Shown here piece after piece: positions 1-64,000 of a DNA stretch of 64,000 bases. The stretch is from Octopus bimaculoides. Its lineage: Eukaryota. The notes under the pieces are model-generated. The model saw only the letters and a program-made list of their open reading frames with translations. It was not told the origin of the DNA and did not search any database. How positions within the stretch are numbered: position 1 is the stretch's first letter; the number at the start of each line of letters is the position of its first letter. A program made the translations under genes and the position numbers. The stretch lies in NCBI RefSeq assembly GCF_001194135.2, contig NC_068983.1, positions 167,747,529 to 167,811,528 of the forward strand. Reading direction: 5' to 3'.

Positions 1-191
1 TTGTGTTCTCTTCTGTATCATGTTTGAAGACTTCAGACTTGGCTGTGAAGGGAGGTTCTGTATGATAGCCTCATCCTGCACACTTTCTAAAAAATGTATT
101 CCTAATTTTGCATTAATCATGAAGGTTTCAAACTCACTCTGTACGTTGCCAGTTTTAACATGTTTTCTTTTTTCTTTCTACATTTCTGCAG

Positions 192-311
192 GTGTTAACC
201 GAGAGGGATTTGATCGAGAGGGTTATGACTTGGCAGGATATAACAGGTATGGATTTGATCATGATGGTTATGATCGGGATGGTTTCAATGTTTCTGGCAG
301 AGATCGTGATG
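192..311 (+). CDS. Exon 1 in window: pentapeptide repeats (GVNREGFDREGYDLAGYNRYGFDHDGYDRDGFNVSGRDRDG)
   Basis: Acceptor tttctgcag|g, phase 1. Probable GC donor GATG|GCAAGT; an in-phase GT donor AAG|GTTAGT at 380 is the alternative. Confidence 0.8.
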
Positions 312-1090
312 GCAAGTTGGACGCTTCTCTTATTTTTGAGAAACAATACTTACAACATAGACATTGTTTAAACAGGAAAGGTTAGTATTGACTATATATA
401 AAAAATTATATGACAAATTTGGGTATTTGTTAGAGTTGCAATTTTAGTTTTGTAAAATTTTAATATTTCATTTACTTTCAGGATTTCTGACTTAAATTCA
501 CAATAACTTTAGTTTAAAGTAAATTTAACTCTTTAAGCATTCCGATTGCTCTGTCAAATGTAATATTTATATTGTTTTGAATGCATCCTGCCTTATCTCA
601 TAGCTTTGAGATTTCGATATGATTACAGTAACATTGGTAGGTGTGAGATGCTAGATCTAGCTGGTTTGAACATAAAACTAATAGAATATTTGAGGCCGGA
701 TATGGCTGGATTAAATGATAAAAGGTTTAACATTAGTGGTTAAGGAAATATCTAATGGATTGCATACAAGAAGAAATGGGGTTAGGAAAATATCTTATTA
801 AGTGTGGGCATGGATCTGTCCTTAAGAAGTTCTCTTTGCAGCCAGGTGGCTTCATGTCCAGTCTCACTGCATGACACCTTGATCCAGTGTCTTCTACTAT
901 GGCTTTGGACCAAACGGTACTTTGTGAGGGAATTTGGTGTATGGATTAAAACCAAGCCCATCATGTCAATCCCACTCGTTCGAATAGACTGGAGATCATT
1001 ACTTCATTTAGAAACAATGAACTGCCAAGACATGAACTGCTGAGCAAACTCATTAAGTGGGGAAATATCAATTCACTTACAAACACTCAT

Positions 1091-1999
1091 ATATCATCAT
1101 CATCATTTAACATCCGCTTTCCATGCTAGCATGGGTTGGACGGTTTGACTGAGGACTGGCGAACCAGATGGCTACACCAGGCTCCAATCTGATTTGGCAG
1201 AGTTTCTACAGCTAGATGCCCTTCCTAACGCCAACCACTCAGAGAGTGTAGTGGGTGCTTTTATGTGCCACCGGCATGAAGGCCAGTCAGGCAGTACTGG
1301 CAACAGCCACACTCAAAATGGTGTCTTTTACGTGCCACCTGCACAGGAGCCAGTCCAGCGGCACTGGCAATGATCTCATTCGAATGTCTTTTTATGTGCC
1401 ACCGGCACAAGTGCCAGGAAGGTAACGCTGGTAGCGATCACACTCAAATGATACTATTTACGTGCCACCGGTACAGAAGCCAGACAGTTGCTCTGGCAAC
1501 GATCACACTCGAATGGTGCTCTTTGCATTCCACTGGTAAAGGTGCCATCACAATTTCGCTTTCGCTTGCCCCAACAGGTCTTCGCAAGCCGAGTTTAGTG
1601 TCCAATGGAGGAGATGTTGGCATGGGTGCCAGTTGTCGAATTTGGTTCGATTTCGATTTCACTTGCCTCAACAAGTCTTCGCAAGCCAAGTTTAGTGTCC
1701 AATGAAGGAAAGGTATGCATAAGTGGGCTGGCTACACCCCTGGCAGAGGCCTCGGATTATGGTCTCACTTGGCTTGCTGGGTCTTCTCACACACAGCATA
1801 TTTCCAAAGGTCTCGGTCACAAGTCATTGCCTCGGTGAGGCCTAATGTTCGAAGGTTGTGATTCACCACCTCATCTCAGGTCTTCCTGGGTCTACCTCTT
1901 CCACATATTCCCTCAACCGCTAGGATGTGACACTTTTTCACACAGCTGTCCTCAGCCATTCTCGCCACATGACCATACCAGCACAATCGTCTCTCTTGC
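1091..1999 (-). mobile_element. RTE-clade LINE 3' fragment (ORF2 C-terminus, 3' UTR, (GAT)n tail), cut by N-gap
   Basis: Minus-strand peptide ERRLCWYGHVARM...GRGRPRKT; begins with catcatcat-ttaacatccgctttccatgctagcatggg, a tail motif repeated many times in the window. Confidence 0.8.
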
Positions 2000-2099
2000 N
2001 NNNNNNNNNNNNNNNNNNNNNNNNNNNNNNNNNNNNNNNNNNNNNNNNNNNNNNNNNNNNNNNNNNNNNNNNNNNNNNNNNNNNNNNNNNNNNNNNNNN
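2000..2099. other. Assembly gap (others at 28644-28871, 33386-33953, ~55295-55304)
   Basis: Runs of N. All are intronic, and exon phases close across them without needing a hidden exon. Confidence 0.98.
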
Positions 2100-2338
2100 T
2101 ATATATATATAATGGTAGAACACCTGTCATATCAACAGGAAATGTGGGTTTGAGTTGCACAGCCTTTGACTTTTTCTATCCAAAATGGTTTTTCAGCCCA
2201 ATATTTATTGGCTATTATTTATAGATTTATGTGCTTCAAGAGCCGCTGTTCAAAAAGAAATTATGTCATGTTCTGTCAAAAAATTTATAAATTTTTGACT
2301 TCAGTAAAAAAAGAAATGTTTTTTTTTATCCATTTCAG

Positions 2339-2581
2339 GTCTTACTAAAGATGGCTATGACCGATATGGTTTTGATATGTATGGATATGATTTAGAAAAC
2401 TGCAATTATTCCTTTAAGGGACCATTTACTACACTGTTGATGCATCGTGTTTGGGAAATTCTTCATACCCAATCGCATGAATTTCTTGTAACTCTGACTA
2501 AAACCTGTCAACCTTTGGAACAACTTCCAAATGTTTGGTATAAGCAATTTTGGATGGAACTCCCTGAAGCATTTGTGGTAG
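2339..2581 (+). CDS. Exon 2: repeats plus CNYSFKGPF module (GLTKDGYDRYGFD...KQFWMELPEAFVVG)
   Basis: Acceptor atttcag|gt, donor G|GTAAGT, phase 1-1; overlaps ORF 2377..2712. Confidence 0.88.
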
Positions 2582-4813
2582 GTAAGTATTTATTTAATGT
2601 TTTCCTTTTATTATTTAATTGTGAAGAATTACATGGAAGCACTCACACAATTATGCTGATGCTTCTAGTGGCCATGAATTGGGAACAGAAAAGGAAATAT
2701 ATCTTATTGTAGCTAAAATTCAATACTTTTGGTAACAAAGCATTGAATAAGTAAAAGAGAATTGAATTCAACAATTATCAGAAAGAAATGACCAATATTC
2801 TTAATTCTATCTCCAAAAATTGAAATGACGCTGAATAAAAATGAAAAGCATTTTTTTTCCTGAATAAGGAATTCTGAATAAGGATGTGCACGCTTTCCAA
2901 GTAAAAATAACTTCTCTGTAGAAGCTGAAAAAAATTGTGTTTTGAAGTTAGAGATGAAATGGCTAAATAGGATTTCTTTGCAGCAGATGTTTATATTAAC
3001 TTTATTGTGTTACCAGATTTGTTTTGAAATATTCTGCCTTGATTTCAATTAATTTGGAGAATAATGAAGAATTTAGTGAAATAACTTTTGTCATCATTAA
3101 GTTCAAAAGAAATGTGGTGTCAAAAAGGTTAAGAGCATCTAGCCATAGAAACTGTGTCACAACAGACAATTGGAGTTTGGACAGCTCTCCAGCCTTGCCA
3201 GCCCCTGTCAAACTGTCCAACTCATGCCAGCATGGAAAATGGACATTAAATGATGATGATGGTAATAATGACATTGTAGTTTCTTTCTTTTTTTTTAATT
3301 AATATGTATCTAAAGAGCTATAGCATATTTTTCAGAGTTTTAATAGAATTATCTGAAAAAATCTCACAACAGTTATTTCGGATGAGTAGAATTCTTTGCC
3401 TAAATCAGAAAGGAAGTTGGTTTAACCTCTTTCATACCAATCCACTTGAGGTGTTCCTTGTTCTATGATAACACAAACTTTCTGTTTTAAAGTGATCTAC
3501 ATTTAAACCTTCCATCAGAATTTCATATTAAGTTTCAATGACAAGTTTGATAATGACAAACTTATCTAACTAAATCCCTTCTTTTTTCAAAGGCAGAGTA
3601 TTTCAACAGCAATATAGTGACTAAAGGACTAAGGATTCATTTTTGCAGGACTCTAATTTCAAGATATCTGTAGCAAGAAACACACTGCAATTACCATATG
3701 TGGTTCTTCTACATTATAGAAATGAAATATAGAATACCAATATGATGCTTGCACATGTTTTATACTGATTTATAAAAGATTTTCTTCAATATTTACTTGC
3801 TAACTTTATGTTTGCCTTTCTCCTGTTGTGCTATTGACCAGCACATCTAGATCACCGATATTGCCACCCAACATCTCTTCTTGCCTTAATCTCACTATCT
3901 ACCCTTACAAGTCTAGGGTGCCCTCCAGCTTTTCTTTCTTATATTACCTTTCACCCACTGCTCCAACCTTCCCTTTTTCTCTAACTCTCCTCCCTTCATT
4001 GCCTCCTTAACTGGAATACTTTCTCTGCATCCACACTGTTCTTCCCCATCTACCTCCTTCATACCCTCCTAGTTCTATTTTCCTTGTTACTTTTCCAGCA
4101 TTCACTTTTCTTTCTCTCTGTCCTCTTCCCCATTTTCTCAGCCTCCTCATCTGGCTACCCTTGTAACACACCACATCTCTCCAGATTCTTTACTACCCTT
4201 GTTTATTTCTTCTATTTTCGTCCCCCTTTCACCATAATCTTCTTTTTCTTTCTTGCCCTTATAAAGTATTTTATTGGACACTCCCACATCACCTTGCTAA
4301 TCTATCCCTACCTTTCTCATTAAACCCTGACTATCTTTGCTTCCCTTGTTTTCTGCCATATTCCATTGTCATGCAGTGTCTGTTAATCTCTGCAGTATCA
4401 CTCTCCTCACAATTATAAATCTATTCCTCTCATCTTCATCCTTTCTCATCAGACACCAAAAAATCATCACACACTCTCCCTTCTAATCTCCTGTTTTAGG
4501 GATTATTTAGGCTCATAGTTTTCCTTGTTGCAAGATGACCTCACTGGGACTGGTACCACAGAAAAAAAGAAAAACCAGTCCACTCTGTAAAATGGTTGGT
4601 GTTAGGAAGGGCATCCAGCTATAGAAACCATACTAAAACAGACAGGGAGCATGGTGCATTTCTCCAATTTGCTGGGTCCAGTTGAACCATGCAAACTATG
4701 CCAGCAAAGAAGGTGGATGCTGATAATGAGGATGAACTTTTTGTTTTGAATAAGTAAAAAACCTTTGATTTCCTTTTAGTCATTGCTACTTTAACAAAGT
4801 TTGTTTTTGTCAG

Positions 4814-5059
4814 ATTTGATCAAGTCGGATGTCCCTCTTCAGCCAGAGAGCAACATTTTGTCTCAAAGAATTTGTTTCCCAATTGAACCATACGTGTCTC
4901 CATGTCCTTGTAATAGAGTTACGACATGTACCATCAATCTCTGTTTGGATGCTGAATGTCCAAGCTATCCCCAAGCCAATTGCTTTGTTGATGTCTGCAA
5001 CGAATGCTCCCCAGTTTGGTACTTGAAAGGAAGGACTGTTGACTGCGAAACGGTCAGAG
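4814..5059 (+). CDS. Exon 3: Cys-rich module (CTINLCLDAECPSYPQANCFVDVCNECSPVWYLKGRTVDC)
   Basis: Acceptor ttgtcag|at, donor AGAG|GTAAGT, phase 1-1. Confidence 0.9.
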
Positions 5060-6275
5060 GTAAGTAACACAAAGAAATAATACCCGGACAATCAAGTGAT
5101 ACAATTTATACCTTGCATCCTGCAGACTCTGTCACCCGAAAAACTAATTTAGGATAAAAGCTTCTTAATTTCACACCAAGATCTTTTTCTAAATTGATTT
5201 TATTATTAAAATATTTGGCACAATTCTTGAAATTTATTTAGATTATTTTGAACAACTAGGATTAATATTTTCTGAAAATGCTTTAAATCATCATTCTATC
5301 ATGAAAATGGTTGAGAAGATCCCAGCAGAAATTAAACTTAGAGCACGAAGAATTGGAAGAAATATAGCAAAGCATTTCTTCCAATGCTCTGATGATTCTG
5401 TTTGCTGACTGCCTTTAGATGACAAATTATCCTGATGTACACAATTGAAACAACGTCGAATTATTATAGCCATCTGTGTACCACATTTAATGTATATATA
5501 TATACTGTTGAAAGCATGATGCTGTAGTGAGTGAAGAGATCTTTACAGACATGTTAAAACACACAATATCTATTGCTACTAAATGGAAATTGTCTTAGCA
5601 GTGACACAGGAGAACACCAGACACATTCTAACCTTCTGAGGCCTTGTCAAGGGTGTGTTCTCGCTCCCACCATGCCTAAATAAAATTATCTCCTTCTGAC
5701 ATATAGGGAACAGGGAGTGATTTATTCATTGATATTGTAGAGAGCTTGCTGAACTGTAAATAAACTCAGTGCATGCAATTGAAACAGCAAATAATCATCT
5801 ACATACATATGTAACATATGTACGGCTATTACAGCTCAGAAAGCTTTCCACAATACCAGTGAATGTGTTATTCATTGTTTCAAAGTATGAATTTTATCTT
5901 GACAAACAGGTGCACAGTATTGACAAACTCTAAGAATTCTGAAACATGTCTGACATTCTTACATGTCACTGTTGAGATAATGTTCACATTGCTCTAACAT
6001 ATTCTGTTTTTAATAAAACTTATCTATGAAGATGTTTTCTCTCAAATAAGAACCACTGCATCATACCTTTCAGTAGTGTATATAAAGATGAACTGTGGTA
6101 CACAGATTATTATAATAATGTTTGTCTGGACTTGCAGGGGTAATAGTGTTTCTTTGAACCTGTCATAGTTATACACCCGCAGCCTCTGTTTTTGCTTCTG
6201 CTGTATCTATACTTAGCCCCAATAACAATTTCTTAGCTTGAGGTTTTTTATACTTTCCTTTCATATTCTTAACAG

Positions 6276-6434
6276 ATTATTGTCATCCAAATCCATGTCA
6301 ACATGGTGCCACATGCATCCAATCTGTGTGGCCTGCAGAACCTTGGTTAGTCTCCTGTAAATGTCCACCTGGTTATGAAGGGGATCATTGCCAGTACAAA
6401 TCAAAAGAAATTTGTTACCTTCCTTTACAGAAAG
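6276..6434 (+). CDS. Exon 4: EGF-like domain (DYCHPNPCQHGATC...CKCPPGYEGDHC) plus start of Kunitz domain (ICYLPLQKG)
   Basis: Canonical six-Cys EGF spacing; acceptor ttaacag|at, donor AAG|GTAAGT, phase 1-1. Confidence 0.93.
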
Positions 6435-6572
6435 GTAAGTCACTTTGTCATGCTCATTGTTCTATGTCATTATTACAGGGTATGACAAAGAAATCAAACC
6501 CTTCCAGATTCACTAGTCTTGATAAAAGTTACAAGATGCAAAATATGGCACCAGTCCAAACTAATAATAACT

Positions 6573-7350
6573 AAAAGCAAGAAATGGTAAAGCATTAGCT
6601 TGATGAAGGCACCATTATTATCTGTCTAACTTAATGAGTGCCATACCAATAACTGTGTAGAATATGGGTGGTTTTTCTGTTGCAGCCTGTATTTTGGATA
6701 GATTTTAAAATGTAAACACTGTCACATATTTTAATTACTTATTTACAGTTTTTTGTGTGCATTTATAGTAATGTGCTTAAAGAGTTTATTTTACAACTGA
6801 TGTGGTTAAGGTTATTTGTGAAAGTTGCAAGTCAATGAATGCAGGAAGGGGATTTCAGACTTCCACTGTTCTGGGGGAAGAAGGACTGAGCACAAAATAT
6901 GAGTGATAAGATGAGGAAAGAAGAGTGAGTTGGGTGTTTGTGAGTAGTGGTATTATGATATTAGTCAGTTCTGAAGAATAGAGACCACTGTTAAAGATAG
7001 GCAAGGTGAGAAGCAGAGGTTGCCAATACCAAATTTCATTTAGGTATGTAACTAGCAGGACACATCATTGACAAGCCTGAAGGAAGCTGAAATTCACCTG
7101 GCATTCTCATGAATCATTGATATATACCTATTGCTTTTTCTAACACAGCATATCTATGAAGAGATTTTCTCTCAGAGAAAAACCTTCACATAAAAAGCAC
7201 TGATGTTGGTGCCATGTAAAAAGCACCAAAATACAGGCTGCAACAGAAAAACCTCCCATATTTTACACAGTTATTAGTATGGCACTCGTTAAGTTAGACA
7301 GATAATAATGGTGTCTTTATCAAGCTAATGTTTTACCATTTCTTGCTTTT
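6573..7350. repeat. 125-bp inverted repeat pair in intron 4 (6573-6697 and 7226-7350)
   Basis: Manual alignment to the reverse complement: 118/125 identical, 528-bp spacer. Confidence 0.9.
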
Positions 7351-7659
7351 ACTCGTTCAACCCATGCTAGCATGGAAAACAGACGTTAAACGATGATGAT
7401 GATGGTGGTGCCATATAAAAAGCACAGGTGATAGTGTCACATAAAAAGTACCTAGTACATTCTTTTGGCGTTAGGAAGGGCTGCAGAAACTATGCCAAAT
7501 CAGATCCTGAAACCTGGTGCAGCCCCTGGCCTTGCCTGTTCCTGTCAAGCTGTCCAGCTCATGCTGGCTGGACATTATATGTTGATAATGATGATGATGA
7601 TGCCGTTCAGTGATGTATGTAAGTTAAGAATGGTACACAGTTGGCTATAATAATCATAT

Positions 7660-8270
7660 TTGTATGAGCTTTGCAGGATGTGGTGTTCTTCACTTCTGAC
7701 CGTTTCTTTGAATGCAGTTTTGTCTTTTGTCTGGCAGTAACAATGGCAGCAGCACTGGCTCAGAGTTGTCAGGAATTATTCTCCGGCTGTGAAGTGGAGA
7801 AATGCCAGTCTTTGGATGCAGCAGTTTTTGTCATGTTGAGGATATACCGTTACCAAGATGGTGAATCCAATCAGTTGTAGTGACGTCGAGGGTTCTAGCT
7901 GCATGCTGCTCATGTTTTAAGAATGGAATGGGCTGCAGTAATGTCTTCTTGATTTTAATGTTTTGATTTCATTTGTGCTTTTGAAGAAGACAAAATTGAT
8001 AAAATCTCATTGAAGAATGTTTGTGAGGTCTCTATCCATGGAATCATTAAAGGTTTGGGGTGGAGAGGGGACTAGGCTGCATGGGGATAATTTTTGGTTG
8101 TTGGGGACTTAGGGCAGAATGGAGGGTGATAAAATTTATGTATGAGTGCTTGAAGGTGACATTGAGTAGGTCTTCGATGAATAAGAGGAAGAATGTGGGG
8201 TTCAAAACTGAACCCTGGGGTACACGAGACATTATGAAATGCGAATCATAGAGAACTCCATCAATACATA
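7660..8270 (-). mobile_element. Decayed non-LTR (CR1/Jockey-like) reverse transcriptase fragment
   Basis: Minus ORF 8047..8232 contains VPQGSVLNPTFFLLFIEDLL, matching the RT motif GVPQGSVLxPxLFxxFIxD. Confidence 0.6.
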
Positions 8271-8385
8271 TTGTGATAATGATTTTAAATATTTCCTTTT
8301 GCTATCTAAAGTTTTTTTTATACAGTTATTTATCAATTTATAAAGACATAGCTGTAAAAACCCAGCATCATTCTCTCTTTTACAG

Positions 8386-8593
8386 GTTCCTGTTCAAGGA
8401 ATGTGAGTCGTTGGTACTTTGACTTCCATCAATCAAAATGTGTCCAGTTTGACTATTCTGGTTGTGGGGGCAATGCTAATCTATTTGAGACACTTACTGA
8501 TTGCCAGAAAAAATGTGTTGTTGGTGCTTGTTGCTACCGGCAGCAACTTAATCCAGGAGTTACCATTGGCTTTGGGCCTGATGGCTATGATAA
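8386..8593 (+). CDS. Exon 5: rest of Kunitz/BPTI domain (SCSRNVSRWYFD...GCGGNANLFETLTDCQKKC) plus GACC segment
   Basis: Kunitz motifs RWYF and GCGGNxNxFxTxxxC; acceptor tttacag|gt, donor AA|GTAAGA, phase 1-2. Confidence 0.93.
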
Positions 8594-9968
8594 GTAAGAT
8601 TAATTTCTCTAATTGTTTGTTGTATTATCCTTTTAAGCCTTAAGATTTATTTTTGCTCTATCACTAAGGGTTATTCAGCCACTCTTGCATTAGTGTTATG
8701 GGAAAATGCTTGCAGTACATTTTGTGAAACCATTGATGTTAGAGAGGGCATCAAGTTGTAGAAACCAAGTCAGATAACACACTTGAGCAAGCATTTAGTC
8801 TTTGGGATATCTCTCAGATTATGGCAATCCATCCAATCCATGCTAGCATGGAAAAACAAATGTCAAGTGATGTTGATGACAACAATAGTTTCATTTGTGT
8901 GAATATCAGTTAATAAGAAAACTGAAGAGCCGGTAAATTTCCCCCTACCCATGTGAAGTAAACCTGAAATTATAGATACACAAATTTAAGACTCTATAGA
9001 TGGTTGGTGCCTGAGTTTCAAGTTTATATATGGCATAAATTATTGACTTTAGGTTAAATTTTCTTCTGTCTCTGCTACAAGACACTGATGATTCTATTAT
9101 TGTGTTCTGGGTCTCTAACTCTTGCTTGAAGTACTGATGTTTCTATGGATTTTCTATTATTTATTAACTGACAATTACTTAAGCTGATTGAAATTTCAGC
9201 TGCTCATCAGAATGGATTGTTTCACTTGGTTTGAAATTTTTGACAACTTATCTAAGTCAGTCCACGAAAAAAGAATTGAACCTGTAGTCTGCACCAAACA
9301 AATAGTTGGTATGGCTTTGGGGTTAAAAAGATTGCTTCCCAGTCACATGGTTTCAAGTTCAGTCTCACTGTGCAACACCCTGGGAAAATGTCTTCTATAG
9401 TCTTTGGCTGACCAAAGCCTAGTGAGTGTATTTGGTAGATGGAAACTGACTGTTGTGTGTGTGTGTTGTATTGACATCATGCAATAGTTGTAAATAAGTG
9501 CCACTATTATATAAGCAATGTTCTTCATTATCAGTATTCCATGCCATAGAGAAATATTATCTTGCTTGCTAATAGGTGAGGGTTGGTAACAGGAAGGGCA
9601 TCCAGCTGTAGAAAATCTACCTCAATGAATTCCTTGTGACCTGGAAAAGTATATGAGAATGATTAACAGATCAGATGAGAAAGTTGAAAGAATCATACAA
9701 TCTTATTCTTGTCTATGAATCTGTAATTCTGATAATCTGTTTCCTGGTGTGGGAGAGCTGGAGGAGACCACAATAGTGGACTCTCTGGAACTTGTTGAAC
9801 ATAGATGCTCTTATCATTCACCATCCTCTGCAGGGTCAATATAATAAACACCAGTTATACAATGATCCAATTCAAATATATAAATTCCTCTCAAAATTTG
9901 AACCAAAACCCAGTCCAAAGAAATGGAAATAATTAAAATGAATAATTTTCCGAAATTTTGTCTTTCAG

Positions 9969-10078
9969 GTATGGGTTTAATGTAAAAGGTTACAACCAGT
10001 TAAGGAAAATGTTCAATGCGAAAACTGGAATGAAAATGGGAATCAACAGATTCAAGAAGAATGGCTATGATTGGCATG
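9969..10078 (+). CDS. Exon 6: pentapeptide repeats (YGFNVKGYNQ...NGYDWHG)
   Basis: Acceptor tctttcag|g, donor ATG|GTGAGG, phase 2-1, matching both neighbours. Confidence 0.82.
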
Positions 10079-10355
10079 GTGAGGCATTTTACATGTCAGT
10101 TTTAATACATGTATTGTGCATGCATGATGGTGTGTGTGTGTGTGTGTGTGTGTGTGTCTTGACATCAATAAATAGTTGTAAATGAGTATCATCATAAAAG
10201 CAGCGAATTCTATATTTGGTTGTGATTCTTTTGTAAATGAGAAGGCTTCATGTTTCATTTATCTTATTAGAATAAATGATGGTGGATAATTATATTTAAA
10301 AAAAAAAAAATTTCCTATTTCTTGCCTGTATAAAGATTTTTCAAAGTGTAAGATA

Positions 10356-10406
<51 letters not shown>
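10356..10406. repeat. (ATT)n microsatellite
   Basis: Directly visible pure tract. Confidence 0.95.
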
Positions 10407-10408
<2 letters not shown>

Positions 10409-10699
10409 CAGAGACCCTGATTATACATACTTGACGTTATGATGATGATAATCATAAAAATAATGATGAGCTTGGGCATCCAGCTGTAGAAGTTTTGCAA
10501 AAGCAGACATTGGACCTCATTGCAGTCCTCTGGCATGTCAGATTCTGCTGAACCATCCAACCCATGCCAGCCTGGAATGTGGATAGTAAATGATGATGAT
10601 ACTCAGGTGCACTAAAACTCATCAGAAAGAGGTAAAAGAGGGGACAGAAAGACAACAACAATAGCCAAAATTACATGTATAGTAGACAGAATGAAATAT

Positions 10700-11130
10700 T
10701 AAAAAGGGAACGTTAAATGAGCCCTAAAGGAGAAAGAATGTCTAGACACATCAGGAGTAATGTTGAAGAGCCTAGAATTTTTGAAGGGTGCCATGTCCTA
10801 ATGGCTAATAACAAAAGCTGGTAGTTTATTCCATGCTTTAACAATTCTGAGTATGAACAAAATCTTTCTGAAAGTTATGGGTGAGGTGTTGTTCTTCGAT
10901 TTAATGAGCATGTTCAACAGAGATAATGGATTTAAAAAGAGGACCAAAATTATTGTTGGAAAGGTAACGGATAATCTTCTTGTGGGATTCTACCAAGTCA
11001 TTTATCTATACATTGTTGAAACTTTAGTGCGTCAATGCTCAGAGAAGCAAGATATTGAAAATATGGTAAGTGACTGTTGGAGAGTTTGTCTCCAGGATGA
11101 ATATCTCTGCAAAGATTAAAAGACAATCAG
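10700..11130 (-). mobile_element. CR1/L2-like LINE ORF2 C-terminal relic
   Basis: Minus-strand translation LRIVKAWNKLPAFVI matches the RxVxxWNxLP terminal motif; interrupted by stops. Confidence 0.55.
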
Positions 11131-11412
11131 TTTAACATAGCTTCTGTCAACCCTTTTCTTATCATATTTCTGTTGAGATGCTCTATGCTTCTTTCAATTA
11201 ATTTTAAATATAACAAACAATTTAGTATAATAACTTAGTTATCATTAAGCTAGTGATAGGAACATAAATTGTGACTAAGGTTTGGTGGAAGATTTTAATT
11301 CAGAACTTTTGAAAGCAAGACATTTGTACTACAAAGCCAGAGGTGGTTTCAAGTGGGTTGGTATCAAAAGGGTTAATCCACTATAGTTTCTGTTAATCTT
11401 ATACGGTTTTGT

Positions 11413-11650
11413 GGAGGTGCATAGCCTAGTGGTTAGGGTGTTGGACTTGTGACCGTAAGATTGTGGTTTCAGTTCCTGGACTGGGTGATGCATTGTGTTC
11501 TTGAGCAAAACACTTCAGTCCACTCAGCTGGTAAAAATGCATCTCTGGATGGGATGCTGGTCCTGTGACGGACCAGCATCCCATCCAGAGAGGAATATAT
11601 CTAGATCAGAGAAACCAGGAGGCTGGTCCTTCTGTTCCCTATTGACTAAC
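11413..11650 (+). mobile_element. tRNA-headed SINE copy
   Basis: A-box-like TAGCCTAGTGG, degenerate B-box GGTTTCAGTTCC, followed by a SINE body; no complete cloverleaf. Confidence 0.6.
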
Positions 11651-11727
11651 TTTTCAGTTTTAGCTTTTATCATGAAGCAATTTTGTTTCTTTCTGATCTG
11701 TGAATACCAATGGTTTCTCTGTTGCAG

Positions 11728-11893
11728 GTTATGACAAAAATGGATTCAACTCTGTTGGTTATAATAGACTAGGCTACAATTCTGAAGGTTATGATCCATT
11801 CGGATTCAACATGACGGGATATAGCAGAGAAGGTGAGTTTGATGGCATGATCGACTATGATGATGATGGCTACGATGAAGAAGGTTATAACAG
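11728..11893 (+). CDS. Exon 7: pentapeptide repeats (GYDKNGFNSVGYNRLGYNSEGYDPFGFNMT...GYDEEGYNR)
   Basis: Acceptor gttgcag|gt, donor CAG|GTGAGA, phase 1-2. Confidence 0.88.
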
Positions 11894-14793
11894 GTGAGAT
11901 TTTTTATTATTATTTATTGTTTTTGTTTTCATCATCATTGTTTTAATGTCTGTTTTTCCATACTTGTATGGGTTGGATGGAATTTGTTGAGGCACATATT
12001 CTTTGACCCGATGCCCCTTCTATTGCCAACCCTCACCTGTTTGTAAGCAAAGTTTATTTTCCTGATAGCCAAACAGGTTTTTCACAGAAGACTGAAAACA
12101 AACAACATTGCCTGTACGACAGTGATGCTCATTTACAACTATCACAAGATGTCAAGACAAGGTACAAACTCTCCCTCTCCCTCACACACACACAAGCTCA
12201 TGTACAAACCACAAACAAGGCAATAAATGAAATCCTGTCTCTGAAGGAGGTAGTGACAGTGTTTCCTATCAACGGTTAGTGTATAGGAAGGTTCATTCGA
12301 GAATTTGGTAAGTTTTGTTGCTATGAGAAGTGAAGAATCTAACATTTTTGGTAGTTGCACTTTGTTGGGTGAGGAAGAGAGGGGCAGGTGTAACTGTCAT
12401 TTTGGTTCAGAACATTGTACGAAGTAAGGAAAAACCTGGCACTGTCATTTTGGTTACAATAGTGAGAGTTGCTGTTGATCCAATCAACTAAACTGCTTGC
12501 TCATGAAACTGACATGGAAGTGGCTGAGTACTCCAAAGACATGTGTGTGTCCTTAATGTAGATTTCAGGGAGATTTGGTGACACCCAGAATGTGACAAGG
12601 CTGGTCGTTTGAAATATAGGTACTACTCATTTTCACCAGCTGAGTGAACTGGAATAATGTGAAATAGAGTGTCTTGCTGAAGGCTACAACACATCACCAG
12701 GTATTGAACTCATGACCTTACGATCGTGAACTGAATACCCGAACCCTTCAGCCCTGCACAGCAGGATGAAGGTTGGCTAGGGTTAGGGTTAGGGATATGG
12801 ATGTGCAACGTGGCAAAAGCCTGGATTCTGTGATTAAGAAGTTTGTTCCACATCCACATGACTTCAGGTTCAATACCACTGTATGGCACTTTGGATCAAC
12901 GTCTTCAGCTTAAGTTGCATTGGGATGGAAACTATGGACATCCAGTGTGTGTGTGTGTAAATGTTTGTCTCCATGTTGATACAGCTGGGGCAGTGGTGAT
13001 GTTTACAGCATTGCTACATGAACAGCACACTCTCTGACTTGAGTTGTTATGGTGTGTGAAGATCAGCAGAATAAAATATACCTACAAAAATTAAAAAAAT
13101 AAATAAATAAGGGTCACTGGCAAGAGAGGCATTCAGCCATTAGAATACTGGCTCAGTAAGTCTCTTCTAACTGATGCAGGCATGGAAAAAGTGGATGTAA
13201 AGATGATGGTATTGTCAGTGGGGATTACATATTATCCAATTCTGTGCATTAAAATTAATACCAAAGATCAAAATAATTAAACCAAAAATCAAAACTCCAT
13301 TAACTCAAGGCTCACTAAGCAATGAGGATTAAAATATATGCATAGTTAATATGCTTATGTACATTCGAAGCTGGTGATTCTCACTGCAGAAATCTCTCAG
13401 GTGAGAGATTCTCTATATTTCAATCAACACTGCCTAGTGTGCTTCTAATTAATTAATTCTAGCTTGACAAAGATTTGCATACATCAGCAAATGTAGTATT
13501 TACTGTTTAAGAATTGTAGTTCTTAATGGGTTGTGAACAGTGGATTCAGTTTCTCTGCTGATGAAGCACAACAATGCCAAAATACACAGCTTACAGTCTA
13601 ATGATGTCATTGATAGCCCATTGATGTGGGTTTTCACACACTTTGTCTGTGAAGGAGAACTTCTCTCCTGAAATAATTTCCTCAGTAAAGGTCTTTTCAT
13701 GTCTGCATGTACACAAATGGGTTAAATATAATTGTACACACCTATATTTGAATCAACGCTGCTTGGTGCTCCTCTAGAAAATTAATCTCAGCTTGTCAAA
13801 ATTTTGCACACATCAGCAAATTTCCTATTTTGCTGTTTAAATATATAAAATATATAAATGGTAGTTCTTAGAGGACTGGGAATAATGGAATCGGTATCCA
13901 TGGTTAAATAGATGAAGGATCAAACTTGTGGATAAGATGCAAATTTATCACTAATAACATTTCCAGAATAAATATAATTCCTGATATCTGTTCTTCAAGG
14001 AAAGTGAGGTAATAAAGAATTAAGAAGCCTGGGGGCACATACTTGCATGTACATAGACACAACGTACAGATTAGGATAAAGGGAGTTAAGTTATTCTTTT
14101 TTTTTTTCCTAGTCCAGTTAATTCAAAATGTAAGTTGACAAGAATCACCAGGTTTTCCTTTTCAGTTTCTTTGCATTTTCCCATTGGTTGTCATTTATTC
14201 AAATCATAACAAATTTTTTATAATCTTTTGGGGTTGTAACTTGAGATAAAATTGCATTTTAATAAAAAGAAATGATGAGTCAAATGATTACATAAAATCA
14301 CAGAATATCATTCTTATTTTGCCTAATTTCTCACCTGCATCACTCATTTCTATCACAATTTTGAAGTAATAATGTCTGATTGATGAAAAATATGTAAGGT
14401 GATGCCAGCAAATAAAAATATAGAGGAAGATGATATATTAGCGTATGTTAGTTATTTAGTGATCCTATAATATTTTGAGAAAGGTTCCCCTTTCAAAAAA
14501 TATTAAAAAAAAGAATAGAGTTCAAACAAAATATATTGTTACCTGCCAGCCATTTTGGTAGCCTTCTAAATGCCAATTATTTAATTTTGAGTCTCGTTAC
14601 TGGCAGGCCATTAGAATGTCCTGCTATTCAAAATTATATTAATTGGCAGGAAAAGCTAAGTTAACTTTAACCTAACTAAGATACCATTACTCTAAATCCA
14701 TTCTATATCAGTGTATATGTGATGGAATGTTGTGATGTAAAATAAAATTGATTCAAACAGATTAAGGAAACTTATTTCTGTTTCTTTTTACAG

Positions 14794-16569
14794 AGCAGGG
14801 TTCAATTGTGAAGGTGTTAACCGAGATGGTTTGGATATTTATGGACGTCATGCTGGCTTCAAGTATTCTTGCATAAGAACCACAAGGAAAAGGTGTCGAC
14901 ATTTGGAAACTGAAGATGATGTTCAAATTGTTCGTTTTTCTCCAGGGAAAAAATGTGAAGATGTCAGTTGCAAGCCAAATTGTATGTGTTGGTTTAATAA
15001 TGAATTCCATAGGATTTGGGATAATTTCAATGTAGGCTGTGAGAAATTTCAGTGTCACTTGGGAGGGTTTTCACAAATGAATTCTTGTCAAAAACATTTT
15101 CAACGCAAAGAGATTCGTGACATGAGTTTTGATGAAATGAAGCGTTACCAACTTGTTATCCAGAATCTACAGCATGAAAAAAGAAACGGTAAATCTGTGT
15201 GGTATGAATTTGCTGAAATGTATTCAGAATATATTCCTCAAGCTTCAGGAAATCCTTTATTTTTGCCATGGCACCGCTACTTTTTGTTTATGGTTGAAAA
15301 GTCGATGCAAGATGTTGAATGTGGTGTTGTGATCCCATATTATGATTGGACCCTTGATATTGGTGTCTTGAATAAATCAGTTATTTGGTCATCCAAATAT
15401 TTTGGTGGTAATGGTGAAAATGGAACAGATTGTGTCAGATATCATCCATTTAAGTCTTATCATCCACCATATTGGACCCCTTGTCTCCGTAGACACTTCA
15501 ATTCTTCCGTACATCTTCCAGACGCAATTCATGTTTATTTGGCTATACAGGAAAGTACCTTTAGTGATTTTTCAGCTTACATGGAATCAATGCTGCATCT
15601 TTTCCAGATGTGGGTTGGAGGTCACATGAACTCACCTCTCAGTGCTTACGACCCCCTTTTCTATTCACATGTAGCTTTTATTGATAAACTCTGGGATGAT
15701 TGGCAGAGGAGTCATAAGAAAGGTTTGCTGCGATTTCCTCTTAATTTTCGATATGTTCCTATGGAACCTTTCAAAGTTAGCCCTGACGATGTATTAGATT
15801 GCAAAAAACAAATCTGTATAACCTATCTGAATTTACCATTTGGGTCACCATGTAACCAGACCAAAATAAAGACCTTTGGATATGGTAGTGATAGTTATGA
15901 TCGTCATGGCTTTGATAAAAATGGTTATGATAAAGATGGATTTGATGTCCATGGAATAAACATTGATGGCTATATTGATCTCAGAGGAATATATAATAAC
16001 GAGGGATTTGACAAAGAAGGATTTTCTAGACAAGGTTTTGATAATATGGGCTATGACAGAGATCTCTTTCACGAAGACGGTTACAATCCTGATGGCTTTG
16101 ATGTTGCTGGCTATGACAGATCTGGTCATAATAGATATGGTTCCAGCAGAATCAAAACGAATGTCTTTAGTGAACATGTTTCTACATTCAGAAAGAATGA
16201 GTTCAATGAACTTGGATTAAATAACTTGGGTTTTAATAACAAAGGCTTTGACATTTTTGGTTTTGACAAGGATGGATTCAATCGCTTTGGTTGCAATTAC
16301 TATTTCAATGGCCCGTTTTATATAATCATATACCAGTCACTTAAGAATAAACTTAGCGAGATAAAATCCATGCATTCTTTGATCAATATCCCAAGGTTGT
16401 GTCCTGCAGTGTCGCAGCTTCCTCATTGGATGTATAAAGTTTATTGGTTGAACCGGCAAAAAACCATTCCAGAAGTTTTAGCAATCATGGCTCTGGACAG
16501 ACTGAAAAATCCTTATTCATTTGAAGATGTCTTTGACAAAATTTGGATTCCTCCTGTTCCTGATCATAG
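14794..16569 (+). CDS. Exon 8 (1,776 nt): Cys-rich segment, tyrosinase/type-3 copper domain (~15104-15830), pentapeptide repeats (~15878-16294), CNYYFNGPF module
   Basis: ORF 14831..16573 contains RKEIRDMS, FLPWHR, IPYYDW, YFGGNG, CLRR, WVGGHM and DPLFYSHVAFIDKLW. Acceptor tttacag|a, donor AG|GTAAAC, phase 2-2. Confidence 0.95.
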
Positions 16570-16917
16570 GTAAACAATAACAATTTTCATTTATTGATTT
16601 TCTAAAAAAAATTTATTAATTCTATACTGACCAATTCCCTGCTCTGTCTGTGTGTGTGTGTACACATGCGTGTGCTTTGCACACATTTTACAGCTTTTAC
16701 AACTAGTGGACAGAGGGAAAAAAAAATGTGTGCACACAAGGTCTTCAAGATGAAGTCAGATTTCTAAAATTGAAGAGGGTTATTCAATTCACAATGAAAT
16801 TCAATATTTCTGCACAAGTAAATTTTTGTGCTGAAAATTTGAACATTAATTGTGACTGATATTTGTATTTGTTTAACAATTTTCATTTCTCTAATTTTAA
16901 TTGTGTTAGTTTATATA

Positions 16918-17630
16918 TCATCATCATCATCATCACTTAATGTCAGTTTTCCATGCTGGTGTGAGTTGGACGGTTTGACCTGTGCAGGTAAGGCCAGGGG
17001 CTGCATCAGGCTCCATTGTCAGTTCTGGCATGGTTTCTATGGCTGGATTCCCTTCCTAATGCCAACCACTCCAAAGAATGTACTGGGTGCTTTTTATGTG
17101 GCACCAGCTCTAGTATCAATTCTGCTGTGGTGGACAGGTCTTCTTGAGTACCAGGTGCCAGGTATCTCGGTCCTTTGTCAACTCCTTCATAAGGCCCCGT
17201 GTCTTGAGACTGGCCCTCAATACTTCCTCCCATGTTTTCCTGGGTTTCTTTCTTCAAAAGGTTCTCTCCACTTTAAGTGCTTGGTACTTCTGTCTACATC
17301 CATATGCATCACATGACCAAACCACTCTGCATCTAATTCCTCTTATGTCCTACTTTTCTCTCACTAACACTAGCACTCTGTTACCGATGAGCTAGGGGCT
17401 TTCCCTGTCCCTTAATTGCCTTATCTATCATACTGCTGTCAACACAAATAGTTGATCCCTTTGTTGGGTTCACACTGGGGGAACTGCCTTTCTCCCATTC
17501 GCTCTCCACATGTAATAATCTTTCATCGTAGCACTTCGATGCCTCTTTCTTTTCAGAGTCACTGAACACAAGCATACCATTAGTCATATGTACACACTTC
17601 TCTTCCACAACATCTTGATTAGACATCTTG
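16918..17630 (-). mobile_element. RTE LINE composite fragments (tail plus ORF2 pieces)
   Basis: (CAT)n tail motif at 16918; minus ORF 17381..17626 (NQDVVEEKCV...DKAIKGQG) is homologous to the ORF2 linker at 23400-23680. Confidence 0.65.
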
Positions 17631-18499
17631 ATGGCTTGTAGAAAGGCATTTCAAGTGAGTGGATAAGAGAAGTGATATCACTAAGGGTGATGAATGTATC
17701 AATGGCTTCAAAGTTTGGCTCAAGGCCAACAATTTTAGGGGTCAGGGGCAAGTCAAATCCAGTACTTGACTACCTGAAAAGATGAAAGGCAAAGTCAGCC
17801 ATGATGGAATTTGAACTTAGAATGTAAAGATCTGGAAGAATTGCTGTCCATTACATTAACAATTTTGCTAACTTGTCACCTTAATAATAATAACATAATG
17901 ATAATAATAATAATAATGATGATATCTCAAACTATATGTAAAGGAAGCACATGTTACTGATGAGCCTGTTTCTTCTCTCTGCTTCTTCTATTTCTACTTC
18001 TCTTGGCCCTATTAACTAGCGCACGTCATAACCTCAAATTCACTAGGTTCCCTATTTACATCTTCTCCTCACTCCTATAATACCACATTAGTTTATTTAT
18101 AAAACACCAAATGTTTTGTATGACCATTTCTTCCTTTCAGCTCTATGAAATTCTCTTTCCACCTGTTTTTCTTGGACTATTGACCAACCGAATTTATAGA
18201 TTAAACATTAGCTATATCAGTCTTAAAGTGCTCCTCTATCTGTGTCTAATTCATGAAAAGAAGGTTAGTAGTGTAGATTTCAGATATGTGAATAGTGTTC
18301 TATAGTGAAACATACTTTATTTTTCATAAAGAATTAGCCATATAAATTCTGAAGAAGAATCTTTGTGATTTAATTTTGTCTGAATTTTCTTGAGAATCCT
18401 TAAGAGTCAATATCTATTTATGCTTCAAATTGTTTCAGCTATTTATCAATATAGATCCTTAAGGATCAATATCTGTGATATTTATTCTGCATTTTTCAG

Positions 18500-18594
18500 G
18501 TTTTGTTTGGAAACAAACTTCTTTTCAAAATGTCCCTTAGGTCATGCTCCTGTTAAATGTTCATCAGATTTGTGCTTTGATACGATTTGTCCGG
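18500..18594 (+). CDS. Exon 9: first half of second Cys module (RFCLETNFFSKCPLGHAPVKCSSDLCFDTICPG)
   Basis: Acceptor ttttcag|g, donor CCGG|GTAAGA, phase 2-1; aligns with exon 3. Confidence 0.88.
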
Positions 18595-19381
18595 GTAAGA
18601 TTCATTCATTTTTTATATTGTTATTTTTAATTCAAATATATTATATTTTTTTAAAACAATCTTCCATTCTCTATAACATTTCAATTTCTCATTTTCATAT
18701 AGCTTCACCTGGGTTATATTCATGTGTTTTCAATAAGGCATTACTATATATATATCATCATCATCATCATCATCTTTTAATGTCCATGTTCCATGCTTAT
18801 AGATTTGACAAAATAGAGATTTTGCTTTGGATAATTTTTCATTCTAATAAAAATGTTTCAAGTGAGTGACTCTGATATGAGTTTTGAGCTTTCAAGCAGC
18901 CGTTTCCAAACTGGAAAATGTATGTTTTGCTGGTTGCTTAAATAGCAAAACTATTTTTTCTTACAAGTATACACACAAACAAAAAATATACACAAAAAGA
19001 GGAAAAATATATAAAAAATACAAAAGCATGTGCACAGAAGGTGAAGAAGGGGGAAAAACAAGTAAATGAAAGAAAGATAAAAATAAAGATAAGAATAACA
19101 ATAAGACTTTTAGTAATTGAAAACAGAGGAGAAAGGAAAGTTAAGTCCCTTAAGAACACAGAAGTGGAATATTTTGGAGTGATCAATATTGTGAATTGTC
19201 AAAAGATTTGAGGTCACATGTTCAGCTCTCACACATGGTATGGTGTGTGTATATGTATGTACACACATATTTATACCAGTATATGAACATGCCTCCCAAC
19301 CCCCATACCCATACAAGCACACACACACACATATGCATACAAACATGTGTACACACACATGTATATATATATATATATATA

Positions 19382-20270
19382 CAGAGGTTGGACAAAATAA
19401 TGGAAACACCTTAAAATTTCAAACAAATTTATTTTAATATGAGGTAGGACCGCCTTTGGCAGTAATTACAGCTTGAATTCTACGAGGTATGGACTTGTAT
19501 AAAGTTTCAATTGTTTCCAAAGGAATTTTTGTCCATTTTCCAGCTAAAACAGTCTCTATTTATTATAGTGATGGTGGTGGAGGATATCGACTCCTTACTT
19601 GTTTTTCTAAAGTGCACCATAAATGTTCAATAATATTGAGATCTGGGGACTGTGGTGGCCAGATAAGATGTTCAACTTCACTAGAATGTTCCTCGTGCCA
19701 TTCAGTAACAGCTTTAGCTGTGTGAATTGGTGCATTATCATTCTGAAAGATTGCGTTTCCCTCCAGAAACAGTTCTGCAACCATAGGATGATCAGATAAA
19801 TTGCTTAAATAGTCTTGACTAGCAATTTTGCCATGAAGGGAAACCATTGGGCTGGCCCCGCCAGATCATCACAGATCTTCCTCCATGTTTAACTGTTGGA
19901 AAAAGGCAGTCTGGATCAAATGCTTCTCGTCCCATTATACATACATTCATACATACGCACATACATATGTACATACATACATACATACGTACGTACGTAC
20001 ACACACGTACGCACATATATACAATGGACTAACTGTTATTTTCTCAGATGCAGCACAGAATTTTGTCAGTGAACAGGTCGCGGTCTCAAAGCGATGAAAT
20101 ATTTTGGCAAATTAAATTTAAATGTTGAAGTGAATCTAACGGTTTTTGTGTGTTATTTTGAATGGCTTCTAAACACCTTCCACGCTGCAATTGTTTTTGT
20201 TCCAGCACACGATCTCAGATCAAGTCACTTGCTATGCAAGTACATCTCCAATTGCAAAGATAACCTGGAA
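19382..20270 (-). mobile_element. Tc1/mariner DNA transposon relic (DDE transposase pseudogene) with one terminal repeat
   Basis: Minus peptides PTVKHGGRSVMIW and FQNDNAPIHTAK...WPPQSPDLNIIEHLW; TA followed by CAGAGGTTGGACAAAATAATGGAAACACC at 19380. Frameshifted and split by a (TACA)n tract at ~19940-20020. No second TIR found. Confidence 0.85.
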
Positions 20271-21155
20271 CTCGACTGAGGAAAGAAAACTCTGAATGAC
20301 CCATCCTTGTTTTCTTTGTATCGTCTATCTGGATGTTTTGTTGTCCCTTTCTTGTATCACCTAACTGTCTGGATGTTTTGCGTTCTTGTCCCATTGTGTA
20401 TTTATATATATATATATATATATGCTCACACTCAAATACACATATGATGAGCTTCTATAGATTTTCTGTTTACCAATTCTGTCTGCAACCTTAACCATGC
20501 TATCATAGTTGCTTAGAGATGAAATTGTCAATTCAAAACTATTTAAAATCTACCTCAGCAACTGTGTGTCCACATAAGTGTGTTTAACAAATGGAGCATA
20601 GAAAAGAAATTTCCAATCTTGGATGAGTTTTAAGCATGGATTAAATTTGTATTAATAAATATGTTTTGTTGTCTAGAAATCATCATGATTGTTTTAATGT
20701 CCACTTTTCTATGCTTGCATGGGTCAGACAGAATTTGTTGAGGCAGATATTTTACTGTCAGATGTACTTGTTTTCCCCAACCCTGATCAGTTTCCAATCA
20801 AGGTAATATTTCCCCATGGCAAGGCATGTTTTTCCTGGACGACTGGAAGTGAGCAACATCACTTATATGACAGTCATGCTTATCTATAAACATTATGTGA
20901 TGTCAAGAAAAAAGATACACACACACACACACATGTATACATGATAGGCTTCTTTCAGTTTCTTCTCACAAAGTTTTGCTTCACCTTGGGCAGAAGATAC
21001 TTTGTCCAAGGTGTCATGCATTAGGACAGAACTGATACCATTCGCTTGCAAAGCAAACTTCTCAACTACACTGCCATGTTTGTACTAATATAATCTCTAT
21101 AATACAGATAATGTTTTTTTTTTCTAAAACATTTGAATTTGTTTCTTGTTTCTAG

Positions 21156-21248
21156 GTATATCTGGTGCCATATGCCGAGTGAACTATTGTGGGACCTGTT
21201 CGGTTGAATGGTATGATGCTCGCTCTGGTGATTTTGTAGAATGCCAAG
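21156..21248 (+). CDS. Exon 10: second half of Cys module (GISGAICRVNYCGTCSVEWYDARSGDFVECQG)
   Basis: Acceptor tttctag|gt, donor AAG|GTACTT, phase 1-1; completes the Cys spacing seen in exon 3. Confidence 0.88.
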
Positions 21249-21304
21249 GTACTTTGAAATAATAGCTTTAGCTAGATGAAACTGTGGAAAAAAGGTTTTG
21301 TTTA

Positions 21305-33993: not shown

Positions 33994-35373
33994 CGGGGAG
34001 GTGTAATGGCCCAGTGGTTCTGTTGTACCTGTGTTTCAAAAGGCCAGCCTTGTCACACTCTGTGTCACATTGAATCTCCTTGACCACTACGTTAAGGGTA
34101 CATGTGTCTGTGGAGTGTTCAGTCACTTGCATGCTAATTTCACAAGCAGGCTATTCCGTTGATCAGATCAACTGGAACCCTTGTTGTTGCAACCGACGGA
34201 GTGCCATGATATGTATGATTGCAGCATGAAAGACACATGTTAGCCATTGAGAAACACACAAAGTCTGTTGATAAATGTTTCAGTGAAGTTAACAGTTTTT
34301 GTGTATTTCTGAATGGCCAATTTGTGCCTTCCATCCTGTAATTGTTTAAGCTTCAGCACAAAGTCTCAGTCCAAGCCACTTATCTGACAATGATACCTCA
34401 GTTTGATATATATATACATATATACAATAGACTATACTGTACTGTACTGCTGGACTCTCCTGTTGTAGACAACAATTGAGAGTTCCACACCTTCTTGTTG
34501 AACAACCTGCACAGATAATTTTGCTTAGTGATCAAATGTTTGTGCTGTCTATTAGGTAGGTGCACTGGTAAAATCAATACTATAACTGTTCAGAAAATAG
34601 ATTCCATCATATTTATTATATTCATATAGACTTGGGCATGCTGTCGAAATACTTGCTTAAGAAATTGTTCTCTTCATAGTCAGTATGTGTGAGAACACAT
34701 CAGTTAGCTATGAATGATGTGATCAGACTGTAGGCTGTATGCATCACAAACTATGGATATCATAACCACTAATAATACCAAACCATTTCTGCAGCATGTT
34801 TTTCCACGTCTGAGTGGACACAACAATGTTAAATATGATTTTATATGACTCTATAGTCATCCTTATTACCATCATTTAATGTCTGATGTGGGTTCAAGGA
34901 CTACATCACGTTCCAGTGTCTGTTTTGGCATGGTTTCTATGACCAGATGCCTTTCCTAATGCCAACCACATCACAGAGTGGATTGGATGCTTTTTGTTTT
35001 TCATGCCTACCAGTATATTGCTGAGGTTGTGATGCAGCTTTGCAAGGCTAGAAAACCAAGGGATTTGTGTGAAGAGACAAGAGAGATGGGGGTGAGCAGG
35101 TTCCTCTTGTTGTTGTAGAGGAGCTAAACAGACACATTTAGAATAGAGTGAGAATGATCAGTAGCCACTGCAAGTCCAGGTATGAGGTGAGAACTAGGAG
35201 TGTGGGTGGGTGGGTGAGTGTTTGTAAGAGCGTATGGGGTGAGAGATGCAGGGTGGGGGAGGTAGACAACAATTGTATTATAGTGTAAAAAAATAAAAAG
35301 AAGTCAGTTATTCTATTTCTATTTGTTTCTGTCAATGTTACCAATCTGTAGCCCTGTTATTATTTCTTGAAAG

Positions 35374-35549
35374 GTATTGTGCTCTGCAGGGAGAAGCAAT
35401 GTACCAAACTGGAGTGTCCACGTAGCAGAAATATCACAGGACAGTGCTGTCCCCAGTGTGAACCCTTCTGCGAATTCAAAGGTACAGTATTCAGTGAAGG
35501 AGAAACAGTTAAAGACTCCACCGATCCTTGTTTACAGTGCAGTTGTCAA
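35374..35549 (+). CDS. Exon 17: VWC5 C-half plus VWC6 N-half
   Basis: GIVLCREKQC...CCPQCEPFCEFKG...DPCLQCSCQ; acceptor ttgaaag|gt. The donor CAA|GTGAAA is weak; an in-frame TTA|GTAAGT at 35588 would add 13 aa. Phase 1-0. Confidence 0.85.
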
Positions 35550-37137
35550 GTGAAAGAAGAAATTAATTCTGTGGGAGAACATCATTTAGTAAGTTATATA
35601 ACTTCTATTCTTCAAATATACCCCTTAAAACTAACACCTGAGGATCTTGTCATTCTGTTAGAAGAAATGATTTTGTCCGTACCCTGCAGATTAGAAAATT
35701 GTTGATGTAACTATTTGCACTGCTATGGCATTCTGCTGTTATTATTATTAGTCCAACCCATGCTAGCATGGAAAGCGGACGTTAAACGATGATGATGACT
35801 TCTATTATTGTATACATATACACACGCAGCTATAAGGTTGAGCTATATATATTTTTATATATTAATTACATCATTGTCATTTAACTTGTCTTCCATGCTG
35901 GTATGGGTTGGATGGTTAATCAGGATCCAATGAACCAGAGGAGTGTGTTGAGCTCCAATGACTGTTTTCACATAGTTTTTATGGTTTGATGCTCTCCCTA
36001 ATGCTAACCCCTTTATAGAATATACTGGATACTTTTTTGGGAGGCATCAGTACTAATGAAGATCACCTGACAATTTGCAAGATGAAAAGCCTAAGCAGGG
36101 CTCTATAACTTCAGGTGAATAGAAGAGACAGCTGATTGGACAGGCTCTGATCAAAAGCATTCTAGTTGTAACCACCCTGGTTTTTTCCTATGTGCAGTGA
36201 AACCAGGACAACATTGGCCAATGTTTTTTTCTTTTTTTTTTTGTAAGACTAGTGTGATTTGAAGGAATATTGGTTGCTATTTTTAGAACATGGAGGAATC
36301 ATGTAGGGATTTTCTCATGGGCTTACCAAGCATAGTTCAGTGTAAAATTTACTTCCAAGGAGCTAAATTAATTAAAAATGTTACTTCACTCTTCACACTG
36401 TCCAGAATTGCCTTATCACTGTTTCCAAAGCAAGCCTTTAGGTTTTTGACAAAAGATTAATGCTCCTTCAAAACCTTTAAAAATTCTTTATATTGACTCT
36501 CAGTTTTAAGATAGGTGTAATATCTAACCATTCCCATAGAAAATTCACCAATGGGTTTAAACACTGTTAATTATGGCATTCATAAATTCAGAATTCATCA
36601 GAAAAGCAGTCACCACCTTCTCAAAGTTGACTCAAAACATGTAGGTAAAACAAGAAACATTCACATGCATTTGTTCCATGAATATATTATTATATGGAAA
36701 CTGGTTTGAAGATAAGAAAAAAAAAAAGAAAAAAAAATCTCAATTTTTGTCTTTTAAACTGATTTGTGATTAATTCTTAGCCACCATTATTTGAACAGAT
36801 TGACCAATTCAAAGACCTTTTTCCATAGCTTACATCTAAAAACACATACACTAAGATAACCTGACCTATTTCACTTTGGAATGTTTTGTGTTGTATGATC
36901 AGGTCTTCACTGGTTTTTATCATTTTGTTCTGTTTAATCATTTTGTTTGTGATAGTTTGATGTGCCCTGTCTTGGTGACAATTCATCATTGTTGTCACTA
37001 TCGTCATAATGCCTTCTTTTTTCCTTCATGCTTCCATAGAACAGAGTTTTCTATGACTTGATACCCTTCCTGTTGGCAAATCCCCACTTGTTTCCAAGTG
37101 AGGTAATAATCTCCCAGTCTATAAAATAATAACCAGC

Positions 37138-37174
<37 letters not shown>

Positions 37175-37234
37175 GCGCATTAGATTGATCCAAATTTACG
37201 TTTCCTCATATTAACACTTTTCCTCTTTGCTCAG

Positions 37235-37420
37235 GTCCCCAGCATACAATGTTTGTACATAAAAGACCAGTGCAAACCTACCGAATGTAGTCACCCTGCA
37301 AGGATGCCAGATCAATGTTGTCCTGTCTGTGAAAATTGTTATTATTTAAGGAGGATCTTTTACAATAATCAAAGCTTTACATTACCTGATGGTGACCCTT
37401 GCAAAGTGTGTACATGTAAG
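37235..37420 (+). CDS. Exon 18: VWC6 C-half plus VWC7 N-half
   Basis: VPSIQC...CCPVCENCYY...DPCKVCTCK; acceptor gctcag|gt, donor AAG|GTAAGT, phase 0-0. Confidence 0.9.
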
Positions 37421-37684
37421 GTAAGTGTCATTTCTTCCAAATATACAGTTCTGTAATGATTATAATAATAACAAGAGCACTCAGAGAGTGCAAGCCTCCA
37501 CCAAGGCAACACCAACATCCTCTCAACGATTAGCCAGAGATGATTTTTAAAGTGAGAATATCTGAAATAAACTCAACTGCTCTCACAAACAAGAATACTA
37601 AAAATGCACCCAACCACTCTCAAAACTTAAGTAAAAAAAACAGGAAAAATAATCCAGAATTCTTGTCTGGTACTGGATCTCTTT

Positions 37685-38050
37685 TAACTCCTTTACTTGT
37701 TTCAGTCATTTAACTGTGGCCATGCTGGAGCACGGCCTTTAGTCAAGCAAATTGACCCCAGGACTTATTCTTTGTAAGCCTAGTACGTATTCTATCGGTC
37801 GCTTTTGCTGAACCACTAGGTTACGGGGATGTAAACACACCAGCATCGGTTGTCAAGCAATGGTGGGGGGGACAAACACAGACATACAAACACACACACA
37901 CACACTCACACATATACATGTATACGATGGGCTTCTTTCAGTTTCTGCCTACCAAATTCACTCACAAGGCTTTGGTCGGCCTGAGGCTATAGTAGAAGAC
38001 ACTTGCCCAAGGTTCCACGCAGTGGGACTGAACCCGGAACCATCTGGGAA
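37685..38050 (-). mobile_element. SINE copy with internal (CA)n. Related copies at ~25440-25630(-), 26170-26310(-), 39735-39950(-), 46200-46380(-), 54150-54370(+), 58210-58395(+)
   Basis: Shared core ...tctttcagtttctgcctaccaaattcactcacaaggctttggtcggcc...tagaagacacttgcccaagg..., and shared segment gaccccaggacttattctttgtaagcctagtac, found in both orientations. Confidence 0.75.
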
Positions 38051-38345
38051 GTAAGATTAAATTTGTAGCCTAGTTTAATATCGTATCACCACCTGGCCTG
38101 AGGGTGTCTTTAGCAGTCCACTTTGTTGCAAGCATTCAGGCCAGATATCTGGTTTGAGGATAACTTACTCTCTTCCTCCCTTCCAGTCGTGGAGGCCCTG
38201 CAAAAAGATCATAGGTGTTGCTTTCCCTCCAGTGACTGAAATAAAAAAGCTAAAAATTCTGTAAAAACTTTTTTATTTAAAATTTTTTTTTAAAGTTGAT
38301 AAAACAGTGTTTAACTTATTTCATGTTTTGTTTTGTTTCTTGAAG

Positions 38346-38528
38346 GATGGAAAAGTTTCATGTAAAAGAACGCAATGTCCATTTTTGAATTGTTCAAACC
38401 CTATGCAACTTCCAAACCAGTGTTGTCCAGTCTGTGAAAGTGGTTGTCATTCGGAAAGAGGTTCTTATTATTTAGAAGGACAAAACTTCGATGATCCAGA
38501 AGATGACTGTCGCACATGCATGTGTTTA
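38346..38528 (+). CDS. Exon 19: VWC7 C-half plus VWC8 N-half
   Basis: DGKVSC...CCPVCESGCHS...CRTCMCL; acceptor cttgaag|ga, donor TTA|GTAAGA, phase 0-0. Confidence 0.9.
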
Positions 38529-38842
38529 GTAAGAAATTTCCTTCTTTACTTTTTTATGATTTCACTTGACAAACAAATTCAGTTAGATTTCTTTTGGTAA
38601 ACTCTAAACCTACTCATTCACTGGAAATTATAACTGTAGATTCTTTTAATGAATTATTGATCAGTAGTAGACTTTACTGATTTTGATTTCACTTTATGAA
38701 ATGATATCAAATAGTTAAAAATATTTAGTAATACTAATTTGATGACAAAAGTCAGTAGACTTTGTATTATAAAAAAATTGCTTACATTTTGTAAAACTAA
38801 AATTATATAAAAAAAAAAAAAAATTTGACATTTTTCTTGTAG

Positions 38843-39019
38843 AACAGACAGATTGTTTGTAGAGTTAAAGAATGCCCTCCAATCTCATGTTCTCACCCAG
38901 CTCGAGAAACTAACCGCTGCTGTCCAACTTGTGATTTTTGTGAATATGACCGGAGAATCTTCAGAGACAAGCAAAGATTTTTTGATCCTCGACTTCCAAC
39001 AAGAACATGTGAATGCTTG
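38843..39019 (+). CDS. Exon 20: VWC8 C-half plus atypical VWC9 N-half (not in the ORF track)
   Basis: NRQIVCRVKECPPISC...CCPTCDFCEYDRR...PTRTCECL; acceptor cttgtag|aa, donor TTG|GTAAGT, phase 0-0. Confidence 0.9.
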
Positions 39020-39737
39020 GTAAGTCCAACACTTTCATTATTGTATTTCTTTTGAAACTCCCTTTGGTTTTATTAATTTTGAAAATACTGAAGACTTTAG
39101 TAAAATAACTTCTGGTCTTTATTAAACTGTTTGGAACATAAATTAACTTGAAATTTTCATTTAAATTACTTTGAAAGATTTGTATCATAGAATCAAGTGT
39201 GATGTTAGGCAGGTGTAAATGTGCACCTGTTTTTCATTTTTTTCTGGAAATCACGTTTCTAGACCCAACCTTTTTCCTAATCCCCACCATAATAAGATCT
39301 CATTGTCATTTGGCTATTGCTTAATGCTACCTTATATCTTCTTATTACAATCTTTGCCCACCTTCCTGTTGATGCTTCAGAAAAATGCTCTTCAACTTCT
39401 ATCTTTAAACCATATTTATCTCTGGATTTCTTTTGTTTTTTTTTTCTGCAAACAAATCTCTGCTTTTTACTTTCAAACATATAACCTGGTTGCTGTTTCA
39501 TCAGTGTTTTGCTGTTCACTTTTCCATGCTCGCATGAATCACATAAAATTTGTTGTGGCAGATTTCCTATTACCAGGTGCCTTTCCTGTTGCCTTACCAA
39601 CGCTAATCTCTTTCCAAGGAAGGTAATATTTCACTCCAGACATCATTTTCTTGGAAGATTGAAAATGAATGATACCACTTACCTGATGCTGATGCTCATT
39701 TACAACTATCACCTGATATCAATACAATGAGGCACTA

Positions 39738-39793
<56 letters not shown>

Positions 39794-41254
39794 TGAGATT
39801 CTTTTGGCTTTTGTCTACCAAATCCATTCACAAGGCTTTAATCGACCCAGAGCTATAGCAGAAAACATTTTCTCAAGGTGCCATGCAGTGAGACTGAACC
39901 TAGAATCTTGTGATTGGTAGGCAAGATTTTTAACCACACAGCCATGCCTGCGCAGTTGCTCTGAATCATAAATTTTCACTTCATTCTTCACATATTATTT
40001 CATGTTTTCATTAAATGTTCATCCCTCTTTACTGAGCTTATCTAAAATTATTCTTTCATTTCAATTTTCATTTCTAAGCAAAAAAAAAAAGAAAATAAGT
40101 GCAAGTTAACTTCCATTGGAATATAATTTATTTAATAATAATGATGATGGTTTCTCCCTTCCATGACAGTGTATGTAGGTTCAGCTTTTTCTGAACGACC
40201 TGTACAAAGGATTTGCTTATAGTGATGTATGTCATCACTCCCTCCACCTGATTGGCATTACCTGAACAGGTGCATGATGTACCACACGTCAGGTGTTAAG
40301 GTGACTACAGAGCAATGTGAGATGAAATGTTTTCCTCACAAACACACCACCCAGTCTAGGAATTGAAACCATGATCTTGCGATTGTGAGTGTAACACCCA
40401 AACCACTAGGCCATGCATCCTCATAATAATAATAATAATTGCCCTGATGCAAGTACCAGGCAGTGGCTCTCATGGCTTCTCAACTGATTGGAAGTGTTAT
40501 CATGTACATTGTTTTGTCTTGGTATAAAAGATGGGCTACAGCAAATATTCTGCTCAATACCACAGATTTACTTATCAATTGAGCATGACAATATGTGCAT
40601 CTCTGATCAGGAGCAGAAGTAGTGGGGAAGCATCATAGTCATGTGTTGAGAGGAGTTCTTTGGGGATTGAATAATTCACCTCTGGAAACACAGGTGTTTT
40701 GTTCAACATCCTTAAACAAACCTTATTCAGGGACCTTTTGAGTGGGATGGGCTACTCAACCTAAAGAAAATTCTAACTGGGCCCCACCTGCAAGGTCATG
40801 CGCTGTTTATATTGATATGAGATCATCATGTTGCGCACATGTCGTTGTGATTGCATGTGCCTGGTGTAGCCTTATCAGACGGGTAGTCATGATGGGTACA
40901 TTGGGCTTCGTATAATTGTACCCCAGTGTCATTTTGATGGCATGTGCTACTTTATCACTCAATAATAATAATAATAATAATAAAAAGAGCATGAAACAAG
41001 TGAAATAAATAATTAAAAGTAAGAAGTAACTTTTTAGAATTAATTTTTGTGTAATGTCAAAAATAAACAATTTGAATATATTTAGATCAGAGCTTTTCAT
41101 CAAAACATCATGGTAATTTATGTTCCAAACACAAGCTTCATAATGATGAAGTTAATTTTCTAAATTCTTCCCAATTTTCAAAATTGAAACAAAGGTTGTA
41201 TATTTCAACAAAAATATGATTATTAAAGAGAGAAACATTTTTTTAAAATTTCAG

Positions 41255-41459
41255 GCTGGTTCAGTTGTATGTGATGCAGATGGTTCAACTTGTTCATATG
41301 ACGGAAAAACTTACAAAGAAGCAGAGGTTTTCTCAAGCCATAACAAATGTGAAGAATGTATCTGTCAAAATTCAAAAGTCACCTGTCAATCAGTCTCTTG
41401 TCCTGATTTGCAATGTCAACATCCTGCAAACACTGATGGTTGCTGTCCTTCTTGTTATA
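41255..41459 (+). CDS. Exon 21: end of truncated VWC9 plus VWC10
   Basis: AGSVVCDADGSTCSYDGK...CCPSCY; acceptor tttcag|gc, donor TATA|GTAAGT, phase 0-1. Confidence 0.9.
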
Positions 41460-41524
41460 GTAAGTGGTTTTCTTCTGCGTTACCAGTGCTTGCCAACATG
41501 TTTATCTTTTTATTTGGTGGGTGA

Positions 41525-42790
41525 TGTAGAAACTAGGGATTGACGAATGGTTAATAAGGGCTGTACAGGCCCTATATAGAGATGCCATTAGTAAGGTTAG
41601 GGTTGGCAATGAGTATTGTGAAGAATTCCAGGTAGAAGTAGGGGGTCTACCAAGGATCAGTCCTGAGCCCCCTCTTATTCATCATAGTCCTCCAGGCAAT
41701 AACAGAGGGATTCAAGACAGGTTGGAGCATACTGGTTTCATTTCTTTCAAGTCTTTGCATATCCTCAGTAGTCACAGCCCATGTCTCACTGCCATATAGC
41801 ATAGGTGTCTGTAAATGGGCATGATACAATCTGCCTTTCAGTCTGATGGAGAGGCCCTTCATTACTAACAGAGGTAGTAGCTCTCTGAACTTCACCTGGC
41901 CTATTCTTATTCTAGCAGCTATGCTTTCAGAACAACCTCCCCCACTACTAACTTGGTCCCTAAGTAATGGAAGCTATCTACTACTTCTAGGGATCTCCCC
42001 CTGGCATATGAGAGTCTATTTTTTATGTATTCCTGGTGTTTAATGAATCCACACATCTGCCACATGTAAAGATTACCCTCTCCTTTAGTTGCTCTGTTCT
42101 ATTGCTGCACCTCTTATGTGTCCATAGCTTGCACTGGATACATCTTATGGAGTTTGTCCCAACACCTTTTCTACATATTGAGCAGGGCCATCTCCCTGGA
42201 GGGATCTGCAATTTGTTGTTTTCTTACTTATCAATACTTTGGCCTGTACTAAATTAACTCTAAGGCCCTTTGATTACAGTCTGTGCTTCCATACCTGAAA
42301 TTTCTTCTCTAGTTCTGGTAGTGATTCAGCAGTGAGAACAAGGCCATCTGCATAGAGAACCTCCCAAGGGCAGGTAATCTTATATTCCTCAGTTATAGCT
42401 TGGAGGACTATGATGAATAAGTGGGAGCTAAGAACTGAACCCTGGTGGATTCCTACTTGTACACTAAACTCCTTGCTATATTCATTGGTGACTCTCATCT
42501 TACTAACAGCCTCCCTATACATGGCTTGGACAGCTCCCACTAATCACTGATCTATCCCTTGTTTCTGCCCACCAAATAAGAGAGCAGGGCACCATGCCAA
42601 AGGCTTTCTCCATGTCAACAAAAGCCTGAAAAGGGGGGTTTTTTTGCCCAAGTATTTCTCCTGCAGTTGCCTCATCAGGAAGATAGCATCAGTGGTGCTT
42701 CTCCCTGGCACAAATCCAAACTGCATCTCATCTGTGCTAACTCTCTTCTTAATTAATTGAGCAGACATAAAACAATGATGATGATGATGT
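41525..42790 (-). mobile_element. RTE LINE fragments: short + strand RT piece (41525-41715) next to a longer - strand piece with RT and intact-spacing PHD-type finger
   Basis: Plus piece KLGIDEW...QGSVLSPLLFIIVLQAIT; minus ORFs 42274..42540, 42023..42211, 41647..41895, 42544..42819 match the 21-24 kb copy. Confidence 0.8.
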
Positions 42791-42902
42791 CTGTTTTTTA
42801 ATGTAACTTCTTGTTTCAAAGAGCTGCAAGTTAAAACAAAATGTTTAATAATATGGAGTACAAATTTAGATGATTGAACTTACAGCCCTTGTGTATGCAT
42901 AA

Positions 42903-42940
<38 letters not shown>

Positions 42941-43937
42941 ATATGTATCATCATTGTCCACCTTCCATTCTGGCATGGACAGTTTGACTGTGTTTAATGA
43001 ATCCTGCTCCAATGTCTCAGTCTTGGCATTATTTTTATGTCTTAGATGCCATTCCTGATGTCAACTACTTTACATCCAAAGTATTGGATGCTTTTTCTTT
43101 TGTGACACCAGCACTAGGGAGGTGGCCTTGTAAACAGGAAAACTAAAGAACTGACTTACTGAAACAAGGAGAAAGAGAGAGGGGGGAAGGAGGTAGGGAG
43201 AGAGGGGGAGGGGGAAGGGGATGATTCTAGGTGAGTTGATGAAGTATAATGAGAGGAAGAGATTTGTTGTGATAGTGGAGGAGGAGGCAGGATAAAAGAG
43301 TGAGTGGGTGGGTGAGGTGTAGATCCATCACTCTCATGTTAAAAAGGTAAATAAAGATTGAGAGTGAGGAAGGGGCTGTGAGCTAGGAGAAAGGGATTAG
43401 AGCATGGATGATCTGGTGAGGTGGGGGAGTGACATTCCTGGTTAAGGAAGAGTTGAGAGTATTGTTGGAGTGTGTGTGTGTGAGACCCAGGAAGACATGG
43501 GATGAAATACTGAAGAACAACCTCAGTATACCAAACCTTTCAGGCGAGATGACAAAGGACTGGGATGTCTGGCACCTTGCTGTAGTCAAGAAGACCTGCA
43601 CTTCACAGCACTGGTCCCTTTGGTGGTGTAAAGCACCTGTGTGGCACCATGTAAAATCACCCATGTGGTGCCACATAAATGTGCCTATACGGCGCTATGT
43701 AAAAGTGTTCATGCAATGCCACAGAAGAAGCACCCAGTCCACACTCTGTAAAATGGTTGGCACTAGGAAGGGCATCCAGCTTTAGAAACCATGCCTTATC
43801 GGAATGGAGTCTGGTGCAGCTTCCCAACTTTACCAGCTCCTGTCAAACCATCCAACTCATGCCAGCTTGGGCAATGGATGTTAAATGATGATGATGATAA
43901 GAAATATTATTTATGCTTTGTTCACTTTGTTTTACAG

Positions 43938-44620
43938 ATTGCACATTCTCTGGAAACAACTTCCAAAATAAAGAAGTCTTTCAGGACCCACAAGACACTT
44001 GCAGCACTTGCCAATGTCAAGAGGGCACAGTTGTATGTAATAAAAAATTCTGTCCAACTTTGCACTGCACTCATCCCAACCAAGAGCCTGGAGAATGCTG
44101 TCAGTCTTGCCAGAATTGCAACTACCTTTCACAGACCTATGGGGATAGCAAAGTATTTGCCAACCCAGAGAATCCCTGTGAAACTTGTCACTGTGAGAAA
44201 GGATCAGTGAGATGTCAGACAAGTCAGTGTCCCCCAGTTTCATGCACTCATCCTTCAAAACAAAATACTTGTTGTCCTAAATGTGCTGGTTGTAATTTTG
44301 ATGGTCATGAGATTCAGGATCGGCAAATGTTTGCCCATCCGGCTGACGAGTGTCAAATTTGTGAATGTATTGAAGGCAGAGTGAGATGTACTCAGAAAGA
44401 ATGTCAGCCAGTCACCTGTAATAACCCAGTTATTAATTCTTGCTGTCCAGTTTGTACTGACTGTCTTTATGAAGGTAGAACTTTAAAGAACCAACAGAGG
44501 TTTGCTCACGAAACCGACAGTTGTCAAATATGCCAATGTCTTGATGGAAATATTCACTGCACCGTTGAGAAATGTCCTGAGGTCGAATGTACTCATCCTG
44601 CTAAGAAACACTGTTGCAAG
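43938..44620 (+). CDS. Exon 22: VWC11-VWC14
   Basis: Four tandem VWC units in ORF 43913..44644; acceptor tttacag|at, donor AAG|GTATTT, phase 1-0. Confidence 0.95.
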
Positions 44621-45851
44621 GTATTTTGTTTTAAGGAATTTTAATCTGTATTTTCTAAAAAACATTTCATTTACTGTAAAGTAGATTCTACACAGTTTGT
44701 TTAACACTTTTGTTACTACATTTCTGATGGAATACACTACATTTATTTCAATTGATTTTGAAAATAATGATGTCGTCATTATTTACCTTTTTGTTGCCAA
44801 ATTTTTAATGAAAAGCACTGTCTTTGTTCCAGTTAATTTTAAAAATAACGAAAAATGTCGTAAAATAACTGTGTCATTATTTATCGGGTGTTTGAAACAT
44901 TAATTAACATGAAATTTTGTTGGAAACTTTTAATTTAGATCACTTAAAAACAAGAAGCTTGTAATATAGAACCAGGTGTGGTTTCAGGTGGGTTGGTATC
45001 AAAAGGATAAATTGGTAGAATGTCGCAAATAGCTCTTTAAATTAATTACTTTCTTTGAAATGGAAGTTGTATGTTGAATGGCCTAAACCTTAGACTAGTA
45101 TGCTGTGCTATAATTATGATTTGGTTGCGAGTAAAACACAATTCATACATTATGCAACATATTCAAATTGATTTGTCGAATATATTTGCATATTCAGCTC
45201 CCTACATTTATATGTTTGAGGTTGCTTCCCTGCTTAAACCTGGCTGGAGAAGTTTTCAGTTATCATGTCCGTTGTTAGCTGTCAGGATACTGTATTCTTC
45301 AAAAATTCTATACTTCCCAAAATTCACCAACACTATTCCTGATGTGCCCATCTACCCTTTCCTCTTTATGGCTCTTTAACTGTTCCCTTTGCCATCCATT
45401 TAAACCCAGCCCAGAATTTTGTTCCACATACAACTTCAGTGGCTCTCCAAAACTGACTGTGCAGAGTCTTCTCTTCAATCTGTCCAACATGCTCTCTTTG
45501 AATTTCATTCTTGTCCTTTTCTCCTATTCCACACTTGATCAACTGTTCCTTATTCACTGTCTTACATAATTTCTCTGTGCTGTCTGTAAATATTCTACTA
45601 GGTTTTTTCTTTCCATCTGTACACACTCTCCCACAGCAATTAAGCCTCTTCCACCCTGGTCATTCTTCAGGTACAGCCAGTTGATATCACCTTTCAGATG
45701 GTGGACTCCATACATTGTCAACAGCTTTCTAGTTTTTCTGTCAAGTTTCTGTGTCGTTTTTGGTCCAGTCTACAATTCCAACTCCATATCTGATTCACGG
45801 GTACTGCTTTTGCATTTATTGCTTCTATTCTTTTTATTATTATTATTACAG

Positions 45852-46052
45852 GAATGCCACGACTGTTCATATAATGGAACTGAATATGGTAACAACATGG
45901 TCTTCCGAGATCCAATCAACCTGTGTCAGAGATGTATCTGTATAGATGGAAACATCAATTGTCAGGAAAGGCAATGTCCACAAGTTCAGTGTCAGAACCC
46001 GAATATTATTGACTGCTGTCCTGTTTGTGAAGATTGTGTCTATAATAATCAG
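45852..46052 (+). CDS. Exon 23: end of VWC14, VWC15, start of VWC16
   Basis: ECHDCSYNG...CCPVCEDCVYNNQ; acceptor ttacag|ga, donor CAG|GTACTT, phase 0-0. Confidence 0.92.
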
Positions 46053-46198
46053 GTACTTTGTGTTTTTGATGTGCGTTGAAGTATAACAATATGATCAATA
46101 TATTTGATAGTTCTATTTAATGTGGTTTTTAACATTATTACAAACATTACCAACCCATCCTTCTCAATCTTTGCTTATAACTATCAAGTGATATGAAG

Positions 46199-46236
<38 letters not shown>

Positions 46237-46588
46237 CATATATGGTAGGTTTGTTTCAGTTTCTGCCTATTAAATCCACTTACAAGGCTTTGATTGGCCC
46301 AGGGCTATAGTAGAAGACACTTGCCCAAAGTGCAGTGGGACCAAACTCCTCAAAACCATGTGATGGGAAGTGAAACTATCCAACTCATGCTAAACTGGAA
46401 AAAAAGTAAAAATGGAAAGGATATATATTTATGAATATTTAATCATGTATACCACTATTATGTATGTGCACTTAGATACAGTATATAAACGTGTGTATGT
46501 GTGTGAATATTGGTATATAGAAATACTCACGTACATACACCCAAACAGACACACCATACATTCTAATTGTCATGTCATGCTTCTTCAG

Positions 46589-46996
46589 GTCATTCAAAAT
46601 GGCAGAACTATCCAGCACAAAGACGACGGATGCCAGCTGTGTGTCTGCCAATCAGGTGATCTCCGTTGTACCGGAAAGGGTTGCAAGGAAGTGACTTGCT
46701 CTCATCCTGTGTCTCGAAACTGCTGTCAGGAATGCTCTGACTGTAAATGGAATGCAACATATGTTGTCAGCAATGGTGGTCAAGTTTTGGATGAAGTACA
46801 ATGTAAAATCTGTGAATGCCATAATGGTGATTTGTATTGCGTTGCAAAGGACTGCCCTGCCACAAGATGTTCACATCCAGTCAAAAAGAAATGTTGTTCT
46901 GTGTGTGATGACTGCTTTGTAAATGGTGAGATAATACCAAATGGAAAACAACAACAAATTGGAGATGATAATCCATGTCGTGTTTGCAAATGTCAG
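46589..46996 (+). CDS. Exon 24: VWC16, VWC17, VWC18 N-half
   Basis: VIQNGR...CCQECSDC...CCSVCDDC...NPCRVCKCQ; acceptor cttcag|gt, donor CAG|GTAGGA, phase 0-0. Confidence 0.93.
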
Positions 46997-47574
46997 GTAG
47001 GACAGCTTTTATTTTGAAGCCCTTTCATTAAAATCTTCTCTGCTTTCTTGCAGTGGCCTTGGTTTGTCATTTCTAAAATCTGAATCTGTTTGAATTTCTG
47101 TGATATTTGAGTTTGGAGTCAAATAGTTCTCTTATAGAACAGCAGCACCATCAATGTTTCCATTTGTTTTCTTTCACCACTATTCTTGTCTTTTCTTTAC
47201 AATTTTCTTGTCAATTCTTTTTAAACCTCAAATTAATTGAAACAAACATTTTAGTTTTATGTTTTTCTCTTCCATCTTATTACATATTCAGTAGACATTA
47301 CAGCTAGTTTGACGCAAATCTAAATATGGCTCTTCCATTAAAGCCAACCAAGATTCTCATTAACAATTTTACATTTTTTCAACAGAAGATTATTGAATTT
47401 TGGTACCAGTCTATGGTTACTACTTTTAATCTTCCTCTAAAGGAGTTTTGAGCTGATAACCTTTAGAAATATTATAATAATCTAACAATTGAAAGATATC
47501 TAGTTCAACCTAGCTAGGCCTCATCAGCTTCTCTGTTGTTAATTATGTGTATATTTTGGTAGACTACCTATCAT

Positions 47575-48503
47575 CATCCTCATCATCATTGTTTAACATC
47601 CGTTTTCCATGCTGGCATGGGTTGGATGGTTCGACTGGGGTCTGGGAAGCTAGAAGGTTGCACCAGGCCCCAATCTGATCTGGCAGTGTTTCTACAGCTG
47701 GATGCCCTTCCTTATGCTAACCACTCTGAAAGTGTAGTGGGTGCTTTTTTATGTGCCACTGGCAGAGGGGCCAGAGGGGGCTGGTATCAACTACAATTGG
47801 ATAGTGGTCTTTACGTGCCACCGGCATGGAAGCCAGTCGAAGCGACTCTGGCATCGGCCACGTTTGGATGGTGCTTTTTACGTGCCACCGGCACAGGGCT
47901 CACAACTACAATTTCCATTTGATTTGATTTTGATATTGCTGATGTTGATGTACTTGACTCAATAGGTCTCCTCAAGCATGGCATGTCGCTCCACGATTCA
48001 AGGTACTTTTGAATGGGCTGGTTATGCGACACTGGTGGAGGTTACAGCTGTGGAACTCACTTTATTTGCCTGGTTTTCTCAGTCACAGCATATCTCCAGA
48101 GGTCTCGGTCTTTCATCGTTGCCTCTGTGAGGCCCAATATTTGGAGGTCATGTTTGACCACCTCATCCCATGTCTTCCTGGGTCTACCTCTACCCCGGAT
48201 TCCTTCAACTGTTTGGGAGTGGCACTTCTTCACACATCTCTCCTCATCCATCCGTAGTACACGACCATACCAACACAAACGTTTCTCTTGCACACCACTT
48301 CCTATGCTTCCAATTCTCTCCAACATTTCTCTCAGGGCACTTACACTCTGTCATGTGTGCACACTGACATTACACATCCAGCGGATCATGCTAGCTTCAT
48401 TTCTTTCGAGCCTACGTATGTCTTCAGCAGTCACGGCCCATGTTTCACTGCCGCGAAGCATGACAGTTTGCACGCATGCATCATACAATCTGCCTTTCAC
48501 TCT
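47575..48503 (-). mobile_element. RTE LINE 3' fragment
   Basis: Minus ORF 48057..48326 (RLCWYGRVLRM...GRGRPRKTW...KTRQIK*), then 3' UTR and (CAT)n tail. Confidence 0.85.
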
Positions 48504-48714
48504 GAATAAAACATGTAGCTGTATAGCAAATATAAATTATAACTGAGAAGAAGCTTCAGAAACGTTTACATCAGGTTAAAACAATGAAGTATTACAACTT
48601 CAATTATATTGTAGTTGTATGTTTAAAATGTTTGGTTTGTGACTCCTCGGAAAGAAGACCATGGAAGCTAAATAACTCAGCCAACAGATAAGAATTTAGA
48701 GACTTATTAATGGA

Positions 48715-49040
48715 AGCTTCTGACAAAAGAGAGGAAGAGTTGGGTACAAATAGCTTAGAGGACAGTTGGAAGTTCCTGCGGGACAATCTACTGGAACTAT
48801 GGATGAAATCTGTGGTTGGTGCAGAGTCCCAGCTAGACCAAGGATGACATGGTAGTGGAGCAAGGAGGTTGATAGTGCTATAAAAGCAAAATGACAGTCC
48901 TGGAAAGACTGGAAAAATGGTGGAAGCATAGAATTATATCAGGTAGCCAGAACGGCAGCTAGGCGTCAGGTGTACATAGCAAAAGAAGTAGCTGAAGGTA
49001 AGAGATTTGCAAATGTTCTTCAGTGTGAGGATCAGAGGTA
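48715..49040 (+). mobile_element. RTE LINE ORF2 linker fragment
   Basis: Translates as ...WKFLRDNL...ICGWC...SWKDWKNGG...YQVARTAARRQVYIAK...FANVLQCEDQR; homologous to 23680-23800(-). Confidence 0.7.
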
Positions 49041-51927
49041 TAAAATAGACAGGCAAATTTCTATATTAGTTTACATGCAAAATACACACACACACACATA
49101 CACACACCTTTTAAGTCACAATAATTTTCATATAACATTCACCAATCAATTGTTATTTCTTTATTCCTTGCACAAGTAGTTTCATTGAGACCTATGAAGG
49201 TTGTAAAAATGCTTGTATTTCATAAGACTGTTGATTCTGTTTACCTCTGGTATAGCCTTCATGAGCACTTGGTTATTATATCAAATCTGGGATTACTTTA
49301 TCTTCACACTTTCTGCATGTTATCACCACTCACTCGATAATCTTCAAACAACATCACACACAGTATGCATGTTATATGCAGAAATCACTTGATATATATA
49401 TGTCACCCATTTTCTTCTTTAAGATATTCAAGATTTGCTTCTTCAAGAAATTCAAAAATATTTCCTATTTCCACATTTTTCTACCTTGGAATTGATGAAT
49501 AGATACAAGTAAACAACCTCTTATCCCAAACACTTGGCACCAGGCATATTCCAGTCTTCTGACTTTTTCAGATTTTGGAGATAGCCTTGCAGTATATTAA
49601 TAAGGTATATCCAAGGGCAGCATTTCAGGCCCCTTGGCAAATTAATGCACTGCTCTCTATAGCATTTATTTATTGACAGCAAACCACAACATGCATAGGT
49701 CAGAATTGGGCCCATAGACCTGTCGGGCGCCTGGGCAACTGCCCAATGTGCCCATCCTTTAAGATGACCCTAGTATATCCTTGATTATTAGTCATGGTTC
49801 CCAGGAAATAGCTTAGGTCAACATTCTAACTTTTAAAAGAAAACTCTGATTCATATATGTCTTGATCATAGGTTGAACTTTAAGTTTTGTGCCCATTAGT
49901 TTACACTTATCAGTGTATTGTTAAGCAGACCCTAGTAGGGCAATTAAATGTTTTTTACCAACTTACTGTAATTATGAGGAAAATATCACTGGTTAGTTTA
50001 GGATAATGTAAAACTGCACAAAAAACAAGGACATGTACATATGACATGCCTAGCAAAGGTACTTAAACACAGCTCAGTGAAAGTATCACACAATATTGTT
50101 TATTTGCATTATGAATATTCACATTGAGTGAAAATAAATAAAGACTTTAAATGATGTATTGTTGTTTATTTGTATTGAAATAAACTGGTAAAGGATGTGG
50201 GATAAAGACTGACCATAAAATTATTAGTGGACTTTTATTTCTCAGTAAAACATTCAGTAAAGTTGGTGCCAAATGTGAGCTTTGGTGTGTAGATGGCCAC
50301 TGTGAAAAAAATTCAGAATTTTGGATAAGAATTTGTGTATTTGGATTGATAATTTTATTAATAATTATTAACAGTGTAACTTTTAATTAATTGATTTCAG
50401 TTCTATTTACATTTAGAACCCAATGCTGCTGTTTAGGTTATGTTTTTTTAAAAACATGTTAGCCATTCAAAACCACACAAAAACTGTCAACTTCACTTAA
50501 TCATTTATTATTTAGTGTCACATTTTTGTCATACAATCTGCAACCTAATCACTGAATGATTAAATGAAGTCAACAGGTTTTTATATGTTTATGAATGACT
50601 AATATGATGTAATTGCTTTAGTTTCAACATATGGTCTCAGCTCAAATCACTGCCATAGAAGTACAATTCTAAAATATTTCAGAGTTTCATTTAAATGCTT
50701 GCATTTAAAATTGCTTATATTGCTATTTCTCCTTACACTTGAAGCTCAGACATTATCTTTGAAATGCTAAAGAACAAATGCTTGGGGTTTCAGTTTTGTT
50801 ACTGTTGTACACAGATCTTTGCTGTAGATCTCAATATGAATCTGGGGCTGGGTGTCTGCACAAATGAGTTTTAATGTAAAATATATTTTTGGTGGCCACC
50901 TATCAGATTCAAGTGACAATCAGAATAAGACCAAAACCCAGATTTGATATACAAAAAATGTAGACTTGAGTCTAAGGCTGGTCACTGCTGCAGTTCCTTG
51001 ATGGGTTTCTTCAGGTCTCATAATAGGACCCGAACTCATCATTGTGAGCTAACAAAAAGATTTTGCTCCTGGCAGTGGTGAACTCTACCTACCATGCCAG
51101 ATGAACTAAACCTATGTCCTGACCATGTACAAAGGTGGAAATTGAACTACAGATCTTTGTATTTAACTACCTTATCAACATGGCCACCTGTACTAGTTTT
51201 GTTTTTTAATTGATGTTTGTTACCTGACAGTGTACATCTATATGGAATTGAACTAGAATGGTTGACTCGGAAGAATTACTTTCTGTTACCAAAACTTTAA
51301 CCCATATATGCTTTACACAAATTTCTGATAGAGAAATGAAGAGTTAGGAAAAGTTACTCGGTTGATATCATTTTACATTTATATAAATACAGTTTTTTTA
51401 GTTTGAATTGTGCTTCTGTCAAACTTTGTCACCATACATCCATAACACAAATATGTTGCTCCTCCTCTCCCTGTTCCTCGTCTTCTTCCCTCTCTTCTGC
51501 TTTGTTCTTTTGCTGCACATATGTCTCTACACACTCACACCACTCCCCATATGCTATTACAAATACTTCACTGTGCACACATCAATATTCATACATACTG
51601 CAATACACTGCACATGTTATAGCACGCATCATGTCACTACACATACATTCCGAATCCATTTCAAACATTGGCATGAATTGCACACACACAAGTTTTCGTC
51701 TCTGCCTAATTAATGGTGTTAATTTTCTCATGCACATTTCTGTATGCAGTTATCACAATGACATTTGCAGCAATTACATTTTTCTATCTGAGTTTGTCTG
51801 TTTTTATGCAACAACAATTTTCTTCATTTTTTTCTCCCTTTTCTGTATTGTAAGATATCTGTTGCCATGTTTTGTGTTTTCTTTCAATATTTTGCACTGC
51901 ACTATGCCACCATGTGTTTCTAAACAG

Positions 51928-52101
51928 AATGGTTCTTTTGAATGCCACTCAAAATCCTGCCCTCAACTGAGCACTTGCACCAATCCTGTGATCCGTGACT
52001 GTTGTCCGGAGTGCTTTAACTGCATGTATGGAGGTCAGGAATGGCTGAATCTTAGTAATTTTACTGATCCTCAAGATATGTGTGGAGAGTGTTTATGTGA
52101 G
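51928..52101 (+). CDS. Exon 25: VWC18 C-half plus VWC19 N-half
   Basis: NGSFECHSKSC...CCPECFNCMYGG...CGECLCE; acceptor aaacag|aa, donor GAG|GTTGGT, phase 0-0. Confidence 0.9.
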
Positions 52102-52584
52102 GTTGGTACATTTTAACCTTTCAATATTGTTTTGTTTTATTTTTTTCTTATTTAACCAGTTTGTTATTATATTTCTTTTGAAGTAAATTACTTTCATTTC
52201 AAACATTTCTGAATCCTGAAAAAAGAATATAAAGTTTTTCACTTATCTTATATATAATTAATATCCTCTATTCCACTGGAATTTCAATAATAGATTTTAG
52301 TGATTTAAAAAGGGTTACACTGGAGTGCTCACCTGTTCCCTCCTCCAAAACCTTTCTTGTTGATTACAGCAGTAAACAATTATTACCTGTGACAGAGGTC
52401 ACTAGGAGTTGTCTGGATGTGAACTCATTTTCTGACTGAGTCCTGCATCTCATTGACTTGTTACACACATGGAAAAACAAAGGATCTATTCTTTTAGTTT
52501 CTCATATATTCACTCAGAAAGACCTTCCAGTTACAACCACCCCAGGTGTGGGTGGTTTGTCTGGTATTTGTTGGAGGTAATCAT

Positions 52585-53060
52585 CTAGGGACCTTTTGAA
52601 TGCTTCTTTATGTAGGCTGGCACGATGTTGAAGAGAGCAGGGCCAGTTGAGGTGAAATAGTTCTGTTGTAGTGTTGGGATACGAAACAAACCTGATTTGT
52701 GTAGTGGATGGATAGCATGGGGGCCAAGCCTTGGATGAATTTTAAAGATGATACCTATATCATTTGGGCAATGATGATGGAATATTTTCCGCATCATACT
52801 GATGATATAGCACTCACGGCAACATTGGAGGGAGCAAAGCCTGAGTTTTTTGAGTCGATCCCAATAATCAAGGCTTGTCATGCCTTCTATGTTTTTTGCG
52901 ATTGATCTCTGGGGAGCTTCAATTTTCATAATATTTTGTACCTTGTGGGGGGACCACAGCAAACAACAGTATTCAAGGTGGGGATGAGCAAAAGTAGAAT
53001 AATGGTAGGGGCGTCTCAAGACCAGAAAGTCCTGAGGATAGAGGAGTACACCCTGCAAGC
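52585..53060 (-). mobile_element. CR1/L2-like LINE ORF2 C-terminal fragment
   Basis: PHLEYCCLLWSPH...IEAPQR...YWDRLKKLRL; same family as the 61440-62830 copy. Confidence 0.75.
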
Positions 53061-53942
53061 CTTTGGTCGACTTTGCTGTTTATGTGAACACTCCAGCTTA
53101 TTTTGTTGTCAGCAGTAGCACCCAGGCCCCTAGCAGTGCTGGATGCCACAAGGTTTCGCCTGAGGGAAGAGTGCAGGGTTGCTGGAATGCAGTCTCTTTA
53201 AAAGAATGGATTAGGTTGAATTTAGTTTGAATTAATTTTGAAAATAAAGAATTTAGTAAAATAGTTTTGTCATTATGAAGCTGATATTTGAAACGAAAGA
53301 ATTAACTGTTTGATATCTTTGTTATTTATGAAACTAGTGTTTGGAAAATAAACTAACATGACATTTTGATGGCTGGTTTAAATTCAAGTCACTTTAAAAG
53401 CAACAAGTTTGTCTCATAAAACCAGTCTCTGGTGGGTTGGTATCAAAATGGCTCAGAGGAGTATTGATATAAGCTCTGCATCTGCTCAGGAAATTTGTCA
53501 TTTGATAAAAAAAAAAGCATTCTTGTCATAATGGTAACAATCCCCTCCCCCCACCCCCACCCATTTATTTGCTAATTTGTCTACGATGAGTGAGTGTTCT
53601 CATTTTAATGGCTCAAGGTGAGAATTTTCAGACACAATTACCCCACTTTTCCTTCACAACCTGCAAACTTATTTTACTGTTGGTCTTAACTCTCATATCC
53701 TTTGCATCTTTACAGCCATTCACAGGCAGTCAGGGTTTATACTCTGAGTTCTCCTTATCTTCAAATCTGCCAAGCCCAAACTGCCCACCCAGTCGTACCA
53801 CTGGTGTAACTGTGGATACATTAGTGCTTTCTCCCAGAGACATACTTTAACAAAAGCTAAAGTATGCTCCCCCCCCCCCAATTTCCCTCTGTTGGGTTCA
53901 TCCAACTTTTGACAAATCTTGTTTTTGTCTTGTTCGGTTTCT

Positions 53943-53993
53943 AACGACCCTCCCCACCAGACAAACCATGTTTGTCTGGTGGGGAGGGTTGTT
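53943..53993. repeat. 24-bp hairpin with 3-nt loop in intron 25
   Basis: aacgaccctccccaccagacaaac-cat-gtttgtctggtggggagggttgtt: 23 Watson-Crick pairs plus one G.T. Confidence 0.9.
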
Positions 53994-54996
53994 GACGACC
54001 GGATTGGGTAACAAGTTGTACCAAACTATGTTATCAGTATTATTTATGAATGATCTGACATAATTTCTCAATGCAATTCTTTTTATCTCTTCTCATATTT
54101 TACTTCACTTTGAGCCTGTTGTATACACACACACACTCATATATGTGAGTGTGTGTGTGTGTATGTATGTATTTGCATGTCTGTGTTTGTCTCCCCACCA
54201 CCACTTCACAACCGATGTTGGTCTGTTTATGTCCCCATAACTTAGTGGTTTAGCAAAAGAGACCGATAGAATAAGTACTAGGCTTACAAAGAATAAGTCC
54301 TGGGGTCGATTTGTTCAACTAAAGGTGGTGCTCCAGCATGGCTGCAGTCAGATGACTGAAACAAGTAAAACAAATGAAAAAAAAAGGATAGTACCTGTCC
54401 CCATTCTCCCTTATGATTGTTTCTATCTGTTGAGATTATGTTAAATTACTTTGTCATTTTGTTTCACTGATGGAGAGAATTATGTACAATCCTCTTCTTG
54501 ACTTGGCTTGACTTGCAGAGTTGGTTCATTTCGATACATCTCCATCCATGTTCTCCACTCACTATCCATGGGAAGATTGCTGGCCTGGAGTCTTCAGGCC
54601 CCTCCTCCATAGGGTCCTGTCAGAAGCAACCACTCTGTAGCTGGATTGCTAAGCATGACCAATGGAGACTATGGATATTGTCCAATCCAATCATCTCATT
54701 CTTAGTCTACCCCTACATCTCATGCCAGTTGGATCAGCTTGAAGAATCCCTCTCATGACTTTTTTCCTTCAACATTCTAATCACATGTCCATGGTACCAA
54801 AGCTGTGACCTCTCAATGTTATTACATGACATTATTTTGGCAGCTAGAAGCCTGGTTTGTGTGTGTGAGAAAGAGAGAGAGAGGATGTGTGTACGAGGGA
54901 AATGCTCTGCTGCACAAGCTAACTCCATAGTTAGAAGCAAATGTCTAGACAACTATTCTAAACATTTTACTAACAAACTTATTAGTTGTATTGCAG

Positions 54997-55090
54997 GATG
55001 GGAATGTTAGTTGCCACAGGATGTCATGTGCCCAACCTGACTGTGATAACCCAATAAGAGTGGCTGGTCAGTGTTGTCCTGCTTGCCCAG
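54997..55090 (+). CDS. Exon 26: VWC19 C-half (DGNVSCHRMSC...GQCCPACP)
   Basis: Acceptor ttgcag|ga, donor CAG|GTAAGA, phase 0-1. Confidence 0.9.
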
Positions 55091-55242
55091 GTAAGAAGTA
55101 TTCTTAATAAATATGACACAAACTGATTTAAAGGTTTTCATTTTTTTAAAAATAAGGTTATCATTTATTATATTGTTGTATGGTTAAGAAGTTTGCTTCC
55201 TAACCACATTGTTTCAGATTCAACCCCACTGTGTGATACATA

Positions 55243-55275
<33 letters not shown>

Positions 55276-55319
55276 GCTGTGCGTGAGAAGACACNNNNNN
55301 NNNNTATATATATATATAT

Positions 55320-55897
55320 GCTGTGCGTGAGAAGACACGGCAAGCCAAGTGAGACCTAAATCCAAGGCCTCTGCCAGGATGCGTATCTTCCTACGTTGGA
55401 CACTAAACTCTGCTTGCGAAGACCTGTTGAGGCAAGTGAAATCGAACTTAATTTGATGGCTGGCACCCATGCCAATGTCATCTCCTTCATTGGACATGAA
55501 ACTCGGCTTGCAAAGACCTGTTGAGGCAAGCAAAAGCGAAATCGTGATGGCACCTGTGCCCTGGAACTTGTGCCGGTGGCATGTGTAAAGACATTCGAGT
55601 GAGATCGTTGCCAGTGCTGCTGGACTGGCTCCTGTGCAAGTGGCATGTAAAATACACCATTTTGAGCATGACCGTTGCCAGTACCGCCTGACTGGCTTTC
55701 GTGCCGGTGGCCCGTAAAAGCACCCACTACACTCTCGGAGTGGCTGGCATTAGAAAGGGCATCCAGCTGTAGAAACTCTGCCAAATCAGATTGGAGCTTG
55801 GTGTAGCCACCTGGTTCACCAGTCCTCAGTTAAATCGTCCAACCCATGCTAGCATGGAATTGCGGACGTTAAACGATGATGATGATGATGATGATGA
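55320..55897 (+). mobile_element. RTE LINE 3' UTR with (GAT)n tail
   Basis: Reverse complement of the 1091-1800 region; ends ccatgctagcatgg...gacgttaaacgatgatgat. Confidence 0.8.
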
Positions 55898-55908
55898 TAC
55901 ACACACAC

Positions 55909-55957
<49 letters not shown>

Positions 55958-57909
55958 CCACCTAGTCTTGACATTACATATTAGTTGTAAATGAGTGTCA
56001 TTGTCATAAAAGCAGTGTCAATAATTTCCAATTTTCTGTGAAAACATCTGGCTGTGGAGAAGTATTATCTTGCTTGAAACCAGGTGAGGGTTGGTGACAG
56101 GAAGGACATCCAGCCATAGAAAATTTACCTCAGTAAATTCCATCTCACCCATGCAAGCATGGGAAAATGGATGTTGGAATCATGATGATAATGATTTCAA
56201 AGATAAAAAATAAAGTGAAGAATAACTGGTTGAAACTTTTTGTTTTGTAGGTAAGCTAAATCACAATCTATGACGTTATAAAGTAATGAGAGGTAATAAT
56301 TTTAACAACAAAGTTGAGTCTCCAATACCTGACCATTTGGTCGAGTCACCTGCTTAACACAAATGTCAAATGTACCATTTTACAGCCATGTTACATGTGT
56401 TTATTTTCTCCATGCTATGTAATTCAGTTGTGCCAGGCATGGAAACTAGATGTTAAATGATGATGGTAATTCTGCAAACTTAGATGTATGTATTAAGTGT
56501 TAGAGTGATTTTGCATGGAAGTGAAAGGAGATATTTTTCAGTAACTGGGTAAATCCTAAAAGAAAACAAAAACAAGTTGTGTAAAGGAAGATGTTATATA
56601 ACTAGAAGGATCCGAATTTGAGATTTTGGGGATAATACGACATGGCTGTGTGGCTAAGAGGCTTGATTTGGAAGCATTTGGTTTTGAGTTCAGTTCTATT
56701 GTGTGACACTTTGGGCGTCTTCTATAGTCCTAGACCATCCAATGTCTTGTGAGTGGATTCAGTAGATGGAAACTGTGTGGAAGCCTGTAATGTATATATC
56801 TGTATATCTTTACATGACATGTATTTATATGAGTTTGTCTTCCCCATAGCTTTACAACTGGTGTTAGTTTGTTTACATCCTCATAAACTAGAGGTTCAGC
56901 AAAACATCAATAGAATTGGTACCAGACCTAAAACTAAGAAGTACTGGTTATTGGTTTGTTCTCCATTTCTATGTTCCAGGAAATGGAGAATAATGACCTT
57001 GTCGTCCACCAGAATGGTTACCATGACTTTCTGCACCATTCTGGTTCTTGAAATTCTTAGATCTTGAAGAAGAGATGTGATGCTATTCTATAAGCCTTTG
57101 TTTCTGAGTCATAAAGAAATGACGATGTTTGAGTTCCTTTCACTTGAGAATGGAATGGATTTTCACTCACTTCAACTGTTTCCACCAGAATTGAAGCAAG
57201 TCCTCACCCTTCTCTCCTTCAAATCAAGTGTCAGCTGCTAAAATGCTTAACCTTTTGCACGTAAAGGATGAATATAACTAAGACGAAGTGTCTTAGTTAT
57301 ATTGTGGGGAATATAAGTGATAGATGATTAGTGGGGAAGAGTAGGTGACAGCTGTAAAAATTTGGTGGGATCAAGGGTGTGGGTGTAGTGAAGGTTGTTA
57401 ATGATACTTATAAGTTGAAGGGAAGTTGGCGGGAGTAGGAAACGACTAACAGTGCAGAAAAGGAAGGGGTGAAGAGCGGCAAAATAGCAAAGGTAATATG
57501 ATAAATAGATGTAAGTTGATTAGTGATTAAACAACTGTGGATGTTTTTCAGTCAAATTGCAATGGAAGTTTTCTCTAGGCAATATACTTTAAAATGGCAA
57601 CTGCTTCAAAGTTCACTTATTTTGTGTAACTTACATTGTTAATAATTTTGAGAAAGGCTTAATGTCACATTGTATCATTTCACCTTTTCAATAAACCTGG
57701 AACTTAGGTTTTATGTTTACATCAATGAAAAATCACACAACACCTTTTGGACTGTACATACATATTTTCCTGTCATGGCTGTTTGTATGCCTTTACAGAC
57801 TTTATTTTTCTATTCTGATGAAAAGACTTACATGTAAAAACAGTATTGACAAATGATATAAATGCTTGCATCTTTACTCATTACATATTTAAAAAATTTT
57901 ATCTTCTAG

Positions 57910-57995
57910 ATGCTTGTGAATATAATGGACAAGTTTATGAAAATGGTGAAAACTTTGCTGATGCCTCAGACCAGTGCAAAGAATGTACCTGTCTT
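57910..57995 (+). CDS. Exon 27: VWC20 N-half (DACEYNGQVYENGENFADASDQCKECTCL)
   Basis: Acceptor cttctag|at, donor CTT|GTTAGT, phase 1-0. Confidence 0.9.
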
Positions 57996-58792
57996 GTTAG
58001 TAACTTAAAACATATTTAATTTCTTCATTAGTGTCCATAAATAGGATGAGATATTATGTTTTTCATAGTTTTTATTAAATTATGAAAAAAAAAAAAACTA
58101 TTAAGTATAAAAGCCTTTCTTTAATATAATCCTATTCTATTCAGTTGCAAAATGATTCAAATCTATTTTACTGTTGTGTGATTATATTTTTTTGTATCAT
58201 AGATTCTAGGCACAGATGTGGTTGTGTAGTAAAGAAGTTTGTTTCCCAACCACATAGTTTTGGGTTTAGTCCCACTGTGTGGAACCTTGGGCAAGTATCT
58301 TTTAGTATAGCTTAAGGTCAACCAAGGTTCTGTAAGTGGATTTGGTAGACAGAAACTGATAGAAGCCTGTTGTATATTTGTGTGTGAGTGCATTTGTGTT
58401 TCCTTCTCTTGGCATTGTGTGACATTTATAAATGAGTATCACCATCATAAATTGATGGCCTTCATTTCTAATGTTCCATGAAAACATGTCCAGCCATTGG
58501 GAAATATTACCTTACTTGGAAACAGGTGAAAGTTGGGGACAGTAAGAGCATTTGGCCAAAATACAATCTGTTTCAATGGATTTTGTCTCATCCAAACAAG
58601 CAAGGAAAAGTAAACATGAAAATGATGAGATTTGTTGGAAGTAGTTTTGACCTGAAGCTACTGTTTCTTTTTTCACATTACAAATTAACTTTAATAAATT
58701 ACTTTTAACTTTTCACAACATTGTTTTTTCTAATATAAAATGCAACGTAACTTTCTCTTGGCTTCATTATAATTGTACATCTTGTCTTTTAG

Positions 58793-58957
58793 GCTGGCTA
58801 CGTTAACTGTTCCTCGCTACAGTGTAATCCTGTGACCTGTACTCATCCTTCCAATAATAATTGTTGCGATGTGTGTTATGACTGTGTCTACGAAGGCAAC
58901 TCTGTATCCAATGGCCACAGCTTCAAGAAAGATGCCTGCCAGACCTGTACATGCAGG
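58793..58957 (+). CDS. Exon 28: VWC20 C-half plus VWC21 N-half
   Basis: AGYVNC...CCDVCYDCVYEG...DACQTCTCR; acceptor tttttag|gc, donor AGG|GTGTGT, phase 0-0. Confidence 0.9.
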
Positions 58958-59202
58958 GTGTGTTTCAGTTTGAAATATTTTTGAAGTGTTATTTATTTCA
59001 CTGTTGTTAATACAATGGTTCTTTGCTCAGTCTTTTGTAACTTCAGGAGTTTCTAGCAAGGTTAGTGAATAACTTACATAGTTTCATATGGGATCATAAT
59101 AATAATAATTTTACTCTTACCCTATTGTCTTACTTCAGTTGAAAATACTGACACTGTAACAGTTTAGAAGACACACACACACACACACACTCTCTCTCTG
59201 TG

Positions 59203-59279
<77 letters not shown>

Positions 59280-59459
59280 GGTTCCACATTCTTCAAACTC
59301 CTGGAAATGGTTGTGGATAGAAATGAAGAAACTCTGGGCTAAAGTAGTTCCGTTTTGCAAGAACGTAAATGGAAGAACTGTTGAGAAAGAAGAAAAAGTA
59401 ACTTTAAAAATTTTAATTTGCTATTCTCAGTTTACATTTTCTAAATGCTACAATTTCAG

Positions 59460-59553
59460 GATGGTAATGTGATTTGTATTAAAGAAAGCTGCCCTCCACT
59501 TAATTGTCCCTTGGCAGAAAGATTACCAGGACAATGTTGTGCTCAGTGTCAAG
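59460..59553 (+). CDS. Exon 29: VWC21 C-half (DGNVICIKESC...GQCCAQCQ)
   Basis: Acceptor tttcag|ga, donor AAG|GTAAAG, phase 0-1. Confidence 0.9.
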
Positions 59554-59664
59554 GTAAAGGCATTTCTTTTTCAAAACTGTTCTCTGAAGCCATCTGTTAA
59601 CCCCTAAAAGCAAGTTGAATGATATCTAAGTCCTGGATTTACTGTCATTGTATTTGTTTTCCAG

Positions 59665-59838
59665 AATGCACTTACAAGGACCGTACTTACAAGAATGGAG
59701 CAATGTGGTTCTCAGATGATGACTCCTGCACCTCTTGTACCTGCCATGATGGTTCAGTGACATGTTCAGAACTCCAGTGTATCGTGCCATGTTCCAATTA
59801 TGTTGAAGAACAAGATCAATGTTGTCCTGTGTGTCCAA
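59665..59838 (+). CDS. Exon 30: complete VWC22
   Basis: ECTYKDRTYKNG...CTSCTC...QCCPVCP; acceptor ttccag|aa, donor CAA|GTAAGG, phase 1-1; the preceding intron is only 111 bp. Confidence 0.92.
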
Positions 59839-60229
59839 GTAAGGCAATTAGTATTCTCAGCTTAATTTTTGTCTGTAGGAGCTGTGCAGAAATCATTTAG
59901 TCTTGTGTTGTTAAAATTGTTAATGTTCAATACCAACCAGAAGGCACAAAAACTGCAACTTTTCATCCTTATGTAATTATACTGTAAACATATAATTGAT
60001 AAATGATGTAATTATTAAAGCAATATGATGGAATATTGCATTGAATGCCCTGATTTCATCTCCCTATGTCGGGAAATTCACCAGAACCATAACAGGTTGG
60101 GATTAAGGGAGGCAGTCACACCACCCTCCCTTCCTATGTGAAAGGGCACAAAATTTCTTACTGCTTATTTTGTGTGTGTATGATATATATATATTATACA
60201 CACACACATTCCATCCACTACAAGCACAC

Positions 60230-61100
60230 AGATTCATACTCCTATTTCAATTTCTCCTCCTCCCACCTTACTCACACCAAGCTCTCTCGATCCCTACTCT
60301 CAATTCCTCCATCTACACTGGTTCTGCAAGGATGACCATGACTTTGGGACCCAGTCTCGACTCACCACTTCACCTTACATGGACATTCCCTCACCATTAT
60401 CCACACTGCCCCTGCTTGGGCACAATCAATTGATCGTGCCTCTGCTCTCTCTCCTTGCACATGCCCCACCCTTACCTGCCTCCCTTTCCCCTTCACCACT
60501 CCTCCACACTACCCCTTCAGTGCACCATTCTCTGAGCCTTCCTTCGACTCCAATTCGACCCTGCCACCTTACATATTTTCCCTAACATACTCCTTCCCTC
60601 CTTTAAACGAGCCCATAACCTGCATGACCTCCTGGTTCACAGTTTCTTCCCTACTCCTGCCTCCCAACCTGGCTCCTTCTCTCACCTATGCTGTTGCACC
60701 TGCTCCTACCTCTCCAACTATCCTCACTGGCACCCACCACCTCCCCCTATCATATCACCAACTCCTTTACCTACACTTCCAGTAATGTTATCTACTGCAT
60801 CTCCTGCTCTCTCTCTCTCTCTCTCTCTCTCTCCTTCCTTGTACATTGGTCAGATGGGATGCTGCTTGGTTGACTGGTTTGCTGAGCACCTCCAAGACAC
60901 CAGACTCGGCAGTGACACACTGGCCTCACACCACTTCCACTCCACTGGTCATTTGCAACAACATCTGTGTATTTGGATTATCTCTGCACAGGGGCCACCC
61001 AGACTCCCTCCTTCACCATGAACAGGAACTAATCTTCTCCCTTCATTCCTTTGCCCTTTATGTTCCCAACTCACCACCTCTCTTCATCTAACACCAATCC
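60230..61100 (+). mobile_element. Penelope-like element relic (RT C-terminal linker plus GIY-YIG endonuclease)
   Basis: KRAHNLHDLLVHS, then FTYTSSNVIYCISC-[(CT)n]-SLYIGQMG...FAEHL and HHFHSTGH, matching the PLE GIY-YIG pattern; broken by a (CT)n expansion at 60808-60833. Confidence 0.75.
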
Positions 61101-61439
61101 CACACAAATTCCCACACACCTTTCTCTTTCAACTGCCCCTCCCCCTCCACTCATACACCTGCACACCACCTACCTCAGTACCCTCACCAGATGACACTAC
61201 TATACAAACACTCATACACACTATTCAACTCATTACTCACATCATACACACCCACAAACACCTTTCTGCTTCATACACACCATTATCCATGCACACTCTT
61301 CAATAGCATCACCACACCACTATACGAGCACCCTTACACACACCACCATGCACACTCCCACACCCTCACACACTCATATGCATTCCCACTCCACACATGC
61401 ACTGAGTTACTTATACACACACACAGACAACATGGCACA

Positions 61440-62830
61440 CTCAAGGAGTGAGTTATTGTTTTTGGAGCCATATTCTGGTGTAGGAGGTTTACCTGAAAGT
61501 TTTTGTAGGAATTTGTCCCAAGACTTCTTGAACTTTATGGGGTCTATTCCTGCTTTGTGTTTTGGTGTAATGTTAAAAGAGTGGGGCCAATTGAGGTGAA
61601 ATGATTGTGCCATATTGTTGTTATATGATGCGATTATGATTTTTGTTGTGGGCAGATAGGACAGGGCCCAAGTCTTGGATGTATCTTGAAGGTGATGCTA
61701 ACATCATTTGGGTAATGCTGATAGAATATTTTCCACATCATGCAGATGTTGTAGTGCTCACAGTAGCAGTGGAGAGAATAAGGCTTGAGCTTTTCTAGTC
61801 AACTTCAAAAGTCAAGGCCTGTCATGCCATCTATCTCTTTTTGTAATTGACCTTTGAGGTGCTTCAGTTTTCATCATGCTTTGTTTCATGTAAGGAGACC
61901 ACAGTGGACAACAGTATTCAAGGTGGGGTTGGGCAAAAGTAGAGAAGAGAAGGATAATGGTGTGGATATCTCCCGACTGGAAAGTTCTGGAGCACATTCT
62001 GCAGGCCATGTCAACATTGCTGTTTATATGAGTGGCCCAGCTTATGTTGTTGTCCACAATTTCTCCCAAGTCCCTGATGTTGTTGGATGCCATGAGAGTT
62101 TCACCTGAAGGAAGGGAGTGTGGGAGTTTCAAGGTGTCCTCTTTTCTGAAGTGGATTAACTCAAATTTGTCCTCGTTTAGCAGCATATTATTCTTTTCTG
62201 CTCATTGGGTGACTGAAGGCATGCCCGGTCACCCACTTCATTGATGACCTTCTGGATCCTGGAATCATCTGCAAAGATTTTTATGTTGCTGTACTTGATG
62301 GTGTCATTGATATAGATGATGAAAAGGAGTGGGCCCGACACAGTGCCTTGTGGAATACCACTGCAGACTTTGACTGGGTTTGATTTTACTCCTTTGACTC
62401 CACGTGTTGGGTTCTGCCTGTCAGGAAACACTTGATCCATTGTAGTAACTTTCCAGTGGCACCAATGTTGGATAGTGTTTTTCAAAGGCCTTGCTGAAAT
62501 CAAGGTAGATGACATCGGTGTTGGAGCCCTCTCCCAAAGCTCTCAAAATGTCATCAAGGTGATGCAGGAGCTGCGTTAGGCAGTTCCTTCCATTACAGAA
62601 CCCATGTTGGTTGGGGTTCAGCAGTCTGTTGCTTTCAAGAAAGTGGGTTATCCGTGATCTCACCACCCTCTCAAATACCTTGATGACATGAGAGGTGAGT
62701 GAGGTTGGCCGGTAGTTCACTGTTAGGGACTTGTTTCCCTTTTTGAAAACTGGGACAACAAACTGGAACTGAAAGTTCTCAGGAATGTAACCAGTATCCA
62801 GTGAGTTCTTCCTCAGATTAGCAAGAGGAG
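61440..62830 (-). mobile_element. CR1/L2-like LINE RT fragment
   Basis: VVPVFKKG...NYRPTSLTSHVIKVFER, NQHGF, IYLDFSKAF, GIPQGTVSGPLLFIIYIND, FADD, PHLEYCCPLWSP; frameshifted. Confidence 0.88.
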
Positions 62831-62834
62831 ATGC

Positions 62835-63320
62835 ATGCAATTGGGATGTAAAAAGCACCATTCGAATGTTGGGCTTCACAGAGGCAATGTGGCCAATGCC
62901 ATTGGCATGTAAAAAGCACCTGTTGAGTGTTGGGCCTGATGGAGGCAATAAGCCTGATGCTAGTGTCATGTCACCTGACACCTGTGCTGTGGCATGTAAA
63001 AACCACTCTTTACACGTTGAGCCTCATAGTGGCAATGACAAAAGACTGAGACCTTTGGCATTATGCCGTGCTTGAGAAGAAGACCCATGAAGCCAAGTGA
63101 AATTGTAGTCTTGGCAGATACTGGTGTCATGCAAATGGCACCCATGCCAGTGGTACATAAAAGCACCCATTACACTCTCGGAGTGGTTGGCATTAGGAAG
63201 GGCATCCTGTCGTAGAAACCATGCCAAATCAGACTGGAGTCTGGTGCAGCTCCTCAGCTTGCTAACCCTGGTCAAACCATCCAACCCATACCAGCATTAT
63301 TAAAAGATGATGATGATGAT
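62835..63320 (+). mobile_element. RTE-derived 3' UTR/tail element
   Basis: ggttggcattaggaagggcatcc...ggagtctggtgcagc...ccatccaacccata...gatgatgatgat; the same tail also occurs at ~3130-3260, 4550-4735, 7420-7605, 43730-43895 and 63880-64000. Confidence 0.75.
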
Positions 63321-63539
63321 ATATAAACACACGCACATACACGCATATGTCCTAGAATATCTGTTTCAGTGCTACAGCATTTGAGTTCTGATCCTGTCAA
63401 CTTGGATATTGTTTCAATCTCTGTCTAAAAATCCCTACAACACCACAAGTCAAATCAACTGACAGAAATATGGCCTTAGACTGAGACAAAAATTTCTTAT
63501 TAATCGCTTGTGAAATTCATGAAATATATTTTTTTTAAG

Positions 63540-63622
63540 GCTGCACCCATCAGGGCATTACTTACCAAGAAGGAGCCCAGTTCAATTTGAATAGCGACCC
63601 CTGTGAACCTTGCACTTGTGAG
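63540..63622 (+). CDS. Exon 31: VWC23 N-half (SCTHQGITYQEGAQFNLNSDPCEPCTCE); gene continues past the window
   Basis: Acceptor ttttaag|gc, donor GAG|GTAAGT, phase 1-0. Confidence 0.88.
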
Positions 63623-64000
63623 GTAAGTCTCTGATTTCTCAAATAATCAAAAGGAATCCTTAGCTTCTGTAATGTTTTCTTTGGCCAACATTTATAATAT
63701 GGAACCTCCCTTCTTGTCAAATCCTATGTCACTGTCCACTAGATGGCAGCACTGCAATATTTTATTGCATGCATGTTCTATATACCTACCTCTATTTATT
63801 CATCCATTGTTCCACTCACCCATTCATCAAGTCCCCATGTGGGACTACATAAAGACACCCATATGGTGCCACATAAAGGCACCCAGCACATTCTGTATAG
63901 TGGTTGGCATTAGGAAGGTCATAGAAACTATGCCAAATCAGATTGGAGTCTGGTGCAGTTCCCCAGCTGGCCAGCCCTGGTGATGATGATGATGATGATG

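Follow-up and report, generated by a model that had tools for sequence, protein, structure and literature searches.

An octopus gene combining EGF, Kunitz, tyrosinase-fold and VWC domains is probably the octopod ortholog of KCP in its ancestral long form

One of the questions raised by the 64,000-nucleotide stretch of Octopus bimaculoides DNA analyzed here (the window; contig NC_068983.1) is whether a pseudo-tyrosinase, pentapeptide repeats, EGF and Kunitz domains and a long VWC array, which an initial annotation had chained into one giant extracellular protein, belong to a single gene, and whether their combination is new. The window very probably represents an internal 64-kb part of one octopod gene that is orthologous to KCP (kielin/chordin-like protein, Kielin) and has the ancestral long form of that family. 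KCP is a BMP-modulator family, and the octopus gene is real yet is no novel chimera, since the same architecture is annotated in many animals.

Rebuilt independently from splice sites and phases, the plus-strand chain again consisted of 31 exons in one frame, from 192 to 63622, and all 30 introns are of the GT-AG type. The first version encoded 2,373 amino acids without a stop codon; after the exon 3 acceptor and the exon 17 donor were refined by reference to the ortholog of Argonauta hians (the alternatives being 4847 and 35549), the chain was 2,397 amino acids long, also without stops. That ortholog, the 3,774-aa "kielin/chordin-like protein" GAB1599713.1, is 79% identical to the chain and collinear with it over residues 825-3219, and 28 of the 30 junctions are identical, which bears out the reading as one gene. 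The Argonauta protein adds 824 residues before the chain and 555 after it, so the window, which opens within the repeats of a first cassette (A) and closes in VWC23, holds an internal part of the gene and is open at both ends, as had been proposed.

The introns are crowded with transposon debris, and four N gaps lie in the span, at 2000-2099 (intron 1), 28644-28871 (intron 13), 33386-33953 (intron 16) and 55295-55304 (intron 26). Debris and gaps together could point to a pseudogene or an assembly artefact in which exons are joined over missing sequence, but the probability of this is close to negligible. Every gap is intronic, and the Argonauta alignment is uninterrupted across all four gap-bearing junctions with no residue missing; therefore, the gaps hide no exon. 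The 2,397 codons are free of stops, and 79% protein identity to another genus argues for purifying selection.

The cassette region occupies exons 1-10. Exons 1-3 hold the end of cassette A, whose tyrosinase-like domain falls outside the window on the upstream side. Exon 1 (192..380) encodes G[YF][DN]xx pentapeptide repeats and is defined by the acceptor ctgcag/GTG, the five-residue repeat spacing and 79% identity to Argonauta residues 825-886. The last repeats and a helical linker follow in exon 2 (2339..2581; 72% identity to residues 887-967), whose paralog is the terminal part of exon 8. Exon 3 (4814..5059; 80% identity to residues 979-1049) encodes the Cys-rich "Ct" domain of this cassette; starting at 4814 rather than 4847 adds DLIKSDVPLQP, which has a counterpart in Argonauta, and the apparent stop of the exon falls within a perfect GAG/GTAAGT donor. 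Cassette B begins with exon 4 (6276..6434; 85% identity to residues 1050-1102; donor AAG/GTAAGT), which contains a six-Cys EGF domain (Pfam EGF, E 5.6e-07, in ORF 6242-6571) and Cys1 of the Kunitz domain. Cys 2-6 of the Kunitz/BPTI domain, with Ser at P1, and a GACCYR linker are in exon 5 (8386..8593; 80% identity to residues 1103-1171; Pfam Kunitz_BPTI, E 1.6e-16, in ORF 8358-8594), and the Kunitz-GACC motif also occurs in fish homologs. Exon 6 (9969..10078), a repeat/linker segment, is in phase with strong splice sites and 92% identical to Argonauta. Exon 7 (11728..11893; 89% identity) carries the pentapeptide repeats ahead of tyrosinase-like domain B and is conserved in two unannotated relatives, L001 and L002. 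The 592-residue exon 8 (14794..16569; 85% identity) encodes, in order, a small Cys-rich module, a tyrosinase-fold pseudo-enzyme domain, pentapeptide repeats and a helical region. Exons 9 (18500..18594) and 10 (21156..21248; phase 1) encode the first and second halves of Ct domain B. The G[YF][DN] motif occurs 35 times in total, and 25 of the successive intervals are exactly five residues.

The assignment of exon 8 to the tyrosinase fold is clear. Pfam Tyrosinase (PF00264) matches ORF 14831-16573 with E 2.7e-24, the AF2 model (pLDDT 75) retrieves tyrosinase folds in Foldseek with TM 0.72-0.75 normalized to the target, and PDB sequence matches include hemocyanin (best E 2.3e-70) and tyrosinase (E 1.2e-23). 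The domain thus shares the four-helix-bundle fold of the type-3 copper proteins (tyrosinase, catechol oxidase and the functional units of mollusc hemocyanin); those are free enzymes or oxygen carriers, whereas the octopus domain is one part of a multidomain matrix protein. It also differs at the copper site. Alignment to hemocyanin and tyrosinase structures indicated that only CuA-His3 is kept of the six copper-ligand His residues, the others being replaced by Tyr (CuA-His1), Ser (CuA-His2), Leu (CuB-His1), Gln (CuB-His2) and Val (CuB-His3). This degeneracy is common to the family across Bilateria, and none of the family members checked has all six ligands. Because five of the six are replaced, a cross-linking, pigmentation or copper-binding role of the kind that had been suggested is unlikely. 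An active type-3 copper oxidase with a cross-linking or pigmenting action on the matrix would accord with the unambiguous fold and Pfam match and with the frequency of tyrosinases in the shell and matrix secretomes of molluscs, but the family-wide loss of ligands makes it highly improbable.

Downstream of the cassettes, exons 11-31 encode the VWC array. A regex scan for VWC N- and C-halves found 22 domains and, where the window closes, a further N-half, in agreement with the earlier count of at least 22; the halves alternate strictly on the plus strand, and none was found on the minus strand of the window. The C-half of VWC9 is absent. The same scan gave one stray VWC motif at 29041. A Pfam VWC match was obtained in every array exon tested.

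VWC1 is split between exon 11 (25170..25249; N-half motif, 93% identity to Argonauta) and exon 12 (26538..26631; C-half). Exon 13 (27409..27656; Pfam VWC E 1.3e-11) contains VWC2 and the VWC3 N-half, exon 14 (30097..30190), preceded by the gap-bearing intron 13, the VWC3 C-half, exon 15 (30970..31149) VWC4, and exon 16 (32863..32946) the VWC5 N-half. Exon 17 (35374..35588), which follows the gap in intron 16 and whose donor at 35588 was set by the ortholog, encodes the VWC5 C-half, the VWC6 N-half and a 13-aa linker. The array continues with the VWC6 C-half and VWC7 N-half in exon 18 (37235..37420), the VWC7 C-half and VWC8 N-half in exon 19 (38346..38528), the VWC8 C-half and a degenerate VWC9 N-half in exon 20 (38843..39019), and the VWC9 remnant with VWC10 in exon 21 (41255..41459). 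VWC11-13 and most of VWC14 lie in the single exon 22 (43938..44620; Pfam VWC E 1e-27 in four stretches). The end of VWC14, VWC15 and the start of VWC16 form exon 23 (45852..46052); VWC16, VWC17 and the VWC18 N-half, exon 24 (46589..46996); the VWC18 C-half and VWC19 N-half, exon 25 (51928..52101); and the VWC19 C-half, exon 26 (54997..55090), which is followed by the gap in intron 26. Exons 27 (57910..57995), 28 (58793..58957) and 29 (59460..59553) hold, respectively, the VWC20 N-half, the VWC20 C-half with the VWC21 N-half, and the VWC21 C-half. Exon 30 (59665..59838; Pfam VWC E 4e-09) is VWC22, and exon 31 (63540..63622) is the VWC23 N-half, whose end aligns to Argonauta residue 3219 of 3774 and whose GAG/GTAAGT donor carries the gene past the window. 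Exons 12-30 are all supported by Argonauta alignment, combined with half-motifs (exons 12-16, 18-21 and 23-29), splice sites and phase (12, 16, 17 and 20) and Pfam matches (13, 22-24 and 30). The domain calls of the initial annotation, from the pseudo-tyrosinase to the kielin-like array, were upheld.

The critical point is whether the cassettes and the array are one gene. It is formally conceivable that two or three adjacent genes were wrongly chained, a tyrosinase-like/Kunitz gene ending in TLK and a stop at 21260 upstream of a separate KCP-like VWC gene, and that a further break might lie between the cassette A Ct domain and the EGF exon. Fish homologs terminate exactly past the Ct domain, the exon 10 donor (AAG/GTACTT) is weak with a stop only three codons into read-through, and phase 1-1 exons are frequent in extracellular genes, so that phase compatibility alone is weak proof. 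We nevertheless consider adjacent genes very unlikely. The tyrosinase exon ends in AG/GTAAAC at 16569, and its continuation across PDHR/FCLETNFFSKCPLG into exon 9 is conserved in fish, Elysia and Argonauta proteins; therefore, the TAA at this site does not serve as a stop and the exon splices on in phase, as first proposed. The phase-1 G/GT donor after the Ct domain is the same in L001 (60% identity), L002 (44%) and Elysia, but the read-through tails beyond it differ (TLK in the window, RFNIP and 35 aa in the relatives), and the exon order of both relatives is that of the window. In two other genomes (P0358 and P0361), the second half of the Ct domain and the VWC1 N-half lie within one exon. 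The exon 10-11 junction is identical in Argonauta, and identical junctions occur in gene models of at least eight phyla-level lineages. A 275-aa probe over the helix/Ct/VWC1-2 junction recovered, when searched exhaustively, proteins of >3,000 aa from Argonauta, Lingula, Branchiostoma, Limulus, Anneissia and a shark that match the whole or nearly the whole probe in one stretch. The EGF and VWC1 exons both begin at acceptors and lack a start codon and a signal peptide, and no AATAAA or ATTAAA hexamer is present within 1 kb downstream of 21260. The exon 3 donor is perfect, and the Kunitz domain is complete only through the exon 4-5 splice, its Cys1 being carried by the EGF exon.

A single locus could still yield alternative products, and teleost genomes provide a parallel. 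Proteins annotated as "uncharacterized protein LOC...", for example in Thunnus maccoyii, Centroberyx and Diretmus (~700-840 aa), have the order EGF-Kunitz-tyrosinase-like-Ct, are homologous to exons 4-10 (36-39% identity over exon 8) and share the PDxR/FC junction, the repeats and the Ct domain with the octopus gene. They are annotated as stand-alone and end in C[HQ][GDE]W and a stop directly after the Ct domain. The teleost gene is nested in a kcp intron on the same strand, after KCP residue 397; the acceptor of its EGF exon is out of phase with the upstream kcp exon, and none of the teleost models has a signal peptide. Because this cassette is annotated separately and ends after the Ct domain, a short isoform terminating after cassette B at the TLK stop is conceivable in octopus beside the giant form, as are cassette-skipping isoforms. 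The shark "isoform X2" that contains the cassette, the Lingula isoforms of 4,202, 4,190 and 3,740 aa and the weak exon 10 donor are compatible with this, but the missing poly(A) hexamer and the divergence of the post-Ct tail among molluscs are not in its favor. We regard such products as possible, if somewhat doubtful; they would supplement and not replace the long-form KCP gene.

That the combination is novel, as the initial annotation had tentatively suggested, did not survive comparison with other animals. With the Ct-plus-VWC part as query, the top matches were vertebrate and invertebrate KCPs. Gene models of this architecture bear the name kielin/chordin-like protein in Argonauta, Lingula (three RefSeq isoforms), Limulus, Tachypleus, Priapulus, Anneissia (a crinoid), Branchiostoma (amphioxus), Ptychodera (a hemichordate) and a shark, with the same domain order and cassette-to-VWC junction. 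The long-form models include GAB1599713.1 of Argonauta hians, XP_013412576/584/593 of Lingula anatina, XP_022244270.1 of Limulus, XP_033101456.1 of Anneissia, C3YUQ0 of Branchiostoma, XP_060698749.1 of Hemiscyllium and the Priapulus RefSeq KCP, in which PF00264, VWC and VWD occur together. The octopus structure was read from genomic sequence, and these proteins are computational predictions made by several independent pipelines for several phyla. Sequences of >3,000 aa of the tyrosinase/kielin type have also received passing mention (PMC11667028, 2024). Two cassettes are present in Argonauta and Lingula, and the N-terminally truncated Limulus model retains just the Ct end of the first; a single cassette, against two in octopus, is found in the models of the crinoid, amphioxus and shark, and in Priapulus the array comes after a single cassette and Kunitz domain. 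The cassette is absent from the Mytilus and Haliotis models, which look truncated or mis-built because they set in abruptly within a VWC, carry an unrelated N-terminus or no signal peptide, or are marked partial. As to whether this is a well-characterized family, KCP is well known and the architecture is widely annotated under its name, but the tyrosinase/Kunitz cassette is uncharacterized.

Vertebrate Kielin/KCP (CRIM2; Xenopus Kielin, mouse and human KCP) has in common with the octopus gene the long tandem chordin-type VWC array and, through the orthologs of the latter, the N-terminus (LamG/TSPN-like region, coiled coil, LE[TS]CEC) and the C-terminal VWD and TIL-like end. Among the matches listed, tetrapod KCPs have VWC and VWD-type families only, without tyrosinase; in the octopus gene, by comparison, two EGF-Kunitz-pseudo-tyrosinase cassettes separate the first VWC from the array. 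The VWC modules of crossveinless-2/BMPER and chordin belong to the same Pfam family but number only 4-5, and these proteins lack the cassette with its tyrosinase, Kunitz and EGF domains. The domain scan of the Argonauta ortholog detected two Tyrosinase stretches, 20 VWC domains and a BMPER-like C-terminal VWD at 3453-3598, where a VWD beyond the window had been anticipated.

Judged from Argonauta, the full octopus protein would be ~3,800 aa. It would open with a KCP-type N-terminus, comprising a thrombospondin-N/LamG-like region, a coiled coil and an initial VWC, and continue with two cassettes in tandem. Each cassette would consist of EGF and Kunitz domains, G[YF][DN]xx repeats, a tyrosinase-fold domain without a copper site, further repeats, a helical region and the small Cys-rich domain; ~27 VWC domains, the VWD and a TIL-like end would complete the protein. 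Vertebrate KCP/Kielin is secreted, and its VWC array binds BMP/TGF-beta-family ligands, adjusting their access to receptors. To our knowledge, BMP modulation by KCP has been demonstrated in vertebrates only, and by analogy we infer that the octopus protein would likewise be secreted and would use its chordin-type CR array to bind such ligands and tune receptor access. The tyrosinase-fold domain is most likely a binding or structural module and not an oxidase, and the Kunitz domain, with its P1 Ser, would serve in binding or be an inhibitor of an atypical kind. The octopus protein may, besides its presumed modulation of BMP signaling, serve as a matrix component.

The window is shown here to carry a single multi-exon gene predicted to encode a cysteine-rich extracellular mosaic protein that is orthologous to kielin/chordin-like protein (KCP, or Kielin). 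A chain built only from conserved domain cores, GT/AG sites and reading phase runs from 192 to 63622 in 31 exons without a stop codon; all 30 introns are GT-AG, with phase 0 within VWC domains and phase 1 between domains. With the ortholog as guide, the acceptor of exon 3 was then set at 4814 and the donor of exon 17 at 35588, giving a protein of 2,397 aa. This independent rebuild (31 exons, 192-63622, 2,397 aa) reproduces the exon count, span and length of the initial annotation, and Pfam searches of long open + strand segments confirmed the domain types it had named. The window has the composition of eukaryotic DNA, with a G+C content of about 38% and four N runs. These gaps are all intronic (introns 1, 13, 16 and 26), the alternation of VWC half-domains is continuous across them, and the Argonauta protein aligns without missing residues at all four gap-bearing junctions; judged from the sequence, they hide no exons. 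The introns contain reverse-transcriptase fragments (RVT_1) at 22962-23678, 42274-42540 and 62421-62981 (introns 10, 21 and 30, - strand) and a DDE_3 transposase fragment at 19563-19847 (intron 9, - strand). Intronic (CA/TG)n and (CAT)n microsatellites are abundant (~27700-28300, 25270-25300, 21310-21325 and elsewhere) and give rise to spurious Cys-Val or poly-His open reading frames.

Two kinds of search bear on the identity of the gene. A query composed of the small cysteine-rich domain (Ct) that precedes the VWC array, together with VWC, retrieved KCPs from vertebrates and invertebrates; almost all of the best 120 matches are KCP, and they include a Priapulus RefSeq KCP in which PF00264, VWC and VWD occur together. 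An exhaustive profile-free search used a 275-aa probe spanning the junction between the EGF-Kunitz-tyrosinase-like cassette and the VWC array, and the probe was matched whole or nearly whole, in one stretch, by proteins of 3,055-4,190 aa. These long-form KCPs are encoded by Argonauta hians (GAB1599713.1, 3,774 aa), Lingula anatina (three RefSeq isoforms), Branchiostoma floridae, Limulus and Tachypleus, the crinoid Anneissia and the shark Hemiscyllium (isoform X2), and a shorter KCP model from Ptychodera aligns with probe residues 28-243, the greater part of its length. The KCP models of Mytilus and Haliotis have no tyrosinase domain; they were not counted against the long form, because they start abruptly inside VWC, have no signal peptide or an unrelated N-terminal sequence, or are marked partial.

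Residues 825-3219 of the Argonauta ortholog, which like all the orthologs compared is a computed gene model, are collinear with the window protein at 79% identity; 28 of the 30 splice junctions coincide exactly, and the difference at the remaining two is explained by alternative sites, with which conserved residues are retained. Two tyrosinase stretches, 20 VWC domains and a VWD domain at 3453-3598 were found in the Argonauta protein. The C-terminal VWD plus TIL-like region characteristic of KCP/Kielin would lie 3' of the window. The N-terminal signal peptide, TSPN/LamG-like domain and coiled coil of KCP/Kielin would lie upstream; they are found in the Lingula and shark long forms, the N-termini of which match that of Xenopus Kielin, and the Argonauta model matches only in the coiled coil and first VWC domain. 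Local BLAST detects two cassettes each in the Argonauta and Lingula proteins and a single one in those of the crinoid, amphioxus and shark; the order within a cassette is EGF, Kunitz, repeats, tyrosinase-like domain, repeats, helix and Ct. Both gene ends are outside the window, which on this sequence evidence covers the central part of an octopod KCP gene and begins in the repeats of the first cassette.

The long tandem array of chordin-type VWC (CR) domains that is a trait of KCP/Kielin is present. A scan for VWC N-half and C-half patterns found strict alternation from 25172 to 63619 on the + strand only, amounting to 22 domains and a final N-half, with no half pattern on the - strand of the window. 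Every array segment tested matches Pfam VWC, and the spliced protein does so with E 3.9e-120 in 19 stretches. VWC9 (38939-39019 and 41255-41290, + strand) is degenerate, its N-half being short of one CxxCxC cysteine and its C-half reduced to 'AGSVVCDADGST', and this degenerate sequence is conserved in Argonauta. A stray N-half match (CAVKEGGSLVCNICGC) at 29041-29088 on the + strand, in intron 13, is outside the chain and without counterpart in the ortholog, and is probably due to chance.

The critical question is whether the cassette and the VWC array are parts of one gene. The initial annotation had proposed that the tyrosinase exon splices onward, and this was borne out: the TAA of its open reading frame belongs to the donor AG|GTAAAC at 16569, and the exon at 18500 completes an Arg codon and then reads FCLETNFFSKCPLG, a continuation that agrees with teleost RefSeq proteins (...PDHRFCFKLHWFSGCPLG...), an Elysia model and Argonauta. 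A stand-alone tyrosinase protein was also considered, as a search with the tyrosinase open reading frame gave mostly unnamed frames of ~600 aa that end in PDxR*, like the one in the window. It was rejected because those frames are calls on unspliced genomic contigs; at their N-termini polypyrimidine tracts have been translated, and what reads as their stop codon comes from the donor's GTAA.

The Ct domain is encoded by exons 9 and 10, with a paralogous copy in exon 3. The exon 10 donor, AAG|GTACTT, is weak, and skipping it leads to a stop at 21260 after TLK, the point at which the homologous teleost protein ends. Several results speak for use of the exon 10-11 splice in this lineage. On ENA contigs that carry no annotation, two relatives (L001, 60% identity in exon 8, and L002, 44%) have the same exon order as the window: helix, Ct, EGF, Kunitz, repeats, tyrosinase, Ct1, Ct2 and VWC1 onward. 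In all three the phase-1 G|GT donor after Ct and the phase-1 acceptor before 'C.DD' are identical, and the tails produced by read-through are wholly different (TLK*, RFNIP* and 35 aa). The Elysia model continues through ...LTCSG|CVDDSR... into VWC domains. In two further genomic contigs, P0358 (Logan, 1324 nt) and P0361 (JGI, 1225 nt), the second half of Ct and the VWC1 N-half form a single exon with intron-like flanks, the counterpart of window intron 10 being absent; a gene boundary at that position is therefore impossible there. No AATAAA or ATTAAA is present within 1 kb after the TLK stop, compared with 1.37 per kb in introns, and the VWC1 and EGF exons both begin at acceptors, without a start codon or signal peptide.

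The remaining cassette domains were also identified. The EGF domain (PF00008 in 6242-6571, E 5.6e-07) has its six cysteines (CHPNPCQHGATC...SCKCPPGYEGDHC), and the Kunitz domain (PF00014 in 8358-8594, E 1.6e-16) has its six-cysteine pattern. It is the EGF exon that supplies, at its 3' end, the first Kunitz cysteine (6410-6434 / 8386-8400); intron 4 therefore divides the domain, which exists only after the exon 4-5 splice; this cysteine gives the C-x8-C spacing (EIC-YLPLQKGS-C). In contrast to trypsin-type Kunitz inhibitors, which have a basic P1 residue (Lys/Arg) after Cys2, P1 in the window Kunitz domain is Ser (GSC-S-RNVSRWYF). The G[YF][DN] motif occurs 35 times, and the spacing between successive motifs is exactly 5 residues in 25 cases; the G[YF][DN]xx repeats are encoded in 192-380, 2339-2420, 8570-11893 and 15800-16310. 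This repeat is not covered by any Pfam model, and weak matches of 35-42% identity were seen to repeats of bacterial proteins annotated as TrbI/VirB10, DUF6273 and others.

The tyrosinase-like domain retains the fold but not the full set of copper ligands expected of the family. Pfam Tyrosinase (PF00264) matches the 580-aa open reading frame at 14831-16573 with E 2.7e-24, and the solved structures matched by sequence are mollusc hemocyanin units and bacterial tyrosinases. An AlphaFold (AF2) model based on 33 homologs (pLDDT 75, pTM 0.76) superimposes on bacterial tyrosinases with TM-scores of 0.72-0.75, normalised to target, and the central-domain fold of type-3 copper oxidases is present in it. 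However, only one of the six histidine ligands of these oxidases remains. In alignment with hemocyanin, CuA His1 and His2 are replaced by Tyr and Ser, and only His3 is kept; CuB His1, His2 and His3 are replaced by Leu, Gln and Val. Because CuA His3 alone remains, the domain is predicted not to be an active type-3 copper oxidase. In a set of 19 family sequences, drawn from molluscs, a brachiopod, a chelicerate, a priapulid, a crinoid, amphioxus, a shark and ray-finned fishes, no member has all six copper histidines, and the ligand loss is judged to be old. The earlier description of a pseudo-tyrosinase was thus apt, and an oxidase, pigment or copper role is unlikely, five of six ligands having been replaced. 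The exon 8 stretch that precedes the domain (14960-15110; SPGKKCEDVSCKPNCMCWF...GCEKFQC) is folded into beta strands in the AF2 model and is similar to a VWC N-half, and the corresponding part of an Amia protein matched VWC10 at 41276-41365 (E 0.013).

The arrangement in teleosts is different. Diretmus argenteus CM109053.1 (contig L004, 10001-35838) has an EGF-Kunitz-tyrosinase-like-Ct gene at 13662-17354, inside kcp and on the same strand, which is annotated as its own gene and lies 180 bp downstream of the kcp exon whose last residue is 397. A plain in-frame internal part of kcp is opposed by the acceptor of the EGF exon, which in Diretmus does not share the phase of the preceding kcp exon; a donor at the teleost W-stop, moreover, would be phase 2. 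The homologous teleost protein ends directly after Ct, with C[HQ][GDE]W* in most fish models, and no signal peptide was found in about 20 fish cassette models. In teleosts the cassette has the appearance of a separate or terminal unit; the shark cassette is part of a KCP isoform. This suggests that in ray-finned fishes the gene was split or the cassette became an alternative terminal one.

The initial annotation read a real gene correctly. It had also described a chimera, its novelty unverified; the same architecture is already in public annotation of many phyla as KCP, and the octopod gene is a further member of that family. A literature search on kielin and tyrosinase found one passing remark on such >3,000-aa tyrosinase/kielin sequences (PMC11667028) and one eggcase proteome. 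Further searches, in which the single paper retrieved appeared unrelated, brought up no description or test of the cassette in print. We hold with moderate confidence that the EGF-Kunitz-pseudo-tyrosinase cassette is an ancestral, integral part of KCP across Bilateria, doubled in lophotrochozoans (and possibly in chelicerates), carried by an isoform in the shark, split off as a nested unit in teleosts and missing from the tetrapod KCP models examined.

The VWC array of vertebrate KCP/Kielin binds ligands of the BMP/TGF-beta family and modulates their signalling, and by analogy the octopod array would do likewise. With their inactive tyrosinase fold, their repeats and a Kunitz domain that has Ser at P1, the cassettes probably provide additional binding surfaces. 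It is also plausible that the protein functions in a matrix: in that of the argonaut eggcase, the proteins reported to be most abundant are kielin/chordin-like VWC proteins (bioRxiv 10.1101/2021.07.10.451900). Given that proteome, octopod KCP could bear on matrix formation besides BMP signalling.

For the window, the result is mainly a correct annotation, in which one KCP gene accounts for a large region riddled with repeats and no exon is lost to the assembly gaps. The wider point is modest but real: in most of the animal lineages sampled, KCP carries one or two tyrosinase/Kunitz cassettes devoid of a copper site, together with the G[YF][DN]xx repeat. To our knowledge, functional work on KCP deals with the tetrapod form, which is without cassettes. 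If the cassette tunes BMP signalling or matrix assembly, then the textbook KCP, a VWC array plus VWD, would be a reduced derivative.

What the first reader, a model, noticed from the sequence alone, without database searches (positions are those of the whole stretch)
192..16294. Three blocks of strict 5-residue G-[FY]-[DN]-x-x repeats, rich in Tyr and Asp, flanking the tyrosinase domain
Seen: period-5 repeats in exons 1-2 (GFDRE GYDLA GYNRY GFDHD GYDRD GFNVS), exons 5-8 (GYDKN GFNSV GYNRL GYNSE GYDPF GFNMT) and after the tyrosinase domain (GFDKN GYDKD GFDVH...GFDKD GFNRF, 15878-16294). The period is kept across introns while nucleotides diverge, so selection acts on the protein. Two blocks share a similar interruption (FDGMIDY / IDGYIDL). 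Inference: a beta-solenoid or stacked-turn rod with aromatic ladders. DxDGxD-like strings could bind Ca2+, and the many Tyr could be DOPA/dityrosine cross-linking substrates for a tyrosinase acting in trans.
Basis: partly seen in the sequence, partly recalled or inferred. Interest (0 to 1): 0.7.

Follow-up and report, generated by a model that had tools for sequence, protein, structure and literature searches.

The report
Conserved five-residue turn repeats, octopus kielin-like gene
The repeats are real: short arrays of a Gly-aromatic-Asp/Asn five-residue unit, kept in register from octopus to sharks, that are predicted to fold on their own. They sit beside copper-less tyrosinase-like domains in a giant secreted kielin/chordin-like protein. 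The same uncharacterised unit occurs in over a thousand, mostly bacterial, protein families.

Summary
A 10-exon model on the + strand (192-21248, all AG/GT) gives an open 1095-aa frame with 35 strict G[FY][DN] motifs. Of 34 spacings, 25 are exactly 5; shuffles give 1.7 motifs and 0.003 such spacings. The N gap (2000-2099) is intronic. The model aligns without gaps (83% identity) to Argonauta hians kielin/chordin-like protein, so no exon is lost.

The gene fills the whole window and continues downstream with about 20 VWC exons. The blocks are conserved position by position in hemichordate, spider, shark and about 60 other orthologues, while the DNA shows almost no period-15 repeat.

AlphaFold2 predicts block 3 with pLDDT 90-93, alone or in context. 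It has no helices or strands, only single bridges between successive pentads, and no PDB analogue by Foldseek.

No Pfam family matches the animal blocks. The same pentad profile (G, Y/F, D/N, R/K, D/E/N) occurs in 1487 protein clusters, many of them bacterial (helicase, exonuclease and VirB10-like fusions).

The flanking tyrosinase domain keeps 1 of 6 copper histidines, and Tyr and Phe interchange freely. The DOPA/dityrosine and Ca2+ ideas therefore gain no support.

Best reading: an autonomous stacked-turn structural module of an uncharacterised repeat family.

The parts
192..380 (+). Exon 1 of the window (phase 1). Tail of repeat block 1: GVNRE GFDRE GYDLA GYNRY GFDHD GYDRD GFNVS GRDRD G..., then a 25-aa non-repeat linker. 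Block 1 begins upstream of the window, after the first tyrosinase-like domain.
   Evidence: Identical to the last 64 aa of UniProt A0A0L8IDI7 (P0008). AF2 pLDDT 84-87 for residues 11-40.
2000..2099 (.). Assembly gap (N run) inside intron 1. It does not interrupt the coding sequence.
   Evidence: The phase 1 to phase 1 splice makes a Gly codon. The alignment across the junction to Argonauta P0201 and Ptychodera P0001 is gapless.
2339..2581 (+). Exon 2. Last three pentads of block 1 (GYDRY GFDMY GYDLE, 2353-2397), then the first copy of a conserved unnamed 'C-N-Y-x-F-x-G-P' domain.
   Evidence: No Pfam hit.
4814..5059 (+). Exon 3: Cys-rich module (ICFPIE...CPC...C...C...C...C..C).
   Evidence: Conserved in Ptychodera and spider. 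A second copy is encoded by exons 9-10.
6276..6434 (+). Exon 4: EGF domain (about 6281-6388) and start of the Kunitz domain.
   Evidence: Pfam EGF at residues 229-264 and Kunitz_BPTI at 272-323.
8386..8593 (+). Exon 5: Kunitz/BPTI domain, then the start of repeat block 2 (GFGPD GYDK..., from about 8556).
   Evidence: alignment.
9969..10078 (+). Exon 6: block 2 continued (YGFNV KGYNQ), a 20-aa irregular insert, then NGYDWHG.
   Evidence: The insert has low AF2 confidence (residues 363-380 below 50).
11728..11893 (+). Exon 7: core of block 2: GYDKN GFNSV GYNRL GYNSE GYDPF GFNMT GYSRE GEFDGMIDYDDD GYDEE GYNR. The N-M-T sequon at 11808-11816 is conserved as N-[LIM]-T in argonaut, hemichordate, spider and shark.
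14794..15193 (+). Exon 8, first part: last pentads of block 2 (AGFNC EGVNR DGLDI YG), then a Cys-rich VWC-like segment.
   Evidence: AF2 pLDDT 77-92.
15194..15709 (+). Tyrosinase-like domain (second of two in the protein). It has the tyrosinase fold but keeps only 1 of 6 copper-ligand histidines (A1 Tyr, A2 Ser, A3 His, B1 Leu, B2 Gln, B3 Val).
   Evidence: Pfam PF00264, 85 bits. Residue-by-residue alignment to hemocyanin units. Foldseek TM 0.72-0.74 to bacterial tyrosinases. The losses are shared by orthologues.
15878..16294 (+). Repeat block 3. About 16 pentads with one 7-residue unit (RGIYNNE), a roughly 25-aa linker, then 5 more pentads (GLNNL GFNNK GFDIF GFDKD GFNRF).
   Evidence: AF2 pLDDT 87-95 in context and 90-93 alone. 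No PDB analogue.
16295..16569 (+). Second copy of the unnamed 'CNY' domain (CNYYFNGPFY...IWIPPVPDH), at the end of exon 8.
   Evidence: AF2 predicts it helical with pLDDT about 88-93. No Pfam hit.
18500..18594 (+). Exon 9: first half of the second Cys-rich module (RFCLETNFFSKCPLGHAPVKCSSDLCFDTICPG).
21156..21248 (+). Exon 10: second half of the Cys-rich module (ISGAICRVNYCGTCSVEWYDARSGDFVECQ).
25166..63622 (+). Continuation of the same gene: about 20 VWC (chordin-type Cys-rich) exons. High-identity pieces colinear with Argonauta kielin/chordin-like protein reach its residue 3102 (window 58957). Weaker VWC-like hits run on to 63622.
   Evidence: tblastn. Pfam scan of P0201 (20 VWC plus VWD).

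Best explanation
The three blocks are arrays of a five-residue structural unit. Position 1 is Gly, position 2 is Tyr/Phe, position 3 is Asp/Asn, position 4 is often Arg/Lys, and position 5 is Asp/Glu/Asn or a second aromatic.

Proposed mechanism (inferred): each unit makes one tight turn. The string aromatic-[D/N]-x-x-G-aromatic is the classical sequence of a type I turn with a G1 bulge. The aromatic residue that closes one turn opens the next. An array is therefore a compact stack or ribbon of turns held together by a ladder of aromatic rings. It needs no disulfides and has no long strands or helices.

Predicted, not measured: the array folds on its own.

Shown: in this gene, the octopus orthologue of the ~3800-aa secreted 'kielin/chordin-like protein', the arrays lie in the N-terminal third. 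One follows each of two copper-less tyrosinase-like domains and leads into an unnamed 'CNY' domain. One lies between a Kunitz domain and the second tyrosinase-like domain.

Inferred role: rigid, glycosylated spacer or docking modules that fix the geometry of these domains. They are not enzyme substrates.

The unit is not special to this gene. It belongs to a widespread, uncharacterised repeat family. Its longest arrays (44-79 units) are in bacterial proteins, many fused to HelD/UvrD-type helicases, DnaQ-type exonucleases, zinc ribbons and VirB10/TrbI-type secretion proteins.
For: - Reality and periodicity.
- Protein-level selection: almost no DNA tandem repeat. Register-true conservation in hemichordate, spider, shark, teleosts and molluscs, with near-invariant Gly every 5 residues and D/N two residues after each Gly. 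83% identity with no gaps to argonaut.
- Order: AF2 pLDDT 87-95 for block 3 in the 1095-aa model and 90-93 for the block folded alone, with the same bridge pattern.
- Turn-stack pattern: DSSP shows no helix or strand of 3 or more residues. There are only single bridges, spaced as if residue 2 or 3 of one pentad pairs with residue 2 or 3 of the next (F25/I30, N31/I36, Y82/H87, N88/S93).
- Aromatic ring rather than the phenol is conserved.
- Surface-exposed position 3: a conserved N-x-T sequon in block 2.
- Generic module: the position profile is the same in octopus, 68 metazoan orthologues and about 110 other, mostly bacterial, repeat proteins. Exhaustive phmmer gives 1487 clusters at E<=1e-3 and 523 at E<=1e-10. 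Bacterial fusion partners are listed.
- Gene identity.
Against: - No coordinates could be inspected. The turn-stack geometry is inferred only from DSSP strings, pLDDT and turn propensities.
- AF2 can be over-confident on periodic sequences.
- Parts of block 2 (residues 363-424) are predicted with pLDDT below 50.
- Foldseek's zero hits may partly reflect masking of repetitive or coil-like structural strings, so 'no known analogue' is soft.
- No experimental datum exists on any member.
- 'Spacer or docking' is the default role for such modules, not a demonstrated one.
- Homology between the animal and bacterial arrays cannot be separated from convergence for a 5-residue unit.
Confidence: 0.55

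Rival explanations
1. Cross-linking substrate. The repeat tyrosines are oxidised to DOPA or dityrosine, by the neighbouring tyrosinase domains or by another tyrosinase in trans, so that the protein is cured into an insoluble matrix.
For: - Tyr is 6-11% of the blocks.
- The protein is extracellular and Cys-rich.
- VWC-only 'kielin/chordin-like' proteins are the most abundant proteins of the argonaut eggcase matrix (bioRxiv 10.1101/2021.07.10.451900). It is not known that this gene is one of them.
- Tyrosinase-like domains are adjacent.
Against: - The adjacent domains lack the copper sites: 1 of 6 and 3 of 6 ligand His. The losses are shared by orthologues.
- Tyr and Phe interchange at 20 of 21 aromatic columns.
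- The same pentad fills bacterial helicase and exonuclease fusions that have no tyrosinase domain.
Confidence: 0.1
2. Calcium-binding repeat. Asp/Asn side chains of successive pentads coordinate Ca2+ and the array is rigid only when loaded, as in RTX beta-rolls or thrombospondin type 3 repeats.
For: - D/N is near-invariant at position 3 and D/E/N is common at position 5.
- D-x-D-G strings are present, 6 in the blocks.
- The animal protein is extracellular.
Against: - The canonical DxDxDG motif occurs once.
- No hit to TSP_3, HemolysinCabind or EF-hand families at E<=10 in 40 orthologous blocks or in the whole model.
- Position 4 favours Arg/Lys, and net charge is only -0.4 to -0.5 per pentad.
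- One position-3 Asn carries a conserved glycosylation sequon.
- Many carriers are bacterial proteins without a signal peptide.
- AF2 predicts a confident fold without ions.
Confidence: 0.15
3. Divergent member of the pentapeptide-repeat protein (PRP, Pfam PF00805) superfamily. [quoted passage not shown]
For: - The period is 5.
- Gly and D/N fall in the same register as in the PRP consensus [STAV][DN][LF][STR][G] (PMC8145042).
- phmmer of a bacterial array hits designed consensus PRPs at E=3.6e-6 and natural PRPs at E about 0.5.
- One bridge per pentad is also what DSSP gives for PRP faces.
Against: - No PF00805 hit for the octopus protein (E<=1), for six other family proteins scanned at E<=0.01, or for 40 orthologous blocks (E<=10).
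- The inward-pointing central L/F of PRPs corresponds here to Arg/Lys, and the small i-2 residue to Tyr/Phe.
- Foldseek finds no PRP, and nothing else, in the PDB for the confident block model.
- Runs in the animal protein are only 5-9 pentads, about 1-2 coils.
Confidence: 0.1
4. Low-complexity, intrinsically disordered linker. Its periodicity would reflect replication slippage and composition, with no defined structure.
For: - Biased composition (G, D, N, Y, F).
- No regular secondary structure in the models.
- Parts of block 2 and the inter-array linkers have pLDDT below 50.
Against: - Column-by-column conservation between animal phyla as distant as molluscs, arthropods, hemichordates and vertebrates.
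- No DNA-level tandem repeat.
- pLDDT 90-93 for the isolated block.
- Indels between octopus and argonaut are nil over 1095 aa.
Confidence: 0.1

Closest known systems
Pentapeptide repeat proteins (PRP; Pfam PF00805; Rfr-fold quadrilateral beta-helix, e.g. MfpA, Qnr, Rfr32)
   Same: Tandem 5-residue period. Gly and Asp/Asn recur at fixed positions in the same relative register. Mainly bacterial with some eukaryotic members. Arrays of at least 8 units.
   Different: The two inward-pointing PRP positions (small i-2, Leu/Phe i) are Tyr/Phe and Arg/Lys here. There is no PF00805 match. The confident AF2 model finds no PRP structure by Foldseek.
DotG/IcmE central repeat region and Pfam PF25296 'Decapeptide repeat region'
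   Same: This is the nearest sequence neighbour in the PDB (7muc, E=8e-11). Some bacterial G-F-D-x-x arrays pass the PF25296 cut-off (P0203, 61.8 bits against 45). Some carriers are VirB10/TrbI-type proteins like DotG (P0205, P0103, P0109).
   Different: DotG repeats are 10-mers (AGF[ST]AxELKx) rich in Ala, Leu and Lys. Most G[FY][DN]xx arrays score below the cut-off (25-34 bits). The octopus protein and 40 orthologous blocks do not match at all.
Kielin / kielin-chordin-like protein (KCP, CRIM2): secreted proteins made of many VWC (CR) repeats with a C-terminal VWD, known as modulators of BMP signalling (from my own knowledge)
   Same: The window's gene is colinear with proteins that NCBI names 'kielin/chordin-like' in Argonauta hians (3774 aa: 20 VWC plus VWD) and Lingula anatina. 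It has a thrombospondin-N-like and VWC start, judged by eye in P0008.
   Different: As I recall them, the vertebrate proteins have no tyrosinase-like, Kunitz, pentad-repeat or 'CNY' modules. Here these fill the first ~1900 residues. Teleost and shark relatives carry the tyrosinase-like, pentad and CNY part in much shorter predicted proteins.
Type-3 copper tyrosinases and mollusc hemocyanin functional units (Pfam PF00264)
   Same: The domain between blocks 2 and 3 has the tyrosinase fold and matches the HMM.
   Different: Five of the six copper-ligand histidines are replaced, so catalysis or O2 binding of the usual kind is not expected.
Type I turn + G1 bulge beta-hairpin loops (e.g. the N-P-D-G turn used in designed hairpins; turn statistics of Sibanda, Hutchinson and Thornton, from my own knowledge)
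   Same: The same local string: aromatic, then Asp/Asn, two free residues, Gly, then aromatic. The AF2 model's bridges are spaced as if they join the residues flanking each such loop.
   Different: In known proteins this is a single loop between two real strands. Here it would be repeated back to back with one-residue 'strands'. No solved example was found.

Membership tests
Pentapeptide repeat proteins (PF00805) | At least eight contiguous 5-residue repeats | tested here: met
   The longest uninterrupted Gly-every-5 run is 9 pentads in the octopus model. Bacterial relatives have a median of 44.
Pentapeptide repeat proteins (PF00805) | Consensus [STAV][DN][LF][STR][G]: Leu/Phe at the centre and a small residue two positions before it | tested here: not met
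   The profile is G / Y,F / D,N / R,K / D,E,N. With G and D/N in register, the centre is Arg/Lys and the i-2 position is Tyr/Phe (consensus from PMC8145042).
Pentapeptide repeat proteins (PF00805) | Match to the family HMM | tested here: not met
   No PF00805 hit for the 1095-aa model at E<=1, for six family proteins (two bacterial carriers, three animal orthologues, P0008) at E<=0.01, or for 40 orthologous blocks at E<=10.
Pentapeptide repeat proteins (PF00805) | Right-handed quadrilateral beta-helix, four repeats per coil | tested here: inconclusive
   Foldseek of the confident block model against the PDB gives 0 matches at E<=10, so no PRP. However, coordinates could not be inspected, and repeat masking may lower sensitivity.
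PF25296 Decapeptide repeat region (DotG-type) | Match to the family HMM above the gathering score (45 bits) | tested here: not met
   There is no hit for the octopus model or the 40 orthologous blocks. Bacterial arrays score 25.6, 27.6, 33.8 and 61.8 bits. Only P0203 passes.
PF25296 Decapeptide repeat region (DotG-type) | 10-residue period | tested here: not met
   Spacing of successive motifs is 5 in 25 of 34 cases and 10 in 2.
Kielin/chordin-like protein (whole gene) | Long series of VWC (chordin-type CR) repeats | tested here: met
   About 20 VWC-like exons lie on the + strand from 25166 to 63622. They are colinear at 69-89% identity with Argonauta P0201, which has 20 Pfam VWC matches.
Kielin/chordin-like protein (whole gene) | C-terminal VWD domain | not testable with these tools
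   The window ends before that part of the gene. The argonaut orthologue has a VWD at 3453-3598.
Kielin/chordin-like protein (whole gene) | Binds BMPs and modulates their signalling | not testable with these tools
   This needs binding and signalling assays.
Type-3 copper tyrosinase (PF00264) | Tyrosinase central-domain fold and HMM match | tested here: met
   85 bits against a cut-off of 22.6. TM 0.72-0.74 to B. megaterium and Streptomyces tyrosinases.
Type-3 copper tyrosinase (PF00264) | Six histidines binding CuA and CuB | tested here: not met
   The alignment to hemocyanin units gives A1 Tyr, A2 Ser, A3 His, B1 Leu, B2 Gln, B3 Val. The upstream copy has A1 Asn (placed by eye), A2 His, A3 His, B1 Ala, B2 His, B3 Gln.
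Ca2+-binding repeats (EF-hand-like DxDxDG, thrombospondin type 3, RTX) | Canonical Ca2+-ligand motif or family HMM match | tested here: not met
   [DN]x[DN]x[DN]G occurs once in 329 block residues. No such family matches at E<=10.
Ca2+-binding repeats (EF-hand-like DxDxDG, thrombospondin type 3, RTX) | Measured Ca2+ binding | not testable with these tools
   This needs ITC, 45Ca overlay, or CD with and without EDTA.

The most novel reading that the evidence does not exclude
G-[YF]-[DN]-[RK]-x pentads define a fold class of their own. It would be an autonomous, disulfide-free stack of back-to-back type I/G1-bulge turns with an aromatic ladder. It has no representative in the PDB and no proper Pfam family. 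It is shared by bacterial helicase, exonuclease and type IV secretion proteins and by an ancient animal family of kielin-like proteins, where it pairs with copper-less tyrosinase-like domains.
Probability: 0.4. Interest if true: 0.7.

Novelty: new variant of a known kind. Interest (0 to 1): 0.55.

Why it matters
Short tandem repeats that fold into regular rods, such as pentapeptide-repeat, RTX and hexapeptide beta-helices, are useful scaffolds, and several proved to have specific functions.

This is a second, distinct pentapeptide repeat. It has about 1,500 carrier families (50%-identity clusters), position-specific conservation across distant animal phyla, and a confident predicted fold with no solved analogue. 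I found no published description.

It also flags an unstudied, ancient animal protein family. The family combines kielin-like VWC arrays with two pseudo-tyrosinase domains, Kunitz domains and an unnamed 'CNY' domain. Its members are annotated only as 'uncharacterized' or 'kielin/chordin-like'.

For genome annotation, it shows that the public O. bimaculoides model A0A0L8IDI7 stops at window position 380. That model holds only the first quarter of a ~3800-aa gene.

Tried and rejected
- A word-index search with the repeat-free CNY plus Cys-rich tail found nothing. It cost one of the three searches. A profile of seven orthologues then worked.
- Full-text searches for the repeat as literal strings or motif notation, and for tyrosinase plus Kunitz plus pentapeptide repeat, gave nothing relevant. 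One call failed on a term that was too long.
- NCBIfam has no family for the repeat. It gives only weak DotG and MxKDx-pentapeptide echoes far below their cut-offs.
- Foldseek of the whole model returned only tyrosinases and hemocyanins, so it said nothing about the blocks.
- Foldseek of the block against viral predicted structures gave no significant hit (best E=2.1).
- Model coordinates are not exposed. I could not measure rise per unit, handedness or ring stacking.
- I considered whether block 3 plays the role of the active-site-shielding C-terminal domain or 'caddie' of tyrosinases and hemocyanins. The position in the chain fits, but I could not test contacts, so I leave it as an idea.
- Horizontal transfer from bacteria was considered and left open. 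The pentad profiles are the same, but a 5-residue unit carries too little signal to separate descent from convergence.

Full report
**1. What is in the sequence**

The window is eukaryotic DNA of low GC content, rich in an interspersed SINE-like element. On the + strand, ten exons with canonical AG/GT borders join into one open frame of 1095 codons. The exons are 192-380, 2339-2581, 4814-5059, 6276-6434, 8386-8593, 9969-10078, 11728-11893, 14794-16569, 18500-18594 and 21156-21248.

The last 64 residues of UniProt A0A0L8IDI7 (Octopus bimaculoides, 985 aa) are identical to window exon 1. The window is therefore from that species or a very near relative, and the public gene model stops at window position 380.

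The 1095 residues align without a single gap, at 83% identity, to residues 824-1918 of 'kielin/chordin-like protein' of Argonauta hians (GAB1599713.1, 3774 aa). The argonaut protein stays colinear with the window up to about 58.9 kb. Weaker VWC-like hits run on to 63.6 kb, about 20 VWC exons in all. The whole window is one gene.

**2. The assembly gap**

The N run at 2000-2099 lies inside intron 1. Exons 1 and 2 are both phase 1 and join to make a Gly codon. The junction ...LNRKG|LTKDGYD... is matched residue for residue in argonaut and in the hemichordate Ptychodera. No exon is hidden in the gap, and the frame is continuous.

**3. The observation**

- The model holds 35 strict G[FY][DN] motifs. 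Of 34 successive spacings, 25 are exactly 5. Shuffles that keep composition give 1.7 motifs and 0.003 such spacings. Shuffles inside each block give under one motif against 9, 13 and 12 observed.
- No such strings occur anywhere else in the six frames of the window.
- The blocks are not perfectly 'strict'. Runs reach 9 units and are broken by 7-residue units and by inserts of 20-40 residues.
- Tandem Repeats Finder detects only one weak 15-bp array in the blocks. The period is a property of the protein, not of recent DNA duplication.

**4. Domain context**

Within the window the order is:
1. the tail of block 1;
2. an unnamed domain starting C-N-Y-x-F-x-G-P;
3. a Cys-rich module;
4. EGF;
5. 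Kunitz;
6. block 2;
7. a VWC-like Cys-rich piece;
8. a tyrosinase-like domain;
9. block 3;
10. a second CNY domain;
11. a second Cys-rich module;
12. the VWC series.

Upstream (P0008) lie a signal-anchor-like segment, a thrombospondin-N-like region, a coiled coil (these three judged by eye in the sequence), then VWC, EGF, Kunitz, the first tyrosinase-like domain and the start of block 1. The first ~1900 residues are thus a duplicated super-module: (EGF-Kunitz-[pentads]-tyrosinase-like-pentads-CNY-Cys-rich).

**5. Conservation**

- The same architecture, with the blocks in the same places, is found in Ptychodera flava (1515 aa) and the spider Caerostris (1689 aa). The spider lacks block 1.
- It is also found in the shark Chiloscyllium, in Amia and many teleosts, in the sea slug Elysia, in the brachiopod Lingula and in many unnamed assemblies.
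- All carry names such as 'uncharacterized protein' or 'kielin/chordin-like'.
- In a 70-sequence alignment the glycines of block 3 are near-invariant every five residues. An Asp/Asn column follows two residues after most of these glycines, and the flanking irregular pieces are conserved too.
- A glycosylation sequon inside block 2 (GFN[MLI]TGY) is kept from octopus to shark.
- Every one of the roughly 60 orthologues with the region keeps 7-23 pentads.

**6. Structure prediction**

- With the 70-sequence alignment, AlphaFold2 gives mean pLDDT 75.6 and pTM 0.72 for all 1095 residues.
- Block 3 (811-890) has pLDDT 87-95. The first 40 residues of block 1 have 68-87. The end of block 2 has about 77. 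The irregular middle of block 2 and the first CNY region, where the alignment is only two or three sequences deep, fall below 50.
- Block 3 folded alone with 40 orthologues gives pLDDT 90-93 over residues 11-80, with the same DSSP pattern. The predicted fold does not depend on neighbouring domains.
- DSSP shows no helix and no strand of three or more residues. It shows only single bridges, spaced as if residue 2 or 3 of one pentad pairs with residue 2 or 3 of the next.
- Foldseek finds no PDB chain at E<=10 for this model, and nothing significant among viral predicted structures.
- I could not read coordinates. The geometry I propose, back-to-back type I/G1-bulge turns closed by an aromatic ladder, is an inference. 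It rests on that bridge pattern and on the well-known turn preference for aromatic-[D/N]-x-x-G-aromatic.

**7. Range of the repeat**

- The first search already pulled over 200 non-orthologous proteins, mostly bacterial by their names and domains, through the repeat alone. Reading them shows long arrays of the same unit, for example GFDVNGYNKFGYDKFGYNKEGFDKDGYDKRGFN... over 560 residues.
- The position profile is the same in octopus, in 68 animal orthologues and in about 110 other, mostly bacterial, repeat proteins. It reads G; Y/F 0.75-0.85; D/N 0.8-0.9; R about 0.35 plus K 0.10-0.24; then D/E/N, or an aromatic in the animal proteins.
- An exhaustive phmmer of block 3 against 1.84 billion representatives gives 1487 proteins at E<=1e-3, 523 at E<=1e-10 and 61 at E<=1e-30.
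- Partners include HelD/UvrD-type helicases, DnaQ-like exonuclease, zinc ribbons with membrane segments, DUF6273, Sel1, beta-propellers and VirB10/TrbI. A snail FERM protein also carries the repeat.
- Several carriers start directly with the array and have no signal peptide, so the unit also works in the cytoplasm.

**8. Comparison with known families**

- No Pfam or NCBIfam model covers the animal blocks.
- PF00805 (pentapeptide repeats) never hits. With Gly and D/N in register, the two inward-facing PRP positions are Tyr/Phe and Arg/Lys here. That cannot build the PRP core.
- The nearest curated model is PF25296 'Decapeptide repeat region'. One bacterial G-F-D-x-x array passes its cut-off and three others fall short.
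- The nearest PDB sequence is the DotG/IcmE repeat (E=8e-11). [quoted passage not shown]
- A survey of animal tyrosinases noted very long sequences with 'kielin/chordin-like' domains as outliers, without further study (PMC11667028).
- I found no paper on the pentad.

**9.

- Copper sites. The tyrosinase-like domain in the window has the fold. Aligned to hemocyanin units, its six copper ligands read Tyr, Ser, His, Leu, Gln, Val. The upstream copy keeps three of six. In orthologues B1 is never His, and A2, B2 and B3 are usually not His. These are pseudo-enzymes, so oxidation in cis is unlikely.
- Tyr versus Phe. In the 21 aromatic columns of block 3, Tyr averages 0.43 and Phe 0.45. Only one column is at least 90% Tyr. 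Selection is for a ring, not for a phenol.
- Calcium. The canonical motif occurs once, no Ca2+-repeat family matches, the blocks are only mildly acidic, and Arg/Lys is favoured at position 4.
- Both ideas remain testable but have no support here.

**10. Verdict**

The finding is real and better than chance by a wide margin. It is a conserved, predicted-ordered, disulfide-free repeat module inside an unstudied giant secreted protein. It belongs to a large repeat family that has escaped description.

The mechanism I commit to is a self-folding stack of turns with an aromatic ladder, serving as a rigid spacer or docking element. It rests on prediction and inference (confidence 0.55).

I rate the finding a new variant of a known kind (pentapeptide tandem-repeat modules), with interest 0.55.

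Noticed in passing
window 2398-2581 and 16295-16569: An unnamed domain of roughly 60-95 aa starting C-N-Y-x-F-x-G-P follows blocks 1 and 3. It is conserved in spider, shark and teleosts and has no Pfam match. AF2 predicts the second copy as helical with pLDDT about 88-93.
   Followed up: partly
window 15194-15709 (and the upstream copy in P0008): Both tyrosinase-like domains of the protein have lost copper-ligand histidines: 5 of 6 in the window copy and 3 of 6 upstream. The losses are shared by about 60 orthologues, so this is a conserved pseudo-tyrosinase.
   Followed up: yes
window 179-63622, + strand: The whole window is one gene, the octopus orthologue of the 3774-aa Argonauta 'kielin/chordin-like protein'. 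About 20 VWC exons lie downstream of the finding. The window ends before the VWD domain.
   Followed up: yes
window 192-380; UniProt A0A0L8IDI7 (P0008): The public O. bimaculoides protein model ends exactly at the donor site of window exon 1, just before the intron that holds the assembly gap. It therefore represents only about the first quarter of the gene.
   Followed up: partly
window 28644-28871, 33386-33953, 55295-55304: Three further N gaps lie inside the VWC part of the gene. Argonaut residues 2059-2091, 2151-2177 and 3018-3048 have no high-identity match near them, so VWC exons may be missing or unread there.
   Followed up: no
window 1118, 3216, 7356, 8832, 10556, 11955, 16948, 21339, 25944, 35752, 35890, 47604, 55838: There are 13 copies, on both strands, of an interspersed element containing TTTCCATGCTRGCATGGGTTGGA. 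It is often next to a CAT/ATG trinucleotide run and always lies in introns. None is expected by chance.
   Followed up: partly
window 11808-11816 (N-M-T) and 288-296 (N-V-S): N-glycosylation sequons sit on the position-3 Asn of a pentad. The block 2 sequon is conserved from octopus to shark, which implies that position 3 is solvent-exposed.
   Followed up: partly
P0002 (spider Caerostris darwini), residues about 555-600: The spider orthologue has no pentads after its first tyrosinase-like domain but keeps blocks 2 and 3. Block 1 is therefore dispensable in at least one lineage.
   Followed up: partly
P0205, P0103, P0109, P0340 (bacterial proteins): VirB10/TrbI-type (DotG-like) proteins carry G[FY][DN]xx arrays where Legionella DotG has its decapeptide repeats. 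This hints at an interchangeable spacer role in type IV secretion machines.
   Followed up: partly
P0121-P0169 (Amia, many teleosts), P0003 (shark): The tyrosinase-like, pentad and CNY module is widespread in ray-finned fishes and a shark, as proteins of 500-1100 aa. No tetrapod protein appeared among the hits. This suggests loss in tetrapods, which was not tested.
   Followed up: no

What the first reader, a model, noticed from the sequence alone, without database searches (positions are those of the whole stretch)
15104..15830. Tyrosinase domain has lost 4 of 6 canonical copper-binding histidines
Seen: CuA reads WYEFAEMY-SEYIPQAS-GNPLFLPWHR, so the F-x3-H ligand is Tyr (15221), the A-H ligand is Ser (15245), and only the WHR His (15272) remains. 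CuB reads MESM-LHLFQ-MWVGG: the H-x3-H pair is L...Q (15593, 15605) with a His shifted by one (15596). The DPxFxxH His (15668) is kept. Fold motifs (RKEIR, IPYYDW, FGGNG, CLRR, WVGG, DPLF, FIDKLW) are intact and the frame is open, arguing for selection on a non-catalytic role. Established: type-3 centres need six His, and ligand loss has precedent in arthropod hexamerins/cryptocyanins. Inference: a pseudo-enzyme acting as a binding or structural module, or a non-canonical mononuclear metal site using nearby His/Tyr.
Basis: partly seen in the sequence, partly recalled or inferred. Interest (0 to 1): 0.85.

Follow-up and report, generated by a model that had tools for sequence, protein, structure and literature searches.

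The report
Copper-less tyrosinase domain in Kielin-like gene
One exon of a giant cephalopod "kielin/chordin-like" matrix-protein gene encodes a well-folded tyrosinase domain that has lost five of its six copper-binding histidines, a loss shared by the same gene from molluscs to sharks, so it is an ancient dead enzyme kept for some non-catalytic job.

Summary
The domain (15104-15829, + strand, inside exon ~14794-16570) is a clear tyrosinase domain (Pfam PF00264, 87 bits; AlphaFold2 pLDDT 85; TM 0.77-0.82 to bacterial tyrosinases). Aligned to Streptomyces tyrosinase it has Tyr, Ser, His, Leu, Gln and Val at the six ligand positions. Five of six ligands are therefore gone, not four.

It is not an assembly error or a pseudogene. 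The Argonauta hians orthologue has the same six residues at 87.6% domain identity. About 35 relatives, from molluscs, a brachiopod, arthropods, echinoderm, hemichordate, amphioxus, shark and teleosts, all lack the first CuB histidine. All relatives of the window's own domain type also lack the third.

The host gene is a giant secreted Kielin-like protein with two tyrosinase-like cassettes, about 20 VWC repeats and a VWD domain. Choanoflagellates carry the same cassette (Kunitz, G[FY]D repeats, tyrosinase, G[FY]D repeats, Cys-rich domains) with all six histidines.

Most likely this is a copper-free pseudo-enzyme, inactivated before bilaterians diverged and kept as a structural or binding module. 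I found no paper describing it.

The parts
14794..16570 (+). Single long coding exon (592 codons, frame 14795+3n) holding the second tyrosinase-like cassette of the gene.
   Evidence: Acceptor ...ttttacag at ~14793 and donor 16570|gtaaac. Collinear with Argonauta hians 'kielin/chordin-like protein' residues 1262-1856 at 84.7% identity.
14795..15103 (+). End of a G[FY]D repeat, followed by a small Cys-rich beta-rich mini-domain (VWC/FnI-like) directly before the tyrosinase-like domain.
   Evidence: AF2 predicts strands at exon residues 64-95 with pLDDT about 57-75. There is no Pfam hit in the window. The equivalent piece of S. rosetta PTSG_11343 gives a weak FnI_RECK hit.
15104..15829 (+). Tyrosinase-like domain (exon residues 104-345), the finding itself.
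   Evidence: Pfam PF00264 at 87.1 bits. PDB phmmer hits to mollusc hemocyanin units, and to Streptomyces tyrosinase at E about 1e-23. AF2 pLDDT 84.9, pTM 0.87. Foldseek top hit 1wx2_A at TM 0.77, Bacillus tyrosinase up to 0.82.
15221..15223 (+). CuA ligand 1 position (equivalent to Streptomyces His38) is Tyr143.
   Evidence: Alignments. Tyr in 24 of 29 family members.
15245..15247 (+). CuA ligand 2 position (His54) is Ser151.
   Evidence: Eight residues lie before the WHR His, matching the H2(8)H3 rule.
15272..15274 (+). CuA ligand 3 position (His63) is His160, the only ligand retained (FLPWHR).
   Evidence: His in 22 of 30 family members and Asn/Ser/Gln in the rest.
15443..15445 (+). Family-invariant His217 in CVRYHPF. 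Canonical tyrosinases have Gly here.
   Evidence: His in 34 of 34 family members, against Gly in 72 of 101 canonical sequences. Gly in all the choanoflagellate domains examined.
15593..15595 (+). CuB ligand 1 position (His190) is Leu267.
   Evidence: Never His in any family member.
15596..15598 (+). His268 at the Asn191-equivalent position. It is not a ligand position.
   Evidence: This position is His in 25 of 101 canonical sequences and in only 4 of 34 family members.
15605..15607 (+). CuB ligand 2 position (His194) is Gln271.
15668..15670 (+). His292, equivalent to the non-ligand His215.
   Evidence: Canonical sequences have His here in 95 of 101 cases, in addition to the ligand His that follows.
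15671..15673 (+). CuB ligand 3 position (His216) is Val293.
   Evidence: Phe at -4 and Asp at +4 as in the published motif rule. Alignments. Never His in any domain of the window's type.
15830..16291 (+). G[FY]D pentapeptide-like repeats following the domain.
   Evidence: Sequence. Present after every tyrosinase or tyrosinase-like domain of this family, choanoflagellates included. No Pfam or PDB match.
16292..16570 (+). 'CNYY..GP.Y..C.P...LP.W' helical domain that closes the exon.
   Evidence: Conserved from choanoflagellates to fish. AF2 predicts helices at exon residues 502-567. No Pfam hit.
18498..18608 (+). Next exon: first half of the Cys-rich domain that follows the cassette.
   Evidence: tblastn with the Elysia, Esox and Argonauta proteins. 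ORF.
21155..21259 (+). Second half of that Cys-rich domain (..CRVNYCGTC..W.D..).
8385..8594 (+). Kunitz/BPTI exon that opens cassette 2. It runs into the first G[FY]D repeats.
   Evidence: Pfam PF00014, E=1.6e-16. 80% identity to the Argonauta protein, residues 1103-1172.
6266..6436 (+). EGF-like exon.
   Evidence: Pfam PF00008, E=5.6e-7. 81% identity to the Argonauta protein.
9967..11894 (+). Two short G[FY]D-repeat exons (9967-10080 and 11709-11894) that come before the tyrosinase-like exon.
   Evidence: tblastn, 84-89% identity to Argonauta residues 1172-1264.
179..5070 (+). Tail of cassette 1: G[FY]D repeats 179-382, CNY domain 2326-2607, Cys-rich domain 4819-5070. Its own tyrosinase-like domain lies upstream of the window.
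   Evidence: tblastn to Argonauta residues 820-1053. The first tyrosinase-like domain of the Argonauta protein is at residues 528-769.
25166..63622 (+). About 20 exons encoding tandem VWC (chordin-type Cys-rich) repeats of the same gene.
   Evidence: Pfam PF00093 on several exons. Collinear with Argonauta residues 1918-3219.

Best explanation
The region encodes the second of two tyrosinase-like domains of the cephalopod orthologue of a giant secreted Kielin-type protein, which NCBI pipelines name 'kielin/chordin-like protein'.

The domain keeps the tyrosinase four-helix-bundle fold and its conserved cysteines, but it cannot build a binuclear copper centre. Only one of the six ligand histidines survives. 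The CuB site has Leu, Gln and Val where three histidines are needed. It is therefore a copper-free pseudo-enzyme with no phenol-oxidase or oxygen-binding chemistry. This much is shown by sequence, alignment and fold prediction.

The inactivation is ancient. The same cassette exists with all six histidines in choanoflagellates: Kunitz, G[FY]D repeats, small Cys-rich domain, tyrosinase, G[FY]D repeats, CNY domain, Cys-rich domain. In animals the cassette was duplicated and inactivated before protostomes and deuterostomes split. It has been kept under purifying selection since.

Inferred, not shown: the dead domain serves as a rigid interaction or scaffold module of an extracellular BMP/TGF-beta-modulating VWC protein. 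My preferred specific guess is that the former substrate pocket still docks aromatic side chains. The adjacent Tyr/Phe-rich G[FY]D repeats would have been the ancestral enzyme's own substrate. The module would then act as a non-catalytic 'reader' that organises or cross-bridges the protein.
For: Identity of the domain
- Pfam PF00264 at 87 bits.
- AF2 pLDDT 84.9, pTM 0.87.
- Foldseek TM 0.77-0.82 to Streptomyces and Bacillus tyrosinases.
- The six ligand positions fall on the expected helices and loop of the model.

Ligand loss
- The window reads Y/S/H/L/Q/V against H38/H54/H63/H190/H194/H216 (ligand numbering from PMC6312201; motif rule from PMC3658974).

Not an artefact
- The Argonauta hians orthologue has the same six residues at 87.6% domain identity.

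Conservation
- All 30 family members lack CuB-1 and CuB-3 His, while 12 of 12 canonical homologues have 6/6.
- The same holds in annotated proteins of Lingula, Ptychodera, Limulus, shark, amphioxus, crinoid and teleosts.

Selection
- Against a 61%-identical relative, dN is 0.21 in the domain and 0.33 in the rest of the exon. Synonymous sites are saturated, pS 0.77.

Gene context
- The window is collinear with Argonauta protein residues 820-3219.
- That protein has 2 tyrosinase-like domains, 20 VWC repeats and a VWD domain.
- EGF, Kunitz and VWC exons are present in the window.

Active-looking ancestor type
- Choanoflagellate proteins have the same cassette order with 6/6 His.
- In the NJ tree the animal domains form a clade (98/100) that is sister to the choanoflagellate clade (animals plus choanoflagellates 92/100).
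Against: - No metal content or activity was measured.
I could not check whether other conserved polar residues cluster into a new site. The candidates are His160, the family-invariant His217, His277 of WVGGHM, Glu264 and Tyr143.
- The proposed aromatic-docking role is pure inference.
- The pLDDT of about 80 for part of the repeats in the whole-exon model hints at ordered packing but shows no contact.
- The tree is a simple NJ tree on an alignment fitted to the family profile.
- No cnidarian, sponge or ctenophore member was identified, so the inactivation is dated only to before the bilaterian ancestor.
Confidence: 0.8

Rival explanations
1. The domain still binds a metal, but at a remodelled, probably mononuclear site. 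This site would use the surviving His160 together with residues the family gained or kept: invariant His217 of CVRYHPF, His277 of WVGGHM, Glu264 and Tyr143. The metal would have a structural, redox or sensing role.
For: - His217 is invariant in 34 of 34 family members, while canonical enzymes have Gly.
- Tyr at the CuA-1 position is conserved in 24 of 29.
- His277 is present in 30 of 34 and Glu264 in 29 of 34.
- TYRP1 and TYRP2 show that tyrosinase folds can hold other metals (stated in PMC3658974, and PMC10113262).
Against: - His160 itself is Asn, Ser or Gln in 8 of 30 members, and in pike (Esox) the motif is WQR.
- No set of three or more potential ligands is invariant across the family except His217.
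- His277 and Glu264 are also common in canonical enzymes, so they are not new.
- The spatial proximity of these residues was not testable here.
Confidence: 0.13
2. The domain is still a working phenol oxidase or oxygen binder that uses the off-by-one histidines (15596, 15668) in place of the lost ligands.
For: Two His residues sit next to lost ligand positions.
Against: - These are the normal Asn191- and His215-equivalent positions, which are also occupied in active enzymes.
- A one-residue shift on a helix turns the side chain about 100 degrees away from the site.
- They are not conserved in the family: 4 of 34 and 10 of 34.
- CuA would still have only one ligand.
Confidence: 0.03
3. The substitutions are assembly or sequencing errors, or the exon belongs to a decaying pseudogene.
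For: The window contains assembly gaps: N runs at 2000-2099, 28644-28871, 33386-33953 and 55295-55304. None lies in this exon.
Against: - There are 592 open codons with good splice sites.
- The ligand-column residues are identical in an independent species' assembly.
- The pattern is family-wide across phyla.
- dN is low while synonymous sites are saturated.
Confidence: 0.01

Closest known systems
Secreted (alpha-subclass) tyrosinases, e.g. Streptomyces MelC2 (PDB 1wx2) and Bacillus megaterium tyrosinase
   Same: The Pfam domain PF00264 is the same. The predicted fold matches (TM 0.77-0.82). Second-shell motifs are shared: RKEIR, FLPWHR, IPYWDW-like, WVGGHM, and DPxF...D with Phe at -4 and Asp at +4.
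   Different: Five of the six copper ligands are replaced (Tyr, Ser, Leu, Gln, Val). The domain is embedded in a protein of more than 3,000 residues instead of standing alone. It has extra conserved cysteines and an invariant His where the enzymes have Gly.
Choanoflagellate multidomain tyrosinase proteins (Salpingoeca rosetta PTSG_11343 and 'mantle protein 9' EGD75879; S. urceolata and other choanoflagellate sequences)
   Same: The cassette order is the same: Kunitz, G[YF]D repeats, small Cys-rich domain, tyrosinase, PPCN, G[YF]D repeats, C..GP.Y..C.PL..LP.WW domain, CPPG..CGGC domain. These are the nearest relatives in profile score and in the tree.
   Different: Most of them keep all six histidines, and all examined have Gly at the HPF position, so they look catalytically competent. 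They have Kazal or other domains instead of a long VWC array.
Kielin / kielin-chordin-like protein (KCP) and other multi-VWC BMP modulators
   Same: The host gene has a long tandem array of VWC repeats. In the Argonauta orthologue it also has a C-terminal VWD domain (Pfam) and an N-terminal region that looks thrombospondin-N-like to me by eye. Annotation pipelines name it kielin/chordin-like.
   Different: To my knowledge, described tetrapod Kielin and KCP have no tyrosinase-like, Kunitz or G[FY]D cassettes. Orthology to tetrapod KCP was not tested here.
Arthropod hexamerins, pseudo-hemocyanins and cryptocyanin
   Same: The principle is the same: a type-3 copper protein fold that lost its copper ligands and was kept for a non-catalytic role.
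   Different: They belong to a different branch of the superfamily (arthropod hemocyanin/prophenoloxidase type, separate Pfam domains). They are free hexameric storage proteins, not a domain inside a mosaic matrix protein. The loss was independent.
TYRP1 / TYRP2 (vertebrate tyrosinase-related proteins)
   Same: They are tyrosinase-fold proteins whose chemistry departs from copper-dependent tyrosine oxidation.
   Different: They keep all six histidines and bind zinc (PMC3658974; PMC10113262). The window's domain lacks the ligands altogether.

Membership tests
Tyrosinase domain superfamily (Pfam PF00264), homology | Profile match above Pfam's gathering score | tested here: met
   87.1 bits against a cut-off of 22.6, E=2.8e-24, covering profile positions 2-213 of 214.
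Tyrosinase domain superfamily (Pfam PF00264), homology | Tyrosinase fold (central four-helix bundle) | tested here: met
   AF2 pLDDT 84.9, pTM 0.87. Foldseek: 1wx2_A at E=1.6e-12 and TM 0.77; Bacillus tyrosinase TM up to 0.82.
Functional type-3 (binuclear) copper centre | CuA motif H1-(n)-H2-(8)-H3 | tested here: not met
   The window has Tyr143, Ser151 and His160. Only H3 is present.
Functional type-3 (binuclear) copper centre | CuB motif H1-(3)-H2-(n)-H3, with Phe at -4 and Asp at +4 of H3 | tested here: not met
   The window has Leu267, Gln271 and Val293. Phe289 and Asp297 are present and fix the register.
Functional type-3 (binuclear) copper centre | Two Cu per domain and oxidase or O2-binding activity | not testable with these tools
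   This needs recombinant protein, ICP-MS and L-DOPA/tyrosine assays.
Kielin / kielin-chordin-like proteins | Long tandem array of VWC (chordin-type CR) repeats | tested here: met
   Pfam PF00093 on the exons tested between 27393 and 59897. tblastn places the array from 25166 to 63622. The Argonauta orthologue has 20 VWC stretches.
Kielin / kielin-chordin-like proteins | C-terminal VWD domain | tested here: inconclusive
   The window ends at about residue 3219 of 3774 of the orthologue. The orthologue and the shark protein do have a VWD domain.
Kielin / kielin-chordin-like proteins | Orthology to tetrapod Kielin/KCP and BMP binding | not tested
   Only the pipeline names were seen. No tetrapod sequence was compared.
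Bilaterian 'Kielin-like with tyrosinase-like cassettes' gene (unnamed) | Collinearity with annotated members and the same cassette order | tested here: met
   29 collinear tblastn blocks at 57-89% identity to Argonauta hians GAB1599713.1. Cassette order shown.
Arthropod hexamerin / pseudo-hemocyanin | Arthropod-hemocyanin type domains | tested here: not met
   Only PF00264 is found. The best sequence and structure matches are tyrosinases and mollusc hemocyanin units.

The most novel reading that the evidence does not exclude
An ancient holozoan 'self-tanning' cassette is still intact in choanoflagellates: an active tyrosinase flanked by its own Tyr-rich G[YF]D repeat substrate, plus Kunitz and Cys-rich domains. 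The Kielin/KCP lineage of BMP modulators captured this cassette. Early in animal evolution it was converted into a copper-free reader of aromatic residues. Matrix cross-linking machinery would then have been recycled into morphogen-gradient control, and tetrapod KCP would be a version that later lost these cassettes.
Probability: 0.2. Interest if true: 0.75.

Novelty: new variant of a known kind. Interest (0 to 1): 0.55.

Why it matters
Copper-less relatives of type-3 copper proteins are textbook only for arthropod hexamerins. This is an independent and much older case in the tyrosinase branch. It occurs twice per protein and has been conserved from molluscs to sharks and teleosts.

Active-looking counterparts in choanoflagellates give a natural before-and-after pair for experiments. 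The case also flags that the 'kielin/chordin-like' giants of invertebrates and fishes carry large uncharacterised modules: the tyrosinase-like domain, the G[FY]D repeats and the CNY domain. These could matter for BMP/TGF-beta modulation or for matrix assembly.

On the practical side, surveys that count 'tyrosinase genes' by Pfam domain will miscount these as enzymes. One such survey noticed them only as very long outliers (PMC11667028).

Tried and rejected
- Organism identity: look-ups of the contigs encoding homologues returned only ENA sample codes and no taxon. The taxon was inferred from 85% exon identity to Argonauta hians.
- dN/dS: this could not be quantified because synonymous sites are saturated against the only relative with DNA in hand (pS 0.77). 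Only dN and the contrast between regions are reported.
- Indexing error: a first hmmalign table was off by one residue because of trimming. It was redone by motif anchoring.
- hmmalign limits: alignment to the family profile misplaces some canonical sequences, so the 4-5 His counts for distant sequences are unreliable. The canonical comparison rests on the MAFFT alignments instead.
- Literature: searches for a described copper-less tyrosinase, or for a Kielin protein with a tyrosinase domain, found nothing. The one exception is a remark on tyrosinase sequences of more than 3,000 aa with kielin/chordin-like domains. Two searches failed on syntax.
- Flanking modules: Pfam and PDB sequence searches of the G[FY]D repeats, the CNY domain and the N-terminal mini-domain gave nothing.
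- Shifted histidines as replacement ligands: rejected (see the rival explanations).
- Assembly error or pseudogene: rejected.
- 3D check of the conserved polar residues: not possible, because the structure tool returns no coordinates.
Full report
**1. What is at the coordinates**

The window is animal genomic DNA, about 36% G+C with introns.

The finding lies in one long exon on the + strand. The acceptor is ...ttttacag at ~14793 and the donor is 16570|gtaaac. The exon has 592 open codons in frame 14795+3n.

Pfam finds a single family in it: Tyrosinase PF00264, E=2.8e-24, 87.1 bits against a cut-off of 22.6, over nearly the whole profile. Against PDB sequences the best matches are functional units of mollusc hemocyanins, and Streptomyces tyrosinase 1wx2 at E about 1e-23.

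An AlphaFold2 model built with 16 family sequences has mean pLDDT 84.9 and pTM 0.87. Its best structural matches are Streptomyces and Bacillus tyrosinases, TM 0.77-0.82.

**2. The ligand count**

The copper ligands of Streptomyces castaneoglobisporus tyrosinase are His38, His54 and His63 for CuA, and His190, His194 and His216 for CuB (PMC6312201). A Streptomyces MelC2 with the same numbering was aligned with the window:

| Streptomyces position | Role | Window residue | Coordinate |
|---|---|---|---|
| His38 | CuA ligand 1 | Tyr143 | 15221 |
| His54 | CuA ligand 2 | Ser151 | 15245 |
| His63 | CuA ligand 3 | His160 (kept) | 15272 |
| His190 | CuB ligand 1 | Leu267 | 15593 |
| Asn191 | not a ligand | His268 | 15596 |
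| His194 | CuB ligand 2 | Gln271 | 15605 |
| His215 | not a ligand | His292 | 15668 |
| His216 | CuB ligand 3 | Val293 | 15671 |

The same register comes from the HMMER alignments to hemocyanin units and from two other MAFFT alignments. It also follows from the published rule that the third CuB histidine has Phe four residues before it and Asp four after it (PMC3658974). In DPLFYSHVAFID those two residues bracket Val, not His.

Five of the six ligands are therefore lost.

The two 'shifted' histidines are ordinary residues of active enzymes. The Asn191 position is His in 25 of 101 canonical sequences, and the His215 position is His in 95 of 101. Within the family they are poorly conserved, at 4/34 and 10/34.

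In the model the six positions sit where expected: on the helices at model residues 36-46, 57-75, 157-175 and 188-207, and on the loop before the second of these.

**3. Not an error, and not chance**

A protein search found about 30 full-length relatives at 34-61% identity. In one alignment all 12 canonical homologues have six histidines. None of the 30 relatives has histidine at CuB-1 or CuB-3.

The replacements are patterned:
- CuA-1 is Tyr in 24 of 29.
- CuA-2 is mostly Val.
- CuA-3 is His in 22 of 30.
- CuB-1 is small or hydrophobic.
- CuB-2 is Gln, His, Lys or Arg.
- CuB-3 is hydrophobic.

The Argonauta hians orthologue has exactly the window's six residues. It is 87.6% identical over the domain, which is the best-conserved part of the exon.

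Against a 61%-identical relative for which DNA was available, synonymous sites are saturated (pS 0.77). dN is 0.21 in the domain and 0.33 in the rest of the exon. This is strong purifying selection on a domain that cannot bind two coppers.

**4. The gene**

A full scan of 1.8 billion representative proteins with the family profile, followed by name look-ups, shows what the family is. These are giant proteins that annotation pipelines call 'kielin/chordin-like protein'. Named members include:
- Argonauta hians (3,774 aa)
- Lingula anatina (4,190 aa)
- Limulus and Tachypleus
- the shark Hemiscyllium (3,102 aa)
- Branchiostoma
- the crinoid Anneissia
- teleosts Hypomesus and Arapaima

Unnamed relatives or fragments occur in:
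- Ptychodera
- Elysia and Patella
- Macrobrachium and krill
- a spider
- the teleosts Esox, Lates, Osmerus and Metynnis

The window is collinear with residues 820-3219 of the Argonauta protein in 29 blocks of 57-89% identity. The source is therefore an octopod-like cephalopod, and the window holds the middle of the gene.

Pfam finds the following in the Argonauta protein:
- 20 VWC repeats
- two tyrosinase-like domains
- a VWD domain

In the window it also finds an EGF exon, a Kunitz exon and many VWC exons.

The protein contains two copies of a cassette with this order:
- EGF
- Kunitz
- G[FY]D repeats
- a small Cys-rich domain
- the tyrosinase-like domain
- more G[FY]D repeats
- a 'CNY' helical domain
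- a Cys-rich domain

The finding is the tyrosinase-like domain of cassette 2. The window opens in the tail of cassette 1. In another species two tyrosinase-like exons lie 9.7 kb apart on one strand.

**5. Both cassettes are degenerate, and choanoflagellates keep the intact form**

Cassette-1 domains lack CuA-1 and CuB-1. They keep CuB-3 in some species (Lingula, Ptychodera, Patella) but not in Argonauta, amphioxus or the crinoid.

Choanoflagellate proteins have the same cassette: Salpingoeca rosetta PTSG_11343 and 'mantle protein 9', S. urceolata and other choanoflagellate sequences. It includes the Kunitz domain, the repeats on both sides, the CNY domain and the Cys-rich domain. Most of them have six of six histidines. 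All have Gly where every animal member of the window's type has an invariant His, in CVRYHPF at window 15443.

A neighbour-joining tree gives these supports out of 100 bootstraps:
- animal domains together, 98
- cassette-1 type, 99
- cassette-2 type, 87
- animals plus choanoflagellates, apart from fungal and bacterial enzymes, 92

The simplest reading has three steps. There was an active ancestral cassette. It was inactivated with shared loss of CuB-1 and, in most members, CuA-1 changing to Tyr. It was duplicated before the protostome-deuterostome split. The tree is crude, and no non-bilaterian animal was identified, so the date is only 'before the bilaterian ancestor'.

**6. How it most likely works**

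Shown: the domain has a tyrosinase fold without the ligands for a binuclear copper centre. It is conserved under selection inside a secreted mosaic protein rich in VWC repeats.

From established knowledge: three histidines per copper are required in all type-3 centres (PMC3658974). Phenol oxidation and O2 binding are therefore excluded.

Inferred: the domain is a structural or binding module. The repeats that flank it are rich in Tyr and Phe, and they accompany the active form in choanoflagellates. My preferred guess is that they were once the enzyme's own substrate, and that the dead domain still docks such aromatic side chains.

The whole-exon model gives pLDDT of about 80-85 to part of the repeats with little regular secondary structure. 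That is compatible with ordered packing but proves nothing.

The main rival is a remodelled mononuclear metal site built around the invariant His217, Tyr143 and His160. It is weakened because His160 is not conserved (it is Gln in pike). It could not be tested without coordinates or protein.

**7. Comparison with what is known, and novelty**

The domain is homologous to secreted tyrosinases but fails the defining copper-site features.

It parallels arthropod hexamerins only in principle. Those belong to a different branch and arose by an independent loss.

The host gene resembles Kielin/KCP in architecture. Orthology to tetrapod KCP was not tested.

In the searchable literature I found no description of these copper-less domains. 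One survey of lophotrochozoan tyrosinases mentions very long sequences with kielin/chordin-like domains as outliers (PMC11667028). A preprint reports kielin/chordin-like proteins as the most abundant class in the Argonauta eggcase matrix, without linking them to this gene.

The sequences themselves are public and auto-annotated. What is new is the recognition of an ancient, duplicated pseudo-tyrosinase cassette and of its intact choanoflagellate counterpart. I rate it a new variant of a known kind, with moderate interest.

Noticed in passing
window 15830-16291; also 179-382, 8560-8594, 9967-10080, 11709-11894: G[FY]D-x-x pentapeptide-like repeats flank every tyrosinase or tyrosinase-like domain of this family, from choanoflagellates to fish. 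They have no Pfam or PDB match. They do hit repeat regions of many unrelated bacterial proteins at E from 1e-41 to about 1e-6 (annotated DUF6273, TrbI/VirB10, DZANK and others). AF2 gives part of them pLDDT of about 80-85 with little regular secondary structure.
   Followed up: partly
window 15443-15445: His217 in CVRYHPF is invariant in all 34 family members examined. Canonical tyrosinases, and the choanoflagellate proteins carrying this cassette, have Gly here. It was gained along with the ligand loss. Its position relative to the old copper site could not be measured.
   Followed up: partly
window 16292-16570, 18498-18608, 21155-21259 (and cassette-1 copies at 2326-2607, 4819-5070): Two unannotated conserved domains follow the repeats. 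One is a helical 'CNYY..GP.Y..C.P..LP.W' domain. The other is a Cys-rich 'C..C.G.P.A.C..N.CG.C..W.D' domain. Neither has a Pfam hit, and both are conserved down to choanoflagellates.
   Followed up: partly
window 6266-6436 and 8385-8594: An EGF-like exon and a Kunitz/BPTI exon lie between the two cassettes. Kunitz also comes before the tyrosinase domain in Salpingoeca rosetta proteins (PTSG_11343, PTSG_12389).
   Followed up: yes
window 22073-23678 (- strand) and 42026-42223 (- strand): Degraded retrotransposon remnants sit inside introns. There is a reverse-transcriptase ORF (Pfam RVT_1, E=7.8e-10). There is also a Cys-rich zinc-finger-like ORF (..WPCSICRKG.G.NSIRC.QCKLW..KRCS..), present twice.
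   Followed up: partly
window 2000-2099, 28644-28871, 33386-33953, 55295-55304: Runs of N (assembly gaps). All are in introns of the gene and none touches the tyrosinase-like exon.
   Followed up: yes
window, many introns (e.g. 19113-19465, 27695-27969, 29193-29551): Frequent (TG)n/(CA)n-type microsatellites, which show up as 'CVCVCV' pseudo-ORFs in the six-frame scan.
   Followed up: no
related proteins P0095 and P0231: P0095 is a short ENA fragment with a canonical CuB site (HxxxH..HH) followed by GYD repeats. It may be an active member of the cassette family from an unknown organism. The Hartaetosiga balthica protein P0231 has lost three ligands independently (HYHHSF).
   Followed up: no
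locus L002/L003 (ENA ERZ26696836 contig, unidentified animal): Two tyrosinase-like exons, of cassette-1 type and cassette-2 type, lie 9.7 kb apart on the same strand. This confirms the two-cassette gene layout in another species.
   Followed up: yes
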